This document shows, in pieces, positions 1-64,000 of a stretch of 64,000 nucleotides of DNA. The stretch is from NCBI GenBank assembly GCA_963774955.1, contig CAVZGV010000003.1, positions 320,771-384,770 of the forward strand, written 5' to 3'. This stretch comes from Candidatus Falkowbacteria bacterium (GTDB lineage: Bacteria; Patescibacteriota; Patescibacteriia; CAIXNZ01). How positions within the stretch are numbered: the stretch's first letter is position 1; every line of letters starts with the position of its first letter. The translations under genes were made by a program, and so were the position numbers. The notes under the pieces were generated by a model. The model was given only the letters and a program-made list of their open reading frames with translations, did not search any database and was not told where the DNA came from.

Positions 1-2
1 CT

Positions 3-3000
3 TTGCCGCTGATTATCAATATAACACCGGCTGAATTTAGAATAATAATCGATAGTAGCGACGGGAACCCTGAGGGCACTGATTATGCAATTTATGAGTA
101 TTATTCAGATAGTTATCTACATGCCGATGGTAAGTTATATAAAGATGAGCCTCAGTGGCGTGTTTATTCAGGCTGGGGAGGCTCATCGGGCATTAAGGTC
201 AATGAAACCTTAGCCGTTTATGATTTTTATCCTTTAGCCAGAAATGTTGATGGAATAATTTCAGGATTTAGGCCTCATGGTTTGTCTTTAAGCTGTAAGG
301 CCATAAGCTCAACTGAAATTGATTGGCAATTAAAAACTCCTTCCAGCTGGGATAAGGATGGATTTGATTTTTACAGAGTTCAACCAGATGAAGCCTCTTT
401 CTTGGCAGATGAAATAGTGAATCAAAGTACTGATGTAACTTATCAGGATAAAGAGTTGACTCCAAACACGGCTTATTCTGCCTTTTTCAAGACTTTTAAG
501 GATAGCGAGGATGTTAAAACCGAATCTGAAGCTTCAAATACTGATAATTGTTATACTTTGGCCAATGAACCGTTACCGCTTAAAATTGTAGTCGTCTCGG
601 ATGCTTCTGTTCAAATTACTTTGGATAGTCGGGACGGTAATCCGCCGGAAACTTTGTATGCCATTTATGATGTTAAAAGCGGTTTATATGTCCAGGTTGA
701 TCATAGCCTTGGTTCCGAGCCTGTTTGGCAGACTTATGCTGAATGGGGCGGGGAAGAAGGATTTTTAGTCAATGTTGTCTCAGGTTCAGAAGTGACAGGC
801 CAATTTCACATAAGTCTGGATGGTGTTGATCTGAGTCAGTATGATTTTGTAGCTAAAGTCAAAAATGGCGACGGTATCGTGACGTCAGAACCGGAGGTAA
901 CAAGTGTCTCCGTCAGTAAAGGCGTGGCCGTCAATGCGGTTTTAAGCGCTAATACTCTGCCCGGTAAAATCGCCCTGGCCGGCAATGGTTTGCCATCTCA
1001 ATCATTAGCTTTACGCTTGATACAAGAATTTTCATTTTTCCTAAATCTGATCTTAATTATATTGATAATTGTCTTGGCCATTAATCTCTATAGTACCTTT
1101 AAGCATTTGAATTTAACCAGGAGATTAATGGAGAAATTTAGGTATTTACTGCTGATTTTCAATAAAGAACCGGCAGTTATATTCAGCCGCTGGGCCACTA
1201 AGGATAAAAACGGGACTTATCAGCTTTCATATTATCGGCAGCGAATTGCGCATTTAAGTTCCCAGAAAGCACTACGTGGAGCTGCCGGTATAGTCATTCT
1301 CAAGGTGGTAATTTTAGTGGCGCTGACTTTCGGTTTGGCCGGCTTGCAGTATCAGAGTATTGCGCAGGTAATTGATTATAATCAGGATCAGTCAGAGGTC
1401 AATGTCGGAGATAAAGTAAGCTATATTATCAGATTTTATAATACCGGTGATGTGGAGGCCAGGAATATTGTTGTTCTCGATAATTTGGATGCAAATTTAT
1501 CTTTTGTAGCTGATAGTTATAGGGCAATAATTAATGGTGTGGAAATTATCCCGAAATTTACCATTGATGGCAGCCTTTTGAAATTTAACCTCGAAAATTT
1601 GGGTGCAAAACAAAACGGTAATATTACCTTTGATGCAGTGGTTAACAGCGTAATCTCAGGCGGCGATACTGTTAATATTTCTAATGTAGCCGTCGTTTCC
1701 GGTGAAAATTTCGGAACGAGAACAACGAACACTGTTAGTAATTCAGTAGCTCCTGAGGTTATGATGATTGAAGAAACTCCGCTGGAATTATTAGATACTG
1801 AAACTGACCAAAAGGATACATTAGCAGAAGTACCTGCTGTTGTCAGTGGCGGCGGTAGCGGTAATTTACCGCCACAGGCTGTGGCTGATAACGCTGAAAC
1901 TTTTACTGACCAGGATGTGGAGATTGCAGTTTTGAATAATGACAGTGATCCGGAGAATCAGCTTGATATTGCTTCTTTGGCCGTTATAATCCCACCGCAA
2001 AATGGCATGGCCAGTATTGATTCTGAGCAAGGTACGATTATTTATCATTCTAATCCTGGTTTTGTCGGTGAAGATAGTTTCAGATATCAAATCTGTGATC
2101 AGGGCAATCAGTGCGCGCAAGCTCCCGTGTCCGTAACTGTTAAGGCCGTGGAAGTTGCCGGTCAAGAAGTCAAAATATCAATTCTTGGTTCTATTTTTAG
2201 AGCAGTAACAGCAGATGTCAGTAAAACAAATATGGGAGAGCAGGCCTTTGCCAGTATAATGGAGAATGAAACGGTGAAAAAAATAATTGAAAGCGCACCT
2301 GTTCAATTTGCTCAGGATAAAGTTTTAAATAATCCCGCGGTAGAACAGGCCAGTCAAAATTTAGTCACCCCAACTTTAGTTACGGTCTCAGTTATTAATA
2401 CGGCGCCGGCGATTGTTTCGGCCGGGATGAATTTCTGGGCATATTTACATTTTATTTTTATAGAGCCATTATTAATTTTATTCAGGAAAAAAAGGAAGAA
2501 TTGGGGCGTGGTTTATGATTCTCTGACTAAAATGCCTATCAGTCTGGCCATGGTCAGGCTTTATCGCAAAGAAGATCGCCGCTTAATTCAGACCAAGGTC
2601 ACTGACCGCGAGGGACGTTATTTAATTATGGTTAAAGACCCCGGCAACTATTATCTGGAAGTAACCAAACCAAATTATGATTTTCCGACCAAGATATTAA
2701 GCACAGAAAAAATGGATACAAAATATATTGATCTATATCATGGGGAAGAAGTTGCGATTAAAGATAAGGAGGCGGCAGTTTCGGTTAATATTCCCCTGGA
2801 TGTGCGTGAGAAAAAAGTCAGGCCGATTCGTGCAGTTATCCGCAGTTTCGCGCTTCAGCATCTTAAAACTGTTATTTCTTATGTTGGGTTAATTTTGGCG
2901 ATATTAGTGTTAATCATTTATCCGTCAGTGATTACAATTTTGGCCTTAGTCTTCCATGTCGTTTTCTATATTATTTTCAGAAAATTATTGATCCCAACTA

Positions 3001-3401
3001 AACCCAAGGGCTGGGGGATTATATATGATGAACAAACTAAGCAGGCTTTGCATAATGTCGTGGTTCGTTTATTTGATCTGAAATTTAATAAATTGCTGGA
3101 GACTCAGCTGACCGATAGTCAGGGGCGTTATGCTTTCCTGGTGGGTCAAAATGTTTTTCAGGTCATGGCGGAAAAAGATGGCTATCAGACCAAGGAAATT
3201 AAACCGGTTGACCTTTCTGCTAATGATCAGATTGTTAATTTGGATATTGCCTTGGCTAAACACTCACAAAGTGGCATAATCACAGCAAACACTGATCAAC
3301 CCGTAAACAGCGATCAATCGATAAAGAATGATCAGCCAATAAATAATAATCAATTAACAAATAATGAACTCCAAAACAATGATCAATCCACTCAAAATTA
3401 A
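3..3401 (+). CDS. Giant multidomain membrane/surface protein, 5'-partial. Two N-terminal ~150-aa Ig-like repeats, a membrane module, a DUF11-like repeat, a cadherin/VCBS-like domain, two carboxypeptidase-regulatory-like domains each flanked by TM helices, and a Q/N-rich tail.
   Basis: 1132-aa ORF running from the window edge. It shows an internal tandem duplication (IDSSDGNPEGTDYAIYEY.. / LDSRDGNPPETLYAIYDV..). It carries 'GRYLIMVKDPGNYYLEV' and 'GRYAFLVGQNVFQVMAEKDGY' CarbopepD_reg-like motifs and several hydrophobic TM stretches. Confidence 0.6.
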   Translation: MPLIINITPAEFRIIIDSSDGNPEGTDYAIYEYYSDSYLHADGKLYKDEPQWRVYSGWGGSSGIKVNETLAVYDFYPLARNVDGIISGFRPHGLSLSCKAISSTEIDWQLKTPSSWDKDGFDFYRVQPDEASFLADEIVNQSTDVTYQDKELTPNTAYSAFFKTFKDSEDVKTESEASNTDNCYTLANEPLPLKIVVVSDASVQITLDSRDGNPPETLYAIYDVKSGLYVQVDHSLGSEPVWQTYAEWGGEEGFLVNVVSGSEVTGQFHISLDGVDLSQYDFVAKVKNGDGIVTSEPEVTSVSVSKGVAVNAVLSANTLPGKIALAGNGLPSQSLALRLIQEFSFFLNLILIILIIVLAINLYSTFKHLNLTRRLMEKFRYLLLIFNKEPAVIFSRWATKDKNGTYQLSYYRQRIAHLSSQKALRGAAGIVILKVVILVALTFGLAGLQYQSIAQVIDYNQDQSEVNVGDKVSYIIRFYNTGDVEARNIVVLDNLDANLSFVADSYRAIINGVEIIPKFTIDGSLLKFNLENLGAKQNGNITFDAVVNSVISGGDTVNISNVAVVSGENFGTRTTNTVSNSVAPEVMMIEETPLELLDTETDQKDTLAEVPAVVSGGGSGNLPPQAVADNAETFTDQDVEIAVLNNDSDPENQLDIASLAVIIPPQNGMASIDSEQGTIIYHSNPGFVGEDSFRYQICDQGNQCAQAPVSVTVKAVEVAGQEVKISILGSIFRAVTADVSKTNMGEQAFASIMENETVKKIIESAPVQFAQDKVLNNPAVEQASQNLVTPTLVTVSVINTAPAIVSAGMNFWAYLHFIFIEPLLILFRKKRKNWGVVYDSLTKMPISLAMVRLYRKEDRRLIQTKVTDREGRYLIMVKDPGNYYLEVTKPNYDFPTKILSTEKMDTKYIDLYHGEEVAIKDKEAAVSVNIPLDVREKKVRPIRAVIRSFALQHLKTVISYVGLILAILVLIIYPSVITILALVFHVVFYIIFRKLLIPTKPKGWGIIYDEQTKQALHNVVVRLFDLKFNKLLETQLTDSQGRYAFLVGQNVFQVMAEKDGYQTKEIKPVDLSANDQIVNLDIALAKHSQSGIITANTDQPVNSDQSIKNDQPINNNQLTNNELQNNDQSTQN

Positions 3402-3918
3402 ATTCTGGTATAAAAGGTCATTGACTTTATTGAACGTGGGTTTAGTTTCATTGCTTACGACACCTCAAGTCTTAGCGCAAACCAGTAATGATGCGGAAAA
3501 TTTGCCTATATTCCGTTTAGCGCGTGAATTTTCTGTTTTTTTGAATATTGTTCTGATTATTTTTGTAATTTTGCTGGCTATAAGTCTGCACGGCGCTTTG
3601 AAATATCTGGGCAATCCCGACACGTTAAAAAATAAAATAAGGATAGTATTTGCGTTTTTAAAGCGAGAACCGGCCGAAATTTTTTCTCAGCTGTCGAATC
3701 AGGATCGAAACGGAACTTATCAGCTGCCGTTTGAGAAATATCGCCAGCTACACCTTATTTCCAGGAAAACATTTTTACGTACGCTTGGACTGATTGTAAT
3801 GCAGGTTATATTAGTACTTTTCTTGATTTACGGTTTGACTTTTCTTTCCCACTATACCAAAGCTCAAGGCGATAATCTGTTGCAAAGTCACAATTTTTTA
3901 CTTCAGTTAGATAAATGA
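3379..3918 (+). CDS. Membrane protein; stand-alone paralog of the membrane module inside the upstream giant protein.
   Basis: Signal-peptide-like N-terminus (..LLTTPQVLAQTS). 'FRLAREFSVFLNIVLIIFVILLAISL...REPAEIFSQLSNQDRNGTYQL' aligns with 'LRLIQEFSFFLNLILIILIIVLAINL...KEPAVIFSRWATKDKNGTYQL' of ORF 3..3401. The ORF starts at 3364; the Met at 3379 is the likelier start. Confidence 0.6.
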   Translation: MINPLKIKFWYKRSLTLLNVGLVSLLTTPQVLAQTSNDAENLPIFRLAREFSVFLNIVLIIFVILLAISLHGALKYLGNPDTLKNKIRIVFAFLKREPAEIFSQLSNQDRNGTYQLPFEKYRQLHLISRKTFLRTLGLIVMQVILVLFLIYGLTFLSHYTKAQGDNLLQSHNFLLQLDK

Positions 3919-4126
3919 TATAAAGGTCTCCCGATATCCCGGGGGATCTTTTAGTTTTAGGCTTGAAATTTTAGGGTAATTTTGATATAGTTTGTGTATT
4001 CGTAAACAGGGTAAAGGTAAGGAGGTTAGTTAGGTAAATAGTGGTTAGTGTTAAGTCCTATCGGTTTTTACTAAATACTATGCACTAAACCAACCTCTTA
4101 ACCTATTCACATTAGACAATCCAAAT

Positions 4127-6841
4127 ATGTCAATTCTAACCAAAATCTTCGGTGACCCGAATAAACGGGTAATCGATAAAATTCAGCCTATCGTTACACA
4201 AATTAATGCTTTGGAAAACGAAATTGAAAAATTGTCTGACGAGAAGCTGAAAAATAAAACTAAAGAATTTAAAGATCTGCTGGCCCAAGGCAAAACTTTG
4301 GACGATATTCTGCCTGAGGCCTTTGCTGTGGTCCGTGAAGCTGCCAAACGGGTTTTGGGTCAGCGTCATTATGATGTTCAATTAATCGGCGGTGTTGTTT
4401 TGCATCGCGGTCAGATTGCGGAAATGAGAACCGGTGAAGGTAAAACCTTGACCTCTACTTTGCCGATTTATTTAAATGCTTTGGAAGGTCAAGGCGTTCA
4501 TGTGGTTACAGTCAATGATTATTTAGCCCGACGCGACTGCGCCTGGATGGGCCAGATTTATAATTTCTTGGGTTTAACCGTCAGTTGTATCCAGAATCAG
4601 CGGGTTACTTATATTTATGATTCTACGGTTAAGGCTGATAAAGCGGATAATGAGCAGGATATTACCAAAATTTTTAAAGTTGATATGGATAATTTACGGC
4701 CGGTTGAAAATCGCAGGCAAGCTTATGATTGCGATATTACTTACGGCACTAATAATGAATTTGGGTTTGATTATCTTCGTGACAATATGGTGACACAGTT
4801 TAAAAGATATGACCCAGCGGGATTTGCATTATGCCATTGTTGATGAAGTTGACAGTATTTTAATTGATGAAGCCAGAACACCGTTGATTATTTCTGCGCC
4901 GGATGCAGAATCCACTGATAAATATTACAAATTTGCCAGCGTGGTCAAAAACTTGAAAGAAAATGAGGATTATAATATTGATGAAAAAATGCACTCTGTC
5001 ACTTTTTCTGAAGAAGGGCAGGAACATCTTGCTCAAATATCTGGGTTTTGATCCCTGGGTGAAAATGGATTATGAAACAACTTTTCATCTGGAAGCGGCG
5101 CTGAAAGCCATGACTTTGTATAAATACGACAAAGAATATGTGGTCAAAGACGGTGAAGTTATTATTGTTGATGAATTTACCGGACGTTTAATGCCGGGCC
5201 GCCGCTATTCTGAAGGTTTGCATCAGGCCCTGGAAGCTAAGGAAGGCTTAACTATTCAAAAAGAAAGTAAGACCCTGGCTACGATTACTTTTCAGAATTT
5301 GTTTCGTATGTATAAAAAACTGGCTGGGATGACTGGTACGGCCTTAACTGAAGCAGAAGAATTTTATAAAATATATAAACTTGAGGTGGTGGAAATCCCG
5401 ACAAATCGTGCTGATGATCCGTCAGGATCTTAATGATCTGATTTATAAAAATGAAAAGGCAAAATTTGAAGCTGTGGTTGAAGAAGTTAAAAGGCGTCAG
5501 GAATTGGGCCAGCCGGTTTTGATCGGTACAATTTCGATTGATAAAAATGAATATTTGGCCAGTCTTATGGAACGAAACGGCATTAAATACAATATGCTTA
5601 ACGCCAAACAGCATGAAAAAGAAGCTGAATATATTGCTCAGGCCGGCAGATCCGGCGCTGTTACTTTGGCGACTAATATGGCCGGTCGCGGTGTAGATAT
5701 TATTTTAGGCGGCAATCCTCCTGATGCGGCTGAGGCTAAAAAAGTTAAGGAATTGGGCGGTCTACATGTTATCGGTACGGAACGCCATGAAGCCCGTCGT
5801 ATTGATAATCAGTTGCGCGGACGCGCCGGACGTCAGGGCGATCCTGGTTCTTCCCAGTTTTTTGTTTCTTTGGAAGATGATCTGATGCGTATTTTTGGTT
5901 CTGATAAGATTAAAAGCGTTATGGAGACTTTCCAGATGCCGGACAATATGCCGATTGAAAACGGATTTATTTCCAAATCACTGGAACAGGCCCAACGCAA
6001 AGTTGAAGGTAATAATTTTGATATCCGCAAACATTTGGTTGAATATGATGACGTGATTAATAAGCACCGGGAAGTGATTTATGCCAAAAGGAAAGAAGTT
6101 TTGGAGATTTCTGAGAATTTAAAAACCGACGTGAAATTGCGGGCGCGTATTTTTGAAATGATAGACGCGGAATTGGAACAGGTGGTGATTTTTCATTGCG
6201 CCGGAGATAATGAAAAAGACTGGAATATCAAGGAAATATATGAAGTTGCGGCGACAATTTTCCCGATTTCCGATAAGGATAGAATCGAAATGCAGGAGAT
6301 GCGTAAGGTTGCCGGCAATGCCACGGAAGATGCTCATGCCAGGACACAGATTATTGATTATTTAATAAATTTGGCCAATCAGTCTTATGATTTGCTAATA
6401 GAAAAAGTAAATAATCCCGATTTGTTTAAGGCTATTGAAAAACAGGTGTTACTCCATTCTATTGATTATTTTTGGATTTTTCATTTGGAGGCCATTAATC
6501 ATCTGCGCACAGGTATTGGTTTGCGCAGTTATGCCCAGGTTGATCCTTTGATGGAATATAAAAGGGAAGCTTTCCGTTTATTCAACGAACTCTTAAATAA
6601 TATTCAGAAGCAGGTGGTTTACAGCATCTTTAAAGTTGGTGTAGTCCAGGAAACCGCGCCTGATCTGATTGAGCAGGGCAAAGAATTCTTTGGCCCCAAA
6701 AAGACCATGGACAAAGGTTCGGTTTTCGGCGCTGAGGCAAATAGGACCCAGCAGGTAGTGCAAAAAAGAGGGGATGTGGGCAGAAATGATCCTTGTCCTT
6801 GCGGTAGCGGAAAAAAGTTTAAGAAGTGTTGTGGGACGTAA
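4127..6841 (+). CDS. secA: Preprotein translocase ATPase SecA, interrupted by three apparent +1 single-base insertions into four ORF pieces.
   Basis: N-terminus [14 protein letters not shown].., DEAD motor motifs ([46 protein letters not shown]) and the C-terminal zinc finger [13 protein letters not shown]. The reading frame jumps near 4800 (extra A in an A-run), near 5045 (extra T in a T-run) and near 5420 (extra G in cgtGctg). Confidence 0.9.
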
Positions 6842-6860
6842 AATTGATAATACCGTAATT

Positions 6861-7184
6861 ATGAAATCCCTTAAATTTAAAGATTTTAAGGCAGAAATGA
6901 TATTAGCTGGAGAGAAAACTTCGTCCATGCGGCTTTTTGATGACAAAAATATCCAAACCGGGGATAATTTGGATTTGATTAATTCAGATACTGGTGAAAT
7001 TTTTGCCCAAGCCCAAGTCGTTCAGGTAATTGAGAAGAAAATAGGAGGCGTTGAGGCCAAGGACTTAATTGGTCATGAAAAATTTGACAGCCAGGAAGCA
7101 ATGCTGCAGGTGTTTAAAAAATATTATGGTGATAAGGTTGGTTTGGAAACGACTGTTAAAATCGTACGATTTAAACTTAGCTAG
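6861..7184 (+). CDS. ASCH-domain protein.
   Basis: GEKTSSMR matches the GxKTxExR ASCH motif. The ORF begins at 6774; the Met at 6861 lies just past the secA stop, and the protein is small and beta-barrel-like. Confidence 0.5.
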   Translation: MKSLKFKDFKAEMILAGEKTSSMRLFDDKNIQTGDNLDLINSDTGEIFAQAQVVQVIEKKIGGVEAKDLIGHEKFDSQEAMLQVFKKYYGDKVGLETTVKIVRFKLS

Positions 7185-7193
7185 ATTGGATTT

Positions 7194-7598
7194 ATGAAAA
7201 TAGCCGAATATGTCCAAAATTATACTTCAGGTGACCGCATTAAATTCAAGCATATCCTGTCAGAATTTAAAGAATTGCTTGAGGACATATTTAAACTGAA
7301 TAAAAAGGGTATATATGAAGAATTTGAAGATGTGTTGCATTTTGTCCAATTGTGGCTTTATTGGCGTTTTGGCCTTAACGGCGAAATTTGGCCCATAACC
7401 ATACATTCGGCCGATAAATTCATGGCGCGCAGAACAGTCTGGCGGAAAATATATTTATTTGTCGGTCTGTCTGAGGACATTTCAAATTTTGTTGGTAATT
7501 ATAACAAACCGGAAAAGGTTATTAAACAATTGGTGAAATTCGGCGTCCCTAAAGAAAAAGCTGAAGAAGCTTATAATAAAATTATTTTAAATCAATAA
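7194..7598 (+). CDS. Hypothetical protein.
   Basis: 134-aa ORF co-directional with its neighbours; no recognisable motif. Confidence 0.4.
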   Translation: MKIAEYVQNYTSGDRIKFKHILSEFKELLEDIFKLNKKGIYEEFEDVLHFVQLWLYWRFGLNGEIWPITIHSADKFMARRTVWRKIYLFVGLSEDISNFVGNYNKPEKVIKQLVKFGVPKEKAEEAYNKIILNQ

Positions 7599-7602
7599 AA
7601 TT

Positions 7603-8076
7603 ATGGATATAAAAATTGAAGCAGCGAAAATTGAAAATCTAAAGGATATCCAGGGTTTAAATTCGAAACTTTTTGCCAAAGAATATAAGGATTATGACCA
7701 GTTATTAAAGTTGGATTGGCCATTTGGCTCGGAAGGAACCCAATATTTTACTGATAGAATTTCTAAGCCAGACGGCTGTGTTTTTGTCGCTAAAGTCGAT
7801 AATAAAACAGTTGGCTATTTAGCAGGTGGTTTAACTCAAAGAGAAACGTATCGCAATCTGCCGATTTGTGCTGAATTAGAAAATACTTTTATTCTCGACG
7901 ATTATCGTTCTAAGGGTATTGGCTCACGACTTTATGCTGAGTTTTTAGGGTGGTGTAAAACTAAAAATGTGCATAAAATTGTAGTTGAGGTCAGCGCTCA
8001 GAATGAGTTGGGTTTAAATTTTTACAGGAAAAATAGTTTTAAGGATTTCTCAATGATTCTAGAAGCGGATTTATGA
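7603..8076 (+). CDS. GNAT family N-acetyltransferase.
   Basis: [13 protein letters not shown]...[19 protein letters not shown] resembles GNAT motif A. Confidence 0.7.
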
Positions 8077-8612
8077 TTTATTTTATCACCGGTAATAAAA
8101 ATAAACTCGCTGAAGTCCAGACTGTTTTGCCAGAAGTGGAAAAGTTAGAAATTGATTTGCCGGAAATTCAGGAACTTGATGCCCAAAAAATAATTGAGGC
8201 TAAATTAACTGAAGCCTTAAAGCATAAAGAGGATGAATTTATTGTGGAAGATACTTCTTTGCACTTGGATTGTCTCAATGGTTTGCCCGGACCGCTGATT
8301 AAATGGTTTTTACAGACCATCGGCAATCAGGGCTTGGCGCAACTGGCGGATAAATTAGGTAATGATAAGGCTGAAGCCGTAACCATGATCGGTTATGCTA
8401 AAAGCCAAAACGAGATGCAGTTTTTTGAAGGCAGAGTTAAAGGAAAAATAGTTAACCCCCGCGGTGAAACTAAATTTGGCTGGGATCCGATTTTTATACC
8501 TGACGGCCATGACAAAACTTTTGCGGAAATGGGAATTGAAGAAAAAAATAAAATCAGTATGAGAAGAATGGCTTTGAATAAATTGAAGGAATTTTTAAGA
8601 TCCAAAAATTAA
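8073..8612 (+). CDS. rdgB: Non-canonical purine NTP pyrophosphatase (RdgB/Ham1, ITPase).
   Basis: [33 protein letters not shown] and [10 protein letters not shown] are Ham1-family motifs. Confidence 0.8.
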
Positions 8613-8617
8613 AATTA

Positions 8618-8722
8618 GGCGAAAACGCCCTTTGTCATTCTGAGGAACCGAAGAATCTATGATGTCACAGATCCTTCGCTCCGCTCAGGATGACAGTGAT
8701 CCGACAAAGGGCGTTTTCGCCC
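8618..8722. mobile_element. MITE copy 1 of the GGGCGAAAACGCCC-TTTGTCAT family (~105 bp, terminal inverted repeats).
   Basis: Left end ggcgaaaacgccctttgtcattctgagg, right end gacaaagggcgttttcgcc, with an internal sub-palindrome. About 93% identical to the copy at 51249-51353. It lies 6 bp after the rdgB stop. Confidence 0.8.
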
Positions 8723-8734
8723 TCAAATAATATT

Positions 8735-9364
8735 ATGACCCTACTCCTCACCTCCGCCGGCATGAAGGTTAAGACTGAAATTATGAAAATTCTGCCTAAG
8801 CCGGCCGAGCAAATAAAATTAGCCCATATTATCACTGCTTCTAAATCAGAATCAGATACTTCTTATGTCCACAGAGATTCTGAAGCCATGAAATATGCCG
8901 GATTTCAGGTTGAGGAAATTGATATTGAAGGCCAAACTGAATCTGAACTCAGAGAATTACTGGCTGAAAAAGACATTGTTTATGTCCAAGGCGGTAATAC
9001 TTTTTATTTAATGAAAGCTGTCAGGGAAAGCGGGTTTGATAAGGTTGTTAATGAATTAATCAATCAGGGCAAGATTTATATAGGTGTTAGCGCCGGTACT
9101 ATCATCGCCGGCATTGATATTACTGTGGCCGGTTATGGCGGCGAGATTTGGGATAAGAATGAAGTCGGGTTAACGGATATGACAGGTATGAAGCTGGTTG
9201 ATTTTGCGATTTCACCGCATTTTAAACCTGAAGAATTGGACTTACTTAAAAAAATGCAGTCTGAAGTTGATTATAAGCTTCGAGCCCTAACTGATGACCA
9301 AGCGTTTTTAGTTAAAGATGGCGGAGTTAACTTGGTAGGTAACGGTAAGGAAATAAAAATATGA
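8735..9364 (+). CDS. pepE: Peptidase S51 (dipeptidase E / cyanophycinase-like).
   Basis: QGGNTFYL and GVSAGTIIAG are S51 hallmarks. The ORF's N-terminal extension overlaps the MITE, so the start is taken at MTLLLTSAG. Confidence 0.75.
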   Translation: MTLLLTSAGMKVKTEIMKILPKPAEQIKLAHIITASKSESDTSYVHRDSEAMKYAGFQVEEIDIEGQTESELRELLAEKDIVYVQGGNTFYLMKAVRESGFDKVVNELINQGKIYIGVSAGTIIAGIDITVAGYGGEIWDKNEVGLTDMTGMKLVDFAISPHFKPEELDLLKKMQSEVDYKLRALTDDQAFLVKDGGVNLVGNGKEIKI

Positions 9365-9567
9365 TTCAACCCGGCAAATATCGCCATTACAAAGGCAAAG
9401 AATATGAAGTAATTGGTTTAGCCAAGCACAGCGAGACTTTGGAGGATTTGGTTGTTTACAAGGCGTTATACGGTGAAGGACAAATGTGGGTGAGGCCGGT
9501 AAAGATGTTTGAAGAAAAGGTTATTGTTGATGGGGTAGAGGTGCCGAGGTTTGAATTTATTTCTTGA
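9361..9567 (+). CDS. DUF1653-like small protein.
   Basis: YRHYKGKEYEVIGLAKHSETLEDLVVYKALYG matches the DUF1653 pattern. Confidence 0.55.
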   Translation: MIQPGKYRHYKGKEYEVIGLAKHSETLEDLVVYKALYGEGQMWVRPVKMFEEKVIVDGVEVPRFEFIS

Positions 9568-10215
9568 CGTGGCTTGACGAAGCCTTGCTTCGTAAGTCAT
9601 TAAAATGTTATAAAAATGAAAACTAAAATAAGAAATATCCATCGTCCAATCCACATATTTGAACCTGGTGCCCAGTATTTTATTACGCTTTCCATATATC
9701 AAAAGAAAAAATCATTAAATACGGACGAAAAGAAACATGTAGTTCGGGAAAGTTTAATGAACGCAATCGAAAAATACGGTATTGTTTTAAATGCTTGGGT
9801 TATTCTGGAAAATCATTTTCATGTGTTAATTTCCGCTATAAGTCCCGAAGCTATTCCTCGATTTATAAAATTTATCAGTTCCAGAAGCTCAGTGATGCTA
9901 AACAAAATGAACAATACGCCCGGGGTAAAGAATTTTTATCAATATTGGGATAGGATAATAAGGGATGAGAATGATTTTTATACCAAAATTAATTATATCC
10001 ACTTTAACCCGGTTCATCATAGGTACTGCCAAGAGCCTGCTGAATATGCTTTTTCATCGTATAAAGAATACCTTGATGAATTTGGGGTGGAATGGCTGAA
10101 TGACTGCATAAATAATCATCCTTTGAATACCCATCGGTATTGAATGACACAACAAGGCTGTGTAAAGCCACGTTACGATGAAAATTAGCATCAGCAAGGC
10201 TGTGTTAAACTACGG
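9567..10215. mobile_element. RAYT unit: Y1 transposase gene bracketed by inverted REP-like hairpin repeats.
   Basis: Upstream acgtggcttgacgaagccttgcttcgtaagtcat; the reverse complement of downstream is acgtggctttacacagccttgttgtgtcat. A second downstream copy agcaaggctgtgtt lies at 10193-10215. Confidence 0.5.
9616..10143 (+). CDS. IS200-like Y1 transposase (REP-associated tyrosine transposase, RAYT-like).
   Basis: HxH motif in ENHFHVLIS, a C-terminal Tyr region (YIHFNPVHHRY) and ~175 aa size. Flanked by imperfect inverted repeats at 9567-9600 and 10145-10174. Confidence 0.65.
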   Translation: MKTKIRNIHRPIHIFEPGAQYFITLSIYQKKKSLNTDEKKHVVRESLMNAIEKYGIVLNAWVILENHFHVLISAISPEAIPRFIKFISSRSSVMLNKMNNTPGVKNFYQYWDRIIRDENDFYTKINYIHFNPVHHRYCQEPAEYAFSSYKEYLDEFGVEWLNDCINNHPLNTHRY

Positions 10216-10239
10216 AAAAGGGGTTTTATCGCGTTTTAT

Positions 10240-11202
10240 ATGGCGAATAATATAAGAGAAAAAAACAATCACGGCTGGCACTACATTGCCGATGTTGACT
10301 TGGGTGATTTTTTGACCTTGGCTGATGTTAGAGATACCTATTTGCAGAATTATTTGGGAAAAGGTTATACGGATGTTAAGTTGGAGCTGGTGAAAGGGAA
10401 AATCTATAAAGTTTATCTTTATCGTCCCGTTGAGCTCAAAGGTTTGAATAAAAATGATCCTCTTTTTATGGCCGTGATTTTACCGACAAAGATCAGTTTA
10501 TTGAAGTCTCAAATTAAAAATTTTCCTGACAAGAAAAAAGAAATTCAAAATGAAATTATTTTTTGGAAGATTGCTTTAAGAAATTATCGGCAGAAAAGAA
10601 AGCTATCCGAATGGGCAGCAGGTTTACCAGATAAATTGCGTTTTAAAATGCGGAACTGTAAATATCTGCCGAGTTTTAATGAAACCAGTAGAATCCCTTA
10701 TAAACAACGCGAATCATTTCAGGAAGAATTTTTTGATTATGAAATTTGGAATAGGGAATACATTAATGCTTTGGCCAAACAAATCGGCAATCATAAGATA
10801 GTCATGGAGGTTGGAGCAGGCTCTGGGCGGCTAAGTTACTTTTTAAGAAAAAAATTACCCAATAACCAAATTATCGCAATTGATATTAGTTTGAAAAACA
10901 AAGTAGCTGGTATTCCACTTATAAAAATGTCCATGAAACAGGCTTTACAGAAGTTTAAACCGGATATTTTAATTTGTTCCTGGCCTGACGCTTTTTTCTG
11001 GCAGGAAATTAAGCATAATACCAGCGCCAAGAAAATAATTTTAATCGGCGACAGTGAGGATACACCATTGGCTAGGGAAATAAAAGGCGAGTGGCAATGG
11101 CTGCCAATTAAGGGTTTTAAAGTAAGGGAATTTTTTGCAGCTAAAAAGGTTCAGACCAGCCGAGACAGCCTGGGTACCACAATTATTTATAAAAATAATT
11201 AA
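10240..11202 (+). CDS. Class I SAM-dependent methyltransferase-like protein with an N-terminal extension.
   Basis: VMEVGAGSGRLSYFL (motif I GxGxG) followed by IAIDIS (motif II). Confidence 0.55.
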   Translation: MANNIREKNNHGWHYIADVDLGDFLTLADVRDTYLQNYLGKGYTDVKLELVKGKIYKVYLYRPVELKGLNKNDPLFMAVILPTKISLLKSQIKNFPDKKKEIQNEIIFWKIALRNYRQKRKLSEWAAGLPDKLRFKMRNCKYLPSFNETSRIPYKQRESFQEEFFDYEIWNREYINALAKQIGNHKIVMEVGAGSGRLSYFLRKKLPNNQIIAIDISLKNKVAGIPLIKMSMKQALQKFKPDILICSWPDAFFWQEIKHNTSAKKIILIGDSEDTPLAREIKGEWQWLPIKGFKVREFFAAKKVQTSRDSLGTTIIYKNN

Positions 11203-11206
11203 ATCT

Positions 11207-11695
11207 ATGAGAAATAAAACTCAGGAATCAAATTTGGAAACTGCTGATTTTGCCGCCGGTTGTTTTTGGGGCGTGCAGTCAACTTTTGATAAATTAGCCG
11301 GAGTCAAAGAAACAACAGTCGGTTATGAAGGCGGACAAGTGGCTAATCCGACCTATGAACAGGTCAGTGATCACCAAACTGGTCATGCTGAGACAATCCG
11401 CATTAAGTATGATCCGAATATCATTTCATATACAACCTTGCTGGATACCTTTTGGAAAATACATAATCCGACAACCAAAGACCGTCAGGGACTCAATGTC
11501 GGTTCTAATTACCGTTCGGCTATTTTTTATCACAATCAAAAACAAAAAGAACTGGCGGAAAGAGCCAGGGAAGATTTATTAAAAAGAGGTGTTTATAAAA
11601 AAATTGTTACTGAGATTGCACCGGCTTCAGAGTTTTGGCCGGCTGAGGAATATCATCAGAAATATTATTTAAAAAATAAGGGTTTAGTTTGTTAA
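11207..11695 (+). CDS. msrA: Peptide-methionine (S)-S-oxide reductase MsrA.
   Basis: Active-site GCFWG and YHQKYY near the C-terminus. The ORF extends upstream to 11135; the Met at 11207 follows the previous stop. Confidence 0.85.
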   Translation: MRNKTQESNLETADFAAGCFWGVQSTFDKLAGVKETTVGYEGGQVANPTYEQVSDHQTGHAETIRIKYDPNIISYTTLLDTFWKIHNPTTKDRQGLNVGSNYRSAIFYHNQKQKELAERAREDLLKRGVYKKIVTEIAPASEFWPAEEYHQKYYLKNKGLVC

Positions 11696-12138
11696 TTATG
11701 AACAGAATTATAAATATGAAACGCGACGTCTCAATTTTAATTCCTTATAAAAAAGAAAATGGTGAGGTTTTGGTTTTCCTGGAACGCCGTTCCAAAACAG
11801 CCGAGCGGATTCCTGATTGGTTTGGTTTTTGGGGCGGGGGAATTGAAGCAGGAGAATCCTCGGAACAGGCTTTATTGCGTGAAATAAAAGAAGAATTGGA
11901 TTTTAAACCGGTCGGTTATCAACATTTTAAAGATTTTGAATTCGGGGTTTTAAAAAGCATTAAACATCTTTATATCTTAGAGGTTGACAAAAGTTTTGAA
12001 TCTAAGATAAAGTACAATGAAGCTCAATACGGACAGTGGTTTAATCAGCAACAAATTGAAACTGAAAAATTACTGATTGAAGACGACAAGATCGTTTTGA
12101 GAGAGTTCTTTAACTCGTTAAAAGGAGAAAATATATGA
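11689..12138 (+). CDS. NUDIX hydrolase.
   Basis: Nudix box GGGIEAGESSEQALLREIKEELDF (GX5EX7REUXEEXGU). Confidence 0.8.
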   Translation: MLIMNRIINMKRDVSILIPYKKENGEVLVFLERRSKTAERIPDWFGFWGGGIEAGESSEQALLREIKEELDFKPVGYQHFKDFEFGVLKSIKHLYILEVDKSFESKIKYNEAQYGQWFNQQQIETEKLLIEDDKIVLREFFNSLKGENI

Positions 12139-12713
12139 AAACAATCTTGCCCATTATTTTGGGTTCTTCATCCCAGTGGCGGCAGGGGATTATGCGTCAG
12201 TTGGGTGTTCCTTTTACTGTCATGACTGCTGATATTGATGAAAAGGCAATCCGTCATGATATTCCCGAAGAAATGGTGGTTTTGATTGCTAAAGCTAAGG
12301 CTGCAGCGATTTTACCCAAAATTTCTGAACCTTCAATTCTGATCACGGCTGATCAGGTGGTACGCTGTAACGACGAAATCAGGGAAAAGCCGGTTGACGA
12401 GAAACAGGCCAGGCAATTTCTGGAAAGTTATAGTCGCTATCCGGCCGAAACCATCAGCAGTATCGTGGTCATCAATACCGGGTCCGGTAAGATGGCTGAA
12501 GGTGTTGATCTGGCCAAGATATTTTACAAACCGATACCGATTGAAGTCGTTGATGCTTTAATCGCCAAAGGTGATGTTTTCAAGGCAGCCGGTGGATTTA
12601 TTCATGAAGATCCTTTGATCAGTCCCTATGTTGATCACCTTGAAGGGACAGATGACAGCATTGACGGTTTACCGATTGCGCTGTTAGAAAAATTAATTGC
12701 CGAAGTTAGTTAA
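12135..12713 (+). CDS. maf: Maf-like nucleoside triphosphate pyrophosphatase.
   Basis: ILGSSSQWRQGIMRQLGVPFTVMTADIDE is the Maf N-terminal signature; ~190 aa. Confidence 0.8.
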   Translation: MKTILPIILGSSSQWRQGIMRQLGVPFTVMTADIDEKAIRHDIPEEMVVLIAKAKAAAILPKISEPSILITADQVVRCNDEIREKPVDEKQARQFLESYSRYPAETISSIVVINTGSGKMAEGVDLAKIFYKPIPIEVVDALIAKGDVFKAAGGFIHEDPLISPYVDHLEGTDDSIDGLPIALLEKLIAEVS

Positions 12714-12723
12714 AAAAATAAGT

Positions 12724-12752
12724 CCTCCCGCTACGTGGGAGGGCTTTATATT
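12724..12752. terminator. Rho-independent terminator hairpin, probably bidirectional.
   Basis: cctccc-gctacgt-gggagg stem followed by a T-rich run. It sits between maf (+) and the convergent 92-aa gene (-). Confidence 0.6.
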
Positions 12753-12760
12753 TGTGCCCG

Positions 12761-13039
12761 TTAAATAATGATTTCATAACTGATTTTTTGGCCTGGTTCT
12801 TGAGGCAGAGCTGTCATCAAAATACCTTGGATTTCTTCAGTGGCAATTTTTTTATCCTCCCAGGTATAGGTGATTCGAACAGCTTGATCTGTATGTGTTT
12901 GAACCAGGATCCACGGCTCAATACGGCACGATGGTTGTGATTGATCAATGATCGTTAAGTTGTGAATCATTGCAAAGTCATATAGATGTTTCATCTTTTG
13001 GACACAACTTTTTCCACGGGTATGTACACAGTCTTCCAT
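12761..13039 (-). CDS. Hypothetical 92-aa protein.
   Basis: Good SD (aggaggg, 7 nt upstream) and a sigma70-like promoter on the minus strand at 13040-13085; isolated between two terminators. Confidence 0.5.
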   Translation of the reverse strand: MEDCVHTRGKSCVQKMKHLYDFAMIHNLTIIDQSQPSCRIEPWILVQTHTDQAVRITYTWEDKKIATEEIQGILMTALPQEPGQKISYEIII

Positions 13040-13096
13040 TATTTTTCCCTCCTGAAGATGAGTATAAATAAATTTATGAATTTTTGCAAATAAATA

Positions 13097-13120
13097 AGCC
13101 CCACCGCGTAGCGGGGGGCT
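13097..13120. terminator. GC-rich hairpin terminator.
   Basis: gccccaccgc-gta-gcggggggc followed by T-rich tracts on both strands; ends the minus-strand operon 14323..13133. Confidence 0.55.
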
Positions 13121-13132
13121 TTAAGTTTGTAA

Positions 13133-13585
13133 TCAGGGTTTTTTTCTGAATATCGTGAGCTTGGCTCTGACCTCATCGCAGCCTTGTTCGCGATCGTAGT
13201 CAGGGAAGATCCCGATCTGATCCGGGGGAACACCGGGGAACTGGCGTTTGATCATTTCCAGCAGATCCTCCATGTCAATTTCGAAAGGGACATAGATCTC
13301 TTTGACTTCGTTGACTTTCTCGGAGGAGAGTTTGGACTCGGCTTCCTGTCGGCGTTGGATCCAGTCTTCCTGGGGAATGTTGTGGTTGTCCTCGGTGAAG
13401 GAATCGTTTTCCGCGTCGAAACGGAAGTAGCCGCAGATGCAGGTGTATTCGGTCGGACCGTCTTTCAGGTCAAACTCGATGTCAAATTCCTTGCCGCACA
13501 TGGGGCATTTGCCCGCAATGCGCTTGGTGTGGCTCTGGATTTCCACGTATCCGACTTCACCGATTTGGTAGCTATTGTAGCCCAT
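13133..13585 (-). CDS. Zinc-ribbon protein, hypothetical (GC-rich island).
   Basis: CPMCG..(x16)..CICG Cys4 motif with an acidic C-terminal half. ~52% GC and GC3-rich codons, unlike the host. Confidence 0.6.
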   Translation of the reverse strand: MGYNSYQIGEVGYVEIQSHTKRIAGKCPMCGKEFDIEFDLKDGPTEYTCICGYFRFDAENDSFTEDNHNIPQEDWIQRRQEAESKLSSEKVNEVKEIYVPFEIDMEDLLEMIKRQFPGVPPDQIGIFPDYDREQGCDEVRAKLTIFRKKP

Positions 13586-13597
13586 GATTTTCTCCTT

Positions 13598-14323
13598 TTA
13601 GATCTGGATCTGGAATTTCTTGGTTTTGCTTTGCCAGGGCATCTTGATCATGGGGATACCGGGAATTTCGCGGTTGGAGTAAAAGCAACCGTCAACCCCA
13701 TGGAAAATCGAAGCCTTGGCGCCGTCATGTTCGGGCACGTGCACCAGCATGTAGTGCTCATCTGGAAACTCTTTGGGATCGCTGGTAATAAAGACGATGT
13801 CCAGATTGAATGTACTGGCCAAGGTCCGCAGTTCTTCAGCATTGGATGGCTTGACCTGGTCATCTTTGCCCAGATAGATCCTTACTGCCACATTGGGCCA
13901 GGATCTGATCATCTGGCAGGGAAGTCCGGGGATCATGGCAGTTGACCAGAATTCTCCGTACTCGTTCAAGATGATGCGGGCAGTGTCGGAATTCGGCAGT
14001 TTGACGATAATACTGGGAATGCCTCCCCAGACAGCAGCCGGGTCTTCGGAGCAGATTGTCAATCCCGCCAATTCAGCCAGCGCCACCAGCTCCTCCAAGA
14101 GAGGAATGATCCTTTTCTTTTTGGGTTGGTTGTTGCTAACGCAGTATTCGCGTTTTTTTTTGGCTTCATTCAGGAAACAGGAAATGGCCCAGCCAATGGA
14201 GCTCCACTGATCCCAGTGCCTGTAAGCACCGTCCCAGTCACGAAATCCCTCAGGCAGGTCGGCACCATTTAGCCATTCGGCTAGGGTTAAATCGTTTCGC
14301 TTGGTATGGTCAACTTTTGGCAT
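13598..14323 (-). CDS. Hypothetical 241-aa protein (GC-rich island).
   Basis: Long minus-strand ORF 12 bp upstream of the zinc-ribbon gene, in an operon arrangement. SD aaaggag and promoter at 14374-14402. Confidence 0.6.
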   Translation of the reverse strand: MPKVDHTKRNDLTLAEWLNGADLPEGFRDWDGAYRHWDQWSSIGWAISCFLNEAKKKREYCVSNNQPKKKRIIPLLEELVALAELAGLTICSEDPAAVWGGIPSIIVKLPNSDTARIILNEYGEFWSTAMIPGLPCQMIRSWPNVAVRIYLGKDDQVKPSNAEELRTLASTFNLDIVFITSDPKEFPDEHYMLVHVPEHDGAKASIFHGVDGCFYSNREIPGIPMIKMPWQSKTKKFQIQI

Positions 14324-14373
14324 GTCTTTCTCCTTTTCAAAATAAAAATAAATTCAATTTTAAGGAACTTTTA

Positions 14374-14402
14374 ATTTTAGCACATTTTAGTGGTTTTGTC
14401 AA
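14374..14402 (-). promoter_or_regulatory. Sigma70-type promoter (TTGACA-17-TAAAAT) on the minus strand.
   Basis: Reverse complement reads gtgTTGACAaaaccactaaaatgtgcTAAAATtaaaag, upstream of the 241-aa gene. Confidence 0.6.
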
Positions 14403-14409
14403 CACGTTC

Positions 14410-14522
14410 GCCAAAAAGAAAAGGGAGCTCCGTTATGGGAGCTCCCTTGGTGTTAAGGCAAATAGATAGGGCTGTAGATCGGCGTGTAGTTTTGATTGGC
14501 CACGCTGAGCGTCAGTCCCTTG
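14410..14522. repeat. Direct repeat copy A (~113 bp): duplicated gene 3' end plus terminator hairpin.
   Basis: ~90% identical to 15145-15258. Contains hairpin gggagctcc-gttat-gggagctccc and a 31-aa stub ORF (14453-14548, minus) ending ..GLTLSVANQNYTPIYSPIYLP, the same C-terminus as the lipoprotein 15188-16015. The stub start overlaps the upstream gene's stop (TAATG). Confidence 0.85.
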
Positions 14523-14547
14523 ATATTAGGCTCAGACTTGGAGACCA

Positions 14548-15021
14548 TTAATCAAGTGGCTGGGTCATTAGCTTTATTTGCATAACCTGCCTGAGCTTTT
14601 TCATTAAACGCTCAAGTGCTTCTTTTTTGAAAGGATCAATGTCTGAATCGTCCAGCTCAACATTATCTACTTCGTCTTTCTCGTCTATCAACCCGATTTC
14701 AACTGACAGAAAAGTGATTGCTAAGATTCTGGTTAAAGTTTTAAAATTTATATCCAGAATTTCCATAATTCGAATGAAATTGGCTGTTTCGTCCAGAAAA
14801 TCATCAGCCTGAAGATCAACTTCTTCTTTTAATAATTTATCTGCGAAATTTTGGGTCATACCCAGAATTTCAATCATTTTTTCTCTTGATGTTTGGACTT
14901 CTCCCATTAGTAAGAAAAAAATATATGGCAGATCGTAGCCGCAATCGTCAATCCAGTGTTTAGCTTCTTTTCTGGTTAATCCTCGCATCAATTCAATATT
15001 ATTCTCTAAGGCTATGGACAT
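14548..15021 (-). CDS. Hypothetical acidic 157-aa protein (AT-rich, inside the GC-rich island).
   Basis: Minus-strand ORF with host-like AT-rich composition, bracketed by the two 114-bp direct repeats. Confidence 0.5.
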   Translation of the reverse strand: MSIALENNIELMRGLTRKEAKHWIDDCGYDLPYIFFLLMGEVQTSREKMIEILGMTQNFADKLLKEEVDLQADDFLDETANFIRIMEILDINFKTLTRILAITFLSVEIGLIDEKDEVDNVELDDSDIDPFKKEALERLMKKLRQVMQIKLMTQPLD

Positions 15022-15144
15022 GTCAATTCCTCCATTAGGTTATGTTGTACCAATGAACTAAGCCCTTTATGAAATAACTTGGCAGAATTTTTTTAAAAAA
15101 CTATCTTTATAATATTAGATGTTTAATTATTTGTCAATATGTTA

Positions 15145-15258
15145 GCCAAAAAGAAAAGGGAGCTCCGTGTGGGGAGCTCCCTTGGTTTTAAGGCAAATAG
15201 ATTGGGCTGTAGATCGGCGTGTAGTTTTGATTGGTCACGCTAAGAGTTAGTCCCTTGG
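15145..15258. repeat. Direct repeat copy B: the authentic 3' end of the lipoprotein gene plus its terminator.
   Basis: gccaaaaagaaaagggagctccgtgtggggagctcccttgg..agtcccttgg aligns with copy A. Confidence 0.85.
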
Positions 15259-16015
15259 TATCACTGGTTTTCCAGTGGTTCAGGTTGAGCGGATCAAACG
15301 CTGTTACCCGGATGGCCAGTGGTTGGTTGTCCGGAAAATCGTAGTCCAGGAAGGCGATGTCCTCGTAGTTTTGCAGGGCGATCCAGAAAGTACAGAGCTG
15401 GAAGCTGGCTTCATAGCCGCCGCCATTCCTGAGTTTCAGAGCGTAAACCTCAACTCGGATCGGATCCGAAGACAGGTTTTCGCAGTAAAACGAGTTGTTG
15501 CTCTGGTCCAGCGGATTGTTTTCCGCATAACGGCCGTCAAACTGACAAGCCGCGCCATTGATGATGCCCACCGGAATCTGATAAGTGTTTCTGGTGCTGG
15601 TGTTGATGATTTCAAACTCACCCTCGACGACCATGCCCTGTCCTTGGAAATCCGGTTCGGTGCCGTGGACATTGGCATAGTAGACTGAAACAATGCCCCG
15701 CCAGATTTTGAATTCCAGCATATCGCCTTCTTCCAGGTCGCGCGAATAGACACTGTTGGTGTTATAAGGCAGGGTGATCAGCTCACGGACAAGGTAGGTG
15801 TTGGTGGTTTTGTTGAACAGATCCACCTTGACTACCACGTCATTGTTGTTGGTGAACGAAATCAGACCGTTTTCCAGGGTGAAGTCAAAGTCGACTCCGG
15901 CCAGACTGGCGTAGGCGTAGTGGTAAGTCGGGGGAGTCCCGGGCGCTTCCTCTTTATAGGGTGCGCAGTTCAGACAGAAGAACCCGAGGCAGATGCTGAT
16001 AATAAGTTGCTTCAT
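15188..16015 (-). CDS. Secreted protein/lipoprotein, hypothetical (GC-rich island).
   Basis: The ORF runs 15188..16087; the real start is the Met at 16015 (MKQLIISICLGFFCLNC signal/lipobox-like) with a GGAGG SD, 10 bp after the upstream gene. It shares an ANVHG motif with its upstream neighbour. Confidence 0.6.
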   Translation of the reverse strand: MKQLIISICLGFFCLNCAPYKEEAPGTPPTYHYAYASLAGVDFDFTLENGLISFTNNNDVVVKVDLFNKTTNTYLVRELITLPYNTNSVYSRDLEEGDMLEFKIWRGIVSVYYANVHGTEPDFQGQGMVVEGEFEIINTSTRNTYQIPVGIINGAACQFDGRYAENNPLDQSNNSFYCENLSSDPIRVEVYALKLRNGGGYEASFQLCTFWIALQNYEDIAFLDYDFPDNQPLAIRVTAFDPLNLNHWKTSDTKGLTLSVTNQNYTPIYSPIYLP

Positions 16016-16025
16016 TTTCGTCTCC

Positions 16026-16502
16026 TCAGGGATCCAAGTCGTAGACTGTTCCGTTTTTGGGACAATCCACTGGCTGGTAATTGGCATCCCAGTAAGTCAC
16101 GTAGACCTCGACGTGGGAATTGATTTCCAGCCAGGTGTTGTAGGGACAGCCAGTATGCATGTAGCCGTCTTCACCTTTGATATTGACGCAGTCATTGGCA
16201 TTCCAGCCAACTCCGATGTCAACCACCTGAACATTGCCTTCGAACATGATGATCCTGGCGCCGTGGACATTGGCGTTTCTGACATAAATTTTGTTCCAGT
16301 ACCACTCGCCGTCGCCCTGGACATAGGTGGCGCCGAATTCCATGTCCACACCGCAAAAGTCGTCGATGTAGACCAGGTCGGGTTCGCCGTAGACGTTCAT
16401 GCCGGTGTCGGCTTTCTGGCCGTTGATGTTGACGCTGTCACAGCCCAGGCCAATGATTCCGCAGGCCAGAATAATACTGGCCATAACGATCATCTTTTTC
16501 AT
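16026..16502 (-). CDS. Lipoprotein, hypothetical (GC-rich island).
   Basis: MKKMIVMASIILAC.. with a lipobox-like ILAC/LGC; SD aagggagg; ~52% GC. Confidence 0.6.
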   Translation of the reverse strand: MKKMIVMASIILACGIIGLGCDSVNINGQKADTGMNVYGEPDLVYIDDFCGVDMEFGATYVQGDGEWYWNKIYVRNANVHGARIIMFEGNVQVVDIGVGWNANDCVNIKGEDGYMHTGCPYNTWLEINSHVEVYVTYWDANYQPVDCPKNGTVYDLDP

Positions 16503-16595
16503 AAGATTATCCTCCCTTTCATTGGAAACAGTTTGGGTGTATAAGCCTAAAATTGCCTAATTTAAAGGACAAAATCTAATATCTAGTATATTCGA

Positions 16596-16623
16596 ATATA
16601 TCATATTTTATCAAATTTGTCAA
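16596..16623 (-). promoter_or_regulatory. Sigma70-type promoter (TTGACA-16-TATATT) for the minus-strand lipoprotein operon.
   Basis: Reverse complement reads cTTGACAaatttgataaaatatgaTATATTcg. Confidence 0.5.
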
Positions 16624-16640
16624 GGTTTAATATTATGCCC

Positions 16641-16669
16641 TTGATAAAAAAAGCTTTTTGTCATACAAT
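16641..16669 (+). promoter_or_regulatory. Sigma70-type promoter (TTGATA-17-TACAAT) for secD; divergent from the lipoprotein promoter.
   Basis: ccTTGATAaaaaaagctttttgtcaTACAATagc, ~65 bp upstream of the secD start. Confidence 0.5.
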
Positions 16670-16733
16670 AGCTATAAGAATTAGCCTGTTTACAGGCGAT
16701 TTTATTTTTATTTAAATTTAACCAAATATTATT

Positions 16734-18785
16734 ATGGCGCAAAAAAATCGCGGTTCATTTAATCCCAAAACCAAGCTTAGAGTTTATTTAGTTCTTATTT
16801 TAATTATTGCGGTTTTGGGCGGGTTTTTGGATTACCCAAAATTGTATGATAGCGGTGTGGATTTTTTAAATTCCAAATTAGGCCTGCAAATTGGACATTA
16901 CTATAATTTGCCTTTTCGTTTAGGTCTGGATTTACAGGGCGGCACTCAGTTGGTTTATCAGGCTAATATGGACAAAATTCCTGGCAGCGATCAGAATGAT
17001 GCAGCTGAAGGTGTCCGCGATGTTATTGAACGACGCGTTAACGCTTTTGGCGTGGCTGAGCCATTGGTTCAGACCTCCAAGGAAGGCAGTAACTTCCGAG
17101 TCCTCGTTGAATTAGCCGGGATTAAAGATGTTGATCAGGCTATCAAAATGATTGGAGAAACTCCGCTTTTGGAATTTAAAGAACAGTCAACTCAACCTCA
17201 GGAATTAACGGCTGAGCAGAAAAAAACCATGGATGAGTATAATAAAGAAGCCAAAAGCCAGGCTAAGGAAATTCTGGCTCAAGTGCTTGATAATCCCGGT
17301 AGTTTTGCTGATTTGGCCAAAGAAAAGTCAGAAGACGCAGCCACTAAAGATAATGGCGGCGATGTGGGCTTTATTTCCGAAAGCAGTGTCCATAGTGAAT
17401 TTTTCAAAACTTTAAATAATCTTGATAACGGACAGGTGGCTAAGGATCTGGTCGAAAATGCTGAGGGTTATAATATCCTCAAACGCGGTGAATATAAAGA
17501 AGAGACTAAAGTCAAAGCCAGTCATCTTTTGATCTGTTTCAAAGGCGCGGATCGCTGTGAACAGGAGACTTCCAAGGAAGATGCCCTGAAAAAGATTCAG
17601 GAATTAAAAGCTCAGGCCACGGCTGATAATTTTACCGACTTAGTTAAGGCCAATTCCACGGAACCGGGTGCTGATCAAAGCGGCGGCGATCTTGGTTATT
17701 TTGGTAAAGGGCAAATGGTTAAGCAGTTTGAGGACGCTGTTTACGCTATGAACGTAGGGGATATATCCGATGTAATCGAAACTCAGTTCGGTTATCATTT
17801 AATATATAAAGCAGACGCCAAGGCTGATCCGACTTATCAGGCTTACCGTATTTTGACAAAAAAGAAAACCGATGCTGATTATATTTCCCAGGATCAATAT
17901 AAATATACCGGACTTTCCGGCAAACATTTAAAGAAAGCCCAAGTAACTTTCAGCCCGAATACCAATGAACCTCAGGTTTCCTTGGAATTTAACGATGACG
18001 GTAAAGCTTTATTTGCGGATATTACCGGCAGAAACGTCGGTAAAATAGTGGGTATCTTCTTGGACGGTGAAGCCATCAGTTTACCGCGGGTGAATGAGAA
18101 AATCAGTGAAGGCAGTGCTGTTATTACAGGCAAATTCTCATTGGAGGAATCAAAGACACTGGCCAGACGTTTAAATGCCGGTGCCTTACCCGTACCTATT
18201 GAATTAGTTTCCCAACAAACAGTGGGCGCCAGTCTGGGTCAGGAATTTATTCAAAAGAGTTTAAATGCCGCCCTGTTAGCTTTTCTCTTGATTACCATCT
18301 TTATGGTAGTCTATTATCGCTTGCCGGGTTTGTTGTCGATTTTTGCTTTGATTATTTATACTATTATTAACGTGGTAATTTTTAAATCAATACCAGTGAC
18401 TTTAACTTTGTCAGGCATTGCCGGTTTTGTCCTGTCAGCCGGTATGGCTGTGGATGCTAATGTCTTGATTTTTGAACGTCTAAAAGAGGAATTACGGGCA
18501 GGTAAGCCTTTAGCTTCTGCGACTACAGAAGCCTTCAGAAGAGCTTGGACTTCTATTCGCGATGGTAACTTAACTACATTGTTAGCCTGTTTTTTCCTCT
18601 ATTGGTTTGGCACCAGCATGATTAAGGGCTTTGCCGTGACCTTATTTATCGGCGTGGTAATTTCCATGTTATCGGCAATTATTATAACCAGAACTTTTAT
18701 GGAGCTGGTAATCGGCTGGAAATTTGTAAATAATACTAGCTGGTTATTTTTGGGCAAAAAAAAGGATAATGACATTTTAAAATAA
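16734..18785 (+). CDS. secD: Protein-export membrane protein SecD with inserted tandem parvulin (PpiC-type PPIase) domains in its periplasmic region.
   Basis: SecD N-terminus (GLDLQGGTQLVY...GETPLLEFKE) and C-terminal TM core (..AGMAVDANVLIFERLKEE..). An insertion of ~200 aa carries the rotamase signature KASHLLICF...GGDLGYFGKGQMVKQFEDAVYAMNVGDISDVIETQFGYHLIYK, preceded by a degenerate copy (GGDVGFISESSVHSEFFKTL..). Confidence 0.85.
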   Translation: MAQKNRGSFNPKTKLRVYLVLILIIAVLGGFLDYPKLYDSGVDFLNSKLGLQIGHYYNLPFRLGLDLQGGTQLVYQANMDKIPGSDQNDAAEGVRDVIERRVNAFGVAEPLVQTSKEGSNFRVLVELAGIKDVDQAIKMIGETPLLEFKEQSTQPQELTAEQKKTMDEYNKEAKSQAKEILAQVLDNPGSFADLAKEKSEDAATKDNGGDVGFISESSVHSEFFKTLNNLDNGQVAKDLVENAEGYNILKRGEYKEETKVKASHLLICFKGADRCEQETSKEDALKKIQELKAQATADNFTDLVKANSTEPGADQSGGDLGYFGKGQMVKQFEDAVYAMNVGDISDVIETQFGYHLIYKADAKADPTYQAYRILTKKKTDADYISQDQYKYTGLSGKHLKKAQVTFSPNTNEPQVSLEFNDDGKALFADITGRNVGKIVGIFLDGEAISLPRVNEKISEGSAVITGKFSLEESKTLARRLNAGALPVPIELVSQQTVGASLGQEFIQKSLNAALLAFLLITIFMVVYYRLPGLLSIFALIIYTIINVVIFKSIPVTLTLSGIAGFVLSAGMAVDANVLIFERLKEELRAGKPLASATTEAFRRAWTSIRDGNLTTLLACFFLYWFGTSMIKGFAVTLFIGVVISMLSAIIITRTFMELVIGWKFVNNTSWLFLGKKKDNDILK

Positions 18786-18877
18786 ACTAATAAATAATTA
18801 TCACGAATGTCACTAATAGCCATAAAAATCCGCGCGATTAGTGAGTATAAATTCGTGGTTCAGCTAACATATATATT

Positions 18878-19882
18878 ATGAATATCATTAAACTACGAAA
18901 ATTTTTCTTGCCCTTTTCCGGGACTTTGACGGTTATCAGTATCTTGTTATTGATAATGTGGGGTTTGAATCTGGGCATTGATTTTACCGGCGGCAGCTTA
19001 TTGGAAATTGAATATCTGAACGATAAACCACTGGTCACTGATTTGCAGGGGAAGTTGGCGCCTTTAGAGCTTAAAGGCTTAAAGATCCAAGAAATCGGCA
19101 CCAATGGTTATATTTTAAGATTCCAGCAAACTGGCGAAGACGTTCATCAATCAATTTTAGACACATTGCATGATCGGGCAGTTTTAGCTGCAGACGTCAA
19201 TAATGATTCTGGCCTTAAAGTTGAAAGTGTTGCGGGCGATGCCAATATCGAAGTTAGCGGCAGTAATTCTGATTCTGCGCAAACAGCTAATATAATAGAA
19301 AAACGTTATAATTCCATTGGTCCGGCTATTGGCGCGGAACTTAAAACTAAGGCTTTTTATGCTATTATTTTAGTGGTCTTAGCTATTATTATATATATTG
19401 CCATTGCTTTTCGTAAGGTCTCATATCCAGTAAACTCCTGGAAATATGGCGTGGCTGCGGTGCTGGCTTTAGTCCATGATATTTTCGTAACTGTCGGTAT
19501 TTTCGTGATTTTAGGTAGATACTTCGGCTTTGAAATTAATACTCCTTTTGTGGCGGCTTTGCTGACAATTTTGGGTTATTCAGTTAATGATACAATCGTG
19601 GTTTTTGACCGGGTTAGAGAAAATCTTCATAAATATGAGGGTGAATTTGAAGAGATTGTAGAAAAGAGTATTTGGGAGACCATGGCTCGTTCTATTAACA
19701 CCATAGTGACCGTTGAATTGGCTTTATTAGCTTTATTGATCTTTGGCGGTGGTGTCATTAATGATTTTGTTTTACCTCTTTTAATTGGTATTTTCTTTGG
19801 TGCCTATTCTTCAATCTTTATAGCTTCGCCGATTGTGGTTGTTTGGCAAAAATTGGATTGGGCAATGAAGAAAGAGAGCTAG
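18878..19882 (+). CDS. secF: Protein-export membrane protein SecF.
   Basis: GIDFTGGSLLEIEY, ..VHDIFVTVGIFVILG.., FDRVRENL..; 334 aa. Confidence 0.85.
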   Translation: MNIIKLRKFFLPFSGTLTVISILLLIMWGLNLGIDFTGGSLLEIEYLNDKPLVTDLQGKLAPLELKGLKIQEIGTNGYILRFQQTGEDVHQSILDTLHDRAVLAADVNNDSGLKVESVAGDANIEVSGSNSDSAQTANIIEKRYNSIGPAIGAELKTKAFYAIILVVLAIIIYIAIAFRKVSYPVNSWKYGVAAVLALVHDIFVTVGIFVILGRYFGFEINTPFVAALLTILGYSVNDTIVVFDRVRENLHKYEGEFEEIVEKSIWETMARSINTIVTVELALLALLIFGGGVINDFVLPLLIGIFFGAYSSIFIASPIVVVWQKLDWAMKKES

Positions 19883-19950
19883 AAATTGGGGCTTGGAAGT
19901 CTGGGCATAATTCGTGGAAATTGTTTATAGATATTGCTAAAATTAGATAA

Positions 19951-19995
19951 AATAAAAGCTTCTCCGCTTAACGAAGAAGCTTTTATTTTTAGGTT
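19951..19995 (+). terminator. Rho-independent terminator after secF.
   Basis: aaagcttctccgcttaacgaagaagcttt hairpin followed by tatttttagg. Confidence 0.6.
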
Positions 19996-20065
19996 TAATT
20001 TTGTGGCAGGTAAGATACTTGCATAAATGTAAACATTGGGATATAATACATCTGCCTATAAACTC

Positions 20066-20094
20066 TTGACATATATTTTGAGATATGTTATACT
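20066..20094 (+). promoter_or_regulatory. Consensus sigma70 promoter (TTGACA-17-TATACT).
   Basis: cTTGACAtatattttgagatatgtTATACTataga, ~75 bp upstream of CDS 20172. Confidence 0.65.
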
Positions 20095-20171
20095 ATAGAA
20101 TAATTAAAATAGGGTTTAAATGCGCTAATATTTGCATTTAATTTATTTATAAATTACTAACACCTACTAAT

Positions 20172-21248
20172 ATGTCAGCAAAAATAAAGATCATTAGTTA
20201 TTCAGATTTGGTCGATTCATTATTGGCCAATTTGCCAAATCGCGAACGCGAAGTTCTGCAAAGAAGAAATTCTTTGGGCGAAATTAACGGAGCCCATACT
20301 CTTGAGCAGATTGGCAATGATTTTAATATTACCAGAGAAAGAATAAGGCAAATTGAAAGAGAAGGCTTGAAAAAGCTGAAAAGTTTGGATTATCAAAAAT
20401 TAAAATTGCCTATTGATGTTTTGGAAACTCAGGTTGCTGACAACCTGAAATACCATGGCGGCTTAATGGCGGAAGATCATCTGAAGGCTAAGCTCTTATC
20501 GGAAGAAAACGAAGAAGAAGAACGAGCTTTGGATTTCATTTTGGCCAATTTTTTAAATAGTAATTTTGACCGAGTAGAGGCTCAAGCCGATTACCAGATT
20601 CTTTGGAAAATGGATTCAGTAAATTTAGATGAGGCGTTAACTGTTGCTAAGGCCTTGAAAGATTTGATTGAAAATCATGGCCAGCCTATACACATGGAAG
20701 AATTAATTGATAAGTTCAAATATCACAATTTGTATCAGAGAGTAGAACAGCTGGAAGCTGAAAATCAAGCGATAATTGAGGCACTCTTAAGGCTCAATAA
20801 ACATGTTAAATCCAACATTTTAAAACAATGGGGTTTAGCCATCTGGAATACCATCAAACCAAAGAGAATGACTGATAAAGCCTATTTAATTCTTTTAAGG
20901 GAGAAAAAGCCTTTACACTTTGCGGAGGTTGCTGATTTAATCAATCAGGCTAATTTTGACCGCAAAAAGGCGTGTCCGGCCACTGTCCATAATGAATTGA
21001 TTTTAGATGATAAATATGTTTTAGTCGGTCGCGGTATTTATGCCTTGAAAGAATGGGGTTTTCAGGCAGGTACAGTTGCAGATATTATTTCCCAAATTCT
21101 GCAGGAAAACGGTCCCCAAAACAAGCAGGATCTGATGGATAAGGTTTTAAAACAAAGGTTGGTGCAAAAAACCACAATTGTTTTGGCCTTAATGGATAAA
21201 AATAAGTTTGACAGACAGGAAGACGGTCGTTATACCTTAGTTAAATAA
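20172..21248 (+). CDS. Sigma-70 region-4 (HTH) domain protein lacking regions 2/3; putative transcription regulator.
   Basis: N-terminal NREREVLQRRNSLGEINGAHTLEQIGNDFNITRERIRQIEREGLKKLK is a canonical sigma70 r4.2 HTH. The remaining ~280 aa have no recognisable motif. Confidence 0.65.
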   Translation: MSAKIKIISYSDLVDSLLANLPNREREVLQRRNSLGEINGAHTLEQIGNDFNITRERIRQIEREGLKKLKSLDYQKLKLPIDVLETQVADNLKYHGGLMAEDHLKAKLLSEENEEEERALDFILANFLNSNFDRVEAQADYQILWKMDSVNLDEALTVAKALKDLIENHGQPIHMEELIDKFKYHNLYQRVEQLEAENQAIIEALLRLNKHVKSNILKQWGLAIWNTIKPKRMTDKAYLILLREKKPLHFAEVADLINQANFDRKKACPATVHNELILDDKYVLVGRGIYALKEWGFQAGTVADIISQILQENGPQNKQDLMDKVLKQRLVQKTTIVLALMDKNKFDRQEDGRYTLVK

Positions 21249-21268
21249 ACAATTATATACCAAAAAAA

Positions 21269-21300
21269 GAAACCTCCAAGCATTGTGAGGTTTCTTTTTG
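21269..21300 (+). terminator. Rho-independent terminator.
   Basis: gaaacctc-caagcattg-tgaggtttc followed by tttttgtttt. Confidence 0.65.
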
Positions 21301-21467
21301 TTTTCCCATGGCAAAAATGGTCAAAATTATGTATAATATATATAGAACCACAAAAGGTGGCACGAAAAAACACTAAAAGTAATTTAATATTGAAAATCAC
21401 GATAAAACACTTATTATTTTCGTGTTTTTCGTGATTATATTTTCATGGTTAATATTACATTCATTTT

Positions 21468-23234
21468 ATGATTGAAATCGATTTAAGTACAATTATACCC
21501 TGGCTGAACAATTTTATGAATATGGTTATTGTTGATTTCAGCGGTGATGACCCCTGGGTTGCTATGGGTATTTTTATGTTTAAATATCAGGGCTGGCTCT
21601 TGTATATTTATATTTTTATTCGCTATCTGGTTTTTCCAGAATACATGTTTTTTATCCAAAACCGTTGGTTTGCTAAAAATGTACAAATGGTGCTTTTAGC
21701 CATTGATGTGCCGAAAATGAATGAACAAAGTGTTCAGGCCATGGAGAATTTTTTTGGCCATCTCTTGGGAGCTCATAGTTCATTTTTATGGTGGGATAAA
21801 TATATTGATGGGGCTTTTCAGCTTAGTTTTTCCTGTGAATTAATCAGTATTGAAGGCAACATCCAGTTTTTAATCAGAACGCCTAAACAATTTCGCAATT
21901 TAGTGGAAGCAGCTTTATATGGTCAGTTTCCGGACGCGGAAATTACCGAGGTCCAGGATTATGTCACTAATGCGCCGCGTTATTATCCGAATGCCACCCA
22001 TGATCTTGCTGGAGTGGAAATGACGTTGAGCAATAAAAACGTTTATTTGCCAATCAGGACTTATGAAAAATTTGAACATCGATTTGCGGAGGTCTTTGCC
22101 GATCCATTGGCGGGTTTATTGGAAAATCTGGCGCAAATCGGCCCGGGTGAACAAGTTTGGATCCAATATTTATTGAAGCCGCTGCCTGTTGATTGGGGCA
22201 GGGAAGGCGGAGAAAAAGAAATAAATAAAATCATCGGCAAGGTAGAAAAGCCCAAGACAAGCATTATTACTCTTGTTTTTGATATGTTTTTTAGTGTTTT
22301 AAGCGGTTTTGCAGAACAATTAATCGGGCCTGGCGGCGAGACTAGTGCAGTACCAGAAAAAAAAGAAGAGCAGTTTCGCATGATGAATTTGACTCCGGGA
22401 CAAAAAGAACAATTGGAATCGATGGAACGAAAAATTGCTCGATTAGCCTTTAATGTTAAAATTAGATTTTTATATATTTATGAAAAAGGGATTGATAATA
22501 AAGCTTTAAGTTGGCAAGGAATAATCGGCGCGTATAAGCAATGGACTGATATGAATGCTAATGGCTTAAAACCGGACATGAAACCGACAGGTACCGGTTC
22601 AGCCTATTATGTTTTTATAAATAGACGTCGTAATACCAGAAAAAATTATATAATGGGAGCCTATCGCGGTCGAAATAGCGTTATGGGCTCTGTGGCTAAA
22701 CCGTTGAATACCGAAGAATTGGCATCTTTATGGCATTTCCCTGGAATGAGTGTTAAAGCACCTTTTTTAAAGGCTACTGCCTTTAAAAAAGCGGCCGCTC
22801 CGGTTGGGTTACCTATGGAAGCAAAAATACCTTTACCTTCAGAGATTAAAAGCGTAGAAACAGTTATGACGGAAAAAAATATTAATTTACCGACTTTTGA
22901 CTATGACAATGATGAATTCGAAAAGCAATTTGCCTTGGATCGTGAGGGCTTTGCCAAAAGCCGGCCGGCTCGGGAAAAGAGGCTGAAAGAAATTGCGCAA
23001 GCAGAAACTGCTAAGGCAGAATCAGCTCAAAAAGCAGCTTTGGCAGCTGAAGAGGAGGTTCAACGGGCAGTTGTTAAACCCAAGAAGCCCCAGGCCTCAG
23101 CCAATTTGCTGGATACGGATTTTTCAGCTGATAATGAAACTCAATCGTCAGCTCAGATCCCACAGACACCAGAATCAGCCAAGGAAACAAATGATTCTGA
23201 CAAAACTCCAGGCAACTTGCCGTTTCTTGATTAA
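21468..23234 (+). CDS. Polytopic membrane protein, partner of the downstream coupling-type ATPase; disordered acidic/Q-rich C-terminal tail.
   Basis: N-terminal TM helices (..MVIVDF.., ..WLLYIYIFIRYLVF.., ..LLAIDV..) and an 8-nt gap to the ATPase gene. Confidence 0.55.
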   Translation: MIEIDLSTIIPWLNNFMNMVIVDFSGDDPWVAMGIFMFKYQGWLLYIYIFIRYLVFPEYMFFIQNRWFAKNVQMVLLAIDVPKMNEQSVQAMENFFGHLLGAHSSFLWWDKYIDGAFQLSFSCELISIEGNIQFLIRTPKQFRNLVEAALYGQFPDAEITEVQDYVTNAPRYYPNATHDLAGVEMTLSNKNVYLPIRTYEKFEHRFAEVFADPLAGLLENLAQIGPGEQVWIQYLLKPLPVDWGREGGEKEINKIIGKVEKPKTSIITLVFDMFFSVLSGFAEQLIGPGGETSAVPEKKEEQFRMMNLTPGQKEQLESMERKIARLAFNVKIRFLYIYEKGIDNKALSWQGIIGAYKQWTDMNANGLKPDMKPTGTGSAYYVFINRRRNTRKNYIMGAYRGRNSVMGSVAKPLNTEELASLWHFPGMSVKAPFLKATAFKKAAAPVGLPMEAKIPLPSEIKSVETVMTEKNINLPTFDYDNDEFEKQFALDREGFAKSRPAREKRLKEIAQAETAKAESAQKAALAAEEEVQRAVVKPKKPQASANLLDTDFSADNETQSSAQIPQTPESAKETNDSDKTPGNLPFLD

Positions 23235-23276
23235 ATTAGTCAGCTTAGTTTTTAGTTATTAAATTTTAGTTATATT

Positions 23277-25562
23277 ATGTCTGAAGAATTAGTAAAAAAA
23301 ATACAGGACAGCGGGATTGCACCATTTGCAGTCACTACTTATCATAATAAAGAAAAAATTTTTGGCATTAAAACAGATGATCGTCGCCGTCATGTTTATC
23401 TCATCGGTAAAACCGGTATGGGCAAAACGACCCTGATTGAAAACATGGTTTATGCAGATATCATGTCCGGCCATGGCGTCTGTTATATTGATCCTCATGG
23501 TGATACCGCTGAAAAAATGCTGGAATGGATTCCGTCCTGGCGTATAAATGACGTGGTTTATTTTAATCCCGCTGACTTGGAATTTCCTATTTCCTTCAAT
23601 GTCCTGGAAAAGGTTGATCCCAAATATCGCCATTTAGTCTCTTCAGGCCTTGTCGGCGTCTTCAAAAAACTATGGGCCGAGTCTTGGGGCCCACGCTTAG
23701 AGTATATTTTGAGAAATGCGATTTTAGCGCTTTTGGAATATCCTGATAGCACTTTGTTGGGTATTAATCGTCTTTTGGTTGATAAGGAATATCGCAAAAA
23801 AGTCGTGGAAAAAATTCAGGATCCGGTTGTCCGTTCCTTTTGGGTGGATGAATTCCCCAAATGGAATGAGCGCGTTTTACAGGAAGTTGTGTCTCCGATT
23901 CAAAATAAAGTCGGTCAGTTTTTATCAACTGCCCTGATTAGAAATGTTGTCGGCCAGGTAAAATCGAGTGTAAATTTGCGCGAATTGATGGATACCCAGA
24001 AAATTTTAATTTTAAATTTGTCTAAAGGCAGAATCGGCGAAGATGCTTCAGCTTTAATGGGCGCGATGATGGTTACAAAAATACAGCTGGCAGCTATGAG
24101 TCGTGTGGATATCCCGGAAACTCAAAGAAACGACTTTTATCTCTATGTCGACGAATTTCAGAATTTCATTACTGATTCATTTGCCAATATTTTATCTGAG
24201 GCCAGAAAATATCATTTAAATTTAACTATTGCTCATCAGTATATTGAACAGTTGGGTGAAGTGGTTCAGCCGGCTGTTTTTGGTAACGTCGGAACTATTA
24301 TTGTTTTTCGTATCGGCGCGGCTGATGCTGAATTTTTGGAAACTGAATTTGCCCCCAATATCATCCCTGAAGATTTAGTTAATTTACCCAAGTATCACGT
24401 TTATTTAAAGTTAATGATTGACGGCGTTACCAGTGAACCATTTTCAGCCCGCGGTTTGCCCCCTGTATATACCAAATCCATGGGTAATGAAGAAAAGGTT
24501 ATCCGTGCTTCCCGGGAAAGATATACCAGACCCAGGGAAGTCGTGGAAGATAAGATTTACCGCTGGAGTTTGGGTGATAAAGAAATTGAGCGCAGAGAAG
24601 CTGATGCTGCTAAAAAAGCAGGTATCACTGTGGATGTTTTTGCCAAAAAGCAGGAAGATCGTCGTGATCAACCTAGAGACGGAGGTAGAGACTTTAGCAG
24701 AGATGGCGCTAGAGATAGTGGTAGAGATAGTGGTAGACAAGATAATCGGCCTCAGGCACCCAGAGCGCAGTTTTCCAGCCGACCCCAGGTACAATCCCAG
24801 GCAGTTAGTGCTAAGCCGGCGAATACCGCAGCCAAGCCAATGCATCCGGCGAAATGTGATAACTGCGGGGTAGCGATTGAAATTCCTTTTTTACCAGATA
24901 AATCACGCCCGGTCTTTTGCAAAGACTGTCTGAAAAAATCTCGCCGCGGTGAAATTAAAATGCAGCCGCAAGCCAGCGTTCAAGTCGCTGAATCAAGAGA
25001 AGAAACACCGACAATATCCTTAGCCCAATTAAATAAACAGACGTTTGATTTTAAGGGTCGTCCTGTTAGAGAAGTGAAAAAAGAGGAAAAAGGGCAAGCG
25101 GGGTTAAGAAAGGAGGAGCCAAAGGCAGAAAGACCAAGAATAGAACCGCCTCAGCTTAGAAGTGGCAAAGAAGTGGGAGAAGCTAAAGACGGGTTAAGAA
25201 GGGAGGCGCCAAAGACAGAAAGGCCAAGAATCGACCCCCCAGTCATTAAGCAACCTGAAACTAAAAAAATTGAACCCAGGCTTACTGTTCAAGCTGAGAA
25301 GAAAGAATCTGAAATTAAGGCTCCAGTTTCAGCCGCTGCTTCTAAAACAGTTGATTTTGATAAATTAATTGATTTTGTGGAAAAAAAACAGGAAGAATTA
25401 AAAGGAAAGATTGATAGTGAAAAGGCTCCGGCGCAGACTCCAGCTATAAAACCACAACAGGCAAAGCCTAATTCGCAGACAGCTTCGGTAGATTTATTGT
25501 CTCAATTTAGCAATGATTCAGATTCCAAAGAAATTAAGGCAGGGGAGGAAATAGAGTTGTAA
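23277..25562 (+). CDS. VirD4/TraD/TraG-like (T4 coupling-protein/HerA-like) P-loop ATPase with a C-terminal zinc ribbon and repeat-rich disordered tail.
   Basis: Walker A LIGKTGMGKTT and Walker B FYLYVDEFQNF. CDNCG..(x17)..CKDC zinc ribbon. RDGGRDFSRDGARDSGRDSGR and two copies of GLRKEEPKAERPRIEPP, the latter a ~50-nt tandem DNA repeat at 25098-25240. Confidence 0.6.
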   Translation: MSEELVKKIQDSGIAPFAVTTYHNKEKIFGIKTDDRRRHVYLIGKTGMGKTTLIENMVYADIMSGHGVCYIDPHGDTAEKMLEWIPSWRINDVVYFNPADLEFPISFNVLEKVDPKYRHLVSSGLVGVFKKLWAESWGPRLEYILRNAILALLEYPDSTLLGINRLLVDKEYRKKVVEKIQDPVVRSFWVDEFPKWNERVLQEVVSPIQNKVGQFLSTALIRNVVGQVKSSVNLRELMDTQKILILNLSKGRIGEDASALMGAMMVTKIQLAAMSRVDIPETQRNDFYLYVDEFQNFITDSFANILSEARKYHLNLTIAHQYIEQLGEVVQPAVFGNVGTIIVFRIGAADAEFLETEFAPNIIPEDLVNLPKYHVYLKLMIDGVTSEPFSARGLPPVYTKSMGNEEKVIRASRERYTRPREVVEDKIYRWSLGDKEIERREADAAKKAGITVDVFAKKQEDRRDQPRDGGRDFSRDGARDSGRDSGRQDNRPQAPRAQFSSRPQVQSQAVSAKPANTAAKPMHPAKCDNCGVAIEIPFLPDKSRPVFCKDCLKKSRRGEIKMQPQASVQVAESREETPTISLAQLNKQTFDFKGRPVREVKKEEKGQAGLRKEEPKAERPRIEPPQLRSGKEVGEAKDGLRREAPKTERPRIDPPVIKQPETKKIEPRLTVQAEKKESEIKAPVSAAASKTVDFDKLIDFVEKKQEELKGKIDSEKAPAQTPAIKPQQAKPNSQTASVDLLSQFSNDSDSKEIKAGEEIEL

Positions 25563-25727
25563 AAAACAAATAACAAATTTCAAATAGCAAATATAACGCA
25601 AATGACAAGTTTCAAATAATAAACATTTGTGATTTAGGATTTGAACCATTGTAATTTATTTGGAGCTTGGTTTTTTGAGATTTGTGATTTATTTTGTCTT
25701 TTTTTATTAAAGTTTTGTCATTCAATT

Positions 25728-26168
25728 ATGCTTTATCTAGGTGCCGATCATGGCGGTTTTAAATTAAAAGAACAGATTAAAAAATATTTGTTAGCCCAAA
25801 AAATTAAATTTATTGATTTGGGCAGTTTCAATTTGGATGCTGATGATGATTTTCCTCAATATAGCTTTAAAGTCGGCCAGGCCGTTGTTCGAGATAAAAA
25901 GTCAGCTGGCATTTTAATCTGCGGGACAGGCTTTGGCGTTTGTATTGCCGCAAATAAAGTAAAGGGTGTTAGGGCAGTTACCATCAGGAATGTCGCCGAA
26001 GCTAAGTCTGCCAGAATGCATAATGATGCCAATATTATGTGTTTTTCCGGTTGGGATTTGCAGCCGGATTTAGCGAAAAAGATAATTAAAGTCTGGTTGA
26101 ATACAAAATTTAGTAATGCATCCAGGCATAAAAGGCGCTTGGACAAGATCAAAAAGTATGAAAGTTAA
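25728..26168 (+). CDS. rpiB: Ribose-5-phosphate isomerase B.
   Basis: MLYLGADHGGFKLKE.. and ILICGTGFGVCIAANK are RpiB/LacAB motifs. Confidence 0.85.
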   Translation: MLYLGADHGGFKLKEQIKKYLLAQKIKFIDLGSFNLDADDDFPQYSFKVGQAVVRDKKSAGILICGTGFGVCIAANKVKGVRAVTIRNVAEAKSARMHNDANIMCFSGWDLQPDLAKKIIKVWLNTKFSNASRHKRRLDKIKKYES

Positions 26169-26829
26169 AATCGTACCAACTATTTTGGTGAATAATTTTA
26201 CTGAATTTAAGGAACGTTTGAAAAGGGTCGAACCCTTTTTTGCCTTAGTACAGATTGACTGCGCGGATGGAAAATTCGTGAACAACAAAACATTTTACCA
26301 CGTTCGCAAAATTAAAAGTCTTACCGCGAAACGGTATCCTGCTATGCGGGAAAAGTATAAGGGAAAATTTGAACTACATCTGATGATTCATGATCCGCTG
26401 AAAGAGATTAAAAAATGGGTTAGTTATAGAAGGTTAAAAAGAGTAATATTTCATTATGAAGCAGTCAGAGACGAGCTTAAAATTTTAGAAATAATCAGTT
26501 ATTTACATAAGCGGGGAATTGGAGCTGGTTTGGCAATTAATCCTGAAACCAAAATAGATAAAATATTAAAATTTTTACCTAAACTTGATGTCTTGCTAAT
26601 TATGGGAGTAAAGCCTGGTTGGGGCGGACAAGCCATAAGTCTTAAAGTTGTAAAGTCGAAAGTTTATAAAGTCAGAAAATTGTATCCAAAATTGGATATT
26701 GAAGTTGACGGCGGAGTTAGTTTGAAAAATATAAAACAGATTATTAAAGCCGGCGCGAATATTTTAGCCATGGGCAAGGCTTTAAACAGTGAACTCGAAA
26801 TTAATCAGCTTCGGTCATTAATTAAATAA
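26158..26829 (+). CDS. rpe: Ribulose-phosphate 3-epimerase.
   Basis: VPTIL..F, VQIDCADGKFVNN, HLMIHDP and GVKPGWGGQ are RPE (TIM barrel) motifs. Overlaps rpiB by 11 nt. Confidence 0.75.
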   Translation: MKVKIVPTILVNNFTEFKERLKRVEPFFALVQIDCADGKFVNNKTFYHVRKIKSLTAKRYPAMREKYKGKFELHLMIHDPLKEIKKWVSYRRLKRVIFHYEAVRDELKILEIISYLHKRGIGAGLAINPETKIDKILKFLPKLDVLLIMGVKPGWGGQAISLKVVKSKVYKVRKLYPKLDIEVDGGVSLKNIKQIIKAGANILAMGKALNSELEINQLRSLIK

Positions 26830-26842
26830 TAAAAACAGGTGC

Positions 26843-28033
26843 ATGAATATATTCTCCAATGATTATCTGGCTAATTTTTCCAATAAAAAACTGGCCACGG
26901 GCGGGCCGGCCAGGTTTGCCAAGGAATTTTCTGATTTTGCCGTAAAGCAGCGACATAACTGGAATGGCTTGTGTATAATAGCAAAAAGTGGAGCGCAAAA
27001 TCGTTTATCCAAGAAGCAATTTGGGCGCAAGACTTATTGGCAGTTTGTCATGAAGGGCAGAATATACAAACAGATCACAAAAGCCAAGTCTAAAATTGAT
27101 GTTTTACAAAAAACTCAGCCCTTAATTGATAAAATCTCAGCTTTGTTGAAGAAGACTTCTGCGGATATTGTGTTTTTAAATGGTTTTTCCGTGGCTAACT
27201 GGATAATTATGCAGGCTGCATTTAGTGTTAATAAGAAGATTGTTATTCAACACGCAGGTATTTGGACTAAGGAAGTTAATATGTATCGGCATTTTTTTTC
27301 TGCCTGGGGCCGGAGGCTGGTTTTACAAATGGAAAAGGATGTTGTTGCTTGTGTTGATCATCAGATATTTTTAAATGAATACAGCCGGGATGTCTATAGT
27401 AAGATAGTTAAAAAAGTATCCAAATCAAAAAGTCTGGTTATTCCCTTGCCCTTTTTAGGCCAGCAGTCTAGGCAAGTAAAATTTAAACCGGTAAATCCTC
27501 AGCAGGCTTTAAAAATCGGCATTGTTGCCCGTTGGGATAGGATAAAAAATCAAGAAGCGGTTTTGGCCCTGGCCAAAGAAATAAAAAAACAAAATTTGAA
27601 CTGGCAGATATATTCTGTTACAGTAATTCCAGAAACTAAGAAATTCCTAGATTTTAAAAAACAGTATCGTAGTTACATCAAGGTTATTCCGCCCATGCCG
27701 TATCAGGAGATTCCGAAATTTAATCGGATGATGGATCTGATGATTTTACCTTCTCATTTCGATGTTTCCCCTAATGTAGTCATGGAAGCCGCCAATGAAG
27801 GCCTGGCCACTTTAATTTCACCTTACGTCGGCTGGGTCAATGAGTATCGTCGTAGTGGCTGTTCAAGCTTGATTGTTGATTTTGCCAAGCCGGAAGCAGT
27901 CATTAAGGAGATAAAAAGGTTAAGCAATCCGCAATTAAGAAAGAAGATAAAAAATATGTTTGTAAATATAAGGAAAAAACATGATAAAAACAAAATATTT
28001 GCTGAATACTTAAAGCTCTTTAAAACCTTGTAG
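26843..28033 (+). CDS. Glycosyltransferase (GT-B, family 1/4-like), hypothetical.
   Basis: C-terminal half IGIVARWDRIKNQEAVLALAKE.. is GT4-like. Confidence 0.45.
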   Translation: MNIFSNDYLANFSNKKLATGGPARFAKEFSDFAVKQRHNWNGLCIIAKSGAQNRLSKKQFGRKTYWQFVMKGRIYKQITKAKSKIDVLQKTQPLIDKISALLKKTSADIVFLNGFSVANWIIMQAAFSVNKKIVIQHAGIWTKEVNMYRHFFSAWGRRLVLQMEKDVVACVDHQIFLNEYSRDVYSKIVKKVSKSKSLVIPLPFLGQQSRQVKFKPVNPQQALKIGIVARWDRIKNQEAVLALAKEIKKQNLNWQIYSVTVIPETKKFLDFKKQYRSYIKVIPPMPYQEIPKFNRMMDLMILPSHFDVSPNVVMEAANEGLATLISPYVGWVNEYRRSGCSSLIVDFAKPEAVIKEIKRLSNPQLRKKIKNMFVNIRKKHDKNKIFAEYLKLFKTL

Positions 28034-28058
28034 TTAATTATTAATTGATTTTTGCTTT

Positions 28059-29159
28059 ATGAGAATTGCTCAATTAGTTTATAATCTTCACCGCGTCTTT
28101 TCAGCGTCTAATAACGCTATTTACGGCCATGTAGGATATTTATGCGATCGTTTGGCTGATAGCGGACATGAGGTGACTCTGTTTGCGTCCGGTAATTCAG
28201 AAACTAGGGCCAAACTTGAATCTGTTTATCGCACTTCTTTTAATTTAGCCAATAAGCTGTCGGAACGGGAAAGGCGGCATTATAATCATTTATTAATTTC
28301 TAAATGTTATAATCAAGCCAGAAATTTTGATCTCATCCATACTCATTTTACTTTGCTTAGCTCGTATTATAGCGGTTTGGTGGATATCCCGACTTTGATT
28401 TCGATCCACAGCCCGATTATCAAAGAGATTAAGCCTTTTTTAAAGGCGTTCAGAAATAATTATTATGTGTCTTTTTCCTTGGCCCAACGCAAACAAATGC
28501 CGGATTTGAACTGGTTTGCCAACATTTATCATGGTGTGGACACTAAAAAATTTAGTTTTAATCCTAAACCCAAAGATTATTTTTTGTATTTAGGCAGAAT
28601 AACCGAGGAAAAAGGCGTGCATTTGGCTATTGCGGCTGCCAAAGCCGCTGAAGTCCCATTGATTATTGCTGGTGGTAGTTATTCCAGCGAAAGTTATTGG
28701 CACGAGGAAATCGAAAAAAATATTGATGGCACTAATATTATGTATGTTGGCGAAGCCAACCTGGAACAAAAAATAAAATATTTAAGAAATGCCAAGGCTG
28801 TTCTTTTCCCGACGCAGTATAACGAAGTTTTTGGTCTGGTCATGATTGAAGCTATGGCTTGCGGTACCCCTGTGATTGCCTGGCGAAACGGCTCAGTGCC
28901 AGAAGTAATTAAACATCGAAAAAACGGATATATTGTCAAAAGTGTTGATGATATGGTTAAAGCAATCAAGATGATTGATAAAATCAGCAGGCAGGAAACT
29001 AGAAAACGAGCCGAGGATTTTTTCAGTATTGAAAAAATGGTGGCCGGCTATGAAAAAGTTTACGCCAGGATTATAGAGGATAATTACAAAAATAAAAATC
29101 ATCAAAATAATAATGAGATTCTGCCAGTCTCGCAAAATATTCCTTTAATTAATGAATAA
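28059..29159 (+). CDS. Glycosyltransferase family 4.
   Basis: GRITEEKGVHLAIAAAKAAEVPLIIAGG and EVFGLVMIEAMACGTPVIAW match the EX7E motif region of GT4. Confidence 0.75.
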   Translation: MRIAQLVYNLHRVFSASNNAIYGHVGYLCDRLADSGHEVTLFASGNSETRAKLESVYRTSFNLANKLSERERRHYNHLLISKCYNQARNFDLIHTHFTLLSSYYSGLVDIPTLISIHSPIIKEIKPFLKAFRNNYYVSFSLAQRKQMPDLNWFANIYHGVDTKKFSFNPKPKDYFLYLGRITEEKGVHLAIAAAKAAEVPLIIAGGSYSSESYWHEEIEKNIDGTNIMYVGEANLEQKIKYLRNAKAVLFPTQYNEVFGLVMIEAMACGTPVIAWRNGSVPEVIKHRKNGYIVKSVDDMVKAIKMIDKISRQETRKRAEDFFSIEKMVAGYEKVYARIIEDNYKNKNHQNNNEILPVSQNIPLINE

Positions 29160-29607
29160 TATGTCAAAAAATAATTTATCTCATCAAGAAAAATCCGTTG
29201 CTGGCGGGAAAATTCATCGTTGCTCAGTCTGCGGTTATATTTACAAAGATGGCGAAGCTCCGCTAGAATGTCCGATTTGCCAAAATAAAGGGACTTTTGA
29301 TGAAGTTAAACCAGAAGCAGTTAATTATGAATTTTTTAAAGATTGTTGGACTCGCCAGGTTAAATGGATGAATGCCACTAAATATCAGGATGAGATTATG
29401 CTTAATCCTGACGAAAGTGTTTTGAAAATGCTGGCTGAAGCTGAAGGGAAATTTTTACTTGACGGTAAACAGGCCTACTGCCCGTGCCGCATTTTAACCG
29501 GCAATGAACTGGCTGACCGCAAAATCATTTGCCCGTGTTATTTTTACATGGGGGAAATTGAATTGCAGGGTAGGTGCCATTGTAGTTTATATTTGAAGAA
29601 AAAATAG
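29152..29607 (+). CDS. Rubredoxin-like zinc ribbon fused to a ferredoxin:thioredoxin reductase catalytic-subunit (FtrB) domain.
   Basis: CSVCGY..(x14)..CPICQ rubredoxin knuckles, then CPCR...CPCYFYM...CHC, the CPC-x-CPC-x-CHC arrangement of the FTR catalytic chain. Confidence 0.7.
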   Translation: MNNMSKNNLSHQEKSVAGGKIHRCSVCGYIYKDGEAPLECPICQNKGTFDEVKPEAVNYEFFKDCWTRQVKWMNATKYQDEIMLNPDESVLKMLAEAEGKFLLDGKQAYCPCRILTGNELADRKIICPCYFYMGEIELQGRCHCSLYLKKK

Positions 29608-29714
29608 GGCGAAAACGCCCGATCTTGTCACCCTGAGCATAGTCGAATGGGTGACGCCGTCGGAGTATGGTTCGACTAGGCTCACCATGACAACAAGAGC
29701 GGGCGTTTTCGCCC
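29608..29714. mobile_element. MITE copy 2 (same TIR family, different internal sequence).
   Basis: gggcgaaaacgcccgatcttgtcaccctgagcatagtcgaa ... ttcgactaggctcaccatgacaacaagagcgggcgttttcgccc; starts immediately after the stop codon at 29607. Confidence 0.8.
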
Positions 29715-29741
29715 AAATTAATAAAATAATTGAAATGAAAT

Positions 29742-30176
29742 ATGGAACGAAATAGTGAGGATAAAAAAGATAAGAAGAATCGAGTTTTAAAATTTACTAA
29801 AATTTTTTCTATAATTTTAATAATTTGGGGGAGTATTTTAGCGATTTTATCGGTTTTACTGGTGATTTTTTATATATTTTTACCGGAAAGTTTAGTTGCC
29901 GCTGGATCTAATAAGGAAGAAATAATTGATCTTTTAATCTTTGGAATCCCCGGGGCTATATATGGCTTAGTCGGAGGAATTGGTTTGTATAAATTAAAAA
30001 AATGGGCATTTTATTTTGTTTGCGGCTTGGGCGTCTATTATTTATTGATGGGTATATTTTATTTTTTGATTACATTGGATATTTCTAATATTGGAATTGG
30101 AGATGTTGTATTAGGTTTATGTTCAATTTATTTAATAAGAAACAGACAATATTTTTTTGAAAATGAAAAAGTATAA
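29742..30176 (+). CDS. Small membrane protein, hypothetical.
   Basis: Four predicted TM helices. Confidence 0.5.
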   Translation: MERNSEDKKDKKNRVLKFTKIFSIILIIWGSILAILSVLLVIFYIFLPESLVAAGSNKEEIIDLLIFGIPGAIYGLVGGIGLYKLKKWAFYFVCGLGVYYLLMGIFYFLITLDISNIGIGDVVLGLCSIYLIRNRQYFFENEKV

Positions 30177-30984
30177 TTTATTACAACTTAAAGAAATAGC
30201 CAATACTTTGCGTCAGGATGTAATTCACATGTTGGCCGAGGCAGGTTCAGGACATCCGGCCAGCGCTTTGGGTTTGGCTGATGTTTTTGCTGCCTTGTAT
30301 TTTAATATTTTAAAACATAATTTGAAAAACCCCAAGTGGGCACAGCGAGACCGTTTATGTTTATCCTGCGGCCATGTGGTACCCATACGCTACGCTGCCA
30401 TGGCGCGAGCAGGTTATTTCCCCTTGGCCTGGTTAAAGACATTACGAAAACTTGGTTCCAAATTGCAGGGACATCCTTCTTATCAAGATATGCCCGCTTT
30501 AGAATGTTCGTCAGGTCCTTTGGGTCAGGGCGTTTCAGTGGCCGTAGGCATGGCTTTGGCCGCTAAAATGAACAAACAAAAACATTTTATTTATTGCGTC
30601 ACCAGTGACGGGGAACAGGATGAGGGTCAGACCTGGGAAGCGGTTTTGTGCGCTGCCAAGTATAAGCTGGATAATTTAATTTTTATTTTGGACAGAAATA
30701 ATATTCAGATTGACGGGACGGCGGATAAAATTATGCCGCTAAAGCCTTTGTGTCAGAAATATGAAAAATTCAACTGGCATGTTTTACATATTGACGGTAA
30801 TAATATGAAAGAACTTTTAACCGGTTTTGCCAAGGCCAAGAAACTTAAAGGTAAACCGAAGGTTATGATTTGTCATACTGTGCCGGGTAAAGGGGTAAGC
30901 TTTATGGAAAATAAATGGGAGTGGCACGGCAAAGCGCCAAATCAAGACGAGGCCAGGAGAGCCTTAAGTGAATTAAATAAATAA
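30157..30984 (+). CDS. Transketolase, N-terminal (TPP-binding) subunit.
   Basis: ..SGHPASALGLADVFAALYF.., ..GPLGQGVSVAVGMALA.., ..SDGEQDEGQTWEA..; 275 aa. Confidence 0.85.
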   Translation: MKMKKYNLLQLKEIANTLRQDVIHMLAEAGSGHPASALGLADVFAALYFNILKHNLKNPKWAQRDRLCLSCGHVVPIRYAAMARAGYFPLAWLKTLRKLGSKLQGHPSYQDMPALECSSGPLGQGVSVAVGMALAAKMNKQKHFIYCVTSDGEQDEGQTWEAVLCAAKYKLDNLIFILDRNNIQIDGTADKIMPLKPLCQKYEKFNWHVLHIDGNNMKELLTGFAKAKKLKGKPKVMICHTVPGKGVSFMENKWEWHGKAPNQDEARRALSELNK

Positions 30985-30994
30985 ATATAAATTC

Positions 30995-32164
30995 ATGAGG
31001 ACAATTATTTCTCTATTTATTGTGATCACAATTTTAACCTCAGCCGTGGTCGGCGGTGCTGTTTATTACTGGCAGTTAACCGAGATTAACAATTTGCTGA
31101 ATCAAAATCAGATTGTTACTGACCAGCTTAATAAGCAGATTCAGGGTTTGCAGCAGCAATTGGCTGATTTACAGGCTAATACTAATACTCAAGCAGATAA
31201 TACTAATAATCAGCCGGTTCTTTCTATTGAGGACTGGGTAACAATGGTTGAAAATGATTTCGGTATTTCTTTTAAATACCCCAGAAATTATTTTATCTCC
31301 GGAAATCCTGATTCAAAGACGCCTTTATTAAAAATTGCCTCCCCCAATTTCAGTTCTGAATTAGTCGGCCAGCCGTTATTGGCAGTTATTAAGGGCAATG
31401 CCTTTTTTCTGGAGGAGATCATATATCAGGGCAATTTTGATTTGGATAAGATGATTGAGGATAGGTTATCCAAAAATCAAATGGCCGTGCCGGATCAAAA
31501 ACAATTACCCAAAGAAATAATCGGCAATTTTGAGTTTGCTTTATATACAGTAAACGGTTATGATGAGGCATTATTTTATAATGCCAATGATAAACGCGGC
31601 TGGAAAGTAGTTTCAGAAAGCGAAAATCCAGTTGCCGATCATACTCAGTTTCTAGAATTTTTAAATTCAATAAAAGATGTTGAGAATGTATCTGATCAGG
31701 TCTGGCAAACATATACAAATTCAGAATATAAATTTTCTTTGCAGTATCCCCAGGGCGATGAATTTACCATGACACCGATTGCTACGGCCGCTAGCCCAGT
31801 TTATGTTATTAAAGATCAAGTTCAAGACCATAATATGCTTATCCAAATCTGGGATAATCCACAATCTTTAGAACTTTTTGACTGGATGACATCTCTGCCG
31901 TCAGATCCATTGCCTCAGGATGCACCCCGAGACATTAATTATTATATTGATACCAGCACAATTGATATGCAGCCAGCTTTGCGTATTTGGACAGGCGGAA
32001 CCAGTAATTGGGATCAGCCGGGAGAGTGTTTTCAGGCTTGTCCGAGAATTGAAATTTATTTTACCCGTTATAATAAAGCTTTCAAGATTATTTCCAATGA
32101 ATCATTGACTCCGGAAGCCCAGGCTGAATTTGATAAAATGATTTTATCATTAAAATTTTTATAA
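30995..32164 (+). CDS. Hypothetical membrane-anchored protein with coiled coil; separates the two transketolase halves.
   Basis: N-terminal TM (IISLFIVITILTSAVVGGAVYYW) and Q-rich coiled coil (LNQNQIVTDQLNKQIQGLQQQLADLQ). Confidence 0.5.
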   Translation: MRTIISLFIVITILTSAVVGGAVYYWQLTEINNLLNQNQIVTDQLNKQIQGLQQQLADLQANTNTQADNTNNQPVLSIEDWVTMVENDFGISFKYPRNYFISGNPDSKTPLLKIASPNFSSELVGQPLLAVIKGNAFFLEEIIYQGNFDLDKMIEDRLSKNQMAVPDQKQLPKEIIGNFEFALYTVNGYDEALFYNANDKRGWKVVSESENPVADHTQFLEFLNSIKDVENVSDQVWQTYTNSEYKFSLQYPQGDEFTMTPIATAASPVYVIKDQVQDHNMLIQIWDNPQSLELFDWMTSLPSDPLPQDAPRDINYYIDTSTIDMQPALRIWTGGTSNWDQPGECFQACPRIEIYFTRYNKAFKIISNESLTPEAQAEFDKMILSLKFL

Positions 32165-33129
32165 TGTCTTCTGGTTTTCAAAAAAAAGAGATATTGAAAT
32201 CCTGTCGCGACGGGTTTGGCGAGGCGTTTTTGGCATTGGGGCAGAAGAATAAAAAAGTTGTCGTGGTTTCGGCTGATTTGGCTGAATCGACTAAATGTTT
32301 GGAATTTGGCAAAAAATATCCCAATCGTTTTTATGAAGTCGGCGTGGCTGAACAAAATATGGCTGGGGTGGCTGCTGGTTTGGCCCTAGAAGGTTTAATG
32401 CCATTTACCTGTTCCTATGCGGCTTTTAGCCCGGGACGAAACTGGGAACAAATTAGGGTTTCAATCTGTTATAATAATGTTAATGTAAAGATAGTCAGCT
32501 CTCATGCCGGCTTAAATGTCGGCGAGGACGGCGCGACTCATCAGGCGCTTGAGGATTTGGCTTTAATGCGCGTGTTACCAAATATGACCGTTATTGCGCC
32601 TTGCGACTATTTAGAAACAAAAAAGGCAGTTATGGCAGCCGCTAAAATCAAAGGGCCGGTTTATATCCGTTTCGGTCGGGAAAAATGCCAGGTGATTACT
32701 GAGACTAAAACACCATTTGTCATTGGTAAGGCCAATGTAATGCGATCAGGCAAAGATGTGACCATTATAGCCTGTGGACCAATGGTGGCTGAGGCCTTGA
32801 AGGCTGCCGAAGAATTGGCTAAACAAAAAATTTCAGCTGAAGTGATTAATTGTCATACAATTAAACCGATTGATAAGGCAACAATCATTAAATCAGCAAA
32901 AAAGACTAAAAAGGTAATTACGGTTGAAGAACACCAGGTTAATGGGGGATTAGGCAGTGCTGTGGCTGAAGTTTTAGCTCAAAATTACCCGGTGCCTATG
33001 AAGATAATTGGTATGCCGGATAAATTCGGGGAGTCGGGGACAGCGAAACAACTTTTGGATAAATATGGATTAACTTATAAAAATGTAATTAAAATAGTTA
33101 ATAACTTTTATGGAAAATCAAAAATTTGA
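32164..33129 (+). CDS. Transketolase, C-terminal (pyrimidine-binding/C-terminal) subunit.
   Basis: ..YEVGVAEQNMAGVAAGLA.., ..HAGLNVGEDGATHQALEDLALMRVLPNM.. Confidence 0.85.
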   Translation: MSSGFQKKEILKSCRDGFGEAFLALGQKNKKVVVVSADLAESTKCLEFGKKYPNRFYEVGVAEQNMAGVAAGLALEGLMPFTCSYAAFSPGRNWEQIRVSICYNNVNVKIVSSHAGLNVGEDGATHQALEDLALMRVLPNMTVIAPCDYLETKKAVMAAAKIKGPVYIRFGREKCQVITETKTPFVIGKANVMRSGKDVTIIACGPMVAEALKAAEELAKQKISAEVINCHTIKPIDKATIIKSAKKTKKVITVEEHQVNGGLGSAVAEVLAQNYPVPMKIIGMPDKFGESGTAKQLLDKYGLTYKNVIKIVNNFYGKSKI

Positions 33130-33355
33130 GACAAAGGATATTACTAAAAAGGTAATTGATCAATTTATTTCTGAATTTGAGGATTTAGCCACTGATCCTC
33201 GTTGGGATTATGATCCGCAAGTAGTTGAACATGTGCGACAAGGTAAAAAAATTCCTCATGACAGATGGGCAGAACAGCTTCTTATAAAGGTTGGCCAGGA
33301 TTTTCGGTTAAATCCGGATCAAATTGATGAATTAAAAAAGAAAATTTTTGAATAA
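33110..33355 (+). CDS. Hypothetical 81-aa protein.
   Basis: ORF in an operon context; no recognisable motif. Confidence 0.35.
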   Translation: MENQKFETKDITKKVIDQFISEFEDLATDPRWDYDPQVVEHVRQGKKIPHDRWAEQLLIKVGQDFRLNPDQIDELKKKIFE

Positions 33356-33366
33356 TAATTAAGGCT

Positions 33367-33831
33367 ATGAAGAAAAAAAACATTGTCGTATTATTACTAT
33401 TATTATTCTTTATCGCTATTTATATTGGTATCAGGATCTATGTGGGTATCTTTCCGTCTTCTTTTATATCCGAAGCCAAATGTGAAAAACCTTTAGTTAA
33501 TGTCTTATGCTTTAATGAAAATAACGGCAGCCGAGTAATCACTAAAGATAGAATATCTTGTAAATCAAATGAGGATTGTGGCGAGGAGAGTATGAATAAT
33601 TTTTGTGAACCTGGCGTGCCAGAAATTGATTTTCTTCAGAACTATTGTAATCCTTGGGTGAAGTGCGGTAGCGATGGATTCTGCAAAGGCTGTGAATGCG
33701 GCGGTTTGGCAGGGGTGCCGAAATTTTTGAGAACCTACTTGATATTAAATTTAATTGCTGTTATTGGCATTTTAATTAGCGCGTTGTTGCTTGTTTATTT
33801 GTCGGTTAAAAATAAATTTGTTAAAAAATAA
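33367..33831 (+). CDS. Cysteine-rich membrane protein (TM helix - Cys-rich ectodomain - TM helix).
   Basis: 12 Cys in ~90 aa between two hydrophobic helices. Confidence 0.5.
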   Translation: MKKKNIVVLLLLLFFIAIYIGIRIYVGIFPSSFISEAKCEKPLVNVLCFNENNGSRVITKDRISCKSNEDCGEESMNNFCEPGVPEIDFLQNYCNPWVKCGSDGFCKGCECGGLAGVPKFLRTYLILNLIAVIGILISALLLVYLSVKNKFVKK

Positions 33832-33842
33832 ATTATATATTT

Positions 33843-34763
33843 ATGTTAGTTACTACCAAACAAATTTTAGCCAAAGCCAATAAAGGTCATTACGCTGTCG
33901 GCGCCTTTAATACCAATAATTTGGAAATTACCCAGGCGATTATTGAAGCTGCCGAAGAGCTTAAAGCTCCGGTAATAATTCAGACGTCTGAAGGTGCGAT
34001 TAGTTATGCGGGTATCGATTATTTATTGGCCATAAATAAAGTGGCCAGTCAGGCTAAAGTTCCTGTTGCTATTCACCTGGATCATGGCAAGGATTTGAAA
34101 TTAATAAAAAAATGTATTGATAGCGGTTACACTTCAGTTATGTATGATGGCTCATCTTTGCCGGAAAAAGAAAATATCGCCAATACTAAAAAAGTTGTTA
34201 CTTGGGCGCATAAAAAGGGCGTTAGCGTGGAAGCTGAAATAGGGGCTTTGGCCGGGATTGAAGATTTTGTTTCTGTATCGGCTAAAGACGCGGCTCTTAC
34301 CAGTCCGGAACAGGCTTTAAAATTTGTTAAGGCAACCAAATGTGATAGTTTAGCTATTGCCATCGGGACTGCTCACGGAGCTTTTAAATTTAAAAAAGCT
34401 TGTCATTTGGATTTTGCACGTTTGAAAAGGATCAAAGCCAAAGTGAAAATGCCTTTAGTTTTGCATGGTGCTTCGGGGGTGCCGAGTGAATTGGTAAAAA
34501 TGGCCAATAAATATGGGGCTAAATTAGCTGATACTAAAGGTGTACCAGACAGCCAAATTAAGCAGGCGATTAAATATGGCATTAATAAAATTAATACTGA
34601 TACTGACTTGCGTATTGCTTTTACTGCTGCTTTGAGAAAAACTTTAAAGGATAATCCGGCCGAGTTTGACCCGCGTAAGATTTTAGGACCTGCTAGAGAT
34701 TTAATGAAAAAGGTGGTGATGCAGAGGATACGGGTTTTTGGGTCGGTTAATAAGGCGAAATAG
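33843..34763 (+). CDS. fba: Fructose-bisphosphate aldolase, class II.
   Basis: ..GAFNTNNLEITQAIIEAAEE..VIIQTSEGA.., ..HLDHG.., ..LVLHGASG.. Confidence 0.85.
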   Translation: MLVTTKQILAKANKGHYAVGAFNTNNLEITQAIIEAAEELKAPVIIQTSEGAISYAGIDYLLAINKVASQAKVPVAIHLDHGKDLKLIKKCIDSGYTSVMYDGSSLPEKENIANTKKVVTWAHKKGVSVEAEIGALAGIEDFVSVSAKDAALTSPEQALKFVKATKCDSLAIAIGTAHGAFKFKKACHLDFARLKRIKAKVKMPLVLHGASGVPSELVKMANKYGAKLADTKGVPDSQIKQAIKYGINKINTDTDLRIAFTAALRKTLKDNPAEFDPRKILGPARDLMKKVVMQRIRVFGSVNKAK

Positions 34764-34866
34764 GCAAAAATGCCCTTTGTCTGTCGTTGTCATTCAGAAC
34801 AGTACAAAGAATCCAGGACTACATAGATTCCACGCTTCGCTCTGAATGACAAAGAGCATTTTTGCT
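34763..34866. mobile_element. MITE copy 3 (diverged TIR ggcaaaaatgccctttgtc).
   Basis: ggcaaaaatgccctttgtctgtcgttgtcattcagaac ... ctctgaatgacaaagagcatttttgc; begins at the fba stop. Confidence 0.7.
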
Positions 34867-34914
34867 CGCATCATATTACTTATTACTTATTACCAAATTA
34901 ACCAATATAACCCT

Positions 34915-35889
34915 ATGAACTTCGATATCATCTCAATCGGGTCCGCCACAAAAGACGTTTATTTAATCAGTAAAGATTTTAAATTAATTAAATCCGGGAA
35001 ATTTTCCACCGGTTTCGGTGAATGTTTTAATTATGGCAGTAAACTGGATTTGGGTGATGTTTTTTTTGATATTGGAGGCGGGGCTACCAATTCGGCCTTT
35101 ACTTTTGCAAATTTGGGTTTAAAGGCTGGTGTCTGTAGCCGGGTAGGCAAGGATATCTTTGGCTTGGAAATCCTGCATCTTTTGGCGGATAAGGGGATTG
35201 CGTCTATGATTGTTACTGATCGAAAGTATAAAACGGCTTATTCCACTATCTTAGTCAAGCCTGAAGGCGACAGAACAATTTTGGTTTATCGCGGAGCCAG
35301 CGCTAATTTTTCCGCTAAAGATATTAACTGGTCAAAACTCAAGACTAAATGGATTTATTTATCATCAGTGGCCGGCAGTACCAGTTTGCTGGAACGTTTA
35401 TTTGCTTTTGTCCGAGCTAATAAAGTGAAAATCGCCTGGAATCCGGGCAATGCAGAATTAAAATTGGGCAAAGCGAAATTGTCTCGCTATATGAAAGACG
35501 CTTACATTTTTAATCTTAACCGAGAAGAAGCCCAGAAATTAACTGGCAAAAAAGAAATTAAGGATATATTTAAAGAGTTAAACCGTTTAAGTCCCGGTTA
35601 TAATATTGTGACTGAAGGCGCTAAGGGAGCCTATTTAAGCGATGGCATTCTGATTTATTATGCCTCGGCTTTGCCGTCAAAACTTATAAATACCACTGGC
35701 GCCGGTGATGCTTTTGGTTCCGGTTTTGCGACTGGTATGGCCTTAAAAAATGACTGGGATTATGCGTTACGGCTGGGTATTTTGAATGCCAACGGGGTTA
35801 TTCAAAGGATGGGGGCCAAAAACGGGCTTTTGACCAGTTTACCCAAAGCAGCCCTTTTAAACAGCGTGAAAATTACTATCGTGAAATAA
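34915..35889 (+). CDS. PfkB-family carbohydrate kinase (ribokinase-like).
   Basis: ..NTTGAGDAFGSGFATG.. C-terminal PfkB signature. The ORF's N-terminal extension overlaps the MITE, so the start is taken at MNFDIISIGS. Confidence 0.75.
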   Translation: MNFDIISIGSATKDVYLISKDFKLIKSGKFSTGFGECFNYGSKLDLGDVFFDIGGGATNSAFTFANLGLKAGVCSRVGKDIFGLEILHLLADKGIASMIVTDRKYKTAYSTILVKPEGDRTILVYRGASANFSAKDINWSKLKTKWIYLSSVAGSTSLLERLFAFVRANKVKIAWNPGNAELKLGKAKLSRYMKDAYIFNLNREEAQKLTGKKEIKDIFKELNRLSPGYNIVTEGAKGAYLSDGILIYYASALPSKLINTTGAGDAFGSGFATGMALKNDWDYALRLGILNANGVIQRMGAKNGLLTSLPKAALLNSVKITIVK

Positions 35890-37427
35890 TGAATAAGATC
35901 ACAGAAATAAAATCAAAGAGATTATATTTGTTAAGCCTGGCCTTTGGGTCAGGTTTGACTATTATGGCCGTGGAAATATCAGCCTCGCGACTGATCGCTC
36001 CTTATTTTGGCACTTCCACTTTTATTTGGGTAAATATTATTGGAGTTATCATGGTGGCGCTGGCCTTAGGCTATTATCTCGGCGGTAAATTGGCTGATAA
36101 AAAACCTGATTTGAAATTGCTGTTACGATTGGTTTTAATCGCCTGCATCTTCTTATTAATCACACCTTTTGTCGCCAGTTTTTTGGCTTCTTTAGTCGCT
36201 AAGGCTTTACTGGTAATTAATTCAGCCTCAGTGGTAATTTTTTTCGGGTCGCTGATTCTAGTCTGCGCTTTGCTTTTTGTGCCGGTTTTGCTTTTGGGCA
36301 TTGTCAGCCCGTTTATAATTAAATTATTATCTCTTGCTGATGATCGTATCGGGCAGGATGCCGGTTTAGTTTTTTCAGTTTCAACTCTGGGCAGTATTTT
36401 GGGGACTTTTTTGCCGGTCTTGGTTTTTATACCCTTAGTCGGCACGCGTAAGACGATCATCATCTTTACCTGCATATTGATTTTTATAACCTTGATCGGG
36501 TTATTTAATAAGAAATGGTCACTGGTCAGTCTGGTTATTTTACTCTTAGTCTTTATTCAATTGCCCCCCTATAAGCAAGCCGCAGGCGCAATTTTTGAGG
36601 CTGAATCTGTTTATCAGTATTTTCAGGTTACGGATGAAGATAATTTTCGTTATTTAAAAATTAATGAAGGTCTGGGAGTCTTTTCCGTCATCAATAATGA
36701 TCCCAATAATGTGCTGACTGATTCATATTTTGATTATTATAATTTATTGCCGTATCTGGACGGTAATCATAAAAAACAGGATATTTTAGTCATTGGGCTG
36801 GCCGGGGGAACAATCAGTACCCAATTGAACCATTTTTTTAGTCAGGATTATGATTTGAAAATTGACGGAGTGGAAATAGACCAAAAATTAATTGCCACGG
36901 CCAGGAAATATTTTAACTTGGACAATAAGTCCTTAACTGTCCATAATTTGGACGGCAGGATATTTTTAAATTATACTGATCAAAAATACGATGCCATTGT
37001 CATAGATGCGTATGCCAACCAGCTCTATATTCCGTTTCATTTGGCGTCTGAGGAATTTTTTAAGTCGGTTAGAGAGCATTTGACATCTAAGGGTTTAGTG
37101 GCGATGAATGTTAATGCCACGGCTATAAATTCACCGCTTTTGAAAACAATTACCAATACCATGAACAAAGCCTTTGTCCATGTTTATATTTTACCCTTAC
37201 AGGACTGGAATTATTTAGTTTTGGCCGCTGACCAGCCGCTTGATTTTGCGGCTTTAAATGAAATTCAAATTAGACAGGAATTACAGCTGCTGGCTGAAAA
37301 CGCCAGGGTTAATTATCAGGAAGTGTTTTTTGATCCAGACTTTCAGGTTTTGACTGATGATAAGGCGCCAATTGAGCATCTGACTGACTGGATGATCCTG
37401 GATTATGCCATGAAAACTACTCAATAA
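35889..37427 (+). CDS. Membrane-bound spermidine synthase-like (polyamine aminopropyltransferase) protein.
   Basis: ~230-aa polytopic N-terminal domain, then ..DILVIGLAGGT..GVEIDQKLIATARKYF..VIDAY.. (SpeE/PABS-type methyltransferase fold). Confidence 0.7.
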   Translation: MNKITEIKSKRLYLLSLAFGSGLTIMAVEISASRLIAPYFGTSTFIWVNIIGVIMVALALGYYLGGKLADKKPDLKLLLRLVLIACIFLLITPFVASFLASLVAKALLVINSASVVIFFGSLILVCALLFVPVLLLGIVSPFIIKLLSLADDRIGQDAGLVFSVSTLGSILGTFLPVLVFIPLVGTRKTIIIFTCILIFITLIGLFNKKWSLVSLVILLLVFIQLPPYKQAAGAIFEAESVYQYFQVTDEDNFRYLKINEGLGVFSVINNDPNNVLTDSYFDYYNLLPYLDGNHKKQDILVIGLAGGTISTQLNHFFSQDYDLKIDGVEIDQKLIATARKYFNLDNKSLTVHNLDGRIFLNYTDQKYDAIVIDAYANQLYIPFHLASEEFFKSVREHLTSKGLVAMNVNATAINSPLLKTITNTMNKAFVHVYILPLQDWNYLVLAADQPLDFAALNEIQIRQELQLLAENARVNYQEVFFDPDFQVLTDDKAPIEHLTDWMILDYAMKTTQ

Positions 37428-37467
37428 TTTTTTCTTTTAACTATTTTCTATTTAATTTATAAGAGTT

Positions 37468-37500
37468 ATGCACAAGCCTCTTGCATAATTTTTTTATTTG
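37468..37500 (+). terminator. Hairpin terminator after the speE-like gene.
   Basis: tatgca-caagcctct-tgcata followed by atttttttatttg. Confidence 0.5.
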
Positions 37501-37555
37501 TTTTATTATGTTCTCAATGATTAAAAAATAATAATAAAAATAAGCTCCTTTGCGT

Positions 37556-37660
37556 ATGAACACTGAACCATGTCCTGTCTGTGAAAATGACCCATGCACC
37601 TGTGAATCCGATTACATTTATCATGTGCCCACCACAGGCGATCGTGACGATGACGAATAA
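37556..37660 (+). CDS. 34-aa cysteine-rich small protein (CPVC..CTC zinc-ribbon-like), candidate.
   Basis: MNTEPCPVCENDPCTCESDYIYHVPTTGDRDDDE, followed at once by a strong terminator (37668-37700, ccctgct-tgattg-agcaggg + T7). Below the 60-aa ORF-track cutoff; the SD is weak. Confidence 0.4.
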   Translation: MNTEPCPVCENDPCTCESDYIYHVPTTGDRDDDE

Positions 37661-37667
37661 TATAAGG

Positions 37668-37700
37668 ACCCTGCTTGATTGAGCAGGGTTTTTTGTTTTA
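37668..37700 (+). terminator. Rho-independent terminator.
   Basis: accctgcttgattgagcagggttttttgtttt. Confidence 0.7.
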
Positions 37701-37702
37701 TG

Positions 37703-37840
37703 CCAGCTGGAAGGCAGACGTTAGGCGTAATACGGCTACGATGCCCGTATCGTTTTTGGGTTAGGTCTAACGGCTAAACTACGTAACCGATTGACGCCTA
37801 ACTATACGGGCTTCGTTACCCTAACCGATTTACGATTCAC
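37703..37840 (+). ncRNA. Structured intergenic region with nested inverted repeats; candidate small RNA or leader (unclassified).
   Basis: gttaggcg..cgcctaac, tacgg-ctacgatgc-ccgta and gggttagg..cctaacc pairings; GC-richer than the surrounding spacer. No family assigned. Confidence 0.25.
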
Positions 37841-37897
37841 AATAATCGTTTGATTTTTATCAAGGTTTTTGCTAAAATTATGGTATTATTAGACATT

Positions 37898-38563
37898 ATG
37901 ACCTTATATATTGTCGGTACGCCGATAGGGAATTTAGAAGACATTAGTTTAAGAGCCTTAAGAATTTTGAAAGAGGTTGATTTTGTGTTGTGCGAGGATA
38001 CGCGGGTAACGCGTGTGCTTTTGGATAAATATGAAATCAAGACTCCGACCATCTCTTATTTTCAGCATTCGGGTTTGACCAAGGTTAATCAGATAATTGA
38101 TTTACTTAAACAAGGCAAAAATTTGGCTCTGGTTTCCGATGCCGGTACACCCGGTATTTCTGATCCGGGCAATAAACTGATCGAATTGGTTTTAAAGGAA
38201 TTGCCTGACGTCAGAATTGAACCGATCCCCGGTGCCTGCGCCGCTATAGCTGCCTTATCAATTTCCGGCTTGCCAACTGATAAATTTGTGTTTTACGGAT
38301 TTTTACCGCACAAAAAAGGCAAGGAAACTATTTTGAAAGAAATTATCAGCAATAAGTTCACTTCTGTTTTTTACGAATCCACGCATCGGATATTAAAGAC
38401 TTTAGGCAAATTGAAAGATTTGGGGTTAGGGGACAAGCAGATTGTAGTTTGCCGGGAAGTGACTAAGAAGTTTGAAACAACGTATAGAGGAACGATTGCA
38501 GATGTTTTGGCGGTTTTGGAAAAGGATGTGACCAAGGGGGAGTTTGTGGTGGTTATTGGTTGA
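37898..38563 (+). CDS. rsmI: 16S rRNA (cytidine1402-2'-O)-methyltransferase RsmI.
   Basis: LYIVGTPIGNLEDISLRALRILKEVDFVLCEDTRVT, tetrapyrrole-methylase fold. Confidence 0.85.
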   Translation: MTLYIVGTPIGNLEDISLRALRILKEVDFVLCEDTRVTRVLLDKYEIKTPTISYFQHSGLTKVNQIIDLLKQGKNLALVSDAGTPGISDPGNKLIELVLKELPDVRIEPIPGACAAIAALSISGLPTDKFVFYGFLPHKKGKETILKEIISNKFTSVFYESTHRILKTLGKLKDLGLGDKQIVVCREVTKKFETTYRGTIADVLAVLEKDVTKGEFVVVIG

Positions 38564-38617
38564 GGTTTTATGAAGTTGTATTAGGTTGTATGAGGTTATA
38601 TAAGGTTGCACTTGAAT

Positions 38618-38725
38618 GGGCGAAAACGCCCTTTGTCATGCCGACCGAAGCGGAGGCATCCCTAAGTTATTAAGGGATTTCTCGACTACGCTTGAAATGA
38701 CAATAGACAATGGGCGTTTTCGCCC
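38618..38725. mobile_element. MITE copy 4.
   Basis: gggcgaaaacgccctttgtcatgccgaccgaagcggagg ... gaaatgacaatagacaatgggcgttttcgccc. Confidence 0.8.
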
Positions 38726-38745
38726 GATAATAAATATTATCAATT

Positions 38746-38987
38746 ATATGAGCCAAAATAAGAGAAATGGGATTATCATTTTAGTTATAAGTATTTTGTT
38801 TTTTGCCACTGCAGTTAATATGTATTATTTTTCGGATTTTTTTATGAATTTGTTAGATCCGAGTAGCCCCCTTGATGCACAGGCAAAAACCATAATTAAT
38901 TCCGTGGCCATTGCCGATGCCTTGGTTGGTTTGATCATTCTTGGCCTTAGTATGTATTTTTTTAAAAAAGAAGGTGGTATTAAATAA
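38746..38987 (+). CDS. Small two-TM membrane protein.
   Basis: MSQNKRNGIIILVISILFFATAV.. The ORF's upstream extension lies in the MITE. Confidence 0.45.
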
Positions 38988-38995
38988 AAAAATAT

Positions 38996-39625
38996 ATGTC
39001 ACAAATTTTAATTTTCGGTGACAGCATAACCTACGGCGCTAGTGATTTGGAGGGTGGCTGGGTTAGCCGTTTACGCAAATATGTTGATCAAAAGGGGCTG
39101 ACTGATCCTGATTATTATAATTTGGTTTATAATCTGGGTATTTCCGCCAATAATACAGCTGATCTTTTAAAACGTTTTGAATTTGAAGTTCAGCAGAGAA
39201 TTAAGGAGGAAGGGGATACTGTTATAATCTTTGCAATTGGAACAAATGATTCCCAACTTTTTAAGGGTAAATTTATGACTGAACCGGCTCAATTTGGCAA
39301 GAATTTACAGGCTCTTTATACTTTAGCTCAAAAATATAGCTCCAAAATTATTTTTGCGGGTTTATTTCCGGTTGATGAAGCTAAGACTTGCCCAGTAGCC
39401 TGGGATAAAGAAAGATTTTATAAAAATGAAAATCTTGAACGTAATAATAAAATGATTAAAGAATTTTGCGCCAAGAATGGCTTATTATTCATTGATATTT
39501 ACAATCATTTTAGCAAAATTAAATATCAGGAATTACTTGAAGACGGCTTACACCCGACTACTGAGGGACATCGCCAAATGTTTGAAATAATTAGAGATCA
39601 ATTGATAAAAAATAAAATTATATAA
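38996..39625 (+). CDS. SGNH/GDSL hydrolase.
   Basis: ILIFGDSITYG (block I GDS), ..GTND.., ..DGLHPT.. (block V DxxH). Confidence 0.8.
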   Translation: MSQILIFGDSITYGASDLEGGWVSRLRKYVDQKGLTDPDYYNLVYNLGISANNTADLLKRFEFEVQQRIKEEGDTVIIFAIGTNDSQLFKGKFMTEPAQFGKNLQALYTLAQKYSSKIIFAGLFPVDEAKTCPVAWDKERFYKNENLERNNKMIKEFCAKNGLLFIDIYNHFSKIKYQELLEDGLHPTTEGHRQMFEIIRDQLIKNKII

Positions 39626-39628
39626 TTT

Positions 39629-40045
39629 ATGCCAAATAATAAAATTGTTCAAATTTTGAAAAACAAATATTTGATATTATTATATCTGACGACGGTTGTT
39701 ATGATTTTAATGTTATTTGTTGATCTTCGGGGGGTATTTTCGTTTAAAGATAAGCCAGTTCAAAATTTAGCTGAAATTAATGGGGCACCTTTTGATTTTG
39801 ATAATTGTTATGATTGTCCGTCTGGTTATAAGGATTATGGTTGGCCCTGGATAATGAGAACAACTAATATCAGCGGTCAAACTGGTTCTTTGGTTGCAGA
39901 TTATTACCCCGTTAATATTGTTTTGGATTTTATCATTGTCTATCTGTTTTTATTGGTAATTTACAGTCTGGCCAGAATAATTCATTTAAAATCAATTAAA
40001 TCAATAACTAATAAATATGCCCAAAGCAAAAACAGTAAAACCTAA
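39629..40045 (+). CDS. Hypothetical membrane protein.
   Basis: Two TM helices; no recognisable motif. Confidence 0.4.
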   Translation: MPNNKIVQILKNKYLILLYLTTVVMILMLFVDLRGVFSFKDKPVQNLAEINGAPFDFDNCYDCPSGYKDYGWPWIMRTTNISGQTGSLVADYYPVNIVLDFIIVYLFLLVIYSLARIIHLKSIKSITNKYAQSKNSKT

Positions 40046-41591
40046 TACAACTAAGAAGCCTGAACCCAAAACATTTTACATTACCACAACCTTGCCTTAT
40101 GTAAATTCTGATCCGCATATCGGTTTTGCGGCGGAGATTGTGCGCGCGGATATTATTGCCCGCTATCAGCGGACTCTGGGAAAAGAAGTCTTTTTTAATA
40201 CCGGGACTGATGAACATGGCCAGAAAATTTATAATAAAGCCACAGAAGCAGGTCAGGAGCCACAAGCTTATGTGGATGAATGGGCAGCCAAATTTGAATT
40301 GCTGGATGACATGCTGGACTTGAGCTATAACAGTTTTATCCGCACCACTAATCCCGACCATGTCAAAGCAGCTCAGGAATTTTGGAAAATATGCGATAAA
40401 AATGGTGATATTTATAAAAAGAATTACAAAATTAAATACTGTGTGGGTTGTGAACTGGAAAAAAGTGACTCGGAACTGGTTGACGGTCATTGTCCTCTGC
40501 ATCCCAAACAGGAGCTGGAAATTATTGACGAAGAAAATTATTTCTTTGCCTGGTCAAAATATCAGCAAAAGCTTTTAGATATGTATGAGCAGAATTCCGG
40601 TTTTATTGTACCCCAGCATCGGCTGAATGAGATTAAGAATTTTGTCGCTTCCGGACTTCAGGACTTTTCTATTTCTCGTTTAAAAAGTAAAATGCCTTGG
40701 GGCGTGCCCGTACCCGGTGACGATGATCAGGTTATGTATGTCTGGTTTGATGCCCTAGTTAATTATATCTCCTGTCTGGGCTGGCCAAAGGATAAAAAAC
40801 AGTTTAAAAAGTTTTGGCCCGGAGTTCAGGTGGCCGGCAAAGACAATTTGCGCCAGCAGACTGCTATGTGGCAGGCCATGCTGATGTCTGCTGGTTTGCC
40901 TAACTCGCAAAATGTTTTAATTTTCGGCTTTATTAATTCCGGCGGCCAGAAAATGAGTAAAAGCCTGGGTAATGTTATTAACCCTTTGGAATTGGTACAA
41001 AAATACGGCACAGATGCCACCCGTTACTTTTTGGTGGCCGGACTGGCTGCTTATGAAGATAGTGATTTTACCTTTGAACGATTTGAGGAAAAATATAATT
41101 CTGCTTTGGCCAATGAGTTTGGTAACCTGGTGTCACGCGTCTTAGCTATGACCGGAAAATACTATAATTTTGAAGTGCCGAAGTACAATGTAGATTCTGA
41201 TAAATTTTTTATATTTGATCTTAAGACAGACTGGGCACAATATGATTTTTTTATGAAGAATTTTAAACTTGAAGAAGCTCTTAATGTTGCCTGGGACGAT
41301 ATCAGGCGCTGTAACGCCTATATTGATAAAAATAGGCCCTGGGAACTGGCAGCTAATAGCGACGATGAAACTTTACCTGATGTGATTTTTAATTTATTGG
41401 AAACTATTAGACAGATTGCCTGGATGATTTTACCGTTCATGCCGTCGGCCAGTGAAAAGATTTTGACTCAGTTAGGTTTTGATTTTTCTAAAGAAACTGA
41501 AAAGGGGATTGAAGAACTAAGAAAATGGGGCGGCTTGAAATTGGGGCAAAAGGTTAGTAAAGGGGAAAATCTGTTTCAGAGGTTAAACTAA
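40017..41591 (+). CDS. metG: Methionine--tRNA ligase.
   Basis: HIGF(A) in ..PYVNSDPHIGFAAE.., CPLH zinc knuckle, KMSKS (QKMSKSLGN). Confidence 0.9.
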   Translation: MPKAKTVKPNTTKKPEPKTFYITTTLPYVNSDPHIGFAAEIVRADIIARYQRTLGKEVFFNTGTDEHGQKIYNKATEAGQEPQAYVDEWAAKFELLDDMLDLSYNSFIRTTNPDHVKAAQEFWKICDKNGDIYKKNYKIKYCVGCELEKSDSELVDGHCPLHPKQELEIIDEENYFFAWSKYQQKLLDMYEQNSGFIVPQHRLNEIKNFVASGLQDFSISRLKSKMPWGVPVPGDDDQVMYVWFDALVNYISCLGWPKDKKQFKKFWPGVQVAGKDNLRQQTAMWQAMLMSAGLPNSQNVLIFGFINSGGQKMSKSLGNVINPLELVQKYGTDATRYFLVAGLAAYEDSDFTFERFEEKYNSALANEFGNLVSRVLAMTGKYYNFEVPKYNVDSDKFFIFDLKTDWAQYDFFMKNFKLEEALNVAWDDIRRCNAYIDKNRPWELAANSDDETLPDVIFNLLETIRQIAWMILPFMPSASEKILTQLGFDFSKETEKGIEELRKWGGLKLGQKVSKGENLFQRLN

Positions 41592-41726
41592 AAGCACCAA
41601 ATTACAAATTTCAAGTTCCAAATAAACTCCAATAACCAAAGATTCAAAGCTCAAAGTTTGTTGTTTAAGAATTTGAGATCTGATATTTATTTGCCATTTC
41701 TTATTTGAATTTTGTGATTTTATATT

Positions 41727-42419
41727 ATGCAATTAAAAGAATTTAAATTTCAGAGCAAAAAATATAAAGTCAATCTCCGCGATCAGGCTGATCAAAGCGT
41801 GCTGGCGGAGATTTTCGATTTAAGGGAATATCGCAGCGCGGAAAATATCATTAAATCCGCTAATTTTCCTATTATTGACGCCGGAGCTCAGGCAGGTTTT
41901 TTTTCTTTATATTGCCGGGCTTTAAATCAGTCAGTTGCTATTTATGCTATTGAGCCTGAGCCGGAAAATGTCAAGGCGTTATCAAGACATTTAAAGATCA
42001 ATCGGATAGCCAAGGTAAAGATTATTCAACAGGCTTTGGCCGGTAAAAGCGGGAAAATAGATTTTTACGTTTCTGAGGATACGCATAATCATTCGCTGAT
42101 CAAACCGGAACAATTTAAGGCTAAAATATCAGTTGCTAGTACCAGTCTTTCAGATTTCTTGAAACAAAATAAATTAATTCGCATTAGCTTATTAAAATTG
42201 GATATTGAGGGAGCTGAATATCAAGTTCTCGAAAATTTAGCCAAAGATGATTGGCACAAATTTGAAAATATCTTGTTGGAATATCATGATTCAGCCGAAC
42301 AGCAACATCAGAGCCTGGCTGAATTAATCAGGCAAAACGGCTTTAGCCTGGAAATTTTTCCGTCACATTATGATAAAAAACTGGGCTATATGCTGGGTCG
42401 TAATAAAAAGAACAAATAA
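41727..42419 (+). CDS. FkbM-family methyltransferase.
   Basis: ..IIDAGAQAGFFSLY.., ..IDFYVSEDTHNHSL.., ..LLKLDIEGAEYQVL.. Confidence 0.7.
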   Translation: MQLKEFKFQSKKYKVNLRDQADQSVLAEIFDLREYRSAENIIKSANFPIIDAGAQAGFFSLYCRALNQSVAIYAIEPEPENVKALSRHLKINRIAKVKIIQQALAGKSGKIDFYVSEDTHNHSLIKPEQFKAKISVASTSLSDFLKQNKLIRISLLKLDIEGAEYQVLENLAKDDWHKFENILLEYHDSAEQQHQSLAELIRQNGFSLEIFPSHYDKKLGYMLGRNKKNK

Positions 42420-42446
42420 TTTTGGAGGGTAAAAGGAGGGAAAAAA

Positions 42447-42791
42447 TTGAAAATACTTATCGTAGATGATCGAGTGACACGTAGACGTCAGCTTAGTTAT
42501 GTCTTAGGCACTTACCACCAGAAGATATTAAGGGCCCAAAACGGTAAAACCGCCATCACTCAATTTAAGCGCTACAAGCCGGATTTGGTCATAATTGACA
42601 CCAAAATGCCAATTATGGATGGTCCGACGTTGGCTACCCAAATTAAGGCAATTGATCCCCAAGCCCTCATAATTGGTATGGCCATGATTGAAGAAGGCCG
42701 TCAATATTATGAGCATTTTTGGAGAAAAGACGAGCCGATTGAGAAACTAATCTCAATGGTTTTGACTTTATTGGCCAAAAAATCGCCTTAA
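42447..42791 (+). CDS. Stand-alone response-regulator receiver (CheY-like) domain.
   Basis: ILIVDD..(phospho-Asp region DLVIIDTKMPIMDG)..; TTG start. Confidence 0.7.
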   Translation: MKILIVDDRVTRRRQLSYVLGTYHQKILRAQNGKTAITQFKRYKPDLVIIDTKMPIMDGPTLATQIKAIDPQALIIGMAMIEEGRQYYEHFWRKDEPIEKLISMVLTLLAKKSP

Positions 42792-42808
42792 CCGGGCGAT
42801 TTTTGCTT
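42776..42808 (+). terminator. Rho-independent terminator.
   Basis: aaaatcgcc-ttaacc-gggcgatttt followed by tgcttta. Confidence 0.6.
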
Positions 42809-42864
42809 TATTTAGCGTAAAATGATAAAATTTAAGTAAATTAATTGCCTAATTTTTAATATTT

Positions 42865-43734
42865 ATGAAATGTAGCAATTGCCAAAATGAAATAGTTGAA
42901 AATTTAACCCGTTGTAATTATTGCGGTCAAGAGGTTAAAATATCGGCTGTTACCCAGGCTAAACCCAAGAAAAACATCTGGACATCCTTGATTATGGTGG
43001 CTATTTTTATAGCTATCGGTATTTACGGCGGATTGTCTGATAAAGGCGCTCAAAAAAATGATGAAGGCATCAAATTGCTTGATTCAGGCAGCAATTATAA
43101 TCAGGCAATTGCCAATTTTGAGGAGTCATTAAAGAATTTGAAAGATGATGATGACCGGCTGACTGTTTTAAAAAATATGGCCTATGCTTACTGGATTAAT
43201 AATGAACCGGCGAAGGCAGCTGAATCTTTTAAACAAGCTTTGGCTTTGGCCAAGCCGAATTCGTCCGATTATTATCTGGTCTCAGGAGAAATTGCCTTAT
43301 TAGACGGTGAAGCCAAGGCAGCAGAAGAAAATTATCTGCAGGCCGTCAGTAAAAACCCTAATGATTTTCAAGTAAATTCTAGCCTGGGTATCTTTTATCT
43401 TGGTATTGATGATATAGCCCAGGAGTATGCTGATTTTCCCAAAGCTTTGATTTACAATAAGAAGGCCTATGAGGCCAACCCTGATTCCGAAATGACCAAG
43501 GAGAATCTGGCTAATAATTATTTCGTTTTGGGAGAATATCAGCCTGCGGTTGATCTGTTTTTAAAGACGTCATTAGCAAATAAATCATTTAATTGTTATA
43601 TGCTTGGCTTATCATATTACGGTCTTGAAGATAATGCCAATGCCTATAAATATCTCAAGCAGGCGGTGGATTTGGGTTTTGAGCCTGAAACTGAAGTGGT
43701 TGACTTTTTAGATAATTATCAAACGGAAATTTAA
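42865..43734 (+). CDS. TPR-repeat protein with N-terminal zinc ribbon and TM anchor.
   Basis: CSNCQ..(x11)..CNYCGQ, TM (WTSLIMVAIFIAIGIYGG), then TPR-like helices (..YNQAIANFEESL.., ..AAESFKQALALA..). Confidence 0.6.
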   Translation: MKCSNCQNEIVENLTRCNYCGQEVKISAVTQAKPKKNIWTSLIMVAIFIAIGIYGGLSDKGAQKNDEGIKLLDSGSNYNQAIANFEESLKNLKDDDDRLTVLKNMAYAYWINNEPAKAAESFKQALALAKPNSSDYYLVSGEIALLDGEAKAAEENYLQAVSKNPNDFQVNSSLGIFYLGIDDIAQEYADFPKALIYNKKAYEANPDSEMTKENLANNYFVLGEYQPAVDLFLKTSLANKSFNCYMLGLSYYGLEDNANAYKYLKQAVDLGFEPETEVVDFLDNYQTEI

Positions 43735-43741
43735 TAAAATT

Positions 43742-44755
43742 ATGCAAAAAAAACTAACCATCATTTTAATTATCTGCATTCTGATTATGCTGATTTTGTT
43801 TGTGCTGATAAAATTTACTCATCAGCCGATTATCGTTAATAGCCTCAGTAATTTTGCAGACTGCGTCATATCGGGTAATGCTATTTTGGAATCTTATCCC
43901 CGTCAATGCAAGACAGCTGACGGCCGAAGTTTTACTGAGGAAATTACGGATTTAAATAATATTAATGCGGAAATTGATGACTCCTGTATTGATAAATGCG
44001 GGGATGCCATTTGTCAGGAAATAGTCTGCTTAACGGCCGATTGTCCTTGCGCTGAATCCAGCGCGCTTTGCCCGCAGGATTGTTTGGACTCTCAGGTGAA
44101 GTATCAAAGTAATTTTATTAAAGAAGAAAAAGAAGATTATAGCCTGGATCTGGAATATCCGGTTATAACAATGGCTGATAAAAATAAGGCCACAATTATA
44201 AATAAAAAAATTAAATCCTTGATAGATAATCAGCTTTTAGGTTTTAAAAAGGATTTAATTAAAAAAGAGCCTGATATGGGAGCCAGTTTTATGGACAGCG
44301 GCTATGAGTTTTTTATGCTCAATGAAAATTTTGTCAGTTTACATTTTACTATGGTTACTTATTCTTCAGGCGCAGCTCATCCCATGAATTATTCTGTTAC
44401 TTTTAACTATGACGTTGACCGTGATAAGGAAATTTTCCTTGCAGAAATGTTCAAGTCCGGCAGTGATTACTTGAAATACATCGCTGATTACTGCAATCTA
44501 GATTTACAGGATAAATTGGGCGTTGATATATTTGCAGACGGTTTGTTGCCGGACAAAGCTAATTTTAGTACGTTTGCGCTGACTCCGGAATCTCTGATTT
44601 TCCTGTTTGATCCTTATCAGGTTGCGTCTTATGCTGCCGGACCGCAGCAGACCGAAGTATTTTACTATCAGTTGACTGATGTTATTAATGAACAAGGGGC
44701 GATCCCAAGATTAGTAGGGGACGAAAAATGGCAAAATATTATTAATCGTTATTAA
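43742..44755 (+). CDS. Secreted DUF4163/DUF3298 (RsiV-like) domain protein with a Cys-rich N-terminal region.
   Basis: Signal/TM anchor, then ..SSGAAHPMNY.., resembling the DUF3298 'GGAHP' core. Confidence 0.5.
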   Translation: MQKKLTIILIICILIMLILFVLIKFTHQPIIVNSLSNFADCVISGNAILESYPRQCKTADGRSFTEEITDLNNINAEIDDSCIDKCGDAICQEIVCLTADCPCAESSALCPQDCLDSQVKYQSNFIKEEKEDYSLDLEYPVITMADKNKATIINKKIKSLIDNQLLGFKKDLIKKEPDMGASFMDSGYEFFMLNENFVSLHFTMVTYSSGAAHPMNYSVTFNYDVDRDKEIFLAEMFKSGSDYLKYIADYCNLDLQDKLGVDIFADGLLPDKANFSTFALTPESLIFLFDPYQVASYAAGPQQTEVFYYQLTDVINEQGAIPRLVGDEKWQNIINRY

Positions 44756-44772
44756 TAATTAATATTAATTTT

Positions 44773-45282
44773 ATGACAGTGTTTGATGTGATTTTATTAA
44801 TCATCCTGGGCGGTTTTACCATGTTTGGCCTCTGGTTTGGTTTTATTCATACTCTAGGCTCGGTCGTTGGTACTTTTGCCGGCGCCTTTTTTGCCGGTTT
44901 GGTTTATAACCCCATGGGTAATTGGCTGGCCCAGATATTCGGCAATCCCAATTTGATGAAGATTTTTGCCTTCATCTTTATTTTTATTATTGCTAACCGC
45001 TTGATTGGGTTTGGATTTTACGTGCTGGACAAGATTTTCAATTTTTTGACCATCATTCCGTTTTTAAAGTCCATAAATCGCTTGCTAGGAGGTGTTCTAG
45101 GGTTTTTTGAGGGCTTGCTGGTTATTGGTTTATGTTTATTCATAATTTCGCGTTTTCCGGTCTCAGACTGGTTTACCGCTGTTTTACAGGCATCGACCTT
45201 GGCCACCTGGTTTATCGGTATTTCGACCATTTTACAGTTAATGCTGCCGGAACTACTGAGACAGTTGAAATCGGTGATTTAA
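44773..45282 (+). CDS. cvpA: CvpA-family membrane protein.
   Basis: MTVFDVILLIILGGFTMFGLWFGFIHTLGSVVGTFAGAFFAG.. Confidence 0.7.
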   Translation: MTVFDVILLIILGGFTMFGLWFGFIHTLGSVVGTFAGAFFAGLVYNPMGNWLAQIFGNPNLMKIFAFIFIFIIANRLIGFGFYVLDKIFNFLTIIPFLKSINRLLGGVLGFFEGLLVIGLCLFIISRFPVSDWFTAVLQASTLATWFIGISTILQLMLPELLRQLKSVI

Positions 45283-45295
45283 GAATTTAGTTGTT

Positions 45296-46418
45296 GAAAA
45301 CGCTCTTTGTCATACCGGGTAAATGGTACCCAAACTGGTTGGTGAAAAGACAAAATTTCTGTTAAGGTTAGATTAAAATTGATACTTAATATTAAACTGG
45401 TTCAATATTATGAAAAAAAACTTGTCCAGATTGCTCCTCTAATAATGTAATTTTTTATGGCCAAAATGATTGCGGACGGCAAAGATTCAAGTGCGGGAAG
45501 TGCAATCGACTGTTTATTTTCCGCAATGCAAAGAATAAATTGAACCGCCAACTTAAATGGTTTAAATTATGGATAGCCGAAGGATATTCAGTCAGGCAAA
45601 TTTCGGGAATTAGCCACCACAGCAGGAAAACAATTAAGGGAATAATCAGTTATTGGCTCGCAAAATTACCGAGCCCTTTAAACGTACAAACCGGAATAAA
45701 ATATCTGCTTTTTGATGGTACATATTTCCACCGCATGAATTGCTTAATGCTGGCAATGAATAATGCCAATGGCCAAATCATCACAAATAGGTATTTAAGG
45801 CGTGAAAATTACTTTGCCGCCCTTGAGCTGTTCAAGGAGCTGTCAGATAAAGGAATCAAGCCTACAGCCATTACAATTGACGGTAATACTAGCGTAATTA
45901 GAGCCTTAAAGGACGCATGGCCGAATATCGTAATACAGCGCTGTATCGTTCATATCCAGAGGCAGGGATTATTTTGGTTAAGAATGCGTCCTAAACTGGA
46001 GCCATCGATACAATTACGCAAGATATTACTGGCGGTAACAAACATTAACAATTATCCGGAAAAACATAAATTTATTTCAGATTTTCATAAGTGGGAAAGA
46101 AAATTCGGCAAAGCGGTTTCAAGACTCGACTGTAACCACAAAGTCTTTAGTGATTTGCAAAGAACTAGAAGCTTAGTAATTCATGCCTTGCCCGACATGT
46201 TCCATTATTTAGATAATCCGAATATCGCCAAATCAACGAATAAACTTGAAGGATATTTTTCTCGTTTAAAAAGATTGTATCGCCAGCATTCAGGATTAAG
46301 CAAAGATAACAGAAACAATTACTTTAGCTGGTATATTCATTTCAAAAATCATTAATTCACCAACCAGGTTGGACCCCTTATACCCGAAATGACAAAAGAC
46401 AAAGGGCGTTTTCGCTCC
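45296..46418. mobile_element. IS1595-family-like insertion sequence (~1.1 kb); presumed autonomous parent of the MITE family.
   Basis: Imperfect ~45-bp TIRs: left gaaaacgctctttgtcataccgggtaaatggtacccaaactggttgg; the reverse complement of the right end is gagcgaaaacgccctttgtcttttgtcatttcggg..ccaacctggttgg. The ends match the MITE termini. Confidence 0.75.
45410..46355 (+). CDS. IS1595-like transposase (N-terminal zinc ribbon + DDE domain), with a frame break at an A8 run.
   Basis: The zinc ribbon CPDCSSNNVIFYGQNDCGRQRFKCGKCNRLF (45423-45515) is in frame with the ORF 45540..46355 but lacks an ATG. The ATG at 45410 (MKK) is one frame off across tgAAAAAAAAc. C-terminal ..TNKLEGYFSRLKRLYRQHSGLSKDNRNNYFSWYIHFKN is IS1595-like. 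Confidence 0.65.
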
Positions 46419-46428
46419 AATTTCATAT

Positions 46429-47583
46429 ATGCCCAAAGAAAAAGGACAACAAGATGCAGAAGCGCAGGACTTGGCTATGGCCAGGCGGGTTTTGGGTCAG
46501 GCTAAGGAATTGGATTTGACTGAACAGGAGAAAACAGAGCTAATGGAATTGATTAGTCAGGCCAAGGAAAAAGAAAATGCTAATAATTTGGCCGCAGCCA
46601 TAAAATTATACGGGCAGGCTAGGGACTTTATAAAAAATATTAAGGAGAAAAGTAATTACGATAAATTTGAGTGCTTGCAGTCCTGGGAAGCTCATAAGGG
46701 CGTTGCCTGGTCAGTTTTGTTAAGTTCTGACCAAAAGAAATTAATTTCCTGCGGCAGTGATAAGGCTGTCAGAGTTTGGGATAGAAAAACCGGTCAATGC
46801 GATAAAAGTTTAGAAATGCCGGAAGGTCATTGGGGTATTGTCAGGAGATTAAGACCAAGCAAAGACGGTGAACATTTTTATTCTGTCAGTAATGATGGTT
46901 CCTGTAAAATGTGGGATCAAAAAAACTGGCAGTGTGAAAAAACTTTTGAGCCAAACGAAGAAAATCAGCCAGTGTGCACGGACGTTATTGAATTGGATGA
47001 TAATATTTTAATTTCAACCCATCTTTCTCTTAAAATAAAATTATGGTCTAAAAAAAGCGAAGCTAATTCGGTTAGAGGATTGTTTGGAGTTAACGAGGTC
47101 TATGGAGGTATTAAAATAGGAGAAGATTTACTGGCATTATCAACAGATAGGGGGGTGGTAATTTATGACTTAGAAGCTCGTGGAGTTCCAAATATTTTAA
47201 ATAATGTTGCCTCGCAGGAAACAGCTATCTTAGAAAGTGCTGATAAAAAATATTTATTTGTTGGCGCTCCTATAATTAAACCCAAGGGTGAGGGCAATTT
47301 TGATTTGCAGATTTGGGATAAAGACGGCTGGGATCTAATTGCTTCTTTGCCCGGTCACGAAGATATTATCAGAAGTATTGTTCAAACCCGAGATGGAAAA
47401 CATTTGATTACCTGCAGCGATGACAAAACAGTTAAAGTCTGGGATATTGAACAAGAAAAATGCATAAAAACTTTTGACATGGAAGATCATGAACCCAGAT
47501 GTGTTATTGAAGCTGAAAATGGAGACATTATAACTACCGGCAGGGACGGAAAAATAAAGATTTGGGGAATAAAAGAAAAATAA
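46429..47583 (+). CDS. Family member 1: conserved N-terminal module + WD40 beta-propeller.
   Basis: N-terminus ..AQDLAMARRVLGQAKELDLTEQEKTELMELISQAKE..; WD40 repeats (..FECLQSWEAHKGVAWSV.., ..CGSDKAVRVWD.., ..DDKTVKVWD..). Confidence 0.8.
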   Translation: MPKEKGQQDAEAQDLAMARRVLGQAKELDLTEQEKTELMELISQAKEKENANNLAAAIKLYGQARDFIKNIKEKSNYDKFECLQSWEAHKGVAWSVLLSSDQKKLISCGSDKAVRVWDRKTGQCDKSLEMPEGHWGIVRRLRPSKDGEHFYSVSNDGSCKMWDQKNWQCEKTFEPNEENQPVCTDVIELDDNILISTHLSLKIKLWSKKSEANSVRGLFGVNEVYGGIKIGEDLLALSTDRGVVIYDLEARGVPNILNNVASQETAILESADKKYLFVGAPIIKPKGEGNFDLQIWDKDGWDLIASLPGHEDIIRSIVQTRDGKHLITCSDDKTVKVWDIEQEKCIKTFDMEDHEPRCVIEAENGDIITTGRDGKIKIWGIKEK

Positions 47584-47584
47584 T

Positions 47585-48820
47585 ATGAAAAAAAATATTG
47601 AACAACCCAAAGATGAGGTGCAGGAACTGGCCATGGCCAGGCAGGCTTTGGATAAGGTTAAGGAACTGGATTTGACTCCTGAGGAAAAAGAAAAAGTGAT
47701 GGCTATGATTGATAAGGCCAAGGAGCATGAACAGAACAAGGAGCTGTCAAAAGCCCTGAATGTATATAACGAACTTCTGCGGTTATTGAAAAACAAAGAA
47801 AATATCGGCAATTTAGAAAAGTTAGTTAAATATGGTGACTTTGAGATTTTGTATTCGCAGGCGCAGGTATTATTTGCCTTGGAGGAAGAGATTGCCAAAG
47901 TTAAGAATAGTGTTGATCCGCTGGTCCATTATTCAGAATTGGTAATCAGGCAAATACTTATCGATAAAGGGCTTAAAGTTGAAGCCGGAAATGTAATAAA
48001 ATTAAACGTTAGTCATCTTGACATAGCAACTTTGCCGGACTTAAAATCCTTAGAAAAACTGGAAGATTTAAACTGTTCGTATAATAAGTTATCTGTATTG
48101 CCAGAGTTAAAGACGTTATCAAAAATTAAAATAATAAATTGTTCTTGTAATCAGTTATCTGAATTACCGGATTTAAGCGCCTTAAAAAATCTTGATACTT
48201 TGTTTTGTGACTCAAATCATCTCACTGTAATGCAGGATCTAAGCGCTTTAATTAATCTTAAACGATTAAATTTAAGTATTAATTATTTTAGTGGTTTACC
48301 TGACTTGAGCCACTTGACTAAACTGGAATTTTTGGACTGTTCAAGGAATGAATTAATTTATTTGCCCGATCTTAAAGCCTTAAAAAAACTGGAACATTTA
48401 GAATGTAATAACTGCGAATTGGTAGGCTTGCCGGATTTTGAAGATTTAAAAAAAATAAGAATATTAAGCTGCAGTCACAATCTTTTGTCTTTCATCCCTG
48501 GCCTTAGTAAATTGGAAGATATTGAAGATTTGGATTGTTCAAATAATCTGATATTAAATCTTGACGACGTTAGTTCCTTGGAAACGCTTGTTAAGCTACA
48601 GATTGAAAATAATAAAATAACTAGTTTGCCTGATTTATCCAGGCTGGATCAACTGGAAGTTTTAAATTGTTCTCGAAATAAATTATCCATCTTGCCCAGA
48701 GATTTAGTCGGGTTAGAAGATCTTAAAGAAGTTTGGCTGGGAGGCTGTATAGTGAATAGGACTGAAACTGAGGAAGAATTTGAGGAAATTTTACCGGCAG
48801 GATGTGAAATATATTGGTAG
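47585..48820 (+). CDS. Family member 2: conserved N-terminal module + leucine-rich repeat domain.
   Basis: ..VQELAMARQALDKVKELDLTPEEKEKVMAMIDKAKE..; ~13 LRRs of type LxxLxxLxxLxCSxNxLSxLPDL. Confidence 0.8.
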   Translation: MKKNIEQPKDEVQELAMARQALDKVKELDLTPEEKEKVMAMIDKAKEHEQNKELSKALNVYNELLRLLKNKENIGNLEKLVKYGDFEILYSQAQVLFALEEEIAKVKNSVDPLVHYSELVIRQILIDKGLKVEAGNVIKLNVSHLDIATLPDLKSLEKLEDLNCSYNKLSVLPELKTLSKIKIINCSCNQLSELPDLSALKNLDTLFCDSNHLTVMQDLSALINLKRLNLSINYFSGLPDLSHLTKLEFLDCSRNELIYLPDLKALKKLEHLECNNCELVGLPDFEDLKKIRILSCSHNLLSFIPGLSKLEDIEDLDCSNNLILNLDDVSSLETLVKLQIENNKITSLPDLSRLDQLEVLNCSRNKLSILPRDLVGLEDLKEVWLGGCIVNRTETEEEFEEILPAGCEIYW

Positions 48821-48890
48821 TTTGGAAAAAAGTACGAGCCGCGGAGCGGCATTCCGCTGCGTGGAAAAGTCCGAATTTATAATAATTTTT

Positions 48891-50261
48891 ATGCCCAAAG
48901 AAAAAATACAAGCAGATAAAATTGAAGCTCAGGAACTGGCCATGGCCAGGCGGGTTTTGGGTACTGTTAAGGAATTGCCGATGTCTGAGGCTGAAAAGGC
49001 CAAGCTTATGGAATTGATTGATCAGGCAAAGCAATTGGAAACAGAAAATAAGTTGCATCAGGCCATTGTGGTTTATAATCAGGCAGCCGGTCTGATGCGG
49101 AAAATTAAAGCCAGAAATGAAAATCAGGTTAGAACCAATCCCAAGGAATCGTGGGACTGGCAGGTCGGAGAAAAATTATTGTTGGATGACGAAGGATTTA
49201 TTGGCCCAAAAGGCTTTGCTCAATTTGATACCGCGGTATTTACTACGGACGGAGAAACTGTTTTGTGTGAAGTAAGCGACCAATTCATCAATTGGCTGGC
49301 AAAGAATGGTAAAACAGCTGCTGAAACAGTCTTTAAAAGTAAACAACTTGTAGCCAGTAATGATGGGCAGCATTTTGCCGCATTAGTTTTGAATACTGCA
49401 GACGGCGATGAAGACTTTTATGAGGTCGTCACAGATAAAGGCAAAGGGATATATAAATCTTCTGAAGCTTGCAAAAAATTGATGTTCAGTCCTGACGGAG
49501 AAAAATTAGCAGTCTTTGTGAAGGATGAGGTTTCCAGCCCCAGTGACCAGTATTATAAAATTGTTGAAAACGGCCAATTGCTTTTTCCCTGGATTTATGG
49601 CGATCCTTCAGACCCCAAAGATTATCGCTTGAAAGATATAATCTATAGTCCTGATAGTCAGAAACGAGCAGCTATCATTCATGGGCTTGGCAGTGACTTC
49701 AGTGATGCAAATGAGGTTTCAGAGAGTATTGTAGTAGATGGCGATAAAAAGTGGCAACCACAAGCAGCGACTTTGAAATGGCCGGTTTATAGCCCTGATG
49801 GTGAAAAACTGGCAGTAGTAGACCGTGAAGGTCAGATTATGGTTAATGAAAAATATATTGAAATTCTTTCCGGGAAAAAAGCCCTGAGTCCGCCGGTTTT
49901 TAGCCCCAATGGAGAAAAGATCGCTTATGTTGTTAGCCTGGACCCGAGAAAAACAAGTTTTACTTTAGCTGAGGATGATAAAATCAAATGGGAACATTCC
50001 ATGTTTAAAGAAATACGCGATTTTGTTTATAGTGATGACGGACAAAGCATTGCAGCTGTGGTAATAAATCCAAGCGAGGAAGCAAACGAAATTAAAATTG
50101 CGGTCAACGGTATTAATATTGATGACGATGAATATATTAATGTTAAACATTTAACCTTCAGTCCTGATGGACAAAAGATTATGTATGTGGGACAAAAAGA
50201 CGACGGTAAATATTTTCGGATTGTCAAAGATGTCAGTGATTATGCAAAAATTCAGACATAA
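48891..50261 (+). CDS. Family member 3: conserved N-terminal module + PD40/TolB-like beta-propeller.
   Basis: ..AQELAMARRVLGTVKELPMSEAEKAKLMELIDQAKQ..; six (F/Y)SPDG(E/Q)K(L/I)A blades. The ORF extends upstream to 48780; start taken at MPKEKIQ. Confidence 0.75.
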   Translation: MPKEKIQADKIEAQELAMARRVLGTVKELPMSEAEKAKLMELIDQAKQLETENKLHQAIVVYNQAAGLMRKIKARNENQVRTNPKESWDWQVGEKLLLDDEGFIGPKGFAQFDTAVFTTDGETVLCEVSDQFINWLAKNGKTAAETVFKSKQLVASNDGQHFAALVLNTADGDEDFYEVVTDKGKGIYKSSEACKKLMFSPDGEKLAVFVKDEVSSPSDQYYKIVENGQLLFPWIYGDPSDPKDYRLKDIIYSPDSQKRAAIIHGLGSDFSDANEVSESIVVDGDKKWQPQAATLKWPVYSPDGEKLAVVDREGQIMVNEKYIEILSGKKALSPPVFSPNGEKIAYVVSLDPRKTSFTLAEDDKIKWEHSMFKEIRDFVYSDDGQSIAAVVINPSEEANEIKIAVNGINIDDDEYINVKHLTFSPDGQKIMYVGQKDDGKYFRIVKDVSDYAKIQT

Positions 50262-50266
50262 ATATA

Positions 50267-51241
50267 TTGGATAAATTTATGCGCCAAGAAAAAATACAAT
50301 CAAAAAGTGAACAGCAACAGGCACTGGCCATGGCCAGGCGGGTTTTGGGTCAGGCTAAGGAAATGAAATTGAATTCTGACCAGCATAAAAAAATGATGGG
50401 AATGATAGACAAAGCTCGAGGTTTTGAAGTCACAGGGGAGACACAAAAGGCTTTGCACGTATATTTGGCTTTGAAAACTTATTTAGAAGAAATTAAGAAT
50501 GGTCCCAAATTTACTTTCAGCGGAGTAGCTGATAGAACAAAAGATAATCATGAGGTGCTGTTATTTTTTGATGAAGAATTGGAAAAATCTAAGGCTTTTT
50601 ATGAGAATGAAGGGGTTGATTGGGTGGAATTCCCTGAGCAAATTATAATTACCCAGAGTCAAGAAGCCGAGATGAAACGTTGTATCAGAGAGTTTAGTTT
50701 TAATAAAATTATGATCATACCTGCTGGCTTGGCTGTTGATGCTGATGAAATGAATATACTTCATAGTTTAATGGGCAGACTATACCCGCCGACTAAATAT
50801 AATCCCAATTATACAAAATATGCAGGTACTAAAATTTTAGAAAAAAGGCAAAATTTGCGAATTGTTTTATATCGCAATCAGAAAGGTTTGGATGACTTGT
50901 ATCTGCAAACCAGGGGCAAATCTGCCGAAGAATTAATGGCCCCAGGTGGCTTAATGGATACTTTAGGGTTGGAAGGACTTTCTGAAGCTGAATTTTTAGT
51001 GCTACAACATCAGCATTTTTTGGATTTTCCTGCAGATTATATGTATATGGGAGATGAGGTTATGCTTTTAGGAAGTAATTTTATGAAAACTGACGAGGGG
51101 CATGAAATGGCAGTCAGCGCTTATTGGGATCTTTCAGGCACTCATTCACCCAAAGGATTAGTATTTGATGGCCGGCCTAAAAATATGCTTGGTTCCGGTG
51201 TCGGATGTCCGTTGGTTAAGACTTTTGAAATTAAGGATTAA
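50267..51241 (+). CDS. Family member 4: conserved N-terminal module + uncharacterised alpha/beta C-terminal domain.
   Basis: ..QQALAMARRVLGQAKEMKLNSDQHKKMMGMIDKAR..; the likely start is the Met at 50279 (MRQEKIQ). Confidence 0.7.
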   Translation: MDKFMRQEKIQSKSEQQQALAMARRVLGQAKEMKLNSDQHKKMMGMIDKARGFEVTGETQKALHVYLALKTYLEEIKNGPKFTFSGVADRTKDNHEVLLFFDEELEKSKAFYENEGVDWVEFPEQIIITQSQEAEMKRCIREFSFNKIMIIPAGLAVDADEMNILHSLMGRLYPPTKYNPNYTKYAGTKILEKRQNLRIVLYRNQKGLDDLYLQTRGKSAEELMAPGGLMDTLGLEGLSEAEFLVLQHQHFLDFPADYMYMGDEVMLLGSNFMKTDEGHEMAVSAYWDLSGTHSPKGLVFDGRPKNMLGSGVGCPLVKTFEIKD

Positions 51242-51248
51242 GGCTGAA

Positions 51249-51353
51249 GGGCGAAAACGCCCTTTGTCATTCTGAGGAACCGAAGAATCTGTGAGACACA
51301 GATCCTTCGCTACGCTCAGGATGACAGTGAACCGACAAAGGGCGTTTTCGCCC
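51249..51353. mobile_element. MITE copy 6 (~93% identical to copy 1).
   Basis: gggcgaaaacgccctttgtcattctgaggaaccgaagaatctgtgagacacagatccttcgctacgctcaggatgacagtgaaccgacaaagggcgttttcgccc. Confidence 0.85.
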
Positions 51354-51364
51354 AGATAAGAAAT

Positions 51365-52513
51365 ATGCTAAAAGAAAAAATACAACCTAAAAATGAATCA
51401 GCGCAGGCCTTGGAGATGGCCCGATTTGCTTTGGGTCGGGTCAAGGAGATGGATTTATCTGAGCAAGAGAAAGAAAAACTAATGGAATTAATTAGCCAGG
51501 CTAAAGCTAAAGAACTAAATAATGAATTGGGAGCGGCTTTAAAATTATATATCCAAGCCAAGGATTTTTTAAATAATATAAAAAAACAAAGTAAGTACGA
51601 TAAGTTCGAATGTTTACAGACGCTTGAAGGCCATGAAGACAGGGTAAATGCTGTTTTGGAAACAAGGGATGCTAAATATATTATTTCCGGCGGTTCAGAT
51701 AATAATATTATTGTTCGGGACAGGAATAGCGGCCAGCAGATTGAAATTTTAAAGGAACATAAAGGACTTATTCACGCGCTTAAAGAAACAGAAGACGGCC
51801 AATATATACTATCAACCAGTTATGACGGAACCATTAAAATGTGGGATAAAGAAACCTGGGAATGTGTTCAGACGTTTATCAGGAAAGAAGAACGCGACCG
51901 CGATAAGGTTGTTATGGATGTGGTTGAAATAGATGATCAGACTTTGGCTTCTATTAGTAATGCGGTTATTACAATCTGGGATAAGGAAACAGGGGAAGAA
52001 AAAGAAAGTCTTTATCCTGAAGGTATGGCAGGTACTTTTTATAGTCTTGAAAAAATTGCCAACAAAGAGTCATTACTTATAACAAGTGATCTGATCACCA
52101 GAATTTATAGCTTAACATCGAATGACTGGGATCTGGGTTTTGGCGAAGATACAAAAGGAAGTTCTGTAGCTAAGGAAAGTAATGACCATAAATTTATTTT
52201 TTATGTGACCTCTTATAATGCTGCCGAGCCTTACAAAATTCGAATGTGGAATCAGGATACCTGGGATGTTGAGGCTGAGTTTAAGGGGCACCAGAAAGAT
52301 GTTAAGGGAATGCTTCAGACTAAGGACGGCAAGCATTTAATCACCCTTGCCAATGACAAGACAATCAGGGTCTGGGATATTGCCACTCAGGAATGCCTTA
52401 AAGTTTTTGAACTGGATGATTTTGTTCCGACTTGCATCGCGGAATCTGCCAATGGTGACATTATTGTCGGCGGAGCAGACAAAACTATTAAAATTTTTGG
52501 TCAAAAAAAGTAA
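51365..52513 (+). CDS. Family member 5: conserved N-terminal module + WD40 beta-propeller (closest paralog of member 1).
   Basis: ..AQALEMARFALGRVKEMDLSEQEKEKLMELISQAKA..; ..FECLQTLEGHEDRVNAV.., ..NDKTIRVWD.. Confidence 0.8.
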   Translation: MLKEKIQPKNESAQALEMARFALGRVKEMDLSEQEKEKLMELISQAKAKELNNELGAALKLYIQAKDFLNNIKKQSKYDKFECLQTLEGHEDRVNAVLETRDAKYIISGGSDNNIIVRDRNSGQQIEILKEHKGLIHALKETEDGQYILSTSYDGTIKMWDKETWECVQTFIRKEERDRDKVVMDVVEIDDQTLASISNAVITIWDKETGEEKESLYPEGMAGTFYSLEKIANKESLLITSDLITRIYSLTSNDWDLGFGEDTKGSSVAKESNDHKFIFYVTSYNAAEPYKIRMWNQDTWDVEAEFKGHQKDVKGMLQTKDGKHLITLANDKTIRVWDIATQECLKVFELDDFVPTCIAESANGDIIVGGADKTIKIFGQKK

Positions 52514-52523
52514 CTATATAATT

Positions 52524-53582
52524 ATGTCTGAAAAAATTAAATCACAACAAACTAGGGAAAAATCATCTTTGGAAATGGCTAGAGCTACATTGGGCCGAGT
52601 CAAGGAGATGGATCTGACGCCGGAGCAAAAGGAAAAAATGATGCAGATGATTGACATTGCTAATCAGCATGAACAGGCAGGGGATAAGTCCAAGGCTTTA
52701 ATTGCCTACAATGAATTAAAAAAGTTTTTAGAGGAAATTTCCAAGCCGGATGAGGTTATTGATTACAATGGTTTGAGGATAAAAAAATCACAAGCTAAAT
52801 TTTTAGAAGATTTAGCTCGACAAAAGGCTGGATTTTTTAATACAAATGCTTATGAACAGTTTAGAGATGATGTAGTTAAGTTTGTTAAAGAGGTTGATGA
52901 TGATGGCAATATTTTGGCAATTGATTGCACTGGCCAGAATTTAATAGCCTTGCCAGAGTTACCGCCTAATTTAGAAAAATTAAATTGTTCCATGAATAGT
53001 AATCTTACTTCTTTACCACCTTTGCCTGACAGTTTGATTGAACTTGATATTTTGCAGTGTCAAATCGATGTTTTGCCTGAATTGCCAAAAGGATTGAAAA
53101 AACTTGATTGTACAGATACTGATATAACCAAATTACCATCTTTACCCCCGAATTTAGAATTTTTACATTGTGGCCAAAATCTGGGATTAAAATTTGATCC
53201 AGAAGAACCTTTACCGGCAAGTTTGATAGATTTTAACTGTTGGAATTGTAATTTAGATAAACTTCCTGATTTGCCCAAAGGTTTGAAAACATTAGACTGT
53301 CGATCCAATCGACTTACGGAGTTGCCGACCCTACCTGAAACTCTGGATGCTTTAATAGTAGATGGAAATATATTTTTTGAGTTGCCGTCATTGCCCAAAA
53401 ATATCAGAGTTATTTTTTGCAATAAAAGTCATTTGACAGATTTACCCCCGTTACCTAAAAATTTGCAAGCTTTGTATGCAGATCAGAATGCTTTTAGCCA
53501 AAAGACTATCGATGCCATTAAAGCCCATCCTAATTTTGACCCTGAAAATTTTAAATTTAAAAATCTGGAAGATTTTGTTTAA
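52524..53582 (+). CDS. Family member 6: conserved N-terminal module + YopM/IpaH-type LPX leucine-rich repeats.
   Basis: ..SSLEMARATLGRVKEMDLTPEQKEKMMQMIDIAN..; 20-22-aa repeats L(T/P)xLPxLPxxLxxLxCxxNx (..LIALPELPPNLEKLNCSMNSNLTSLPPLPDSLIELD..LPELPKGLKKLDC..). Confidence 0.8.
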   Translation: MSEKIKSQQTREKSSLEMARATLGRVKEMDLTPEQKEKMMQMIDIANQHEQAGDKSKALIAYNELKKFLEEISKPDEVIDYNGLRIKKSQAKFLEDLARQKAGFFNTNAYEQFRDDVVKFVKEVDDDGNILAIDCTGQNLIALPELPPNLEKLNCSMNSNLTSLPPLPDSLIELDILQCQIDVLPELPKGLKKLDCTDTDITKLPSLPPNLEFLHCGQNLGLKFDPEEPLPASLIDFNCWNCNLDKLPDLPKGLKTLDCRSNRLTELPTLPETLDALIVDGNIFFELPSLPKNIRVIFCNKSHLTDLPPLPKNLQALYADQNAFSQKTIDAIKAHPNFDPENFKFKNLEDFV

Positions 53583-53631
53583 TAAGTAATTGGTAATTTG
53601 TAATTAGTAAAAAGAAAATATTATTTTAAAT

Positions 53632-54465
53632 ATGATCATTGATTCTCACGCCCATATTACATTCAAAGAGTATGCCAAGGATTTACAGGACGTTATTAAA
53701 CGTTCTTTTGAGGTTGGCGTACAAATAATCAATGCCAGTAATAGTTTAGAGACAAGCAGGCAGGCAGTTGAACTGGCTGAAAAATATGACAATATGTGGG
53801 CGGTTGTGGGTTGTCATCCGGATGATTTGGAGGAAAATTTGTCCGCCAGAGGCGGATCCGCCCATGGCGGAGATATTGAAAAATATAGGCAGTTGGCGCA
53901 GTCAAGCAAAAAGGTTGTCGGCATTGGGGAAGTGGGGTTGGATTATTATCGCTTAGCAGAAAATGGTAAAGACACAAAAGCTTATCAAAAAGAAATTTTT
54001 ATGCAGTTTATTGATTTGGCGCAGGAACTTGATTTGCCCCTGGTTTTGCATTGCCGGGGAGCGAAGGATGATCCCTATTGCGCCTACGACGAAATTCTTG
54101 ATTTCCTAAAATCTAAAACCCAAAATCCTAAATCTGAAAGCCGTGGTGTCATTCATTGTTTCGGCGGTAATTTGGAACAGGCAAACAAGTTTTTAGATTT
54201 AGGTTTTTACATAGGCATTACCGGTATTGTGACTTTCAAAAATGCCAAGGAACTGCAGGCCATTGTTAAAGAAGTTCCTTTAGATAAAATTTTAATTGAA
54301 ACAGATGCGCCGTTTTTAGCTCCAGAGCCGTATCGCGGGCAAAGGAATGAACCGAGTTATGTAAAATATGTTTGTCAGAAAATTGCGGATTTGAAAGGAT
54401 TATCTTTTGAGGAAGTAGAATCTGCGACTTATAAAAATACCTGTAGGTTATTCAATCTTAAATAA
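53632..54465 (+). CDS. tatD: TatD-family metal-dependent DNase/hydrolase.
   Basis: MIIDSHAHI.., ..GEVGLDYY.., ..LPLVLHCR.., ..GIVTF.., ..ETDAPFL.. Confidence 0.8.
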   Translation: MIIDSHAHITFKEYAKDLQDVIKRSFEVGVQIINASNSLETSRQAVELAEKYDNMWAVVGCHPDDLEENLSARGGSAHGGDIEKYRQLAQSSKKVVGIGEVGLDYYRLAENGKDTKAYQKEIFMQFIDLAQELDLPLVLHCRGAKDDPYCAYDEILDFLKSKTQNPKSESRGVIHCFGGNLEQANKFLDLGFYIGITGIVTFKNAKELQAIVKEVPLDKILIETDAPFLAPEPYRGQRNEPSYVKYVCQKIADLKGLSFEEVESATYKNTCRLFNLK

Positions 54466-54516
54466 TGAACTAATACTGCTAATTTGCTTCTAATCTACTA
54501 ATAATTCATTAAAATT

Positions 54517-54966
54517 ATGGCAAAATTTAGGGATGATTTATTGTATAAAGAGTTGAGTTTTCAAATAGTAGGCATAATGTTTAACGTTTATAATGAGCTG
54601 GGATATGGATATCAGGAGAAATACTATCAGAAAGCAATCGAAAGAGCGCTTGAGGAATCGGGTATCAAATACCGCGAACAAGTACCTTTCAGAATAATAT
54701 TCAAACAAAGAAATATAGGGATATATTATTTAGATTTTTTAATTGATGATAAGATAGTCGTTGAATTAAAAGTCGGTAAAAAATTTGCTAAGAAAGATTT
54801 TGATCAGGTTAAGGGATATTTACATGCCTCTAATAAAAAATTGGCACTACTAATTAATTTTACGCCCCTAGGAGTTAAATTTTTAAGAGTAATAAATTTC
54901 GAAGATAAAATAACAGAAACATCAGCTGAATTAAAATTAAATAATTTACGTAAATTATTTAATTAG
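54517..54966 (+). CDS. GxxExxY-family protein (PD-(D/E)XK-like).
   Basis: GYGYQEKYYQ (G..E..Y motif); ~150 aa. Confidence 0.6.
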   Translation: MAKFRDDLLYKELSFQIVGIMFNVYNELGYGYQEKYYQKAIERALEESGIKYREQVPFRIIFKQRNIGIYYLDFLIDDKIVVELKVGKKFAKKDFDQVKGYLHASNKKLALLINFTPLGVKFLRVINFEDKITETSAELKLNNLRKLFN

Positions 54967-54999
54967 AAGATTAGTAGCTAATTAGTAAATTAGTAGCTT

Positions 55000-56088
55000 A
55001 TGACAAAAAGAATTGAACAACCTCAAAATGAACAATCTCAGGAGCTGGCTATGGCCAGGCAGGCTTTGGGTCGGGTTAAGGAAATGAATTTGACGCCGGA
55101 GCAAAAGGAAAAGATAATGGCTATGATTGACGAGGCCAAAGAGGCCGAAAAATCCGGTCAAAAATCTAAAGCTTTAAAGATTTATAGGGAGTTGAAAGAA
55201 TCTTTAGAGAAAATAAAGTCATCAGAAAGTCTGGAATCGTTTCAGAATAAGACAGTTGAATTTATTAATGAGGGTTCTAATAAATTTTCAGATCGACGAA
55301 ATATTGCCATGGCATTGGCCGGAATAGATTCTGACCAAGCTTGGGAATTAAGATCTAAAATTTTGGAAACAAGCTGGAAGGATGTTAATTTTTTAACGCA
55401 TGTCGGATATAGTTTGGCTGGATTAGATTCTCAAGCGGCCTGGGATTTGAGAACTAAAATCCGGGAAAAAGGAGCAGATATTCACATAAGTTTAATAGGA
55501 CTGGATTCTGATAAAGCCTGGCAGCTGCGGAGAGAACTTTTAGAAAAAGGCGCTGATAATTGGTCTATCATGGAGAGTTTAGCCGGATTAGATTCAGCCG
55601 AGGCTTGGGAAATGAGGGATAAACTCATGGAACGAGGAGCGCATAAAAACGCTTTAGTTTCTAGTTTGGTAGGGTTGGATTCGGATAAAGCCTGGAAAAT
55701 AAGAGAGGAGGTTCTCGAAGACAAGGATGAAACTAACAGCTTATATGACTTGGCTAAAAGTCTAATAGGTTTGGATTCAGCCAAGGCTTGGAGCATGAGA
55801 CAACAGCTTTTGGAAAAAGGATTAGAAAAACAATTTATTGTTGGATTGTTAGGCGGAGCAGACTCGGAAAAAGCCTGGGCAATGAGGGAGGAAGTTATAA
55901 TGAAAATATCGGAAGGTAATAATGTTGCTATGAGTTTAGACGGGCTGGATTCGGAAAGAGCCTGGGATATGAGAGCGGAACTTATTGAGCAAGGAGTGCG
56001 ATTTGATGATGTTGCCTTGGGTATTTATGGCGGTTATTCGATGGAAGCTGTGCGTAAGGCCAGACGAGATGAAATATTTAAAAGTTAA
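55000..56088 (+). CDS. Family member 7: conserved N-terminal module + eight tandem ~34-aa alpha-helical repeats (L.GLDS..AW..R..L.E.G).
   Basis: ..SQELAMARQALGRVKEMNLTPEQKEKIMAMIDEAKE..; repeats LAGIDSDQAWELRSKILE / LAGLDSQAAWDLRTKIRE / LIGLDSDKAWQLRRELLE / LAGLDSAEAWEMRDKLME / ... Confidence 0.75.
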   Translation: MTKRIEQPQNEQSQELAMARQALGRVKEMNLTPEQKEKIMAMIDEAKEAEKSGQKSKALKIYRELKESLEKIKSSESLESFQNKTVEFINEGSNKFSDRRNIAMALAGIDSDQAWELRSKILETSWKDVNFLTHVGYSLAGLDSQAAWDLRTKIREKGADIHISLIGLDSDKAWQLRRELLEKGADNWSIMESLAGLDSAEAWEMRDKLMERGAHKNALVSSLVGLDSDKAWKIREEVLEDKDETNSLYDLAKSLIGLDSAKAWSMRQQLLEKGLEKQFIVGLLGGADSEKAWAMREEVIMKISEGNNVAMSLDGLDSERAWDMRAELIEQGVRFDDVALGIYGGYSMEAVRKARRDEIFKS

Positions 56089-56097
56089 AAGGTTTTA

Positions 56098-56734
56098 TGA
56101 CTAAGCCGACTTTTAAAAAAGAAAAAGAACTTGTGGAATAAGGGCTACCATTTGGTCGCCGGTATTGATGAAGTTGGTCGCGGTGCCTGGGCCGGACCGA
56201 TTGTGGCAGCCGGGGTTATTTTTGAAAAAGAATTAAAGATTAAAGGATTAAATGATTCTAAGAAAGTTATCAGCGTCTAAAAGGGAAGAACTGGCTGAGA
56301 TTATAAAAGCCAAAGCTTTGGCCTGGACAATTCAGATTGTTGAGCATGATGTCATTGATGATATCGGTGTAGGCAAGGCAAATGCTCTAGTCATTGATAA
56401 AGTTATTAATGCTTTAGAGCCTAAGCCCCATTATTTATTGATTGATAAGGCCAGGGTTATCAAGTATAAAATCAGAATTCCCTGGGAAACCATTATTAAA
56501 GGCGATAGCAAGATCTTTTCTATTGCCGCTGCTTCGATTATCGCTAAAGTTTATAGAGATGAATTAATGCTAAAATTAGCTAAAAAATACCCAAAATACG
56601 GGTTTGAAAAGCATAAAGGTTATGGCACAGAATTACACCAGAAAATGCTTAAACTGCATGATATTTGTCCGATTCACCGTAAATCTTACCGCCCGATTAG
56701 CCAGCCAAGCCTGTTAAATTTTGAAAAGGCTTGA
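56098..56734 (+). CDS. rnhB: Ribonuclease HII, with one or two apparent single-base insertions.
   Basis: ..[34 protein letters not shown]|[14 protein letters not shown].., ..[21 protein letters not shown].., ..HKGYGT.. The frame breaks at aaaGtta (~56270). Either a second break in the A-run at ~56118 or an internal TTG start at ~56131. Confidence 0.8.
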
Positions 56735-56847
56735 TTAATTTGATTTATTAGGATAAAATTAACAGTGAAACCTATAAATAACTGTGGATAAGTAGCTTTC
56801 CCCAAAACTCAATTGAGTCCTTTTTTTTTACAAATTAGGATAAGACT

Positions 56848-57132
56848 ATGGAAGATTTAAATAAAAAACAACCAGAGATAAAAAAGCCGTGGTGGCAGGA
56901 TTCAGTCACGCTGTTTATGCAGCTATCCGGCTGGATAGGTATTCCGGTTATTTTAGGAGTTTTTTTGGGGCAATGGCTGGATAATAAATATGGCACTAAA
57001 CCTTGGTTATTTTTGGCAACAGTGGGTTTCGCTTTTATAATTTCAACGGTCGGCATTGTAAAAGAAGCCGGTCAGGCAATTAAAAAAATTGAACAAGAAT
57101 CTAAGAATAACAAAAATGATATTGGGAAATGA
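56848..57132 (+). CDS. AtpZ/AtpI-like small membrane protein preceding the atp operon.
   Basis: Two TM helices (..LSGWIGIPVILGVFLGQWLD.., ..LFLATVGFAFIISTVGI..) directly upstream of atpB. Confidence 0.55.
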   Translation: MEDLNKKQPEIKKPWWQDSVTLFMQLSGWIGIPVILGVFLGQWLDNKYGTKPWLFLATVGFAFIISTVGIVKEAGQAIKKIEQESKNNKNDIGK

Positions 57133-58013
57133 AATCAATTTAAAATCAGAATCTTTACCTTCGGAAAACGTATCAGGTCATGCTGAAAATTTAGTTGAGA
57201 CTGAGCAAACAGCAGCCCATGAGCATACATTATATGCTGAAACCGTTTGGCAGGGTAAATATTTTACGGTAACTAATTCCATGCTTAACGCCTGGATTGT
57301 GGTGGCCATTGTTATTGTTTTTTCGCTTATCATCAGATCAAAAATAAAGAAGATTCCCAGCGGAATTCAGAATTATGCCGAGACTGTGGTTGACGGAGCG
57401 CTTGAATCTGGCTGATTCGGTAACCGGCAGCCGCGAAAAATCCCTTAAATTTTTTCCGATTTGTTTTGCGCTTTTTATTTTTATTTTTTTAAATAACTGG
57501 CTGGGTATTTTACCCGGCGTGGGTTCAATCGGTTTTTATGCTATGGAAGAAGGCCACAAGGTCTTTGTGCCTTTTTTTCGTGGTGGTACCGCTGATTTGA
57601 ATACTACATTGGCCTTGGCTCTGTTCTCGGTAATTGGCGCCAATGTGGCCGGCATGATTATGGTTGGCTGGTGGAAGCATATAAATAAATTTGTTAATCT
57701 TAAGGCGTTTATTGAAATTCCTAAAAAAATTAGACAGGATTTTACGGTTATTTTAGTTAATCCGATTAAGGCCTTTGTCGGCATAGTGGAAATTATTGGC
57801 GAAGTAGCCAAAGTCGCTTCACTGTCATTTCGTCTTTTTGGCAATATTTTCGCCGGCGAAGTGCTTTTGGCTTCCATGGCTGCTTTGTTTGCCTTTTTTG
57901 TACCTATTCCTTTTATGTTTTTGGAAATCATTGTCGGGTTGATTCAGGCGGTTATCTTTTCAGTCTTGACTTTGGTTTATCTGACGATTGCCACCACCGC
58001 TGAGGAACACTAA
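57116..58013 (+). CDS. atpB: F0F1 ATP synthase subunit a, with one apparent single-base insertion near 57400.
   Basis: ..SVTGSREKSLKFFPICFALFIFIFLNNWLGILPG.., ..LSFRLFGNIFAGEVLL.. (essential Arg region). The N-terminal 100 aa lie in ORF 57089..57415, one frame off (cttGaat). Confidence 0.8.
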
Positions 58014-58051
58014 AATAAGTCAAAAGTAAAAAATCAAAAATTTGGAATTAA

Positions 58052-58339
<288 letters not shown>

Positions 58340-58473
58340 TAATTTTTGACGTGAAGGGGATGAACATTCGTCCCCTTGGGCTAACAATTATTTAAGCTAC
58401 AAATATACAAATACATACAAATTTTTACAAATTTGTAGTCATTTGTAGCCAATTTGTAGATTTGTAACATTAT

Positions 58474-58971
58474 ATGGATTCACTTATTTCAACATTTCAT
58501 TTAGATTTAACCTTAATTATCGCCCAATTGGTAAATTTTGCCATTGTGGCTCTGGTTTTATGGTTTTTTGCCCTCAAGCCTTTGATTAAAGTTATGTCAG
58601 AACGCACCAAGACTATTGAAAAGAGCTTGTCTGATGCGAAAAAGATAGAAGAAAGACTGGCTAAGACTGAGGCGGAAAAAAGGCAGATTTTGGAGGTTAC
58701 TAAAAAAGAAGCTGCCGGAATTTTGGAAGAAACAAGTAAAAAGGCAGAAGCAAGTAAACGCGATGCGGTTAATAAAGCCAAAGAAGAGATTGAAAAATTA
58801 GTGGAAAAAGGTAAATATCAGCTGGTGTCTGATCGTGAAAAAATGTTAGCTGAGGTGAAAGCTCAGGTGGCTGATTTAGTCATTGATGCCACCAAAAAGG
58901 TTTTGGGTGAAGCCTTGACTAAAGATGTTGATAAGAAGGTAGTGGAAGACGCGATCAAGAAAATTAAATAG
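58474..58971 (+). CDS. atpF: F0F1 ATP synthase subunit b.
   Basis: N-terminal TM followed by a long charged coiled coil; operon position. Confidence 0.8.
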   Translation: MDSLISTFHLDLTLIIAQLVNFAIVALVLWFFALKPLIKVMSERTKTIEKSLSDAKKIEERLAKTEAEKRQILEVTKKEAAGILEETSKKAEASKRDAVNKAKEEIEKLVEKGKYQLVSDREKMLAEVKAQVADLVIDATKKVLGEALTKDVDKKVVEDAIKKIK

Positions 58972-58996
58972 AAAATAGCAAAAAGAAAATATTTGT

Positions 58997-59404
58997 ATGA
59001 GAAAAATTTCCAGCAAAAAATATGCTCAGTTGCTTTATGAAGTGACTAAAGACCTGGAGAAGGATCAGGTTAAGATTGAAATTGATAATTTTTTAAAGTT
59101 AGTGCACAAAAATAAAGATTCCAAACATTTAGATAAAATTTTTAAAGCATTTGATGAATATGCCAAAATGCAGGAATCAATTATTGATGTTTCGGTGATT
59201 TCTTTTGAAGTTTTAACCCCGAATCAAAAAGAGGAATTAAAACATCAAATTAAAAAAGAGCAAAATGTTAAAGTCGTGAATTTGCAGGAAACAACGGATA
59301 AGAATTTACTGGGCGGATTTGTTTTGAAAATTGGCGATACCATTTTTGACGCCAGTTTAAAAACAAGGCTTGAATGTTTACGCCATGAAATGAAAAAATC
59401 ATAA
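58997..59404 (+). CDS. atpH: F0F1 ATP synthase subunit delta (short form).
   Basis: Position between atpF and atpA; OSCP-like C-terminal ..LGGFVLKIGDTIFDASLKTRLECLRHEM.. Confidence 0.7.
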   Translation: MRKISSKKYAQLLYEVTKDLEKDQVKIEIDNFLKLVHKNKDSKHLDKIFKAFDEYAKMQESIIDVSVISFEVLTPNQKEELKHQIKKEQNVKVVNLQETTDKNLLGGFVLKIGDTIFDASLKTRLECLRHEMKKS

Positions 59405-59428
59405 TGTTTAATACTTAATTTTAATAAT

Positions 59429-60952
59429 ATGAGTAACAAAGATTTAGTAATCGAATCATTAAAACAGCAAATTAAAGATTTTAAAACCGGTTTGAAAGTC
59501 GAAAAAACCGGTACGGTCGTGGAAGTCGGCGACGGTATTGCCAGGATTTCAGGCTTATCTGATTGTATGTCATCGGAAATGTTGGAATTCCAGACCAAAG
59601 GCGAGCCAGTCTATGGCGTGGCTTTGAATCTGGAAGAAGATTCTGTCGGCGCCATTATTCTTGGTGATTATTTGGAGATTAAAGAAGGCGATACAGTCAA
59701 AACTACCGGCCGTATTTTAGAAGTTCCTGTGGGAGAATCTATGATTGGTCGTGTTATTAATCCCTTGGGGGAAGCTCTAGATGGCAAGGGTGATATTAAA
59801 ACTAAAAAGTTTTATCCGGTGGAAAAGATTGCTCCTCGCGTTATTACTCGTGAAGGCGTAAGACAACCTTTGCAAACCGGTATTAAGGCCATTGATGCTA
59901 TGATTCCGATTGGACGCGGCCAGCGTGAATTGATTATTGGTGATCGTCAGACTGGTAAGACCGCTATTGCTATTGATACTATTATTAATCAAAAAGGCCA
60001 GGATGTGATTTGTATTTATGTAGCTATTGGTCAAAAAGAATCTAAGATTGCCAAAATTGTAGCTGAATTGGAAAAACGAGGCGCTATGGATTATACTGTT
60101 GTGGTTTTGGCCGGAGCTTCTGACCCGGCTGCGTTATCATTTATTGCGCCTTATGCCGGCTGTGCTATCGGTGAATATTTTATGGATCAGGGTAAAGATG
60201 TTTTGGTTGTTTATGATGATTTATCCAAACATGCCGTGGCTTATCGTCAAATTTCTCTGCTTTTAAGACGACCGCCGGGACGTGAAGCTTATCCCGGTGA
60301 TGTTTTTTATTTGCATTCTCGACTTTTGGAACGCGCTGCAAAATTAAATAAAAATTATGGTGGTGGTTCATTAACGGCTTTGCCGATTATTGAAACTCAG
60401 GCCGGTGATGTTTCCGCTTATATTCCGACTAATGTCATTTCCATTACTGACGGTCAGATTTATCTGGAAAGTGATTTGTTTTATCAGGGTATTCGTCCGG
60501 CTTTAAATACCGGTATTTCAGTGTCTCGTGTCGGTTCAGCTGCGCAGATTAAAGCCATGAAAAAAGTGGCCGGCCACTTAAACTTGGATATGGCGCAATA
60601 TCGTGAAATGGCGGCTTTTGCTCAGTTTGGTTCTGATTTGGATGAAGCGACCAGAAAACAGATTATCCGCGGTCAGCGCATGCAGGAAATTTTAAAACAG
60701 GATCAGTATGTGCCTATGCCGGTTGCCAATGAAGTGGTAATTATTTATGCCGGAGTTAACGGTTATCTGGATGATGTGCCGGTAGAAAAGGTCTTAGAAT
60801 TTTGTACTGAATTTGATAAATATCTTAATATCTCAGGTAAAGATTTATTGCAGCAAATTGATAAGGAAAAAGATATCAGTGACGAATTGGCAGGGAAGTT
60901 GAAGGAATTGATTGATGATTTTAAAAAGACCCTTGATTACCTTATTAAATAA
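59429..60952 (+). CDS. atpA: F0F1 ATP synthase subunit alpha.
   Basis: Walker [16 protein letters not shown] and ..[28 protein letters not shown]..; 507 aa, intact. Confidence 0.95.
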
Positions 60953-61066
60953 AGTTAGAACTAAGAACTAAAATGTAAGAACTGGAACTAAAAATTGATA
61001 ACTATTTGGTTTTAAGCTCTAAGTTATAGTTATTAGTTTTTACATTAAAGTTCTTAGTTAATTACT

Positions 61067-61969
61067 ATGCCTAATACGCGCGACATTAAACGTCGTATAA
61101 AATCAATCCATAATACCAAGAAAATCACCAAGGCCATGGAAATGGTCGCTTCTTCCAAAATGAGAAGAGCGGTGAATGGAGTTTTGGCCTCCAGGCCATA
61201 CTCTGATTTGGCGTGGCAGCTGATTTTAAATGTGGCCGGTAAAGTAAAGACAAAACATCATCGTCTTTTAGCCAGACGCAAAAAAATAAATTCCGTGGGT
61301 ATAGTTTTAATTACCTCCAATCGCGGTTTGTGCGGTTCATTTAATCAGCAGGTCATGAAATCAGCAGTGGAAATTATAAAAAAAGAAAAAGCTATTAAAT
61401 CTGAGCTGAACGTGGAAATAATTGGCGTCGGTAAAAAAGGTGCCCGCTCCATGTTTAGACAGGGTTATAACGTGGTGGCTGAGTTTGAGAAGCCTGATGT
61501 ACTTAAAAGTATTCTGGATATCAGACCGATGGCGAAGATGATTATGGCTGATTTTTTAAATAAAAAATATGACAAGGTTTATTTAATATATACGGATTAT
61601 GTTTCTGCCTTGAAGCAAATTCCGAGAGCTAAACAGATTTTACCGATTGAAACTACTCCGGATTTGTTTTTAGGCACCGTTAATGAACAAGAACAACAGG
61701 CGGTTAAACAATTTGATTATAAATTCGAACCGCCAGCTAAAGAAATTTTAGGTGAATTGCTCCCCAGGCTGTTAGCAGTTCAGATTTACCAGGCCTATTT
61801 GGAAAGTAATGCCTCTGAACATTCAGCCAGAATGTTGGCGATGAGAAATGCTTCTGACGCGGCCGGAGATATGATTTCTGAATTAACTTTAATCTTTAAC
61901 CAGGCGCGTCAAGCAGCCATTACTAAGGAAATAGCTGAAATTGCTGGCGGCAAAGCCGCTTTGGAATAA
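61067..61969 (+). CDS. atpG: F0F1 ATP synthase subunit gamma.
   Basis: MPNTRDIKRRIKSIHNTKKITKAMEMVASSKMRRA.. and C-terminal ..ITKEIAEIAGG.. Confidence 0.9.
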   Translation: MPNTRDIKRRIKSIHNTKKITKAMEMVASSKMRRAVNGVLASRPYSDLAWQLILNVAGKVKTKHHRLLARRKKINSVGIVLITSNRGLCGSFNQQVMKSAVEIIKKEKAIKSELNVEIIGVGKKGARSMFRQGYNVVAEFEKPDVLKSILDIRPMAKMIMADFLNKKYDKVYLIYTDYVSALKQIPRAKQILPIETTPDLFLGTVNEQEQQAVKQFDYKFEPPAKEILGELLPRLLAVQIYQAYLESNASEHSARMLAMRNASDAAGDMISELTLIFNQARQAAITKEIAEIAGGKAALE

Positions 61970-62066
61970 GTTAAAGTGCTACAAAATTTAATAATTAAAA
62001 ATTAATATTATTAAATACTTAAAATCTTAAAACCTTAATAATATTTATAATCAATAACTAAATAAT

Positions 62067-63439
<1,373 letters not shown>

Positions 63440-63498
63440 CAAATGACAAAATCCAAATGACAAATAAATTTCAAATTACAAATTTTAAATAACAAATC

Positions 63499-63933
63499 AT
63501 GCCGGACAAAAAATTACAATTTAAAATCACCACCCCGGAACGGGAAGTCTTTAACGACCTTGTTGACCAGGTGACTATTCCGACTAAAGAAGGGGAGATT
63601 ACGGTTTTGCCGGAGCATATTCCGTTGGTAGCTATTTTAGTTACCGGTGTTTTGGTGGCTAAAAAAGATAAAGAAGATATTGATATAGCAGTGACCGGTG
63701 GATTCATTGAAGTTTTACCTGACAAGGTAACAATTTTGGCTGATTCAGCTGATTTGGCTCAGGATCTTGATGAACAGGCGGTGGTGGAGGCTCACAAGCG
63801 TGCTTTGGCCTTGAAAAATGAGAAACGTTTTGATGCTGAAGAGTTTTCAGCTTTAACAGCTCAAATTGAAAGGGAATTAGCCCGCTTAAAAGTTGTCAGA
63901 AAGAAAAAGTATCGTAATTTACCTAATAAATAA
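63499..63933 (+). CDS. atpC: F0F1 ATP synthase subunit epsilon.
   Basis: ..KLQFKITTPEREVFNDLVDQVTIPTKEGEITVLPEHIPLVAIL.. N-terminal beta-sandwich plus a C-terminal helical hairpin. Confidence 0.85.
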   Translation: MPDKKLQFKITTPEREVFNDLVDQVTIPTKEGEITVLPEHIPLVAILVTGVLVAKKDKEDIDIAVTGGFIEVLPDKVTILADSADLAQDLDEQAVVEAHKRALALKNEKRFDAEEFSALTAQIERELARLKVVRKKKYRNLPNK

Positions 63934-64000
63934 TCGTTTATAGGTTATCAGTATCGGTGTCCGTTACGATAATCGTTAAACGTATAGTATTGAAAATATA

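Follow-up and report, generated by a model that had tools for sequence, protein, structure and literature searches.

Short palindromic elements with invariant hairpin ends, probably REPIN-like, at gene boundaries of CPR bacteria, and an IS256-superfamily insertion sequence lodged in one of them

Genomes of CPR/Patescibacteria are regarded as streamlined and repeat-poor. In IS200/IS605 elements, from which the palindrome-associated elements (PATEs) derive, the end hairpins have the same orientation on one strand, and insertion occurs 3′ of a fixed tetra- or pentanucleotide. Bacterial MITEs (the Correia elements of Neisseria, RUP, ERIC and Nezha, for example) measure about 100 bp, are non-coding and intergenic, carry terminal inverted repeats, and may form RNA hairpins and hold promoter or terminator signals; the elements described below resemble them in all these respects. 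A REPIN is a doublet of REP sequences that forms a hairpin (PMC3116915). REPIN/RAYT systems (PMC3116915, PMC2817692, PMC3333891) combine an inverted pair of highly conserved short palindromic ends with a variable hairpin-forming spacer, about 70–110 nt in total, are extragenic and cause no target-site duplication (TSD), traits that also recur here. Insertion sequences (IS) of five families, IS256 included, target REP sequences, among them IS1397 and ISKpn1 (IS3), IS621, ISPpu9 and ISPpu10 (IS110), ISRm22 (IS4) and ISRm5 (IS256); because such an IS inserts at a fixed position inside the repeat, the repeat halves flank it and mimic extended terminal repeats (Tobes & Pareja 2006, PMC1525189). In the literature searched, we found no description of elements of the present kind in CPR/Parcubacteria.

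A first-pass annotation of the window, the 64-kb stretch of DNA analysed here, which comes from an ultrasmall bacterium of the Parcubacteria (a candidate phylum), had proposed that short palindromic elements with hairpin termini are scattered through it as a family. The family is real: at one mismatch or fewer, GGGCGAAAACGCCC occurs nine times against 0.01 expected, as inverted pairs at 8617–8722, 29607–29714, 38618–38725 and 51249–51353 and once at the right flank of an IS (46404–46417). The window holds five elements of 105–108 bp, each enclosed by GGGCGAAAACGCCC...GGGCGTTTTCGCCC, with compensated end variants in copy 3 (AGGCAAAAATGCCC / GAGCATTTTTGCTC) that leave its terminal mini-hairpins intact. 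The copy coordinates proposed earlier were correct to within 1 bp.

8617..8722, + strand: element copy 1, class a, subfamily ATTCT/ATCCT; 4 nt past the rdgB (Ham1) stop and 12 nt ahead of the pepE ATG (8735)
29607..29714, no strand assigned: element copy 2, class a2, type GTCACCC...GGGTGAC; its first G falls within the TAG stop of the rubredoxin-FTR gene
34762..34867, − strand: element copy 3, class a; between fba and pfkB
38564..38617, + strand: C-poor spacer, (TGAGGTTGTA)n with a period of 10 nt; separates copy 4 from the TP_methylase-gene stop codon
38618..38725, + strand: element copy 4, class a, subfamily ATGCC/ATTTC; 54 nt past the stop of the TP_methylase (RsmI-like) gene
51249..51353, + strand: element copy 5, class a; 7 nt past a stop codon and 11 nt ahead of the ATG of a WD40 paralog

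A family profile scan of the window recovered exactly these five copies, with copy 3 in the opposite orientation, plus two half-remnants at 45296–45324 and 46380–46416, and nothing else. All copies are extragenic and fold into a long hairpin (folding z scores −4 to −11). As had been claimed, they tend to start right after stop codons: four of the five begin 0–7 nt past the upstream stop or overlap it, copy 4 with its 54 nt being the exception, and at copies 2 and 3 the opening base or bases of the element are shared with a TAG stop. The identity of about 93% reported for two copies came out at 93.6% for the interiors of copies 1 and 5. The longest ORFs of pepE, pfkB and small downstream genes begin inside elements, in line with the earlier suspicion that their N-terminal extensions are artefacts.

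Scans requiring both termini recovered 56 distinct elements, which fall into classes a, a2, b and c, in contigs of Parcubacteria, Uhrbacteria and Falkowbacteria. Hits were confined to CPR-type contigs, bar one contig from a MAG that bears the title ‘uncultured Gammaproteobacteria’, and viral contigs scanned for both termini gave no match. Across the family, the element is non-coding, palindromic and about 90–126 bp long. At its two ends stand inverted copies of a 14-nt mini-hairpin of invariant sequence, which on either strand reads GGGCG-AAAA-CGCCC first and GGGCG-TTTT-CGCCC last. The 14-mers are found solely as such A-first/T-last pairs, at the low density of about one pair per 13 kb, and a check of about 130 kb showed none as a singleton or within coding sequence.

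Several unrelated interiors, all hairpin-forming, are found under the same invariant ends. Class a, the main type in the window, has three stem-loops, namely H1, a central hairpin and H3, and an extra GACA bulge on one side. H1 and H3 have covarying 5-bp AT-NNN stems; with eight different stem sequences, the intra-arm stems are Watson–Crick at 240 of 250 positions, as against only 167 of 250 when the same bases are paired between arms. Another interior class is a CTTTAG/CTAAAG double hairpin, and the interiors of classes b and c lack TTTGTCAT. C-poor periodic spacers lie on the gene side of 29 of 51 elements. The idea that these spacers place stops in all three frames was dropped, as the spacer in the window has stops in two frames only.

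The window is syntenic with Uhrbacteria and Falkowbacteria contigs. At orthologous sites, the presence/absence polymorphism that the first-pass annotation had named as a check is indeed seen between related genomes, together with polymorphism of content. After the TP_methylase gene, an element is present in nine of nine related contigs, with differing interiors or with the copy flipped. The fba–pfkB site is occupied in two contigs (including L038) and unoccupied in three (L042, L047 and L054), and the copy-2 site has decayed termini in L054 and a class-a copy in L077. Interiors are 88–91% identical to copies with other flanks in other contigs, as compared with 75–78% for neighbouring coding DNA. 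A clean empty site was not recovered: contigs that lack an element differ in the intergenic sequence as well. The first-pass annotation had also looked to TSDs, and at the short elements there are none: direct repeats of 4–9 bp at the ends of 53 elements show no excess, and the flanks inspected have no common adjoining base.

The window also encodes a REP-associated tyrosine transposase (RAYT), which has a flanking repeat of its own.

9554..9602, + strand: upstream arm of the 49-nt inverted repeat flanking the RAYT gene, GGCTTGACGAAGCC / ACGAAGC-CTT-GCTTCGT hairpins
9616..10143, + strand: RAYT gene; NF047646 102 bits vs a cut-off of 80, PDB 4ER8 9.4e-13
10138..10186, + strand: downstream arm of the same inverted repeat; second partial copy at 10192–10214

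The RAYT-flanking repeat, CGTGGCTT(G/T)AC..AGCCTTG, differs in sequence from the element termini. In about 480 kb it adjoins RAYT genes only, and no dispersal was seen. A RAYT homolog in L081 is 57% identical, and both RAYTs are flanked by an inverted repeat of their own (CGTGGCTTGACGAAGCCTTG...), not by GGGCGAAAACGCCC. Only one other RAYT-like ORF, in L007, was found in 411 kb of element-bearing loci. The window RAYT is a candidate mobiliser of the elements. The REPIN–RAYT link, a defining trait, is nevertheless missing, because this RAYT is flanked by a different repeat and not by a dispersed REP.

On balance, the elements are probably REPIN-like, spread without duplication as hairpin DNA by an HUH-type enzyme, with a hairpin-targeting IS as secondary parasite. 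Inverted doublets of short palindromes that fold into a hairpin together with their spacer, conserved ends around a variable hairpin spacer, intergenic location, the lack of TSDs, copies better conserved than the genes beside them, turnover between related genomes, compensatory changes, decayed copies and a RAYT gene in the genome all match REPIN/RAYT systems. REPINs reach tens to hundreds of copies per genome; here, five copies lie in 64 kb. Copies would spread as single-stranded hairpin DNA handled by a putative HUH/Y1 (RAYT-type) enzyme, and recombination between copies through their shared ends might act in addition. Unlike in REPINs, the conserved unit, placed at the very ends, is a perfect mini-hairpin with a 5-bp stem and a 4-nt loop, the interiors are no loose spacer but belong to several discrete classes with internal structure (among them the three-hairpin class and the CTTTAG/CTAAAG double hairpin), the RAYT has a different flanking repeat, and the hosts are CPR/Parcubacteria. 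With PATEs, the elements share hairpin dependence, the absence of duplication and, as proposed here, HUH mobilisation; unlike in IS200/IS605, their ends are inverted and the flanks have no common base beside the element.

A less likely account is that the elements are primarily host-selected modules kept at fixed sites between genes, acting as bidirectional insulators of transcription or translation, terminators or outward promoters, and homogenised or exchanged by recombination or gene conversion rather than transposed. Conserved function with sequence exchange could explain why the same gene boundary is occupied in nine contigs, and the compensatory changes in copy 3 preserve the mini-hairpins. 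Nevertheless, the orientation flips at that very site (after the TP_methylase gene), orthologous sites show decayed copies and absences, near-identical copies occur at unrelated loci in different genomes, and structure alone does not require an invariant 14-mer. Class a ends carry a hairpin and an inward-pointing TTTGTC, flagged as terminator-like by a simple scan, but classes b and c have no T-run past the mini-hairpin, the long hairpin in the window is followed by no T-tract on the coding strand, and canonical long-stem T-tract terminators exist elsewhere in the genome (37664–37693 and 14419–14450). On the promoter side, ATGACA or CCGACA lies 16–17 nt from the element edge, the A/T-rich flanks provide −10-like hexamers (38704–38731 and 34846–34874), and downstream ATGs are just 11–27 nt away without an obvious ribosome-binding site; the gene-side spacers also fit a role at gene boundaries. 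Judging from sequence, terminator or promoter roles of the elements are possible.

A more doubtful proposal treats the 14-nt hairpin pairs as fixed ‘sockets’ at Parcubacteria gene boundaries, in which hairpin modules (three-stem-loop, CTTTAG/CTAAAG and others) would be exchanged or inverted by a dedicated HUH-type or other recombination system. The modules would then be compact insulators that terminate entering transcription, supply an outward −35 box, or both. If this were true, streamlined genomes would possess a cassette-like system for their intergenic regulatory DNA, with its own specialised parasite in the form of an IS that recognises the module stem.

It is very unlikely that the elements encode a family of small structured RNAs that fold much like a cloverleaf. 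The covariation of H1 and H3 and the stable folding would suit such genes, but single-stranded DNA hairpins would predict the covariation equally. The two strands are symmetric in design, each carrying one wobble and one mismatch, orientation relative to genes is not conserved, and the same ends enclose several unrelated interiors. Rfam gave no match for the whole window at the gathering threshold, and a permissive search with copies 1 and 2 returned only generic miRNA-like hairpin matches below threshold.

The first-pass annotation had instead derived the elements from a full-length IS1595-type IS in the window, with which they were said to share their termini. The features at that locus are as follows.

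45296..45316, + strand: left half-remnant of the host element (GTTGAAAACGCTCTTTGTCATACC), ending with the 5′ strand of stem H1
45317..46385, + strand: IS proper, 1069 bp, IS256 superfamily (IS1249-like); imperfect ~30-nt terminal inverted repeats GGGTAAATGGTACCCAAACTGGTTGGTGAA / TTCACCAACCAGGTTGGACCCCTTATACCC
45410..46355, + strand: transposase gene; ATG followed by an A8 run (45413–45420), main frame from 45414
46386..46417, + strand: right half-remnant of the host element (GAAATGACAAAAGACAAAGGGCGTTTTCGCTC), 93% match over 30 nt to the right end of copy 4

The transposase is not of IS1595 type. It matched the NCBIfam models for IS1249 (1.5e-45) and the IS256 Zn-variant (5.5e-37), as well as Pfam Transposase_mut (PF00872, Mutator-type DDE; 30.6 bits, cut-off 21), whereas the match to the IS1595 model NF033547 had E = 0.006 and covered 40 residues only. 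Membership of the IS256/Mutator superfamily is firmly indicated by these profile matches; placement in the IS1249 subgroup is less secure, because the scores of the NCBIfam subgroup models are under the curated cut-offs (156 vs 300 and 127.7 vs 150). The A8 run leaves the transposase ATG in another frame than the main ORF, and one A less would give MKKTCPDC..., the zinc ribbon; the identical offset is present in the IS of loci L011–L030.

In 46 contigs, related IS copies end at GGGTA...TACCC; copies 81–94% identical and relatives at 55–58% amino-acid identity all share these ends and have differing flanks, which argues that the IS inserted into an element and is not its parent. The GGGCG... 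termini attributed to the IS lie outside it and vary between copies, the left one in the window being degenerate (GTTGAAAACGCTC), and element ends seem to bound the IS because it lies inside an element. By these ends, the window IS is unrelated to the elements, lodged inside one of them and not ancestral. Each IS flank is an arm of a GTCAT-type hairpin, and 5 bp (ATTNC) are duplicated: 45 of 47 distinct flanks fit ATTNCGAG / NNAATGAC, and clean 5-bp TSDs are seen in L012, L013, L020, L033, L035, L085 and L087–L089. These flanks indicate that the IS clade inserts at TGTC[ATTNC]GAG, where stems H1 and H3 have their base, with duplication of the 5-nt stem strand. Classical IS256 elements have terminal inverted repeats of about 20–40 bp and TSDs of 8–9 bp; the IS here has imperfect ~30-nt repeats and a TSD of 5 bp rather than 8–9 bp. 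Like REP-targeting IS, it has a fixed insertion point inside a dispersed palindromic repeat. Unlike them, it is a member of a zinc-ribbon, IS1249-like branch of the superfamily, is only 1069 bp long, duplicates one strand of a 5-bp hairpin stem (5 bp) and carries a conserved A8 frameshift site where its transposase gene starts.

In the window, the host element of the IS is missing its central ~50 nt, and the IS is in an ‘outer-outer’ configuration without a TSD, which calls for a secondary deletion or could be an assembly join. The pre-insertion state was sought in the syntenic L006 and not recovered; gene order there differs after cvpA. Pairing of left and right IS flanks in metagenome contigs is unreliable, and ‘outer-outer’ and ‘interior-interior’ configurations there were set aside. 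Those contigs are probably chimeric through the IS, because one flank joins different partners.

The model in which the elements are MITEs, internally deleted derivatives of the 1.1-kb IS with the same terminal repeats and moved in trans by its DDE transposase, is thereby largely refuted already, and we consider it highly improbable. The window IS is bracketed by GGGCG...TTTGTCAT / ATGACAAA...CGCCC, as the elements are, but the ends of its relatives lie elsewhere, the IS-end sequence is absent from the elements, and the same termini enclose class b and c interiors without any TTTGTCAT. In L001, the ends of the element show an 8-bp direct repeat, which is not significant (P about 0.09) and of which the L047 ortholog matches six of eight positions. 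Because the elements lack TSDs, in contrast to the 5-bp TSDs of the IS, the status of classical DDE-mobilised MITEs is unsupported. They further differ from bacterial MITEs in that no parent IS shares their termini and the terminal repeats are themselves hairpins.

Neisseria DNA uptake sequences (DUS) often occur as inverted pairs after genes and CPR bacteria commonly encode competence machinery, but a 14-mer serving as an uptake or other protein-binding genomic signal is scarcely credible: although it is invariant in divergent CPR lineages and paired just after genes, the pairs are sparse, and it is always within a complete ~100-nt palindromic unit.

For genome analysis, the elements mean systematic annotation errors, in the form of false N-terminal extensions and small ORFs read through hairpins, and the locus holds a lesson in method, namely that an IS lodged in a palindromic repeat can be mistaken for one that has long terminal repeats and ‘MITE derivatives’. 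An IS256-superfamily element with a precise hairpin target is a tractable case of a DDE transposase recognising a structured or palindromic target. If a REPIN-like family does extend across CPR lineages, its invariant end would serve as a marker by which to follow how the genomes of these uncultured bacteria change and exchange DNA horizontally, and to spot errors of assembly.

The dispersed palindromic repeats with shared ends that the first-pass annotation had described in the window are borne out by the sequence statistics. The 14-mer GGGCGAAAACGCCC (at most one mismatch) occurs nine times against 0.01 expected, as four inverted pairs and a ninth match at 46404–46417 outside them. An nhmmer search with the family profile recovers five copies of the element and two half-remnants on either side of an insertion sequence (IS), and no others:

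8617–8722, copy 1, inverted 14-mer pair
29607–29714, copy 2, inverted 14-mer pair
34762–34867, copy 3, opposite orientation in the family profile, end variants AGGCAAAAATGCCC and GAGCATTTTTGCTC
38618–38725, copy 4, inverted 14-mer pair
45296–45324, half-remnant
45317–46385 (+), IS
46380–46416, half-remnant
51249–51353, copy 5, inverted 14-mer pair

Every copy folds as a long hairpin (z scores –4 to –11), and the changes in the end variants of copy 3 are compensatory inside each mini-hairpin. Interior identity is 93.6% between copies 1 and 5 and 55–72% for the other copies. The neighbors of the elements and the IS are rdgB (Ham1), pepE (peptidase S51), rubredoxin/FTR, class II aldolase, PfkB kinase, TP_methylase (RsmI-like), CvpA and WD40 paralogs, and these domain and gene calls agree with the gene context annotated earlier. 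Two further first-pass observations stand: the upstream stop codon lies 0–7 nt before the element start, or is overlapped by it, in four of five copies, and N-terminal ORF extensions run through elements, three of the longest ORFs starting inside one.

Scanning one genome per species for both termini yielded 10 loci, nine in Candidatus Uhrbacteria, Parcubacteria and Falkowbacteria MAGs and one in a MAG titled ‘uncultured Gammaproteobacteria’; metagenomes contributed 44 further loci and the viral scan none. Among 56 distinct elements the 14-mers are always paired, A-loop first and T-loop last, the exact 14-mers common to all being a consequence of the search by those termini. The interiors form discrete classes:

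class a, TTTGTCAT...ATGACA(N5-9)GACAAA
class a2, GTCACCCTGAG...
class b, two hairpins with CTTTAG and CTAAAG loops, stems varying between copies
class c, GTAGAGACATGGCATGCCATGTCTCTAC

No Rfam family matches the elements. Target-site duplications (TSDs), which the first-pass annotation had looked to as a mark of mobility, are not apparent at the short elements, terminal direct repeats showing no excess in the collection. In class a, each arm is its own stem-loop with 5-bp stems of the form AT-NNN/NNN-AT. These intra-arm stems are Watson–Crick at 240/250 positions across eight different stem sequences, vs. just 167/250 when the same bases are paired between arms, and in 24 of 25 listed elements the left arm and the right arm do not have the same stem. 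A fold with an outer stem plus three hairpins lies within 2–10 kcal/mol of the long hairpin.

The window is syntenic (~65–80% nucleotide identity) with contigs L001/L038, L041, L042, L045, L047, L054, L057, L072, L077, and L006 from other genomes and metagenomes. At the site 3′ of the TP_methylase gene, an element with the same ends is present in 9/9 contigs, with the following interiors:

window and L045, same subfamily
L054, window/L045 subfamily, flipped
L042 and L040, other class-a subfamilies
L006 and L072, class a2
L038 and L047, class c, ends slightly altered

Presence/absence polymorphism, anticipated in the first-pass annotation, is found at the fba–pfkB site, where the window and L038 carry an element (that of L038 holding a nested CTAAAG mini-hairpin) that is absent from L042, L047, and L054. 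In L054 the ortholog of copy 2 has decayed ends, and in L077 a class-a copy occupies that site. Interiors are 88–91% identical to differently flanked copies in other contigs, vs. 75–78% for adjacent coding DNA. These comparisons show turnover, decay and spread of the elements, unlike a static conserved RNA gene, and their strong positional persistence is compatible with some role for the host.

Relatives, though not the window, have another small hairpin repeat, GTCCGCCTTCGCTAAAGCT(T/A)CGGCGGAC, in spacers adjoining elements (L038 ~950–1010, L047, L054 ~2340–2370, L007 5200–5240), and an element at L001 3033–3158 has a CTAAAG mini-hairpin nested inside; together these suggest very small nested hairpin modules. 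Window positions 26843–30176 (~3.4 kb, four genes) correspond to one small ORF in syntenic Uhrbacteria L001/L038 (5855–6320), and in each of the two genomes an element adjoins the segment that was replaced.

The IS had been read as an IS1595-type parent of the short elements. With the transposase sequence reconstructed across an A8 run before domain searches, it matched Pfam Transposase_mut at 30.6 bits (cut-off 21) and the NCBIfam models for IS1249 (1.5e-45) and an IS256 zinc-binding variant (5.5e-37), both subgroup models below their curated cut-offs, vs. just 0.006 across 40 residues for IS1595. These matches contradict the IS1595 assignment and place the enzyme, which has a zinc ribbon at its N terminus, in the IS256/Mutator superfamily. 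The A8 run follows the transposase ATG (45410–45421), which shifts the ATG by one base relative to the zinc-ribbon frame; an identical offset is seen in two further species of this IS clade (L011–L030), directly upstream of the called transposase starts, and this suggests programmed transcriptional slippage or frameshifting rather than a pseudogene.

A protein search returned 770 relatives of the transposase, many on contigs of IS size. DNA was obtained for four groups of them: two IS species in L011–L030 (55–58% amino-acid identity), L031–L036 (81–94% nucleotide identity), and L083–L092 (89% nucleotide identity). In all recovered relatives, similarity to the window is confined to exactly 45317–46385, GGGTAAATGG...CCTTATACCC, and the sequence beyond varies between IS-bearing contigs, contradicting the proposal that the elements are MITE offspring. 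Judged from these boundaries, the IS lies within an element and did not give rise to the family. Of 47 distinct flanks taken in the outward direction, 45 begin ATT(C/G/T)NGAG... or NNAATGACA..., which correspond to either side of the motif TGTC[ATTNC]GAG. Where the flanks of a contig are consistent, 5 bp are duplicated at the IS ends: ATTTC, ATTGC, and GAAAT in L012, L020, and L013, TGAAT in L033, AGAAT in L035, and ATTGC in L085 and L087–L089. This TSD is exactly the 5′ strand of the class-a 5-bp stem, and L035 has a clean IS insertion within a complete host element that keeps its own termini. From the flank motif, the duplications and the L035 insertion it follows that this IS clade targets GTCAT-type hairpins.

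The left (...TTTGTCATACC) and right (GAAATGACAAAAGACAAAGGGCG...) flanks of the window IS match both outer ends of a copy-4-like element, with the central ~50 nt missing and the TSD absent. This configuration may reflect an IS-mediated adjacent deletion that reached the other preferred site within the element, recombination of one IS copy with another, or an assembly join, each of them possible. Flank pairs from metagenome contigs were left uninterpreted because one IS flank joins different partners. IS that target REPs have been described in five families, IS256 among them (PMC1525189); the IS of the window is alike in inserting into a REP-like hairpin, its own traits being the TSD length and the A8 offset. 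It is a new IS256-superfamily element that targets REPs; its 5-bp TSD is unusual, and the offset at the gene start is conserved. In L021 (1–3575) a related IS is present twice, in inverted orientation, around a single hairpin interior, and L092 has IS copies with just one 45-nt hairpin unit between them, so arrays of hairpin units can accumulate several IS copies.

The IS-bearing element and copy 5 both lie between members of a run of paralogous genes (46429–56088) with a conserved ~130-nt 5′ region, starting near 46443, 47599, 48908, 50296, 51382, and 55017. Past this region the genes are dissimilar, their bodies consisting of WD40 propellers, LRR-like repeats of 66 nt (48031–48670), or repeats of 87 nt (55312–56000). 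Elsewhere, a 132-nt duplication (14395–14526 vs. 15130–15261, 90% identity) spans the 3′ ends of two minus-strand genes, among the few in a window otherwise nearly all plus-strand, and includes a canonical terminator, AAGGGAGCTCC...GGAGCTCCCTT then a T-run (minus strand).

The elements may possibly act as terminators or promoters. A simple terminator role is possible for class a, where both ends read inward as a mini-hairpin plus TTTGTC and are terminator-like in a simple scan, but canonical terminators occur elsewhere in the genome, the T-run is absent from classes b and c, and element orientation flips between genomes. ATGACA or CCGACA lies 16–17 nt from the element edge, where A/T-rich flanks provide –10-like hexamers. 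Downstream start codons are 11–27 nt from four elements and the IS host remnant and about 47 nt from copy 3, with no ribosome-binding site evident before them. One flank is C-poor (≤1 C in 30 nt) in 29/51 elements, vs. 4.5% of background 30-mers; where the gene end is visible, it follows the stop codon of a gene reading toward the element, often as a spacer that repeats every 7 or 10 nt (e.g. TGAGGTTGTA, TGAGATA, TAATTGG). C-poor spacers occur in L002, L006, L010, L040, L046, L055, L068, and L072, among others, and in the window at:

34868–34914 (minus strand)
38564–38617
51228–51248

Published REPINs have conserved inverted ends, a variable hairpin-capable spacer, a length of ~70–110 nt, compensatory changes and no duplications (PMC3116915), and the elements are alike in all of these. 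The window also encodes a REP-associated tyrosine transposase (RAYT; NF047646 102 bits, cut-off 80; PDB 4ER8, TnpArep, 9.4e-13), whose protein is deposited under a Candidatus Parcubacteria bacterium:

9616–10143 (+), RAYT gene, directly after a DUF1653-like small ORF; flanking arms 9554–9602 and 10138–10186

One defining link of REPIN/RAYT systems, the dispersed REP on both sides of the RAYT gene, was looked for here and not found. A 49-nt inverted repeat of its own, distinct from the 14-mer, brackets this gene; the repeat's hairpin ACGAAGC-CTT-GCTTCGT shows covariation with ACACAGC-CTT-GTTGTGT. In L081 the repeat also surrounds a 57%-identical homolog among other neighboring genes, and it was not found elsewhere in about 480 kb. 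From the REPIN-like features, we infer that the elements would move in the form of hairpin DNA, through some HUH-type enzyme and leaving no duplication; exchange between copies via their shared ends may contribute. Our literature searches turned up no account of REP, REPIN or MITE families from CPR bacteria. The repeat finding itself is real, but its headline reading, an IS1595-type parent and MITE derivatives, needs replacing: the elements are probably best filed with the REPINs, as a new form.

Follow-up and report, generated by a model that had tools for sequence, protein, structure and literature searches.

A GC-rich gene set facing secD

The window analysed here, a stretch of 64,000 nucleotides (64 kb) from a Candidatus Falkowbacteria contig, contains next to secD a locus that looks old, native, and kept GC-rich, and in which four minus-strand genes (A, B, D, and E) carry an excess of GC that lies almost wholly at synonymous third positions. 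Our preferred explanation, to which we give about an even chance of being correct, is that of a native conserved locus whose GC-rich silent sites are held by a gene-specific force, probably expression-linked selection. A sequence-only reading of this DNA had taken these genes for cargo gained by horizontal gene transfer (HGT) from a higher-GC organism. Such an origin is not sustained, as all detectable homologues of the island genes are on CPR/Parcubacteria-type contigs, and the closest among them, CPR proteins of similar GC, come from genes that occupy this very position beside secD and share the excess of GC3. Moreover, no relative of the island was found in phage, plasmid, and viral collections.

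Overall GC of the window is 0.384, while genes A, B, D, and E have GC contents of 0.519, 0.510, 0.511, and 0.518 and GC3 values of 0.689, 0.624, 0.670, and 0.704, respectively. Relative to 31 long plus-strand genes, which give a host GC3 mean of 0.370 (SD 0.028), this corresponds to z-scores of 9.2–12.1, so the GC- and GC3-rich character first read from the letters is borne out (51–52% GC, GC3 up by 9–12 SD), with GC1 (z of 0.8–1.9) and GC2 (z of −0.2 to 2.1) close to host values. Likewise, C/(C+T) at two-fold Y-ending codons is 0.62–0.77 in the four genes and 0.07–0.37 across all 65 remaining window ORFs. Intergenic GC is 0.255 at 16503–16733 and 0.33 at 15022–15187, which agrees with the earlier view of AT-rich, host-like promoters and terminators. 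The GC-rich block is interrupted by gene C, and this gene, orf92, and the IMPDH gene of the related assembly L054, all same-strand neighbours, are host-like in composition. Over 3.5 kb, composition flips several times, with the switches falling on start and stop codons. At four-fold sites, G and C are equally enriched over same-strand host-like controls (odds ratios of 3.3 and 3.4), and at two-fold Y-ending codons C is favoured with an odds ratio of 4.7; as G and C are both up when measured against same-strand genes, strand accounts for part of the seeming preference for C. GC3 drops at the 5′ gene ends, to 0.51 in codons 2–11.

Organization of the locus

All genes and promoters of the locus lie on the minus strand. 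Promoter P1 (16595..16623; TTGACA-17-TATATT with a TG extension) drives E–D and diverges from secD. Gene E (16026..16502; GC3 0.70) encodes a secreted, lipoprotein-like protein of 158 aa, and gene D (15188..16015; GC3 0.67) a lipoprotein-like protein of 275 aa with a signal peptide, after which comes the intrinsic terminator of the operon (15156..15183, minus strand; stem of 11 bp with 7 GC pairs, and a T tract). Promoter P2 (15109..15137; TTGACA-17-TATTAT) lies upstream of gene C (14548..15021; GC3 0.35), whose product is an acidic orphan protein of 157 aa. Promoter P3 (14374..14402; TTGACA-17-TAAAAT with a TG extension) drives B–A, in which gene B (13598..14323; GC3 0.62) encodes a 241-aa cytoplasmic protein and gene A (13133..13585; GC3 0.69) a 150-aa protein with a zinc ribbon (CPMC...CIC) and a C-terminal domain, and the operon terminator is at 13099..13116 (minus strand). 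Both promoters that the sequence-only reading had placed here, P1 and P3, are present, though the spacer of P1 is 17 nt and not 16. Further downstream, a promoter-like site (13061..13089; TTGCAA-17-TATACT, 9 of 12 consensus positions) precedes orf92 (12761..13039; GC3 0.34), which encodes a single LAEL-domain protein, and a bidirectional hairpin terminator between maf (plus strand) and orf92 (12720..12746) forms the left border. Ten sites in the 64-kb window match at least 11 of 12 promoter consensus positions, and three of these ten are the operon promoters of the island.

Gene C is bracketed by a direct repeat (family D1) of 132 nt, 90% identical and with a spacing of 735. Copy 2 (15130..15261) comprises the 3′ end of D, its terminator, and the TTGACA −35 box, and copy 1 (14395..14526) a remnant D′ (14456–14527, a 24-codon leftover of the D 3′ end), the duplicate of the D terminator (14421..14448, minus strand), and the −35 box. 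As gene C is absent from L001/L054, L002, and L003, and its protein cluster has one member, it represents an insertion specific to this lineage, and it divides the island in two. This split, the repeat, the strand effect on codon choice, and a kinship between orf92 and B (see below) are observations additional to the sequence-only reading. No integrase or mobility genes occur in the island, and there are no tRNA genes in the 64-kb window.

Protein products

None of A, B, D, and E matches Pfam, NCBIfam, PHROG, or PADLOC, which confirms that the products are unrecognisable by family. The ANVHG motif reported as common to the lipoproteins is indeed found in both D (YYANVHGTEPDF) and E (RNANVHGARII), and the proposed zinc ribbon in A is likewise confirmed (CxxC...CxC); the N-terminal 89 residues of A share 72% identity with the A-like protein of L001/L054. 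An AlphaFold model of D (pLDDT 90.8) has two FN3/Ig-like β-sandwich domains in tandem; the D family is a rare one, and of 1.84e9 proteins 22 representatives reach E ≤ 1e-3. When compared with the PDB using Foldseek, the best matches to this model were RbmA and the FN3 tandems of contactin and cytokine receptors. Like RbmA of Vibrio cholerae, a tandem FnIII protein whose chains are the best PDB matches, D would consist of two consecutive β-sandwiches, here predicted with high confidence and placed behind a lipoprotein-type signal peptide. However, sequence identity is 9–10%, D lacks a Pfam match, and differing domain orientation keeps global TM-scores at about 0.2, with the similarity being one of fold class only.

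From a domain alignment, B consists of an N-terminal part of 70 aa and two copies of a new domain of ~80 aa (LAEL). The LAEL domain model (pLDDT 85.8) contains one helix and six strands; neither the PDB nor BFVD yielded a significantly similar fold, and just 7 matches to the LAEL/B family were found among 5.8e9 proteins. Moreover, orf92 belongs to this same family (P0026; E = 3e-23 against the LAEL profile), with a weak match to phrog_22773 (E = 1e-5), and is an island member by function, not by composition. The small cytoplasmic proteins of the locus are a variable set with either a LAEL domain or a zinc ribbon.

Conservation and co-divergence

An arrangement of secF–secD facing E–D and the LAEL and zinc-ribbon genes recurs in the independent Parcubacteria assemblies L001/L054, L002, and L003, with an island GC3 of 0.58–0.75 (0.47 for Znr138) and a flanking GC3 of 0.29–0.45, around a background level of about 0.35. 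Orthologues of E occupy the same position with identities of 87% (L001/L054), 59–62% (L002), and 50% (L003), and B-A-orf92-Maf is also found on an independent short-read contig. That DNA of a GC-richer organism was fused to a Parcubacteria contig during assembly is almost certainly wrong: the contig does seem to come from error-prone long reads, with secA and atpD both containing frameshifts, but the junctions are identical in five assemblies made independently from separate samples. Together with the repeated switches of composition at start and stop codons within 3.5 kb, this effectively refutes a chimera, and the block is integrated, as had been supposed.

Amino-acid identities to the window are 0.855 (L001), 0.806 (L002), 0.749 (L003), and 0.651 (L006) for secD, and 0.852, 0.580, 0.414, and 0.380 for D. 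The branching order (L001 > L002 > L003 > L006) is identical for secD, D, and E; here, E and D diverge in parallel with the flanks, and the phylogenies show no conflict. That relatives carry these genes at this site, with a composition just as odd, points to an old native locus rather than a recent import. Recent HGT is not supported, given this conserved synteny and co-divergence with the flanks, the nearly saturated silent sites (see below), the host-like GC1 and GC2, and the AT-rich spacers and host-like same-strand neighbours. Moreover, an excess in GC3 and not in GC1 or GC2 is the opposite of what a partly ameliorated import would leave, which argues against HGT.

Persistence of the GC3 excess

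Between the window and L003, identity at island Y2 sites is 0.54–0.65 against a random expectation of 0.52–0.61, and at four-fold sites 0.35–0.47 against 0.32–0.33 (only 35–180 sites per pair). Island silent sites are therefore near saturation between lineages, with composition unchanged. A two-state amelioration model calibrated on the flanks gives a memory of 0.45–0.56 per lineage, such that neutral amelioration requires an ancestral GC3 of 0.77–1.15, and of no less than 0.94 for the L002–L003 pair. A GC3 excess that outlasts near-complete turnover of silent sites implies a gene-specific maintaining force. When the window is compared with L054, conserved residues keep their codon more often in the island (0.707) than in the flanks (0.603; p = 1.7e-6), and synonymous change is slower in the island even though its proteins are the more divergent. 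On the branches leading to the window and to L001, polarised substitutions (40 S>W and 18 W>S in the island) suggest a slow net loss of GC, a count qualified by parsimony bias, which gives a similar skew of opposite direction in the flanks.

Alternatively, the clade's ancestor gained the locus by HGT, or had it replaced by the version of a GC-richer CPR relative, and the locus is undergoing unusually slow, unfinished amelioration, which we regard as unlikely. The net S>W flux would fit, as would the lower GC3 of window/L001 (0.60–0.70) than of L002/L003 (0.69–0.75). D-family genes are native in GC-rich CPR-type contigs (L008, 59% GC with a D GC3 of 0.82; L010, ~50% GC), D and E are host-like in the outgroup L005/6/7, as though fully ameliorated, and in L011 the secD-upstream position holds a foreign-looking block of 65% GC (GC1 0.64–0.74, GC3 0.77–0.92), so the site is able to take foreign DNA. 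However, an ancestral GC3 of ~0.9–1.1 would be needed alongside host-like GC1 and GC2, whereas amelioration ought to wipe out GC3 first, and composition is unchanged at the near-saturated silent sites. The nearest out-of-clade relative (P0006, L005/6/7) is AT-rich at the same locus, the GC-rich relatives are much more distant (E of about 1e-21), and phylogenetic incongruence is lacking. While the locus may be of ancient foreign origin, this does not account for the present composition.

Quite unlikely, in our estimation, is a recombination hotspot at surface proteins under diversifying selection, where GC-biased gene conversion (gBGC) lifts GC. The symmetric enrichment of G and C against same-strand controls, the fast evolution of the island proteins, and the variable gene content, tandem paralogues, and 132-nt partial duplicate would all suit it. 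Moreover, a 240-bp recombination tract that distinguishes L001 from L054 lies directly beside the island, and the adjoining maf of L002 is partly enriched (GC3 0.58), which hints at a regional component. On the other hand, borders are sharp at gene level, with gene C unaffected between GC-rich genes, as are the L054 IMPDH, orf92, and the 231-nt spacer at 25% GC; GC1 and GC2 hardly moved, and synonymous change is slower than in the flanks. To our knowledge, a GC3 shift from 0.36 to 0.70 is also far above the effects reported for bacterial gBGC.

Classical translational selection, in which extreme expression would favour codons matched to the tRNA pool (C-ending, CTG), seems improbable. Consistent with it are the change from NNU to NNC with AAA and GAA kept (relative to plus-strand genes), the odds ratio of 4.7, the strong promoters and Shine-Dalgarno sites, and the 5′ dip in GC3. 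Yet G- and C-ending codons are up equally over same-strand controls, the bias is as strong in cytoplasmic A and B as in the lipoproteins, and it is missing from ATP synthase, sigma-70, SecD, and SecA, as well as from ribosomal protein S11 of another Parcubacterium (L012).

For our preferred reading of a maintained native locus, we infer that the gene-specific force is selection and that it is linked to expression. The likeliest form would be selection, tied to strong expression, on the GC or codon content of genes, for which near-consensus promoters and strong Shine-Dalgarno sites may be pointers, with AT-rich transcripts probably carrying their known expression-dependent cost. The locus, conserved across a Parcubacteria clade, diverges from secDF against an otherwise uniform gene orientation, would be transcribed head-on to replication, and encodes the fast-evolving cell-surface lipoproteins E and D along with the small cytoplasmic proteins, with a putative role at the cell envelope or in partner contact. 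Against the expression link, other genes that are presumably well expressed are without a GC3 excess, among them ATP synthase alpha (C/(C+T) of 0.11), sigma-70, secD, and the L012 S11 gene. Nor is the force universal to the D/E gene family, given the host-like outgroup genes, and orf92, which is of B's domain family, is not GC-rich.

Comparison with known systems

The locus resembles atypical-GC islands (Lawrence-Ochman amelioration) in being a discrete block of odd composition under host-type regulatory signals, but its composition outlasts synonymous saturation, its anomaly is in GC3 only, and the order of amelioration is reversed. Acquired genomic islands similarly hold genes of unknown function, partly surface-exposed, with content that varies among relatives. 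Unlike these, the secD locus is present in all sampled relatives, co-diverges with its flanks, and has neither an integrase or tRNA nor repeats at its borders.

Gene-level selection that favours GC at the synonymous sites of expressed genes has been described (Raghavan et al., 2012; Kelkar et al., 2015, PMC4478552), with GC-rich variants conferring an expression-dependent fitness gain, independent of codon usage, in E. coli and Caulobacter (PMC4478552). The enrichment at the secD locus, being synonymous-only, equal for G and C, and sparing intergenic DNA, is alike. In contrast, the published cases are genome-wide tendencies demonstrated by reporter constructs in E. coli and Caulobacter, whereas the effect here would be limited to one small gene set of an AT-rich, ultra-small genome.

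Among the AT-rich Mollicutes, GC is elevated at the P1/RepMP adhesin loci of M. pneumoniae and the MgPa/MgPar loci of M. genitalium. These loci recombine (PMC2169797, PMC3004944). They share no sequence or fold kinship with the secD locus, which has one 132-nt partial copy and no dispersed repeat archive within 64 kb. Still, both combine a minimal AT-rich genome with a GC-richer, fast-evolving operon for surface proteins and a partial duplicated gene fragment near the operon.

Composition and transcriptional setting of the island

The window has a GC content of 38.4% and carries nearly all of its long ORFs on the plus strand, the sole minus-strand block being that at 12.76–16.5 kb. Within this block are four minus-strand genes, which we refer to as A (13133–13585; GC 0.519, GC3 0.69), B (13598–14323; GC 0.510, GC3 0.62), D (15188–16015; GC 0.511, GC3 0.67), and E (16026–16502; GC 0.518, GC3 0.70). 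Measured against 31 long host genes in the window (mean GC3 0.370, SD 0.028), the GC3 of these four genes is 9–12 SD higher, with GC1 at 0.8–1.9 SD and GC2 at −0.2 to 2.1 SD. Likewise, the C fraction, C/(C + T), at their two-fold codons ending in a pyrimidine (Y2 sites) is 0.62–0.77 versus 0.07–0.37 in the 65 other window ORFs, which include ATP synthase, sigma-70, SecD, and SecF. This bears out the GC-rich anomaly described in the sequence-only reading, and the composition is atypical in the sense used for calling genomic islands. Here, the composition changes at the start and stop codons, and the spacers contain 25–33% GC. Moreover, in keeping with the sequence-only reading, near-consensus promoters are present at 16623, 15137, and 14402, as are hairpin terminators at 15183, 14448, and 13116, and strong Shine-Dalgarno sites are found on every island transcription unit. 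In fact, three of the ten best consensus promoters of the window serve the island operons. The cumulative GC skew climbs monotonically over positions 1–64000, and with the long ORFs outside 12.76–16.5 kb all on the plus strand, the island is therefore the only block head-on to replication. Its orientation relative to secD is kept in all relatives.

Three features of the island had been overlooked. One is gene C (14548–15021), which lies on the same strand within the island and has a host-like GC3 of 0.35. It is an orphan missing from every related locus compared, and is therefore a later insertion. Flanking gene C is a 132-nt direct repeat (copies at 14395–14526 and 15130–15261, 90% identical) made up of the final 24 codons of D together with its terminator and a TTGACA box, this being the only repeat found and internal to the island. 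The third is orf92 (12761–13039), of host-like composition, whose product belongs to the family of a ~80-residue domain (LAEL) found twice in B. Antisense ORFs, such as that at 13184–13945 on the plus strand, were rejected as real genes, since shadow ORFs are expected with C3-rich codons, and one of them spans the A/B boundary. A structured RNA gene was also excluded, as scans of the window and of L011 (a distant Parcubacterium, 38.6% GC) gave no Rfam match. The D' fragment was set aside as a probe of neutral decay because its informative sites are too few.

A conserved locus adjacent to secD

To begin with, an exact copy of B is found on an independent short-read contig in the gene order B-A-orf92-Maf, and the locus is present also in the related Parcubacteria L001, L002, and L003. 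This agrees with the earlier view that the island is integrated, and leaves an assembly chimera, the last-ranked explanation, hardly credible. A word search with D identified these same three relatives, in each of which secF-secD faces E-D, with LAEL-domain and zinc-ribbon genes coming next. L001 is from a Lac Pavin "Candidatus Parcubacteria" MAG, and a further contig, L054, gives the complete secD-to-maf interval. L054 was considered as a close outgroup, and it proved to be the same strain as L001. Between the two, 26 mismatches fall within 240 bp at the 3' end of IMPDH (L054 5630–5867, L001 13886–14123) versus one over the 5.6 kb before, this cluster being a strain-level recombination tract that adjoins the island. 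In L001/L054, L002, and L003, the island genes have a GC3 of 0.58–0.75 (0.47 in one zinc-ribbon gene), as against 0.29–0.45 in flanking housekeeping genes. The outgroup loci L005-7 (32% GC, secD 65% identical) carry E-like, D, and LAEL genes in the corresponding position, with D and E host-like and a moderate GC elevation in the small genes only. An exhaustive profile search among 1.84 billion proteins returned only 22 representatives of the D family, and those that can be placed are all in CPR-type contexts, including one on a contig of 59% GC, in which D matches its surroundings in composition.

Upstream of the island, the window carries a nucleotide 'house-cleaning' run (7194–12713) made up of HAM1-like, HIT, NUDIX, Maf, and MazG-like (134 residues) proteins. 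This gene order is kept in L002, as is the maf-NUDIX portion in L054.

Vertical descent and tests of horizontal transfer

Atypical GC is routinely taken as a sign of horizontal transfer, and the sequence-only reading had accordingly viewed the island as cargo acquired in this way from a higher-GC organism. Comparison with the relatives does not support this. Rather than being patchy in distribution, the secD-adjacent locus occurs also in L001/L054, L002, L003, and L005-7. Moreover, the relatives rank alike (L001, L002, L003, L006) in their declining amino-acid identity to the window, whether for the flanking secD (0.855, 0.806, 0.749, and 0.651) or for the island genes D (0.852, 0.580, 0.414, and 0.380) and E (0.873, 0.618, 0.497, and 0.246), and the homologues that can be placed are all on CPR-type contigs. 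By these identities, the island co-diverges with the genome, its proteins evolving much faster. As for signatures of mobility, the window has no tRNA gene, and none of the six island ORFs matches a mobility family. Searches of phages and plasmids with the island (blastn) and of phages with D (tblastn) gave no match, and D-profile scans of viral contigs and JGI metagenomes revealed no relative. In amelioration theory, GC3 is the earliest to approach the host value, GC1 and GC2 following later. Here the pattern is reversed, as GC3 is far from the host while GC1 and GC2 are host-like. The island is thus very probably native to this Parcubacteria clade, and neither a recent import nor an artefact.

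Persistence of GC-rich silent sites

Between the window and L003, island identity at Y2 sites is 0.54–0.65 versus 0.52–0.61 expected for random pairing, and at four-fold sites it is 0.35–0.47 versus 0.32–0.33 expected, so that the silent sites are close to saturation. This bears on a second-ranked explanation, in which an ancient or xenologous transfer has been followed by slow amelioration. According to a two-state (S/W, that is, G or C versus A or T) amelioration model calibrated on the flanking genes, compositional memory left per lineage is only 0.45–0.56, so that under neutral decay the clade ancestor would have to have had a GC3 of 0.77–1.15, the lower bound for the L002-L003 pair being 0.94. 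A donor with such a GC3 would also leave high GC1 and GC2, neither of which is observed. On the other side, the idea gains from L011, where a clearly foreign block of 65% GC occupies the equivalent position. We consider it unlikely overall.

This L011 block (9150–9850, minus strand) lies directly upstream of, and divergent from, secD, and has two paralogous Cys-rich small ORFs (..PKGxxCD...ADLCDEC..) with a GC1 of 0.64–0.74 and a GC3 of 0.77–0.92. Its appearance is that of a true import from a donor of high GC, and the site upstream of secD may accordingly be a hotspot for unusual DNA.

In the closest pair, synonymous sites have changed more slowly in the island than in the flanks, with the same codon used at 0.707 versus 0.603 of conserved residues (p = 1.7e-6), and this despite the island proteins being more diverged. 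Parsimony-polarised island changes on the window and L001 branches number 40 S-to-W and 18 W-to-S. This skew could reflect slow net decay in the window/L001 sub-clade, or could be a common-to-rare counting bias, because the flanks skew similarly in the reverse direction.

Nature and borders of the bias

Set against plus-strand genes, the island shift resembles a replacement of T3 and A3 by C3. This comparison is confounded by strand asymmetry, and so we used as same-strand controls gene C, orf92, and the L054 IMPDH gene. The Y2 C fraction is 0.68 in the island versus 0.20 in opposite-strand and 0.31 in same-strand genes (odds ratio 4.7), and the odds ratio against the same-strand host-like genes is 2.5 at two-fold sites ending in a purine. 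At four-fold sites, the odds ratios against these controls are 3.4 for C versus W and 3.3 for G versus W, and are thus strand-symmetric. The bias is therefore a general enrichment of GC over AT at silent sites, and our reading of a C-specific shift as a tRNA-matching signature was withdrawn. Classical translational selection through tRNA matching would favour C at Y2 sites, as found, but the bias is not shared by the ATP synthase subunits (C/(C + T) 0.07–0.24), sigma-70 (0.22), and other housekeeping genes of the window, nor by ribosomal protein S11 of another Parcubacterium, L012 (0.28). This explanation, ranked fourth, is very improbable. Strand or head-on orientation was also dismissed as the cause, since the three control genes are oriented alike and differ in composition.

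Biased gene conversion driven by a recombination hotspot, our third-ranked explanation, would account for the strand-symmetric excess of S over W. However, the effect is gene-specific and not regional, there being no enrichment in gene C, orf92, the L054 IMPDH gene, or any of the spacers (GC 0.25–0.33), and we regard gene conversion as distinctly unlikely. The single exception to this gene-level confinement is L002 maf (13278–13856), which adjoins the island on the opposite strand and has a GC3 of 0.58, as compared to 0.41–0.42 for maf in the window and L054 at a like amino-acid identity (0.80). In this one lineage, the GC enrichment has spilled over locally.

First among the candidates is expression-linked, gene-specific selection on genic GC, which would keep the island silent sites GC-rich. 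Such selection would fit borders that coincide with genes, an effect confined to synonymous sites, the symmetry of G and C, and the slower synonymous rate, and published reporter experiments agree with selection on genic GC (PMC4478552). We tentatively propose, as a plausible reading, a small, fast-evolving surface or partner-contact gene set of ultra-small Parcubacteria with its own codon regime, whose GC3 is about twice that of the genome and is upheld by gene-specific silent-site selection through complete turnover. If true, this would be a natural experiment demonstrating selection on genic GC content, independent of tRNA matching, in a genome under strong AT pressure.

The encoded proteins

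The high-confidence model of D (pLDDT 90.8) is all-beta. Behind a signal peptide, it predicts two seven-stranded beta-sandwich domains in succession, in a tandem FN3/Ig-like architecture. Its best PDB fold matches by Foldseek are RbmA and FN3 tandems (probabilities 0.9–1.0), and it has no membership in any sequence family. E contains Cys and is predicted to be a secreted, lipoprotein-like protein that has an ANVHG motif in common with D. As a clear paralogue of the first D domain, E was rejected, the likeness being weak (hhalign probability of only 30%). The putative N-terminal lipobox region, as read by eye, is MKKMIVMASIILAC in E and MKQLIISICLGFFCLNC in D, and canonical lipoboxes are found in the homologues L002 E (..LLSGC) and P0006 (..LLISC). 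B consists of a 70-residue N-terminal part and two LAEL domains; a model of this domain, with one helix and six strands (pLDDT 85.8), gave no significant fold match in the PDB or BFVD. A is a zinc-ribbon protein, and the copy number of both LAEL and zinc-ribbon genes differs among lineages; the A2 and A3 profiles are too divergent for pattern scans. Searches of the six island proteins against Pfam, NCBIfam, PHROGs, and PADLOC revealed nothing significant except orf92 with phrog_22773 (1e-5), and PDB sequence searches with E, A, and C gave no match. These protein families are previously undescribed. Given the fold and predicted localisation, together with the fast protein evolution and a place beside secDF, we infer that the island is a cell-envelope or partner-contact module.

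Implications

Islands of deviant composition, codon selection, and adhesin loci of raised GC in minimal genomes belong to known kinds. What is unusual here is that one gene set is GC3-rich past synonymous saturation, that composition changes from one gene to the next along one strand, and that the setting is an AT-rich genome of ~0.57 Mb. That a reading of horizontal transfer fails on comparative evidence is a caution for island-calling in CPR and other reduced genomes. Moreover, if silent-site GC is actively maintained in these genes only, the locus offers a direct handle on the long-standing question of what sets bacterial GC, be it selection, biased gene conversion, or mutation. A single genome strand here holds two composition regimes separated by only a few bases. 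A conserved secDF-adjacent Parcubacteria module of two putative lipoproteins, a new ~80-residue domain, and zinc-ribbon proteins is also defined, this being a candidate for cell-surface or host-contact biology.

Additional observations in the window

Two essential genes, secA (4127–6790) and atpD (62067–63500), each have several frameshifts, the alignment of secA to the L011 SecA passing through frames 2, 3, 1, and 2. Most likely, these do not mark pseudogenes and are uncorrected indel errors of a long-read assembly, which forms a single contig of 565,549 bp. Elsewhere, at 46429–51241 and 55000–56088, the window encodes four paralogous proteins of 320–490 residues with an N-terminal '..QELAMARQALG..' motif.

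Follow-up and report, generated by a model that had tools for sequence, protein, structure and literature searches.

The window (the whole 64,000-nucleotide stretch analysed) contains, at positions 46429 to 56088, an array of exactly seven co-directional genes on the + strand that have a ~78-aa N-terminal module in common. The seven open reading frames reported in the earlier note, with starts at 46429, 47585, 48891, 50267, 51365, 52524 and 55000, are all present on that strand; the start of paralog 4 may be either the TTG at 50267 or the ATG at 50279, and those of genes 3 and 6 are internal ATGs within longer ORFs, a placement consistent with the conserved MPKEK/MSEK N-terminus. Stop codons lie close upstream of most of the seven starts, and paralog 2 begins 1 nt past the end of paralog 1. 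The genes, together with the elements beside and within the array, are as follows.

45296..46413, + strand: insertion sequence (IS) with a Mutator-family transposase (45540-46355; Transposase_mut E 1.4e-7) and inverted termini at 45296 and 46413; flank, outside the system
46429..47583, + strand: paralog 1, module (46429-46662; module profile E 5.5e-26) plus WD40 propeller (WD40 E 9.9e-30), 384 aa
47585..48820, + strand: paralog 2, module (47585-47818; E 1.6e-28) plus 22-aa internalin-like LRR (LRR_4 E 9.4e-27), 411 aa
48891..50261, + strand: paralog 3, module (48891-49124; E 9.6e-25) plus PD40-type beta-propeller (PD40 E 3e-11), 456 aa
50279..51241 (alternative TTG start 50267), + strand: paralog 4, module (50279-50512; E 2.4e-28) plus alpha/beta domain, 320 aa
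51253..51349, no strand: MITE between paralogs 4 and 5, with termini common to the IS; outside the system
51365..52513, + strand: paralog 5, module (51365-51598; E 2.5e-28) plus WD40 propeller (WD40 E 1.3e-28), 382 aa
52524..53582, + strand: paralog 6, module (52524-52757; E 3.4e-30) plus LPX-type LRR (LRR_4 E 7e-14), 352 aa
53632..54966, + strand: two unrelated genes within the array, tatD (53632-54465; TatD_DNase E 4.9e-84) and a PD-(D/E)XK_3 gene (54517-54966; PDDEXK_3 E 9.8e-31)
55000..56088, + strand: paralog 7, module (55000-55233; E 4.6e-33) plus eight ~34-aa helical repeats, 362 aa

The IS, the MITE, tatD and the PD-(D/E)XK_3 gene, previously taken to mark an accessory locus, are thus all there, but the IS and MITE occur genome-wide and do not serve as markers of this locus. 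The MITE has three further copies or part-copies elsewhere in the window, including those at 8621-8718 and 38622-38721, and is therefore not specific to the cluster.

Over their first ~78 residues the seven paralogs align with a mean column identity of 58%, and 14 positions are invariant (M1, L16, M18, A19, R20, L23, K27, E28, M40, I43, A46, E50, A58 and Y62). Pairwise identity is 34-62% within the module as against 15-25% past it, the WD40 pair (37% past the module) being the exception, which bears out the proposed architecture of one conserved N-terminal module with interchangeable binding domains. A module profile run against the six-frame translation of the window recovered exactly seven copies (E 1e-24 to 5e-33), the next-best match having E = 3.7. 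The module is uncharacterised, as had been claimed: it matched no family in Pfam, NCBIfam or PADLOC and gave no significant match in the PDB. It is a three-helix bundle in which a conserved, polar N-terminal tail (MP-K/E-E/Q...) is followed by one helix and then a TPR/MIT-like helical hairpin, and it resembles only generic TPR/PPR/MIT hairpins, at sub-threshold similarity for TPR/MIT, and designed three-helix bundles. The single helix carries L-x-M-A-R in the window's lineage (M-A-R being invariant in this subgroup), and the hairpin carries a family-wide signature, A..AE..G...A..(L)Y; conserved positions are kept between subgroups with <30% identity.

The C-terminal domains assigned in the earlier note stand up: paralogs 1 and 5 carry WD40, paralog 2 an LRR, paralog 3 PD40, paralog 4 an alpha/beta domain of unknown type, paralog 6 an LPX-LRR and paralog 7 eight helical repeats. 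The LRR of paralog 2, a protein with 12 cysteines, matched the internalin A model (E 2.6e-19), that of paralog 6 matched the SspH2 LRR model (E 1.7e-29), and the propeller of paralog 3 matched the TolB and TmcD propeller models weakly; each ~34-aa repeat of paralog 7 follows the pattern G-[LIA]-D-S-x-x-A-W. The C-terminal domain of paralog 4 matched no Pfam family, and the AF2 model of this paralog had a pLDDT of 76. Homology suggests that this domain may have a lectin-like fold; fold searches did not recover one. All seven paralogs lack a Sec signal peptide, in agreement with the initial description, and also a membrane segment (maximum 19-residue hydropathy 1.13, N-termini strongly polar), and three of them contain 9-12 cysteines; the module proteins probably work in the cytoplasm.

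A module profile search covering 1.84 billion representatives returned 61 matches, ~48 of which had one strictly N-terminal module followed by unrelated C-termini, and the strictly N-terminal position holds in well over 100 proteins. Close homologues are annotated Candidatus Parcubacteria. One related genome has at least 42 distinct module copies in the retrieved loci (12 loci), mostly in tandem and in arrays of up to 11; most of these copies lie far from the core genes described below and adjoin housekeeping genes. The module is thus present in other genomes and is not a trivial coiled coil confined to this one, an outcome for which the earlier note had allowed.

In relatives, module genes directly adjoin a conserved core trio, whose members are an AAA_5 ATPase of the MoxR type, a protein that combines HExxH with vWA, and a protein of 150 aa; many independent lineages have a module gene immediately beside the gene for the ATPase or for the 150-aa protein. 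The gene order is AAA_5, module plus domain, Avd/TR/RT, HExxH-vWA, 150-aa, module plus domain in L020/L021. In L019/L010, AAA_5, vWA and 149-aa stand in that order, preceded by two module genes and followed by four, and in L022 a fragment of the 150-aa gene is followed by a module gene. Among 50 metagenome loci found by the ATPase alone, a module gene was directly adjacent in 12 of the 15 informative unfused ATPase clusters compared with none of the 5 fused ones (hypergeometric p = 0.0036). All of the ATPases have a Walker A motif, and the unfused ones end in a conserved C-terminal tail (variants of ...LK..ILDLGIPEKH.KIIMES); the vWA partners have an N-terminal HExxH domain and a C-terminal vWA domain, and HExxH and the MIDAS motif D-x-S-x-S were found in 13/13 of them. 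The HExxH region was not recognised as any peptidase family, and no module was detectable in the ATPase, vWA or 150-aa proteins.

The core-adjacent module proteins carry WD40, LRR and the paralog-7 repeat, with E values down to 1e-71 against the window proteins. WD40 module proteins whose genes immediately adjoin AAA_5 in L057 and L061 share 30-31% identity (E 1e-30 to 1e-41) with the C-terminal part of paralog 1, and the WD40 module protein encoded immediately after AAA_5 in L057 shares 34% (E 2e-52) with paralog 5. For the C-terminal part of paralog 7, identity reached 43-45% (E 1e-68 to 1e-71) to core-adjacent module proteins in L061, L059 and L070, which are encoded immediately after AAA_5, immediately after the 150-aa gene, or immediately before AAA_5. 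The trio is absent from the 64-kb window, and none of the ATPase or 150-aa matches lay on the window genome's own 565,549-bp contig, so the machine is only putative in the window organism; a sister genome with window-type modules has an ATPase (P0126) and a 150-aa protein (P0084) on a 294-kb contig with at least 10 module proteins.

Alignments show that, in other lineages, the post-module domains are joined covalently to the C-terminal end of the ATPase, without a module. Residues 34-457 of the L023 ATPase align at 64% identity with the 465-aa L020 ATPase, and residues 499-749 match residues 74-321 of P0031, the part just past the module (E 6e-27); residues 98-398 of P0046 match the C-halves of the 757-790-aa ATPases P0094, P0096, P0099 and P0103 (43-45% identity, E 1e-62 to 1e-81). 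One module protein is a proven target of a diversity-generating retroelement (DGR): the L020 variable repeat (4186-4311) and template repeat (4669-4794) have 20 aligned mismatches, with A in the template at 19 of them. Paralog 4 is 31% identical over 224 aa to the second DGR target of L020 (tblastn, E 2e-26), and its alpha/beta domain is, by homology, a member of a family that is DGR-diversified or ATPase-fused in relatives; neither a template repeat nor a reverse transcriptase was found within the 64-kb window. Comparison of strains shows that C-terminal domains have been exchanged exactly at the module boundary, L055 and L057 showing 100% identity along 2036 bp that run through the ATPase gene and into the following gene for ~278 nt, the part that encodes the module, and being unrelated beyond.

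We favour, with confidence somewhat above even, the reading that the module is a docking adaptor that plugs interchangeable sensor or binding domains into a cytoplasmic MoxR-vWA machine, and we read the seven window genes as a putative satellite array of plug-in sensor subunits for it. The module would tether the ligand-binding domains non-covalently to a Patescibacteria-specific cytoplasmic machine composed of the MoxR-type AAA_5 ATPase, the HExxH/vWA-MIDAS partner and the 150-aa protein, and would thereby stand in for the covalent link of the ATPase-fused forms. The simplest binding site would be the conserved C-terminal tail of the unfused ATPase, comparable to the binding of an MIT domain to a short helical motif, although the vWA/MIDAS site or the 150-aa protein could serve instead. 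The L-x-M-A-R helix is not conserved in the module subgroup most often found beside the ATPase, so the docking surface may differ there or sit in the hairpin. Ligand binding by the variable domain would then be relayed as a signal via the ATPase/vWA pair. The earlier note's broad idea, a docking module that bears variable cargo, is supported, but its suggestion of a shared secretion domain serving a host-directed adhesin or effector repertoire is not: in relatives, gene adjacency, the ATPase fusions and DGRs link the module to the MoxR ATPase, HExxH-vWA and 150-aa proteins, and nothing links it to export.

It is unlikely that the module is instead a self-associating adaptor, like Death-like domains or effector-associated domains (EADs), that joins paralogs in mixed oligomers and does not dock on the ATPase. 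Such a role would suit a small, non-enzymatic, all-helical terminal domain that has many paralogs per genome, within arrays and elsewhere, is associated with MoxR-vWA operons and matches the EAD description in PMC7159879; however, the EAD-defining copy on a core component was sought in the ATPase, vWA and 150-aa proteins and not found, the fusion/fission pattern indicates the ATPase as the partner, and the cargo consists of binding domains, not enzymatic effectors.

We regard as improbable a shared export or targeting domain (e.g. via a type IV coupling-type ATPase) that delivers host-interaction adhesins or effectors to the surface or host cell. The cargo behind the strictly N-terminal module is variable, fast-evolving and of kinds common in effectors (SspH2-like LPX-LRR, internalin-like LRR), the type IV system of Patescibacteria has no known substrates (PMC12102498), and the TraD/VirD4-like ATPase and membrane partner at 21468-25562, to which attention had been drawn earlier, have homologues in L016 and L012 at a distance of 2-3 kb from module genes. 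This proximity is nevertheless of little weight because coupling-protein homologues number about two per Patescibacteria genome (PMC12102498), and when 12 loci contain at least 42 module genes, nearly everything will have one close by. The missing signal peptide, the 9-12 cysteines in three paralogs, the fusion of the same cargo domains to a soluble AAA+ ATPase in other lineages, and steady neighbours that are MoxR/vWA genes, not secretion genes, also argue against export.

The module could conceivably be a pro-region or handle that is captured by the vWA MIDAS and cut by the HExxH domain, with the ATPase-driven machine maturing or releasing the C-terminal domains. In favour of this quite improbable scheme are the invariance of the HExxH and MIDAS motifs in the 13 vWA partners, the capture of extended peptides by vWA domains of MoxR systems (PMC7159879), and the conserved polar tail and invariant M-A-R in this subgroup, while the unrecognised peptidase family, the lack of a cleavage site conserved between subgroups and the fused forms, which need no such processing, speak against it. 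That the charged, helical module, with its database similarity only to generic hairpins and designed bundles, is a functionless cap or compositionally biased coiled coil inherited by tandem duplication is very improbable given the persistence of conserved positions across divergent subgroups, the strict N-terminal placement, the retention of the module while C-terminal domains swap for unrelated folds, and the non-random adjacency to the ATPase.

A close parallel to the docking adaptor reading is found in the MoxR-vWA 'ternary' conflict systems with effector-associated adaptor domains (Kaur, Burroughs, Iyer, Aravind 2020; PMC7159879), which likewise combine a MoxR-clade AAA+ ATPase, a vWA protein and a third conserved component, are tied to DGRs, couple many proteins to the core through small terminal helical domains (up to about 20 paralogs per genome), and, in other genomes, carry these domains as direct fusions on a core component itself. 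In contrast, the gene order here is ATPase, module protein, vWA, 150-aa protein with a different third component (no VMAP-C family was detected), the vWA protein has an N-terminal HExxH region, not C-terminal effectors, the cargo consists of binding scaffolds, not enzymes, and the hosts are tiny-genome Patescibacteria, which were omitted from the statistics of that survey; no core component has a module copy, so coupling here would be heterotypic. Another is the group of CPR DGR targets whose C-type-lectin variable domain is joined to an AAA ATPase (Paul et al. 2017, in the summary given by PMC10907252; the 'UVR4 / Midasin' class of Wu et al. 2018, PMC5758913). The long ATPases here (751-796 aa) have this architecture and are homologous in their C-terminal halves to what follows the module in module proteins, whereas the window family is a split form in which the variable domain exists as a protein of its own and has acquired the module; the module has since extended to proteins with WD40, LRR, propeller or helical-repeat domains, none of them DGR-diversified; no description of this split form and spread was found in the literature searched. 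In the Thiohalocapsa DGR 8 / clade 5A loci a MoxR-like ATPase likewise lies immediately upstream of the DGR target, which has an N-terminal extension with no recognised domain, is predicted to reside in the cytoplasm and has been interpreted as an antigen sensor (PMC10907252), but these loci belong to another phylum and lack a paralog array with non-lectin cargo; the likeness drawn here is one of layout.

The MIT domain (PF04212), with which the single TPR hairpin is grouped here, is like the module a three-helix bundle of similar size. MIT is the recurrent best sub-threshold sequence match of the module, and the contact proposed here is of the type by which MIT domains dock AAA+ systems onto short helical motifs. 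The module scores, however, do not exceed 19.7 bits against a Pfam threshold of 30, the match pairs only module helices 2-3 with MIT helices 1-2, and it is the cargo, not the ATPase, that carries the module. F-box families (FBXW / FBXL / FBXO) place a short N-terminal helical docking motif before WD40, LRR or other recognition domains and thereby provide one core machine with many interchangeable receptors; the likeness is an analogy only: sequence similarity is absent (no F-box match at E up to 0.1), the core machine differs and nothing here implies a ubiquitin system. The weakest step is the biological role, which, by analogy with the described MoxR-vWA conflict systems, may be surveillance of invaders or another sensing task. 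The binding domains would most likely serve a cytoplasmic AAA+ machine and not a secretion or surface system.

Seven co-directional ORFs lie on the + strand of the window within 46429-56088, as the earlier note had described, and an alignment of the seven paralogs revealed 14 invariant positions in their first ~78 residues, the unnamed three-helix domain referred to here as the module. A profile search of the six-frame translation of the 64-kb window recovered exactly seven module copies (E 1e-24 to 5e-33), and the next best match had an E of 3.7. The parts that follow the module are unrelated among the paralogs, except that the WD40 paralogs resemble each other and the LRR proteins do so weakly; they consist of two WD40 domains, an internalin-like LRR, a PD40 propeller, a domain without a family, an SspH2-like LPX-LRR and, in paralog 7, eight helical repeats of the G-L-D-S-x-x-A-W type, with Pfam thresholds passed by WD40 (102 and 99 bits), LRR_4 (93 and 52 bits) and PD40 (43 bits). 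Recent gene conversion as the source of the N-terminal likeness was set aside because module identity is only 34-62% at the protein level. The array is tightly packed, with intergenic gaps of 1 to 124 nt, is broken up by a MITE and by tatD and a PD-(D/E)XK_3 gene, both unrelated, and is bordered by a Mutator-type IS.

Features of the array and of related mobile elements in the window
46429-56088, + strand, array of seven module genes
45296-46413, Mutator-type IS
8621-8718, 38622-38721 and 51253-51349, copies of the MITE family
34766-34781, part-copy of the MITE family
53632-54465, tatD inside the array
48821-48890, 70-nt gap between paralogs 2 and 3

The ~100-nt MITE family has the same terminal inverted repeats (GAAAACGCCCTTTGTC) as the IS, nine terminus matches being seen in the window versus 0.07 expected by chance; because the family also occurs at 8621 and 38622 and in part at 34766, it carries little information on the array locus in particular. 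No plus-strand terminator between array genes was found in a promoter/terminator scan, and Rfam and tRNA scans of the window gave no matches. The gap between paralogs 2 and 3 holds a GC-rich hairpin (GCCGCGGAGCGGC) that is terminator-like on the minus strand only. PADLOC defence models returned only repeat-level WD40 matches in the window and a match of tatD to the QatD model (E 8e-22), which probably reflects family-level similarity only, since other Qat components were not seen.

AF2 placed the module helices at residues 9-28, 33-51 and 55-79 (pLDDT 75), and the full-length model of paralog 4 contained the same three helices followed by a separate alpha/beta domain. The predicted fold is a three-helix bundle, as in the MIT domain (PF04212), which was the recurrent best sub-threshold Pfam match in several module proteins (13.8-19.7 bits, E 0.0009-0.06, below the 30-bit gathering threshold). 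Helices 2-3 were matched weakly in profile searches by VPS4 MIT domains (VPS4A chains in the PDB, E 0.007-0.07), by the N-terminal TPR of PICH (PDB sequences, E 8e-4) and by the K-A-G-x-L-x-x-A-L-x-L-Y signature of designed PPR/TPR proteins (PDB sequences), while fold searches with the module returned generic three-helix bundles only. In view of these weak helix 2-3 matches and generic fold matches, the module is a new sequence family whose hairpin resembles those of TPR and MIT domains; it belongs to neither family. The earlier view that it was uncharacterised holds, as no Pfam (E up to 0.1 in the model set searched), NCBIfam or PADLOC family covers it, and nothing relevant was found in the literature on the module or on CPR repeat-protein families. 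F-box, dockerin, LXG/WXG, double-glycine leader and Tat motifs were rejected as identities, with no family matches and an unfitting sequence.

When 1.84 billion cluster representatives were scanned in full by HMMER with the module profile, 61 matches resulted, about 48 of them real, each with a single module that was always N-terminal. The window-like subgroup (L-x-M-A-R-Q-x-L-G-R-V-K-E-M-D-L-T-P-E) has at least 8 copies in the window's own genome (565,549-bp contig) and at least 10 in a sister genome (294,070-bp contig), and also occurs in a MAG annotated as Candidatus Parcubacteria; the window-type profile had no matches in species-representative genomes or JGI metagenomes. A second subgroup (S-L-E-S-Q-L-x-M-A-R-P-R-R...) was found among 185,579 species-representative genomes in GCA_964411255.1 only, where a six-frame profile search of 12 loci detected no fewer than 42 distinct module proteins, encoded in tandem arrays of up to 11 co-directional genes; this count covers only part of the roughly 1-Mb assembly. 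The third, more divergent subgroup (M-P-E-Q-F-E-K-F ... P-I-E-L-T ...) came from metagenome loci. M1, A46, E50 and A58 are the only positions invariant in all subgroups, with L31 and Y62 close to invariant; the first two subgroups alone have the M-A-R helix. C-terminal classes recurring across subgroups were LRR variants, WD40, WG-like beta repeats, the paralog-7 repeat and the paralog-4 alpha/beta domain.

GCA_964411255.1 is titled 'uncultured Gammaproteobacteria bacterium', and its retrieved loci point to Patescibacteria instead; the label looks wrong because of their GC content of 32-36%, a homologue sharing 70% identity with the TraD-like ATPase of the window, and 42 or more module genes, present in this assembly only among the species representatives. 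The related small genome of loci L001/L002 encodes, at 17752-20703 and a few kb from module genes, a 983-aa protein that contains a major-vault-protein shoulder domain (PF11978).

The genes beside the module in relatives were read from the contig (L020) of P0028, a module protein with a paralog-4-type domain. The operon there runs in the order AAA_5 ATPase (465 aa), P0028, Avd, template repeat and reverse transcriptase, a 657-aa vWA/CobT_C protein, a 150-aa protein without a Pfam family, and a second module protein that is 77% identical to P0028. Homologues of the ATPase, vWA and 150-aa genes (52-68% identical) lie mid-array among module genes in GCA_964411255.1, and a fragment of the 150-aa gene stands directly upstream of the module-protein gene P0033 in a third lineage. 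In relatives the ATPase matches AAA_5 (E 1e-16) and its partner matches vWA/CobT_C; Walker A is kept in all ATPases, an N-terminal HExxH and the MIDAS D-x-S-x-S in all 13 vWA partners examined, and the unfused ATPases share a conserved C-terminal tail. As an independent test, JGI metagenomes were scanned with the ATPase alone, not the module, which gave 50 loci; these were annotated by BLAST and the module profile, the ATPases were clustered at 90% identity, and clusters with enough flank were kept. An immediate module-gene neighbour was present in 12 of 15 unfused ATPase clusters (11 downstream, 1 upstream only) versus none of the five in which the ATPase is fused to a paralog-4-type domain (hypergeometric p = 0.0036), and a module gene directly followed the 150-aa gene in six of ten informative lineages. 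Module proteins adjoining this core carry WD40, LRR and the paralog-7 repeat, and among the window's proteins paralog 7 shares 43-45% identity with them (E about 1e-70), while the WD40 paralogs 1 and 5 share 30-34% (E 1e-30 to 1e-52). The core trio is absent from the 64-kb window, and searches for ATPase and 150-aa homologues found none on the large contig of the window genome; the sister genome has both.

One and the same domain was observed in two states, joined to the ATPase or as a separate protein with a module encoded beside the ATPase. In locus L023 (Candidatus Magasanikbacteria) the ATPase has 751 aa; residues 34-457 share 64% identity with the 465-aa L020 ATPase, and residues 499-749 match the module protein P0031 from residue 74, the exact module end (E 6e-27). 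A second domain subtype behaved alike, with residues 98-398 of the module protein P0046 being 43-45% identical to the C-terminal halves of 757-790-aa ATPases (E down to 1e-81). The module profile had no significant match in ATPase, vWA or 150-aa proteins (best E 0.036), and the simplest reading of the fused and separate states, together with this absence, is that the module takes the place of a covalent connection. The fused form belongs to the "UVR4/Midasin" class (PMC5758913) and, according to the part of PMC10907252 that cites Paul et al. 2017, is the commonest DGR target architecture reported in CPR bacteria. Two strains also differ precisely at the module end: loci L055 (3370-5711) and L057 (2141-4734) share 2036 bp at 100% identity, a stretch that runs through the ATPase gene and on over the module-coding start (~278 nt) of the gene after it. 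Past the module boundary they have nothing in common: a 318-aa protein of unknown type is encoded in one strain and a 402-aa WD40 protein in the other. The boundary is hence a genuine recombination joint in nature.

P0028 is a DGR target. Its 3' end and the repeat upstream of the reverse transcriptase in L020 form a 126-nt VR/TR pair with 20 mismatched aligned positions, 19 of which have adenine in the template, the DGR signature, and both Avd and RVT_1 adjoin the pair. The complete DGR (Avd, 126-nt template repeat, reverse transcriptase; L020 1935-9682) is an insertion that separates the module gene nearest the ATPase from the vWA gene, and it has two candidate target genes, the 3' end of the second also matching the template. 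Paralog 4 was not identified as a target: the window contains no template repeat, reverse transcriptase or Avd, and the last ~60 residues of paralog 4 do not align with DGR targets. By homology its C-terminal domain may be lectin-like (C-type lectin / FGE-sulfatase fold), although fold searches with that domain did not recover such a fold. Avd-like genes (23S_rRNA_IVP family) occur near module arrays of a related genome (L019 12443-12832; L014 1202-1552), with no reverse transcriptase in the 20-kb loci, and may be remnants of a lost DGR or part of a DGR elsewhere in the genome.

Among described systems, the module resembles the effector-associated domains (EADs) of MoxR-vWA/GTPase conflict systems (PMC7159879) in being a small, non-enzymatic terminal domain on many different proteins with several paralogs per genome (seven copies in the window, at least 42 in one related genome), but differs from them in that no copy sits on an AAA_5, vWA or 150-aa core protein. 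The relatives share with the VMAP-type ternary system (PMC7159879) a MoxR-clade ATPase and a vWA protein with intact MIDAS, a pair absent from the window itself; the VMAP, MoxR, vWA order with a VMAP-C domain protein was not found in relatives, where the order is ATPase, module gene, (DGR), vWA, 150-aa, module gene.

Of the earlier note's ideas on function, that of a modular dock plus cargo stands, whereas the reading of the paralogs as secreted adhesins or effectors does not, as an export signal is absent and the neighbours are not secretion genes. Hydropathy analysis found no signal peptide or membrane segment in the seven paralogs (mean of the first 30 residues -0.45 to -1.2; no 19-residue window above 1.13), a longer N-terminus has no room upstream of the starts, and three paralogs have 9-12 cysteines. 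The window does encode a TraD/VirD4-like ATPase (23277-25562), and homologues of it lie near module genes in two related loci; this linkage was judged non-specific because there are about two such genes per Patescibacteria genome (PMC12102498). The ATPase, which has a CxxC-x17-CxxC zinc ribbon and a long low-complexity tail, forms a conserved three-gene set with a sigma70-region-4 + HARE-HTH protein and a 588-aa family-less membrane protein (window 20172-25562; L016 3355-8101; L012 14403-16589); the window and L016 versions of the ATPase share 70% identity, and L012 has a paralogous pair. Elsewhere in the window, SecD (16734-18785) has two PpiC-type peptidyl-prolyl isomerase (rotamase) domains inserted after the N-terminal P1 segment and ahead of the P1 head, an unusual fusion of a foldase to a translocon accessory protein, and secA (3364-6841) may be split or frameshifted, the ORF at 5381-6841 encoding the second half of SecA only (part of the P-loop domain, wing/scaffold and SEC-C) with short ORFs upstream at 3364-5433. 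As a caution, eukaryote-like repeat proteins in symbiont genomes should not be taken for secreted effectors by default.

We observed the family, its position, its neighbourhood, fusion and fission, DGR targeting of one member and cassette exchange, and this real, unnamed domain family is best explained as the docking adaptor of a CPR-specific MoxR-vWA/DGR-associated system. In this reading, the module would dock the variable domain onto the ATPase, whose conserved C-terminal tail is the obvious candidate site if MIT-MIM contacts are taken as the model; alternative docking sites would be the vWA/MIDAS site or the 150-aa protein. The module proteins would act in the cytoplasm, and the ATPase/vWA pair would pass on the binding of a ligand by the variable domain. 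Described MoxR-vWA systems whose lectin domains are DGR-diversified have been read as invader sensors (PMC7159879; PMC10907252), and by analogy the purpose here may be the same, which is the least certain step. A broader proposal, which we consider tentative and on balance doubtful, is that Patescibacteria with ~1-Mb genomes possess a cytoplasmic receptor repertoire in which a MoxR AAA+/HExxH-vWA machine is served by dozens of sensors swappable via an MIT-like docking module, some germline-encoded (WD40, LRR, propellers and helical repeats, with cassettes exchanged at the module boundary) and others hypermutated by a retroelement (putatively lectin-like).

The module offers a way into a large group of hypothetical proteins and connects these with a defined machine, so that "unknown WD40/LRR proteins in symbionts" become a testable claim, namely that they dock on a MoxR ATPase. 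Gene numbers in CPR bacteria are very small, and one relative devotes at least 42 genes to this family. If the proposal is true, such a repertoire may take several percent of genes, a figure extrapolated from the copies in about a quarter of that one assembly, and may serve against phages or in dealings with a host. It would be a prokaryotic counterpart of innate receptor families combined with somatic diversification. The family also points to an evolutionary route by which a germline repertoire can supplement a hypermutated sensor through a transferable adaptor.
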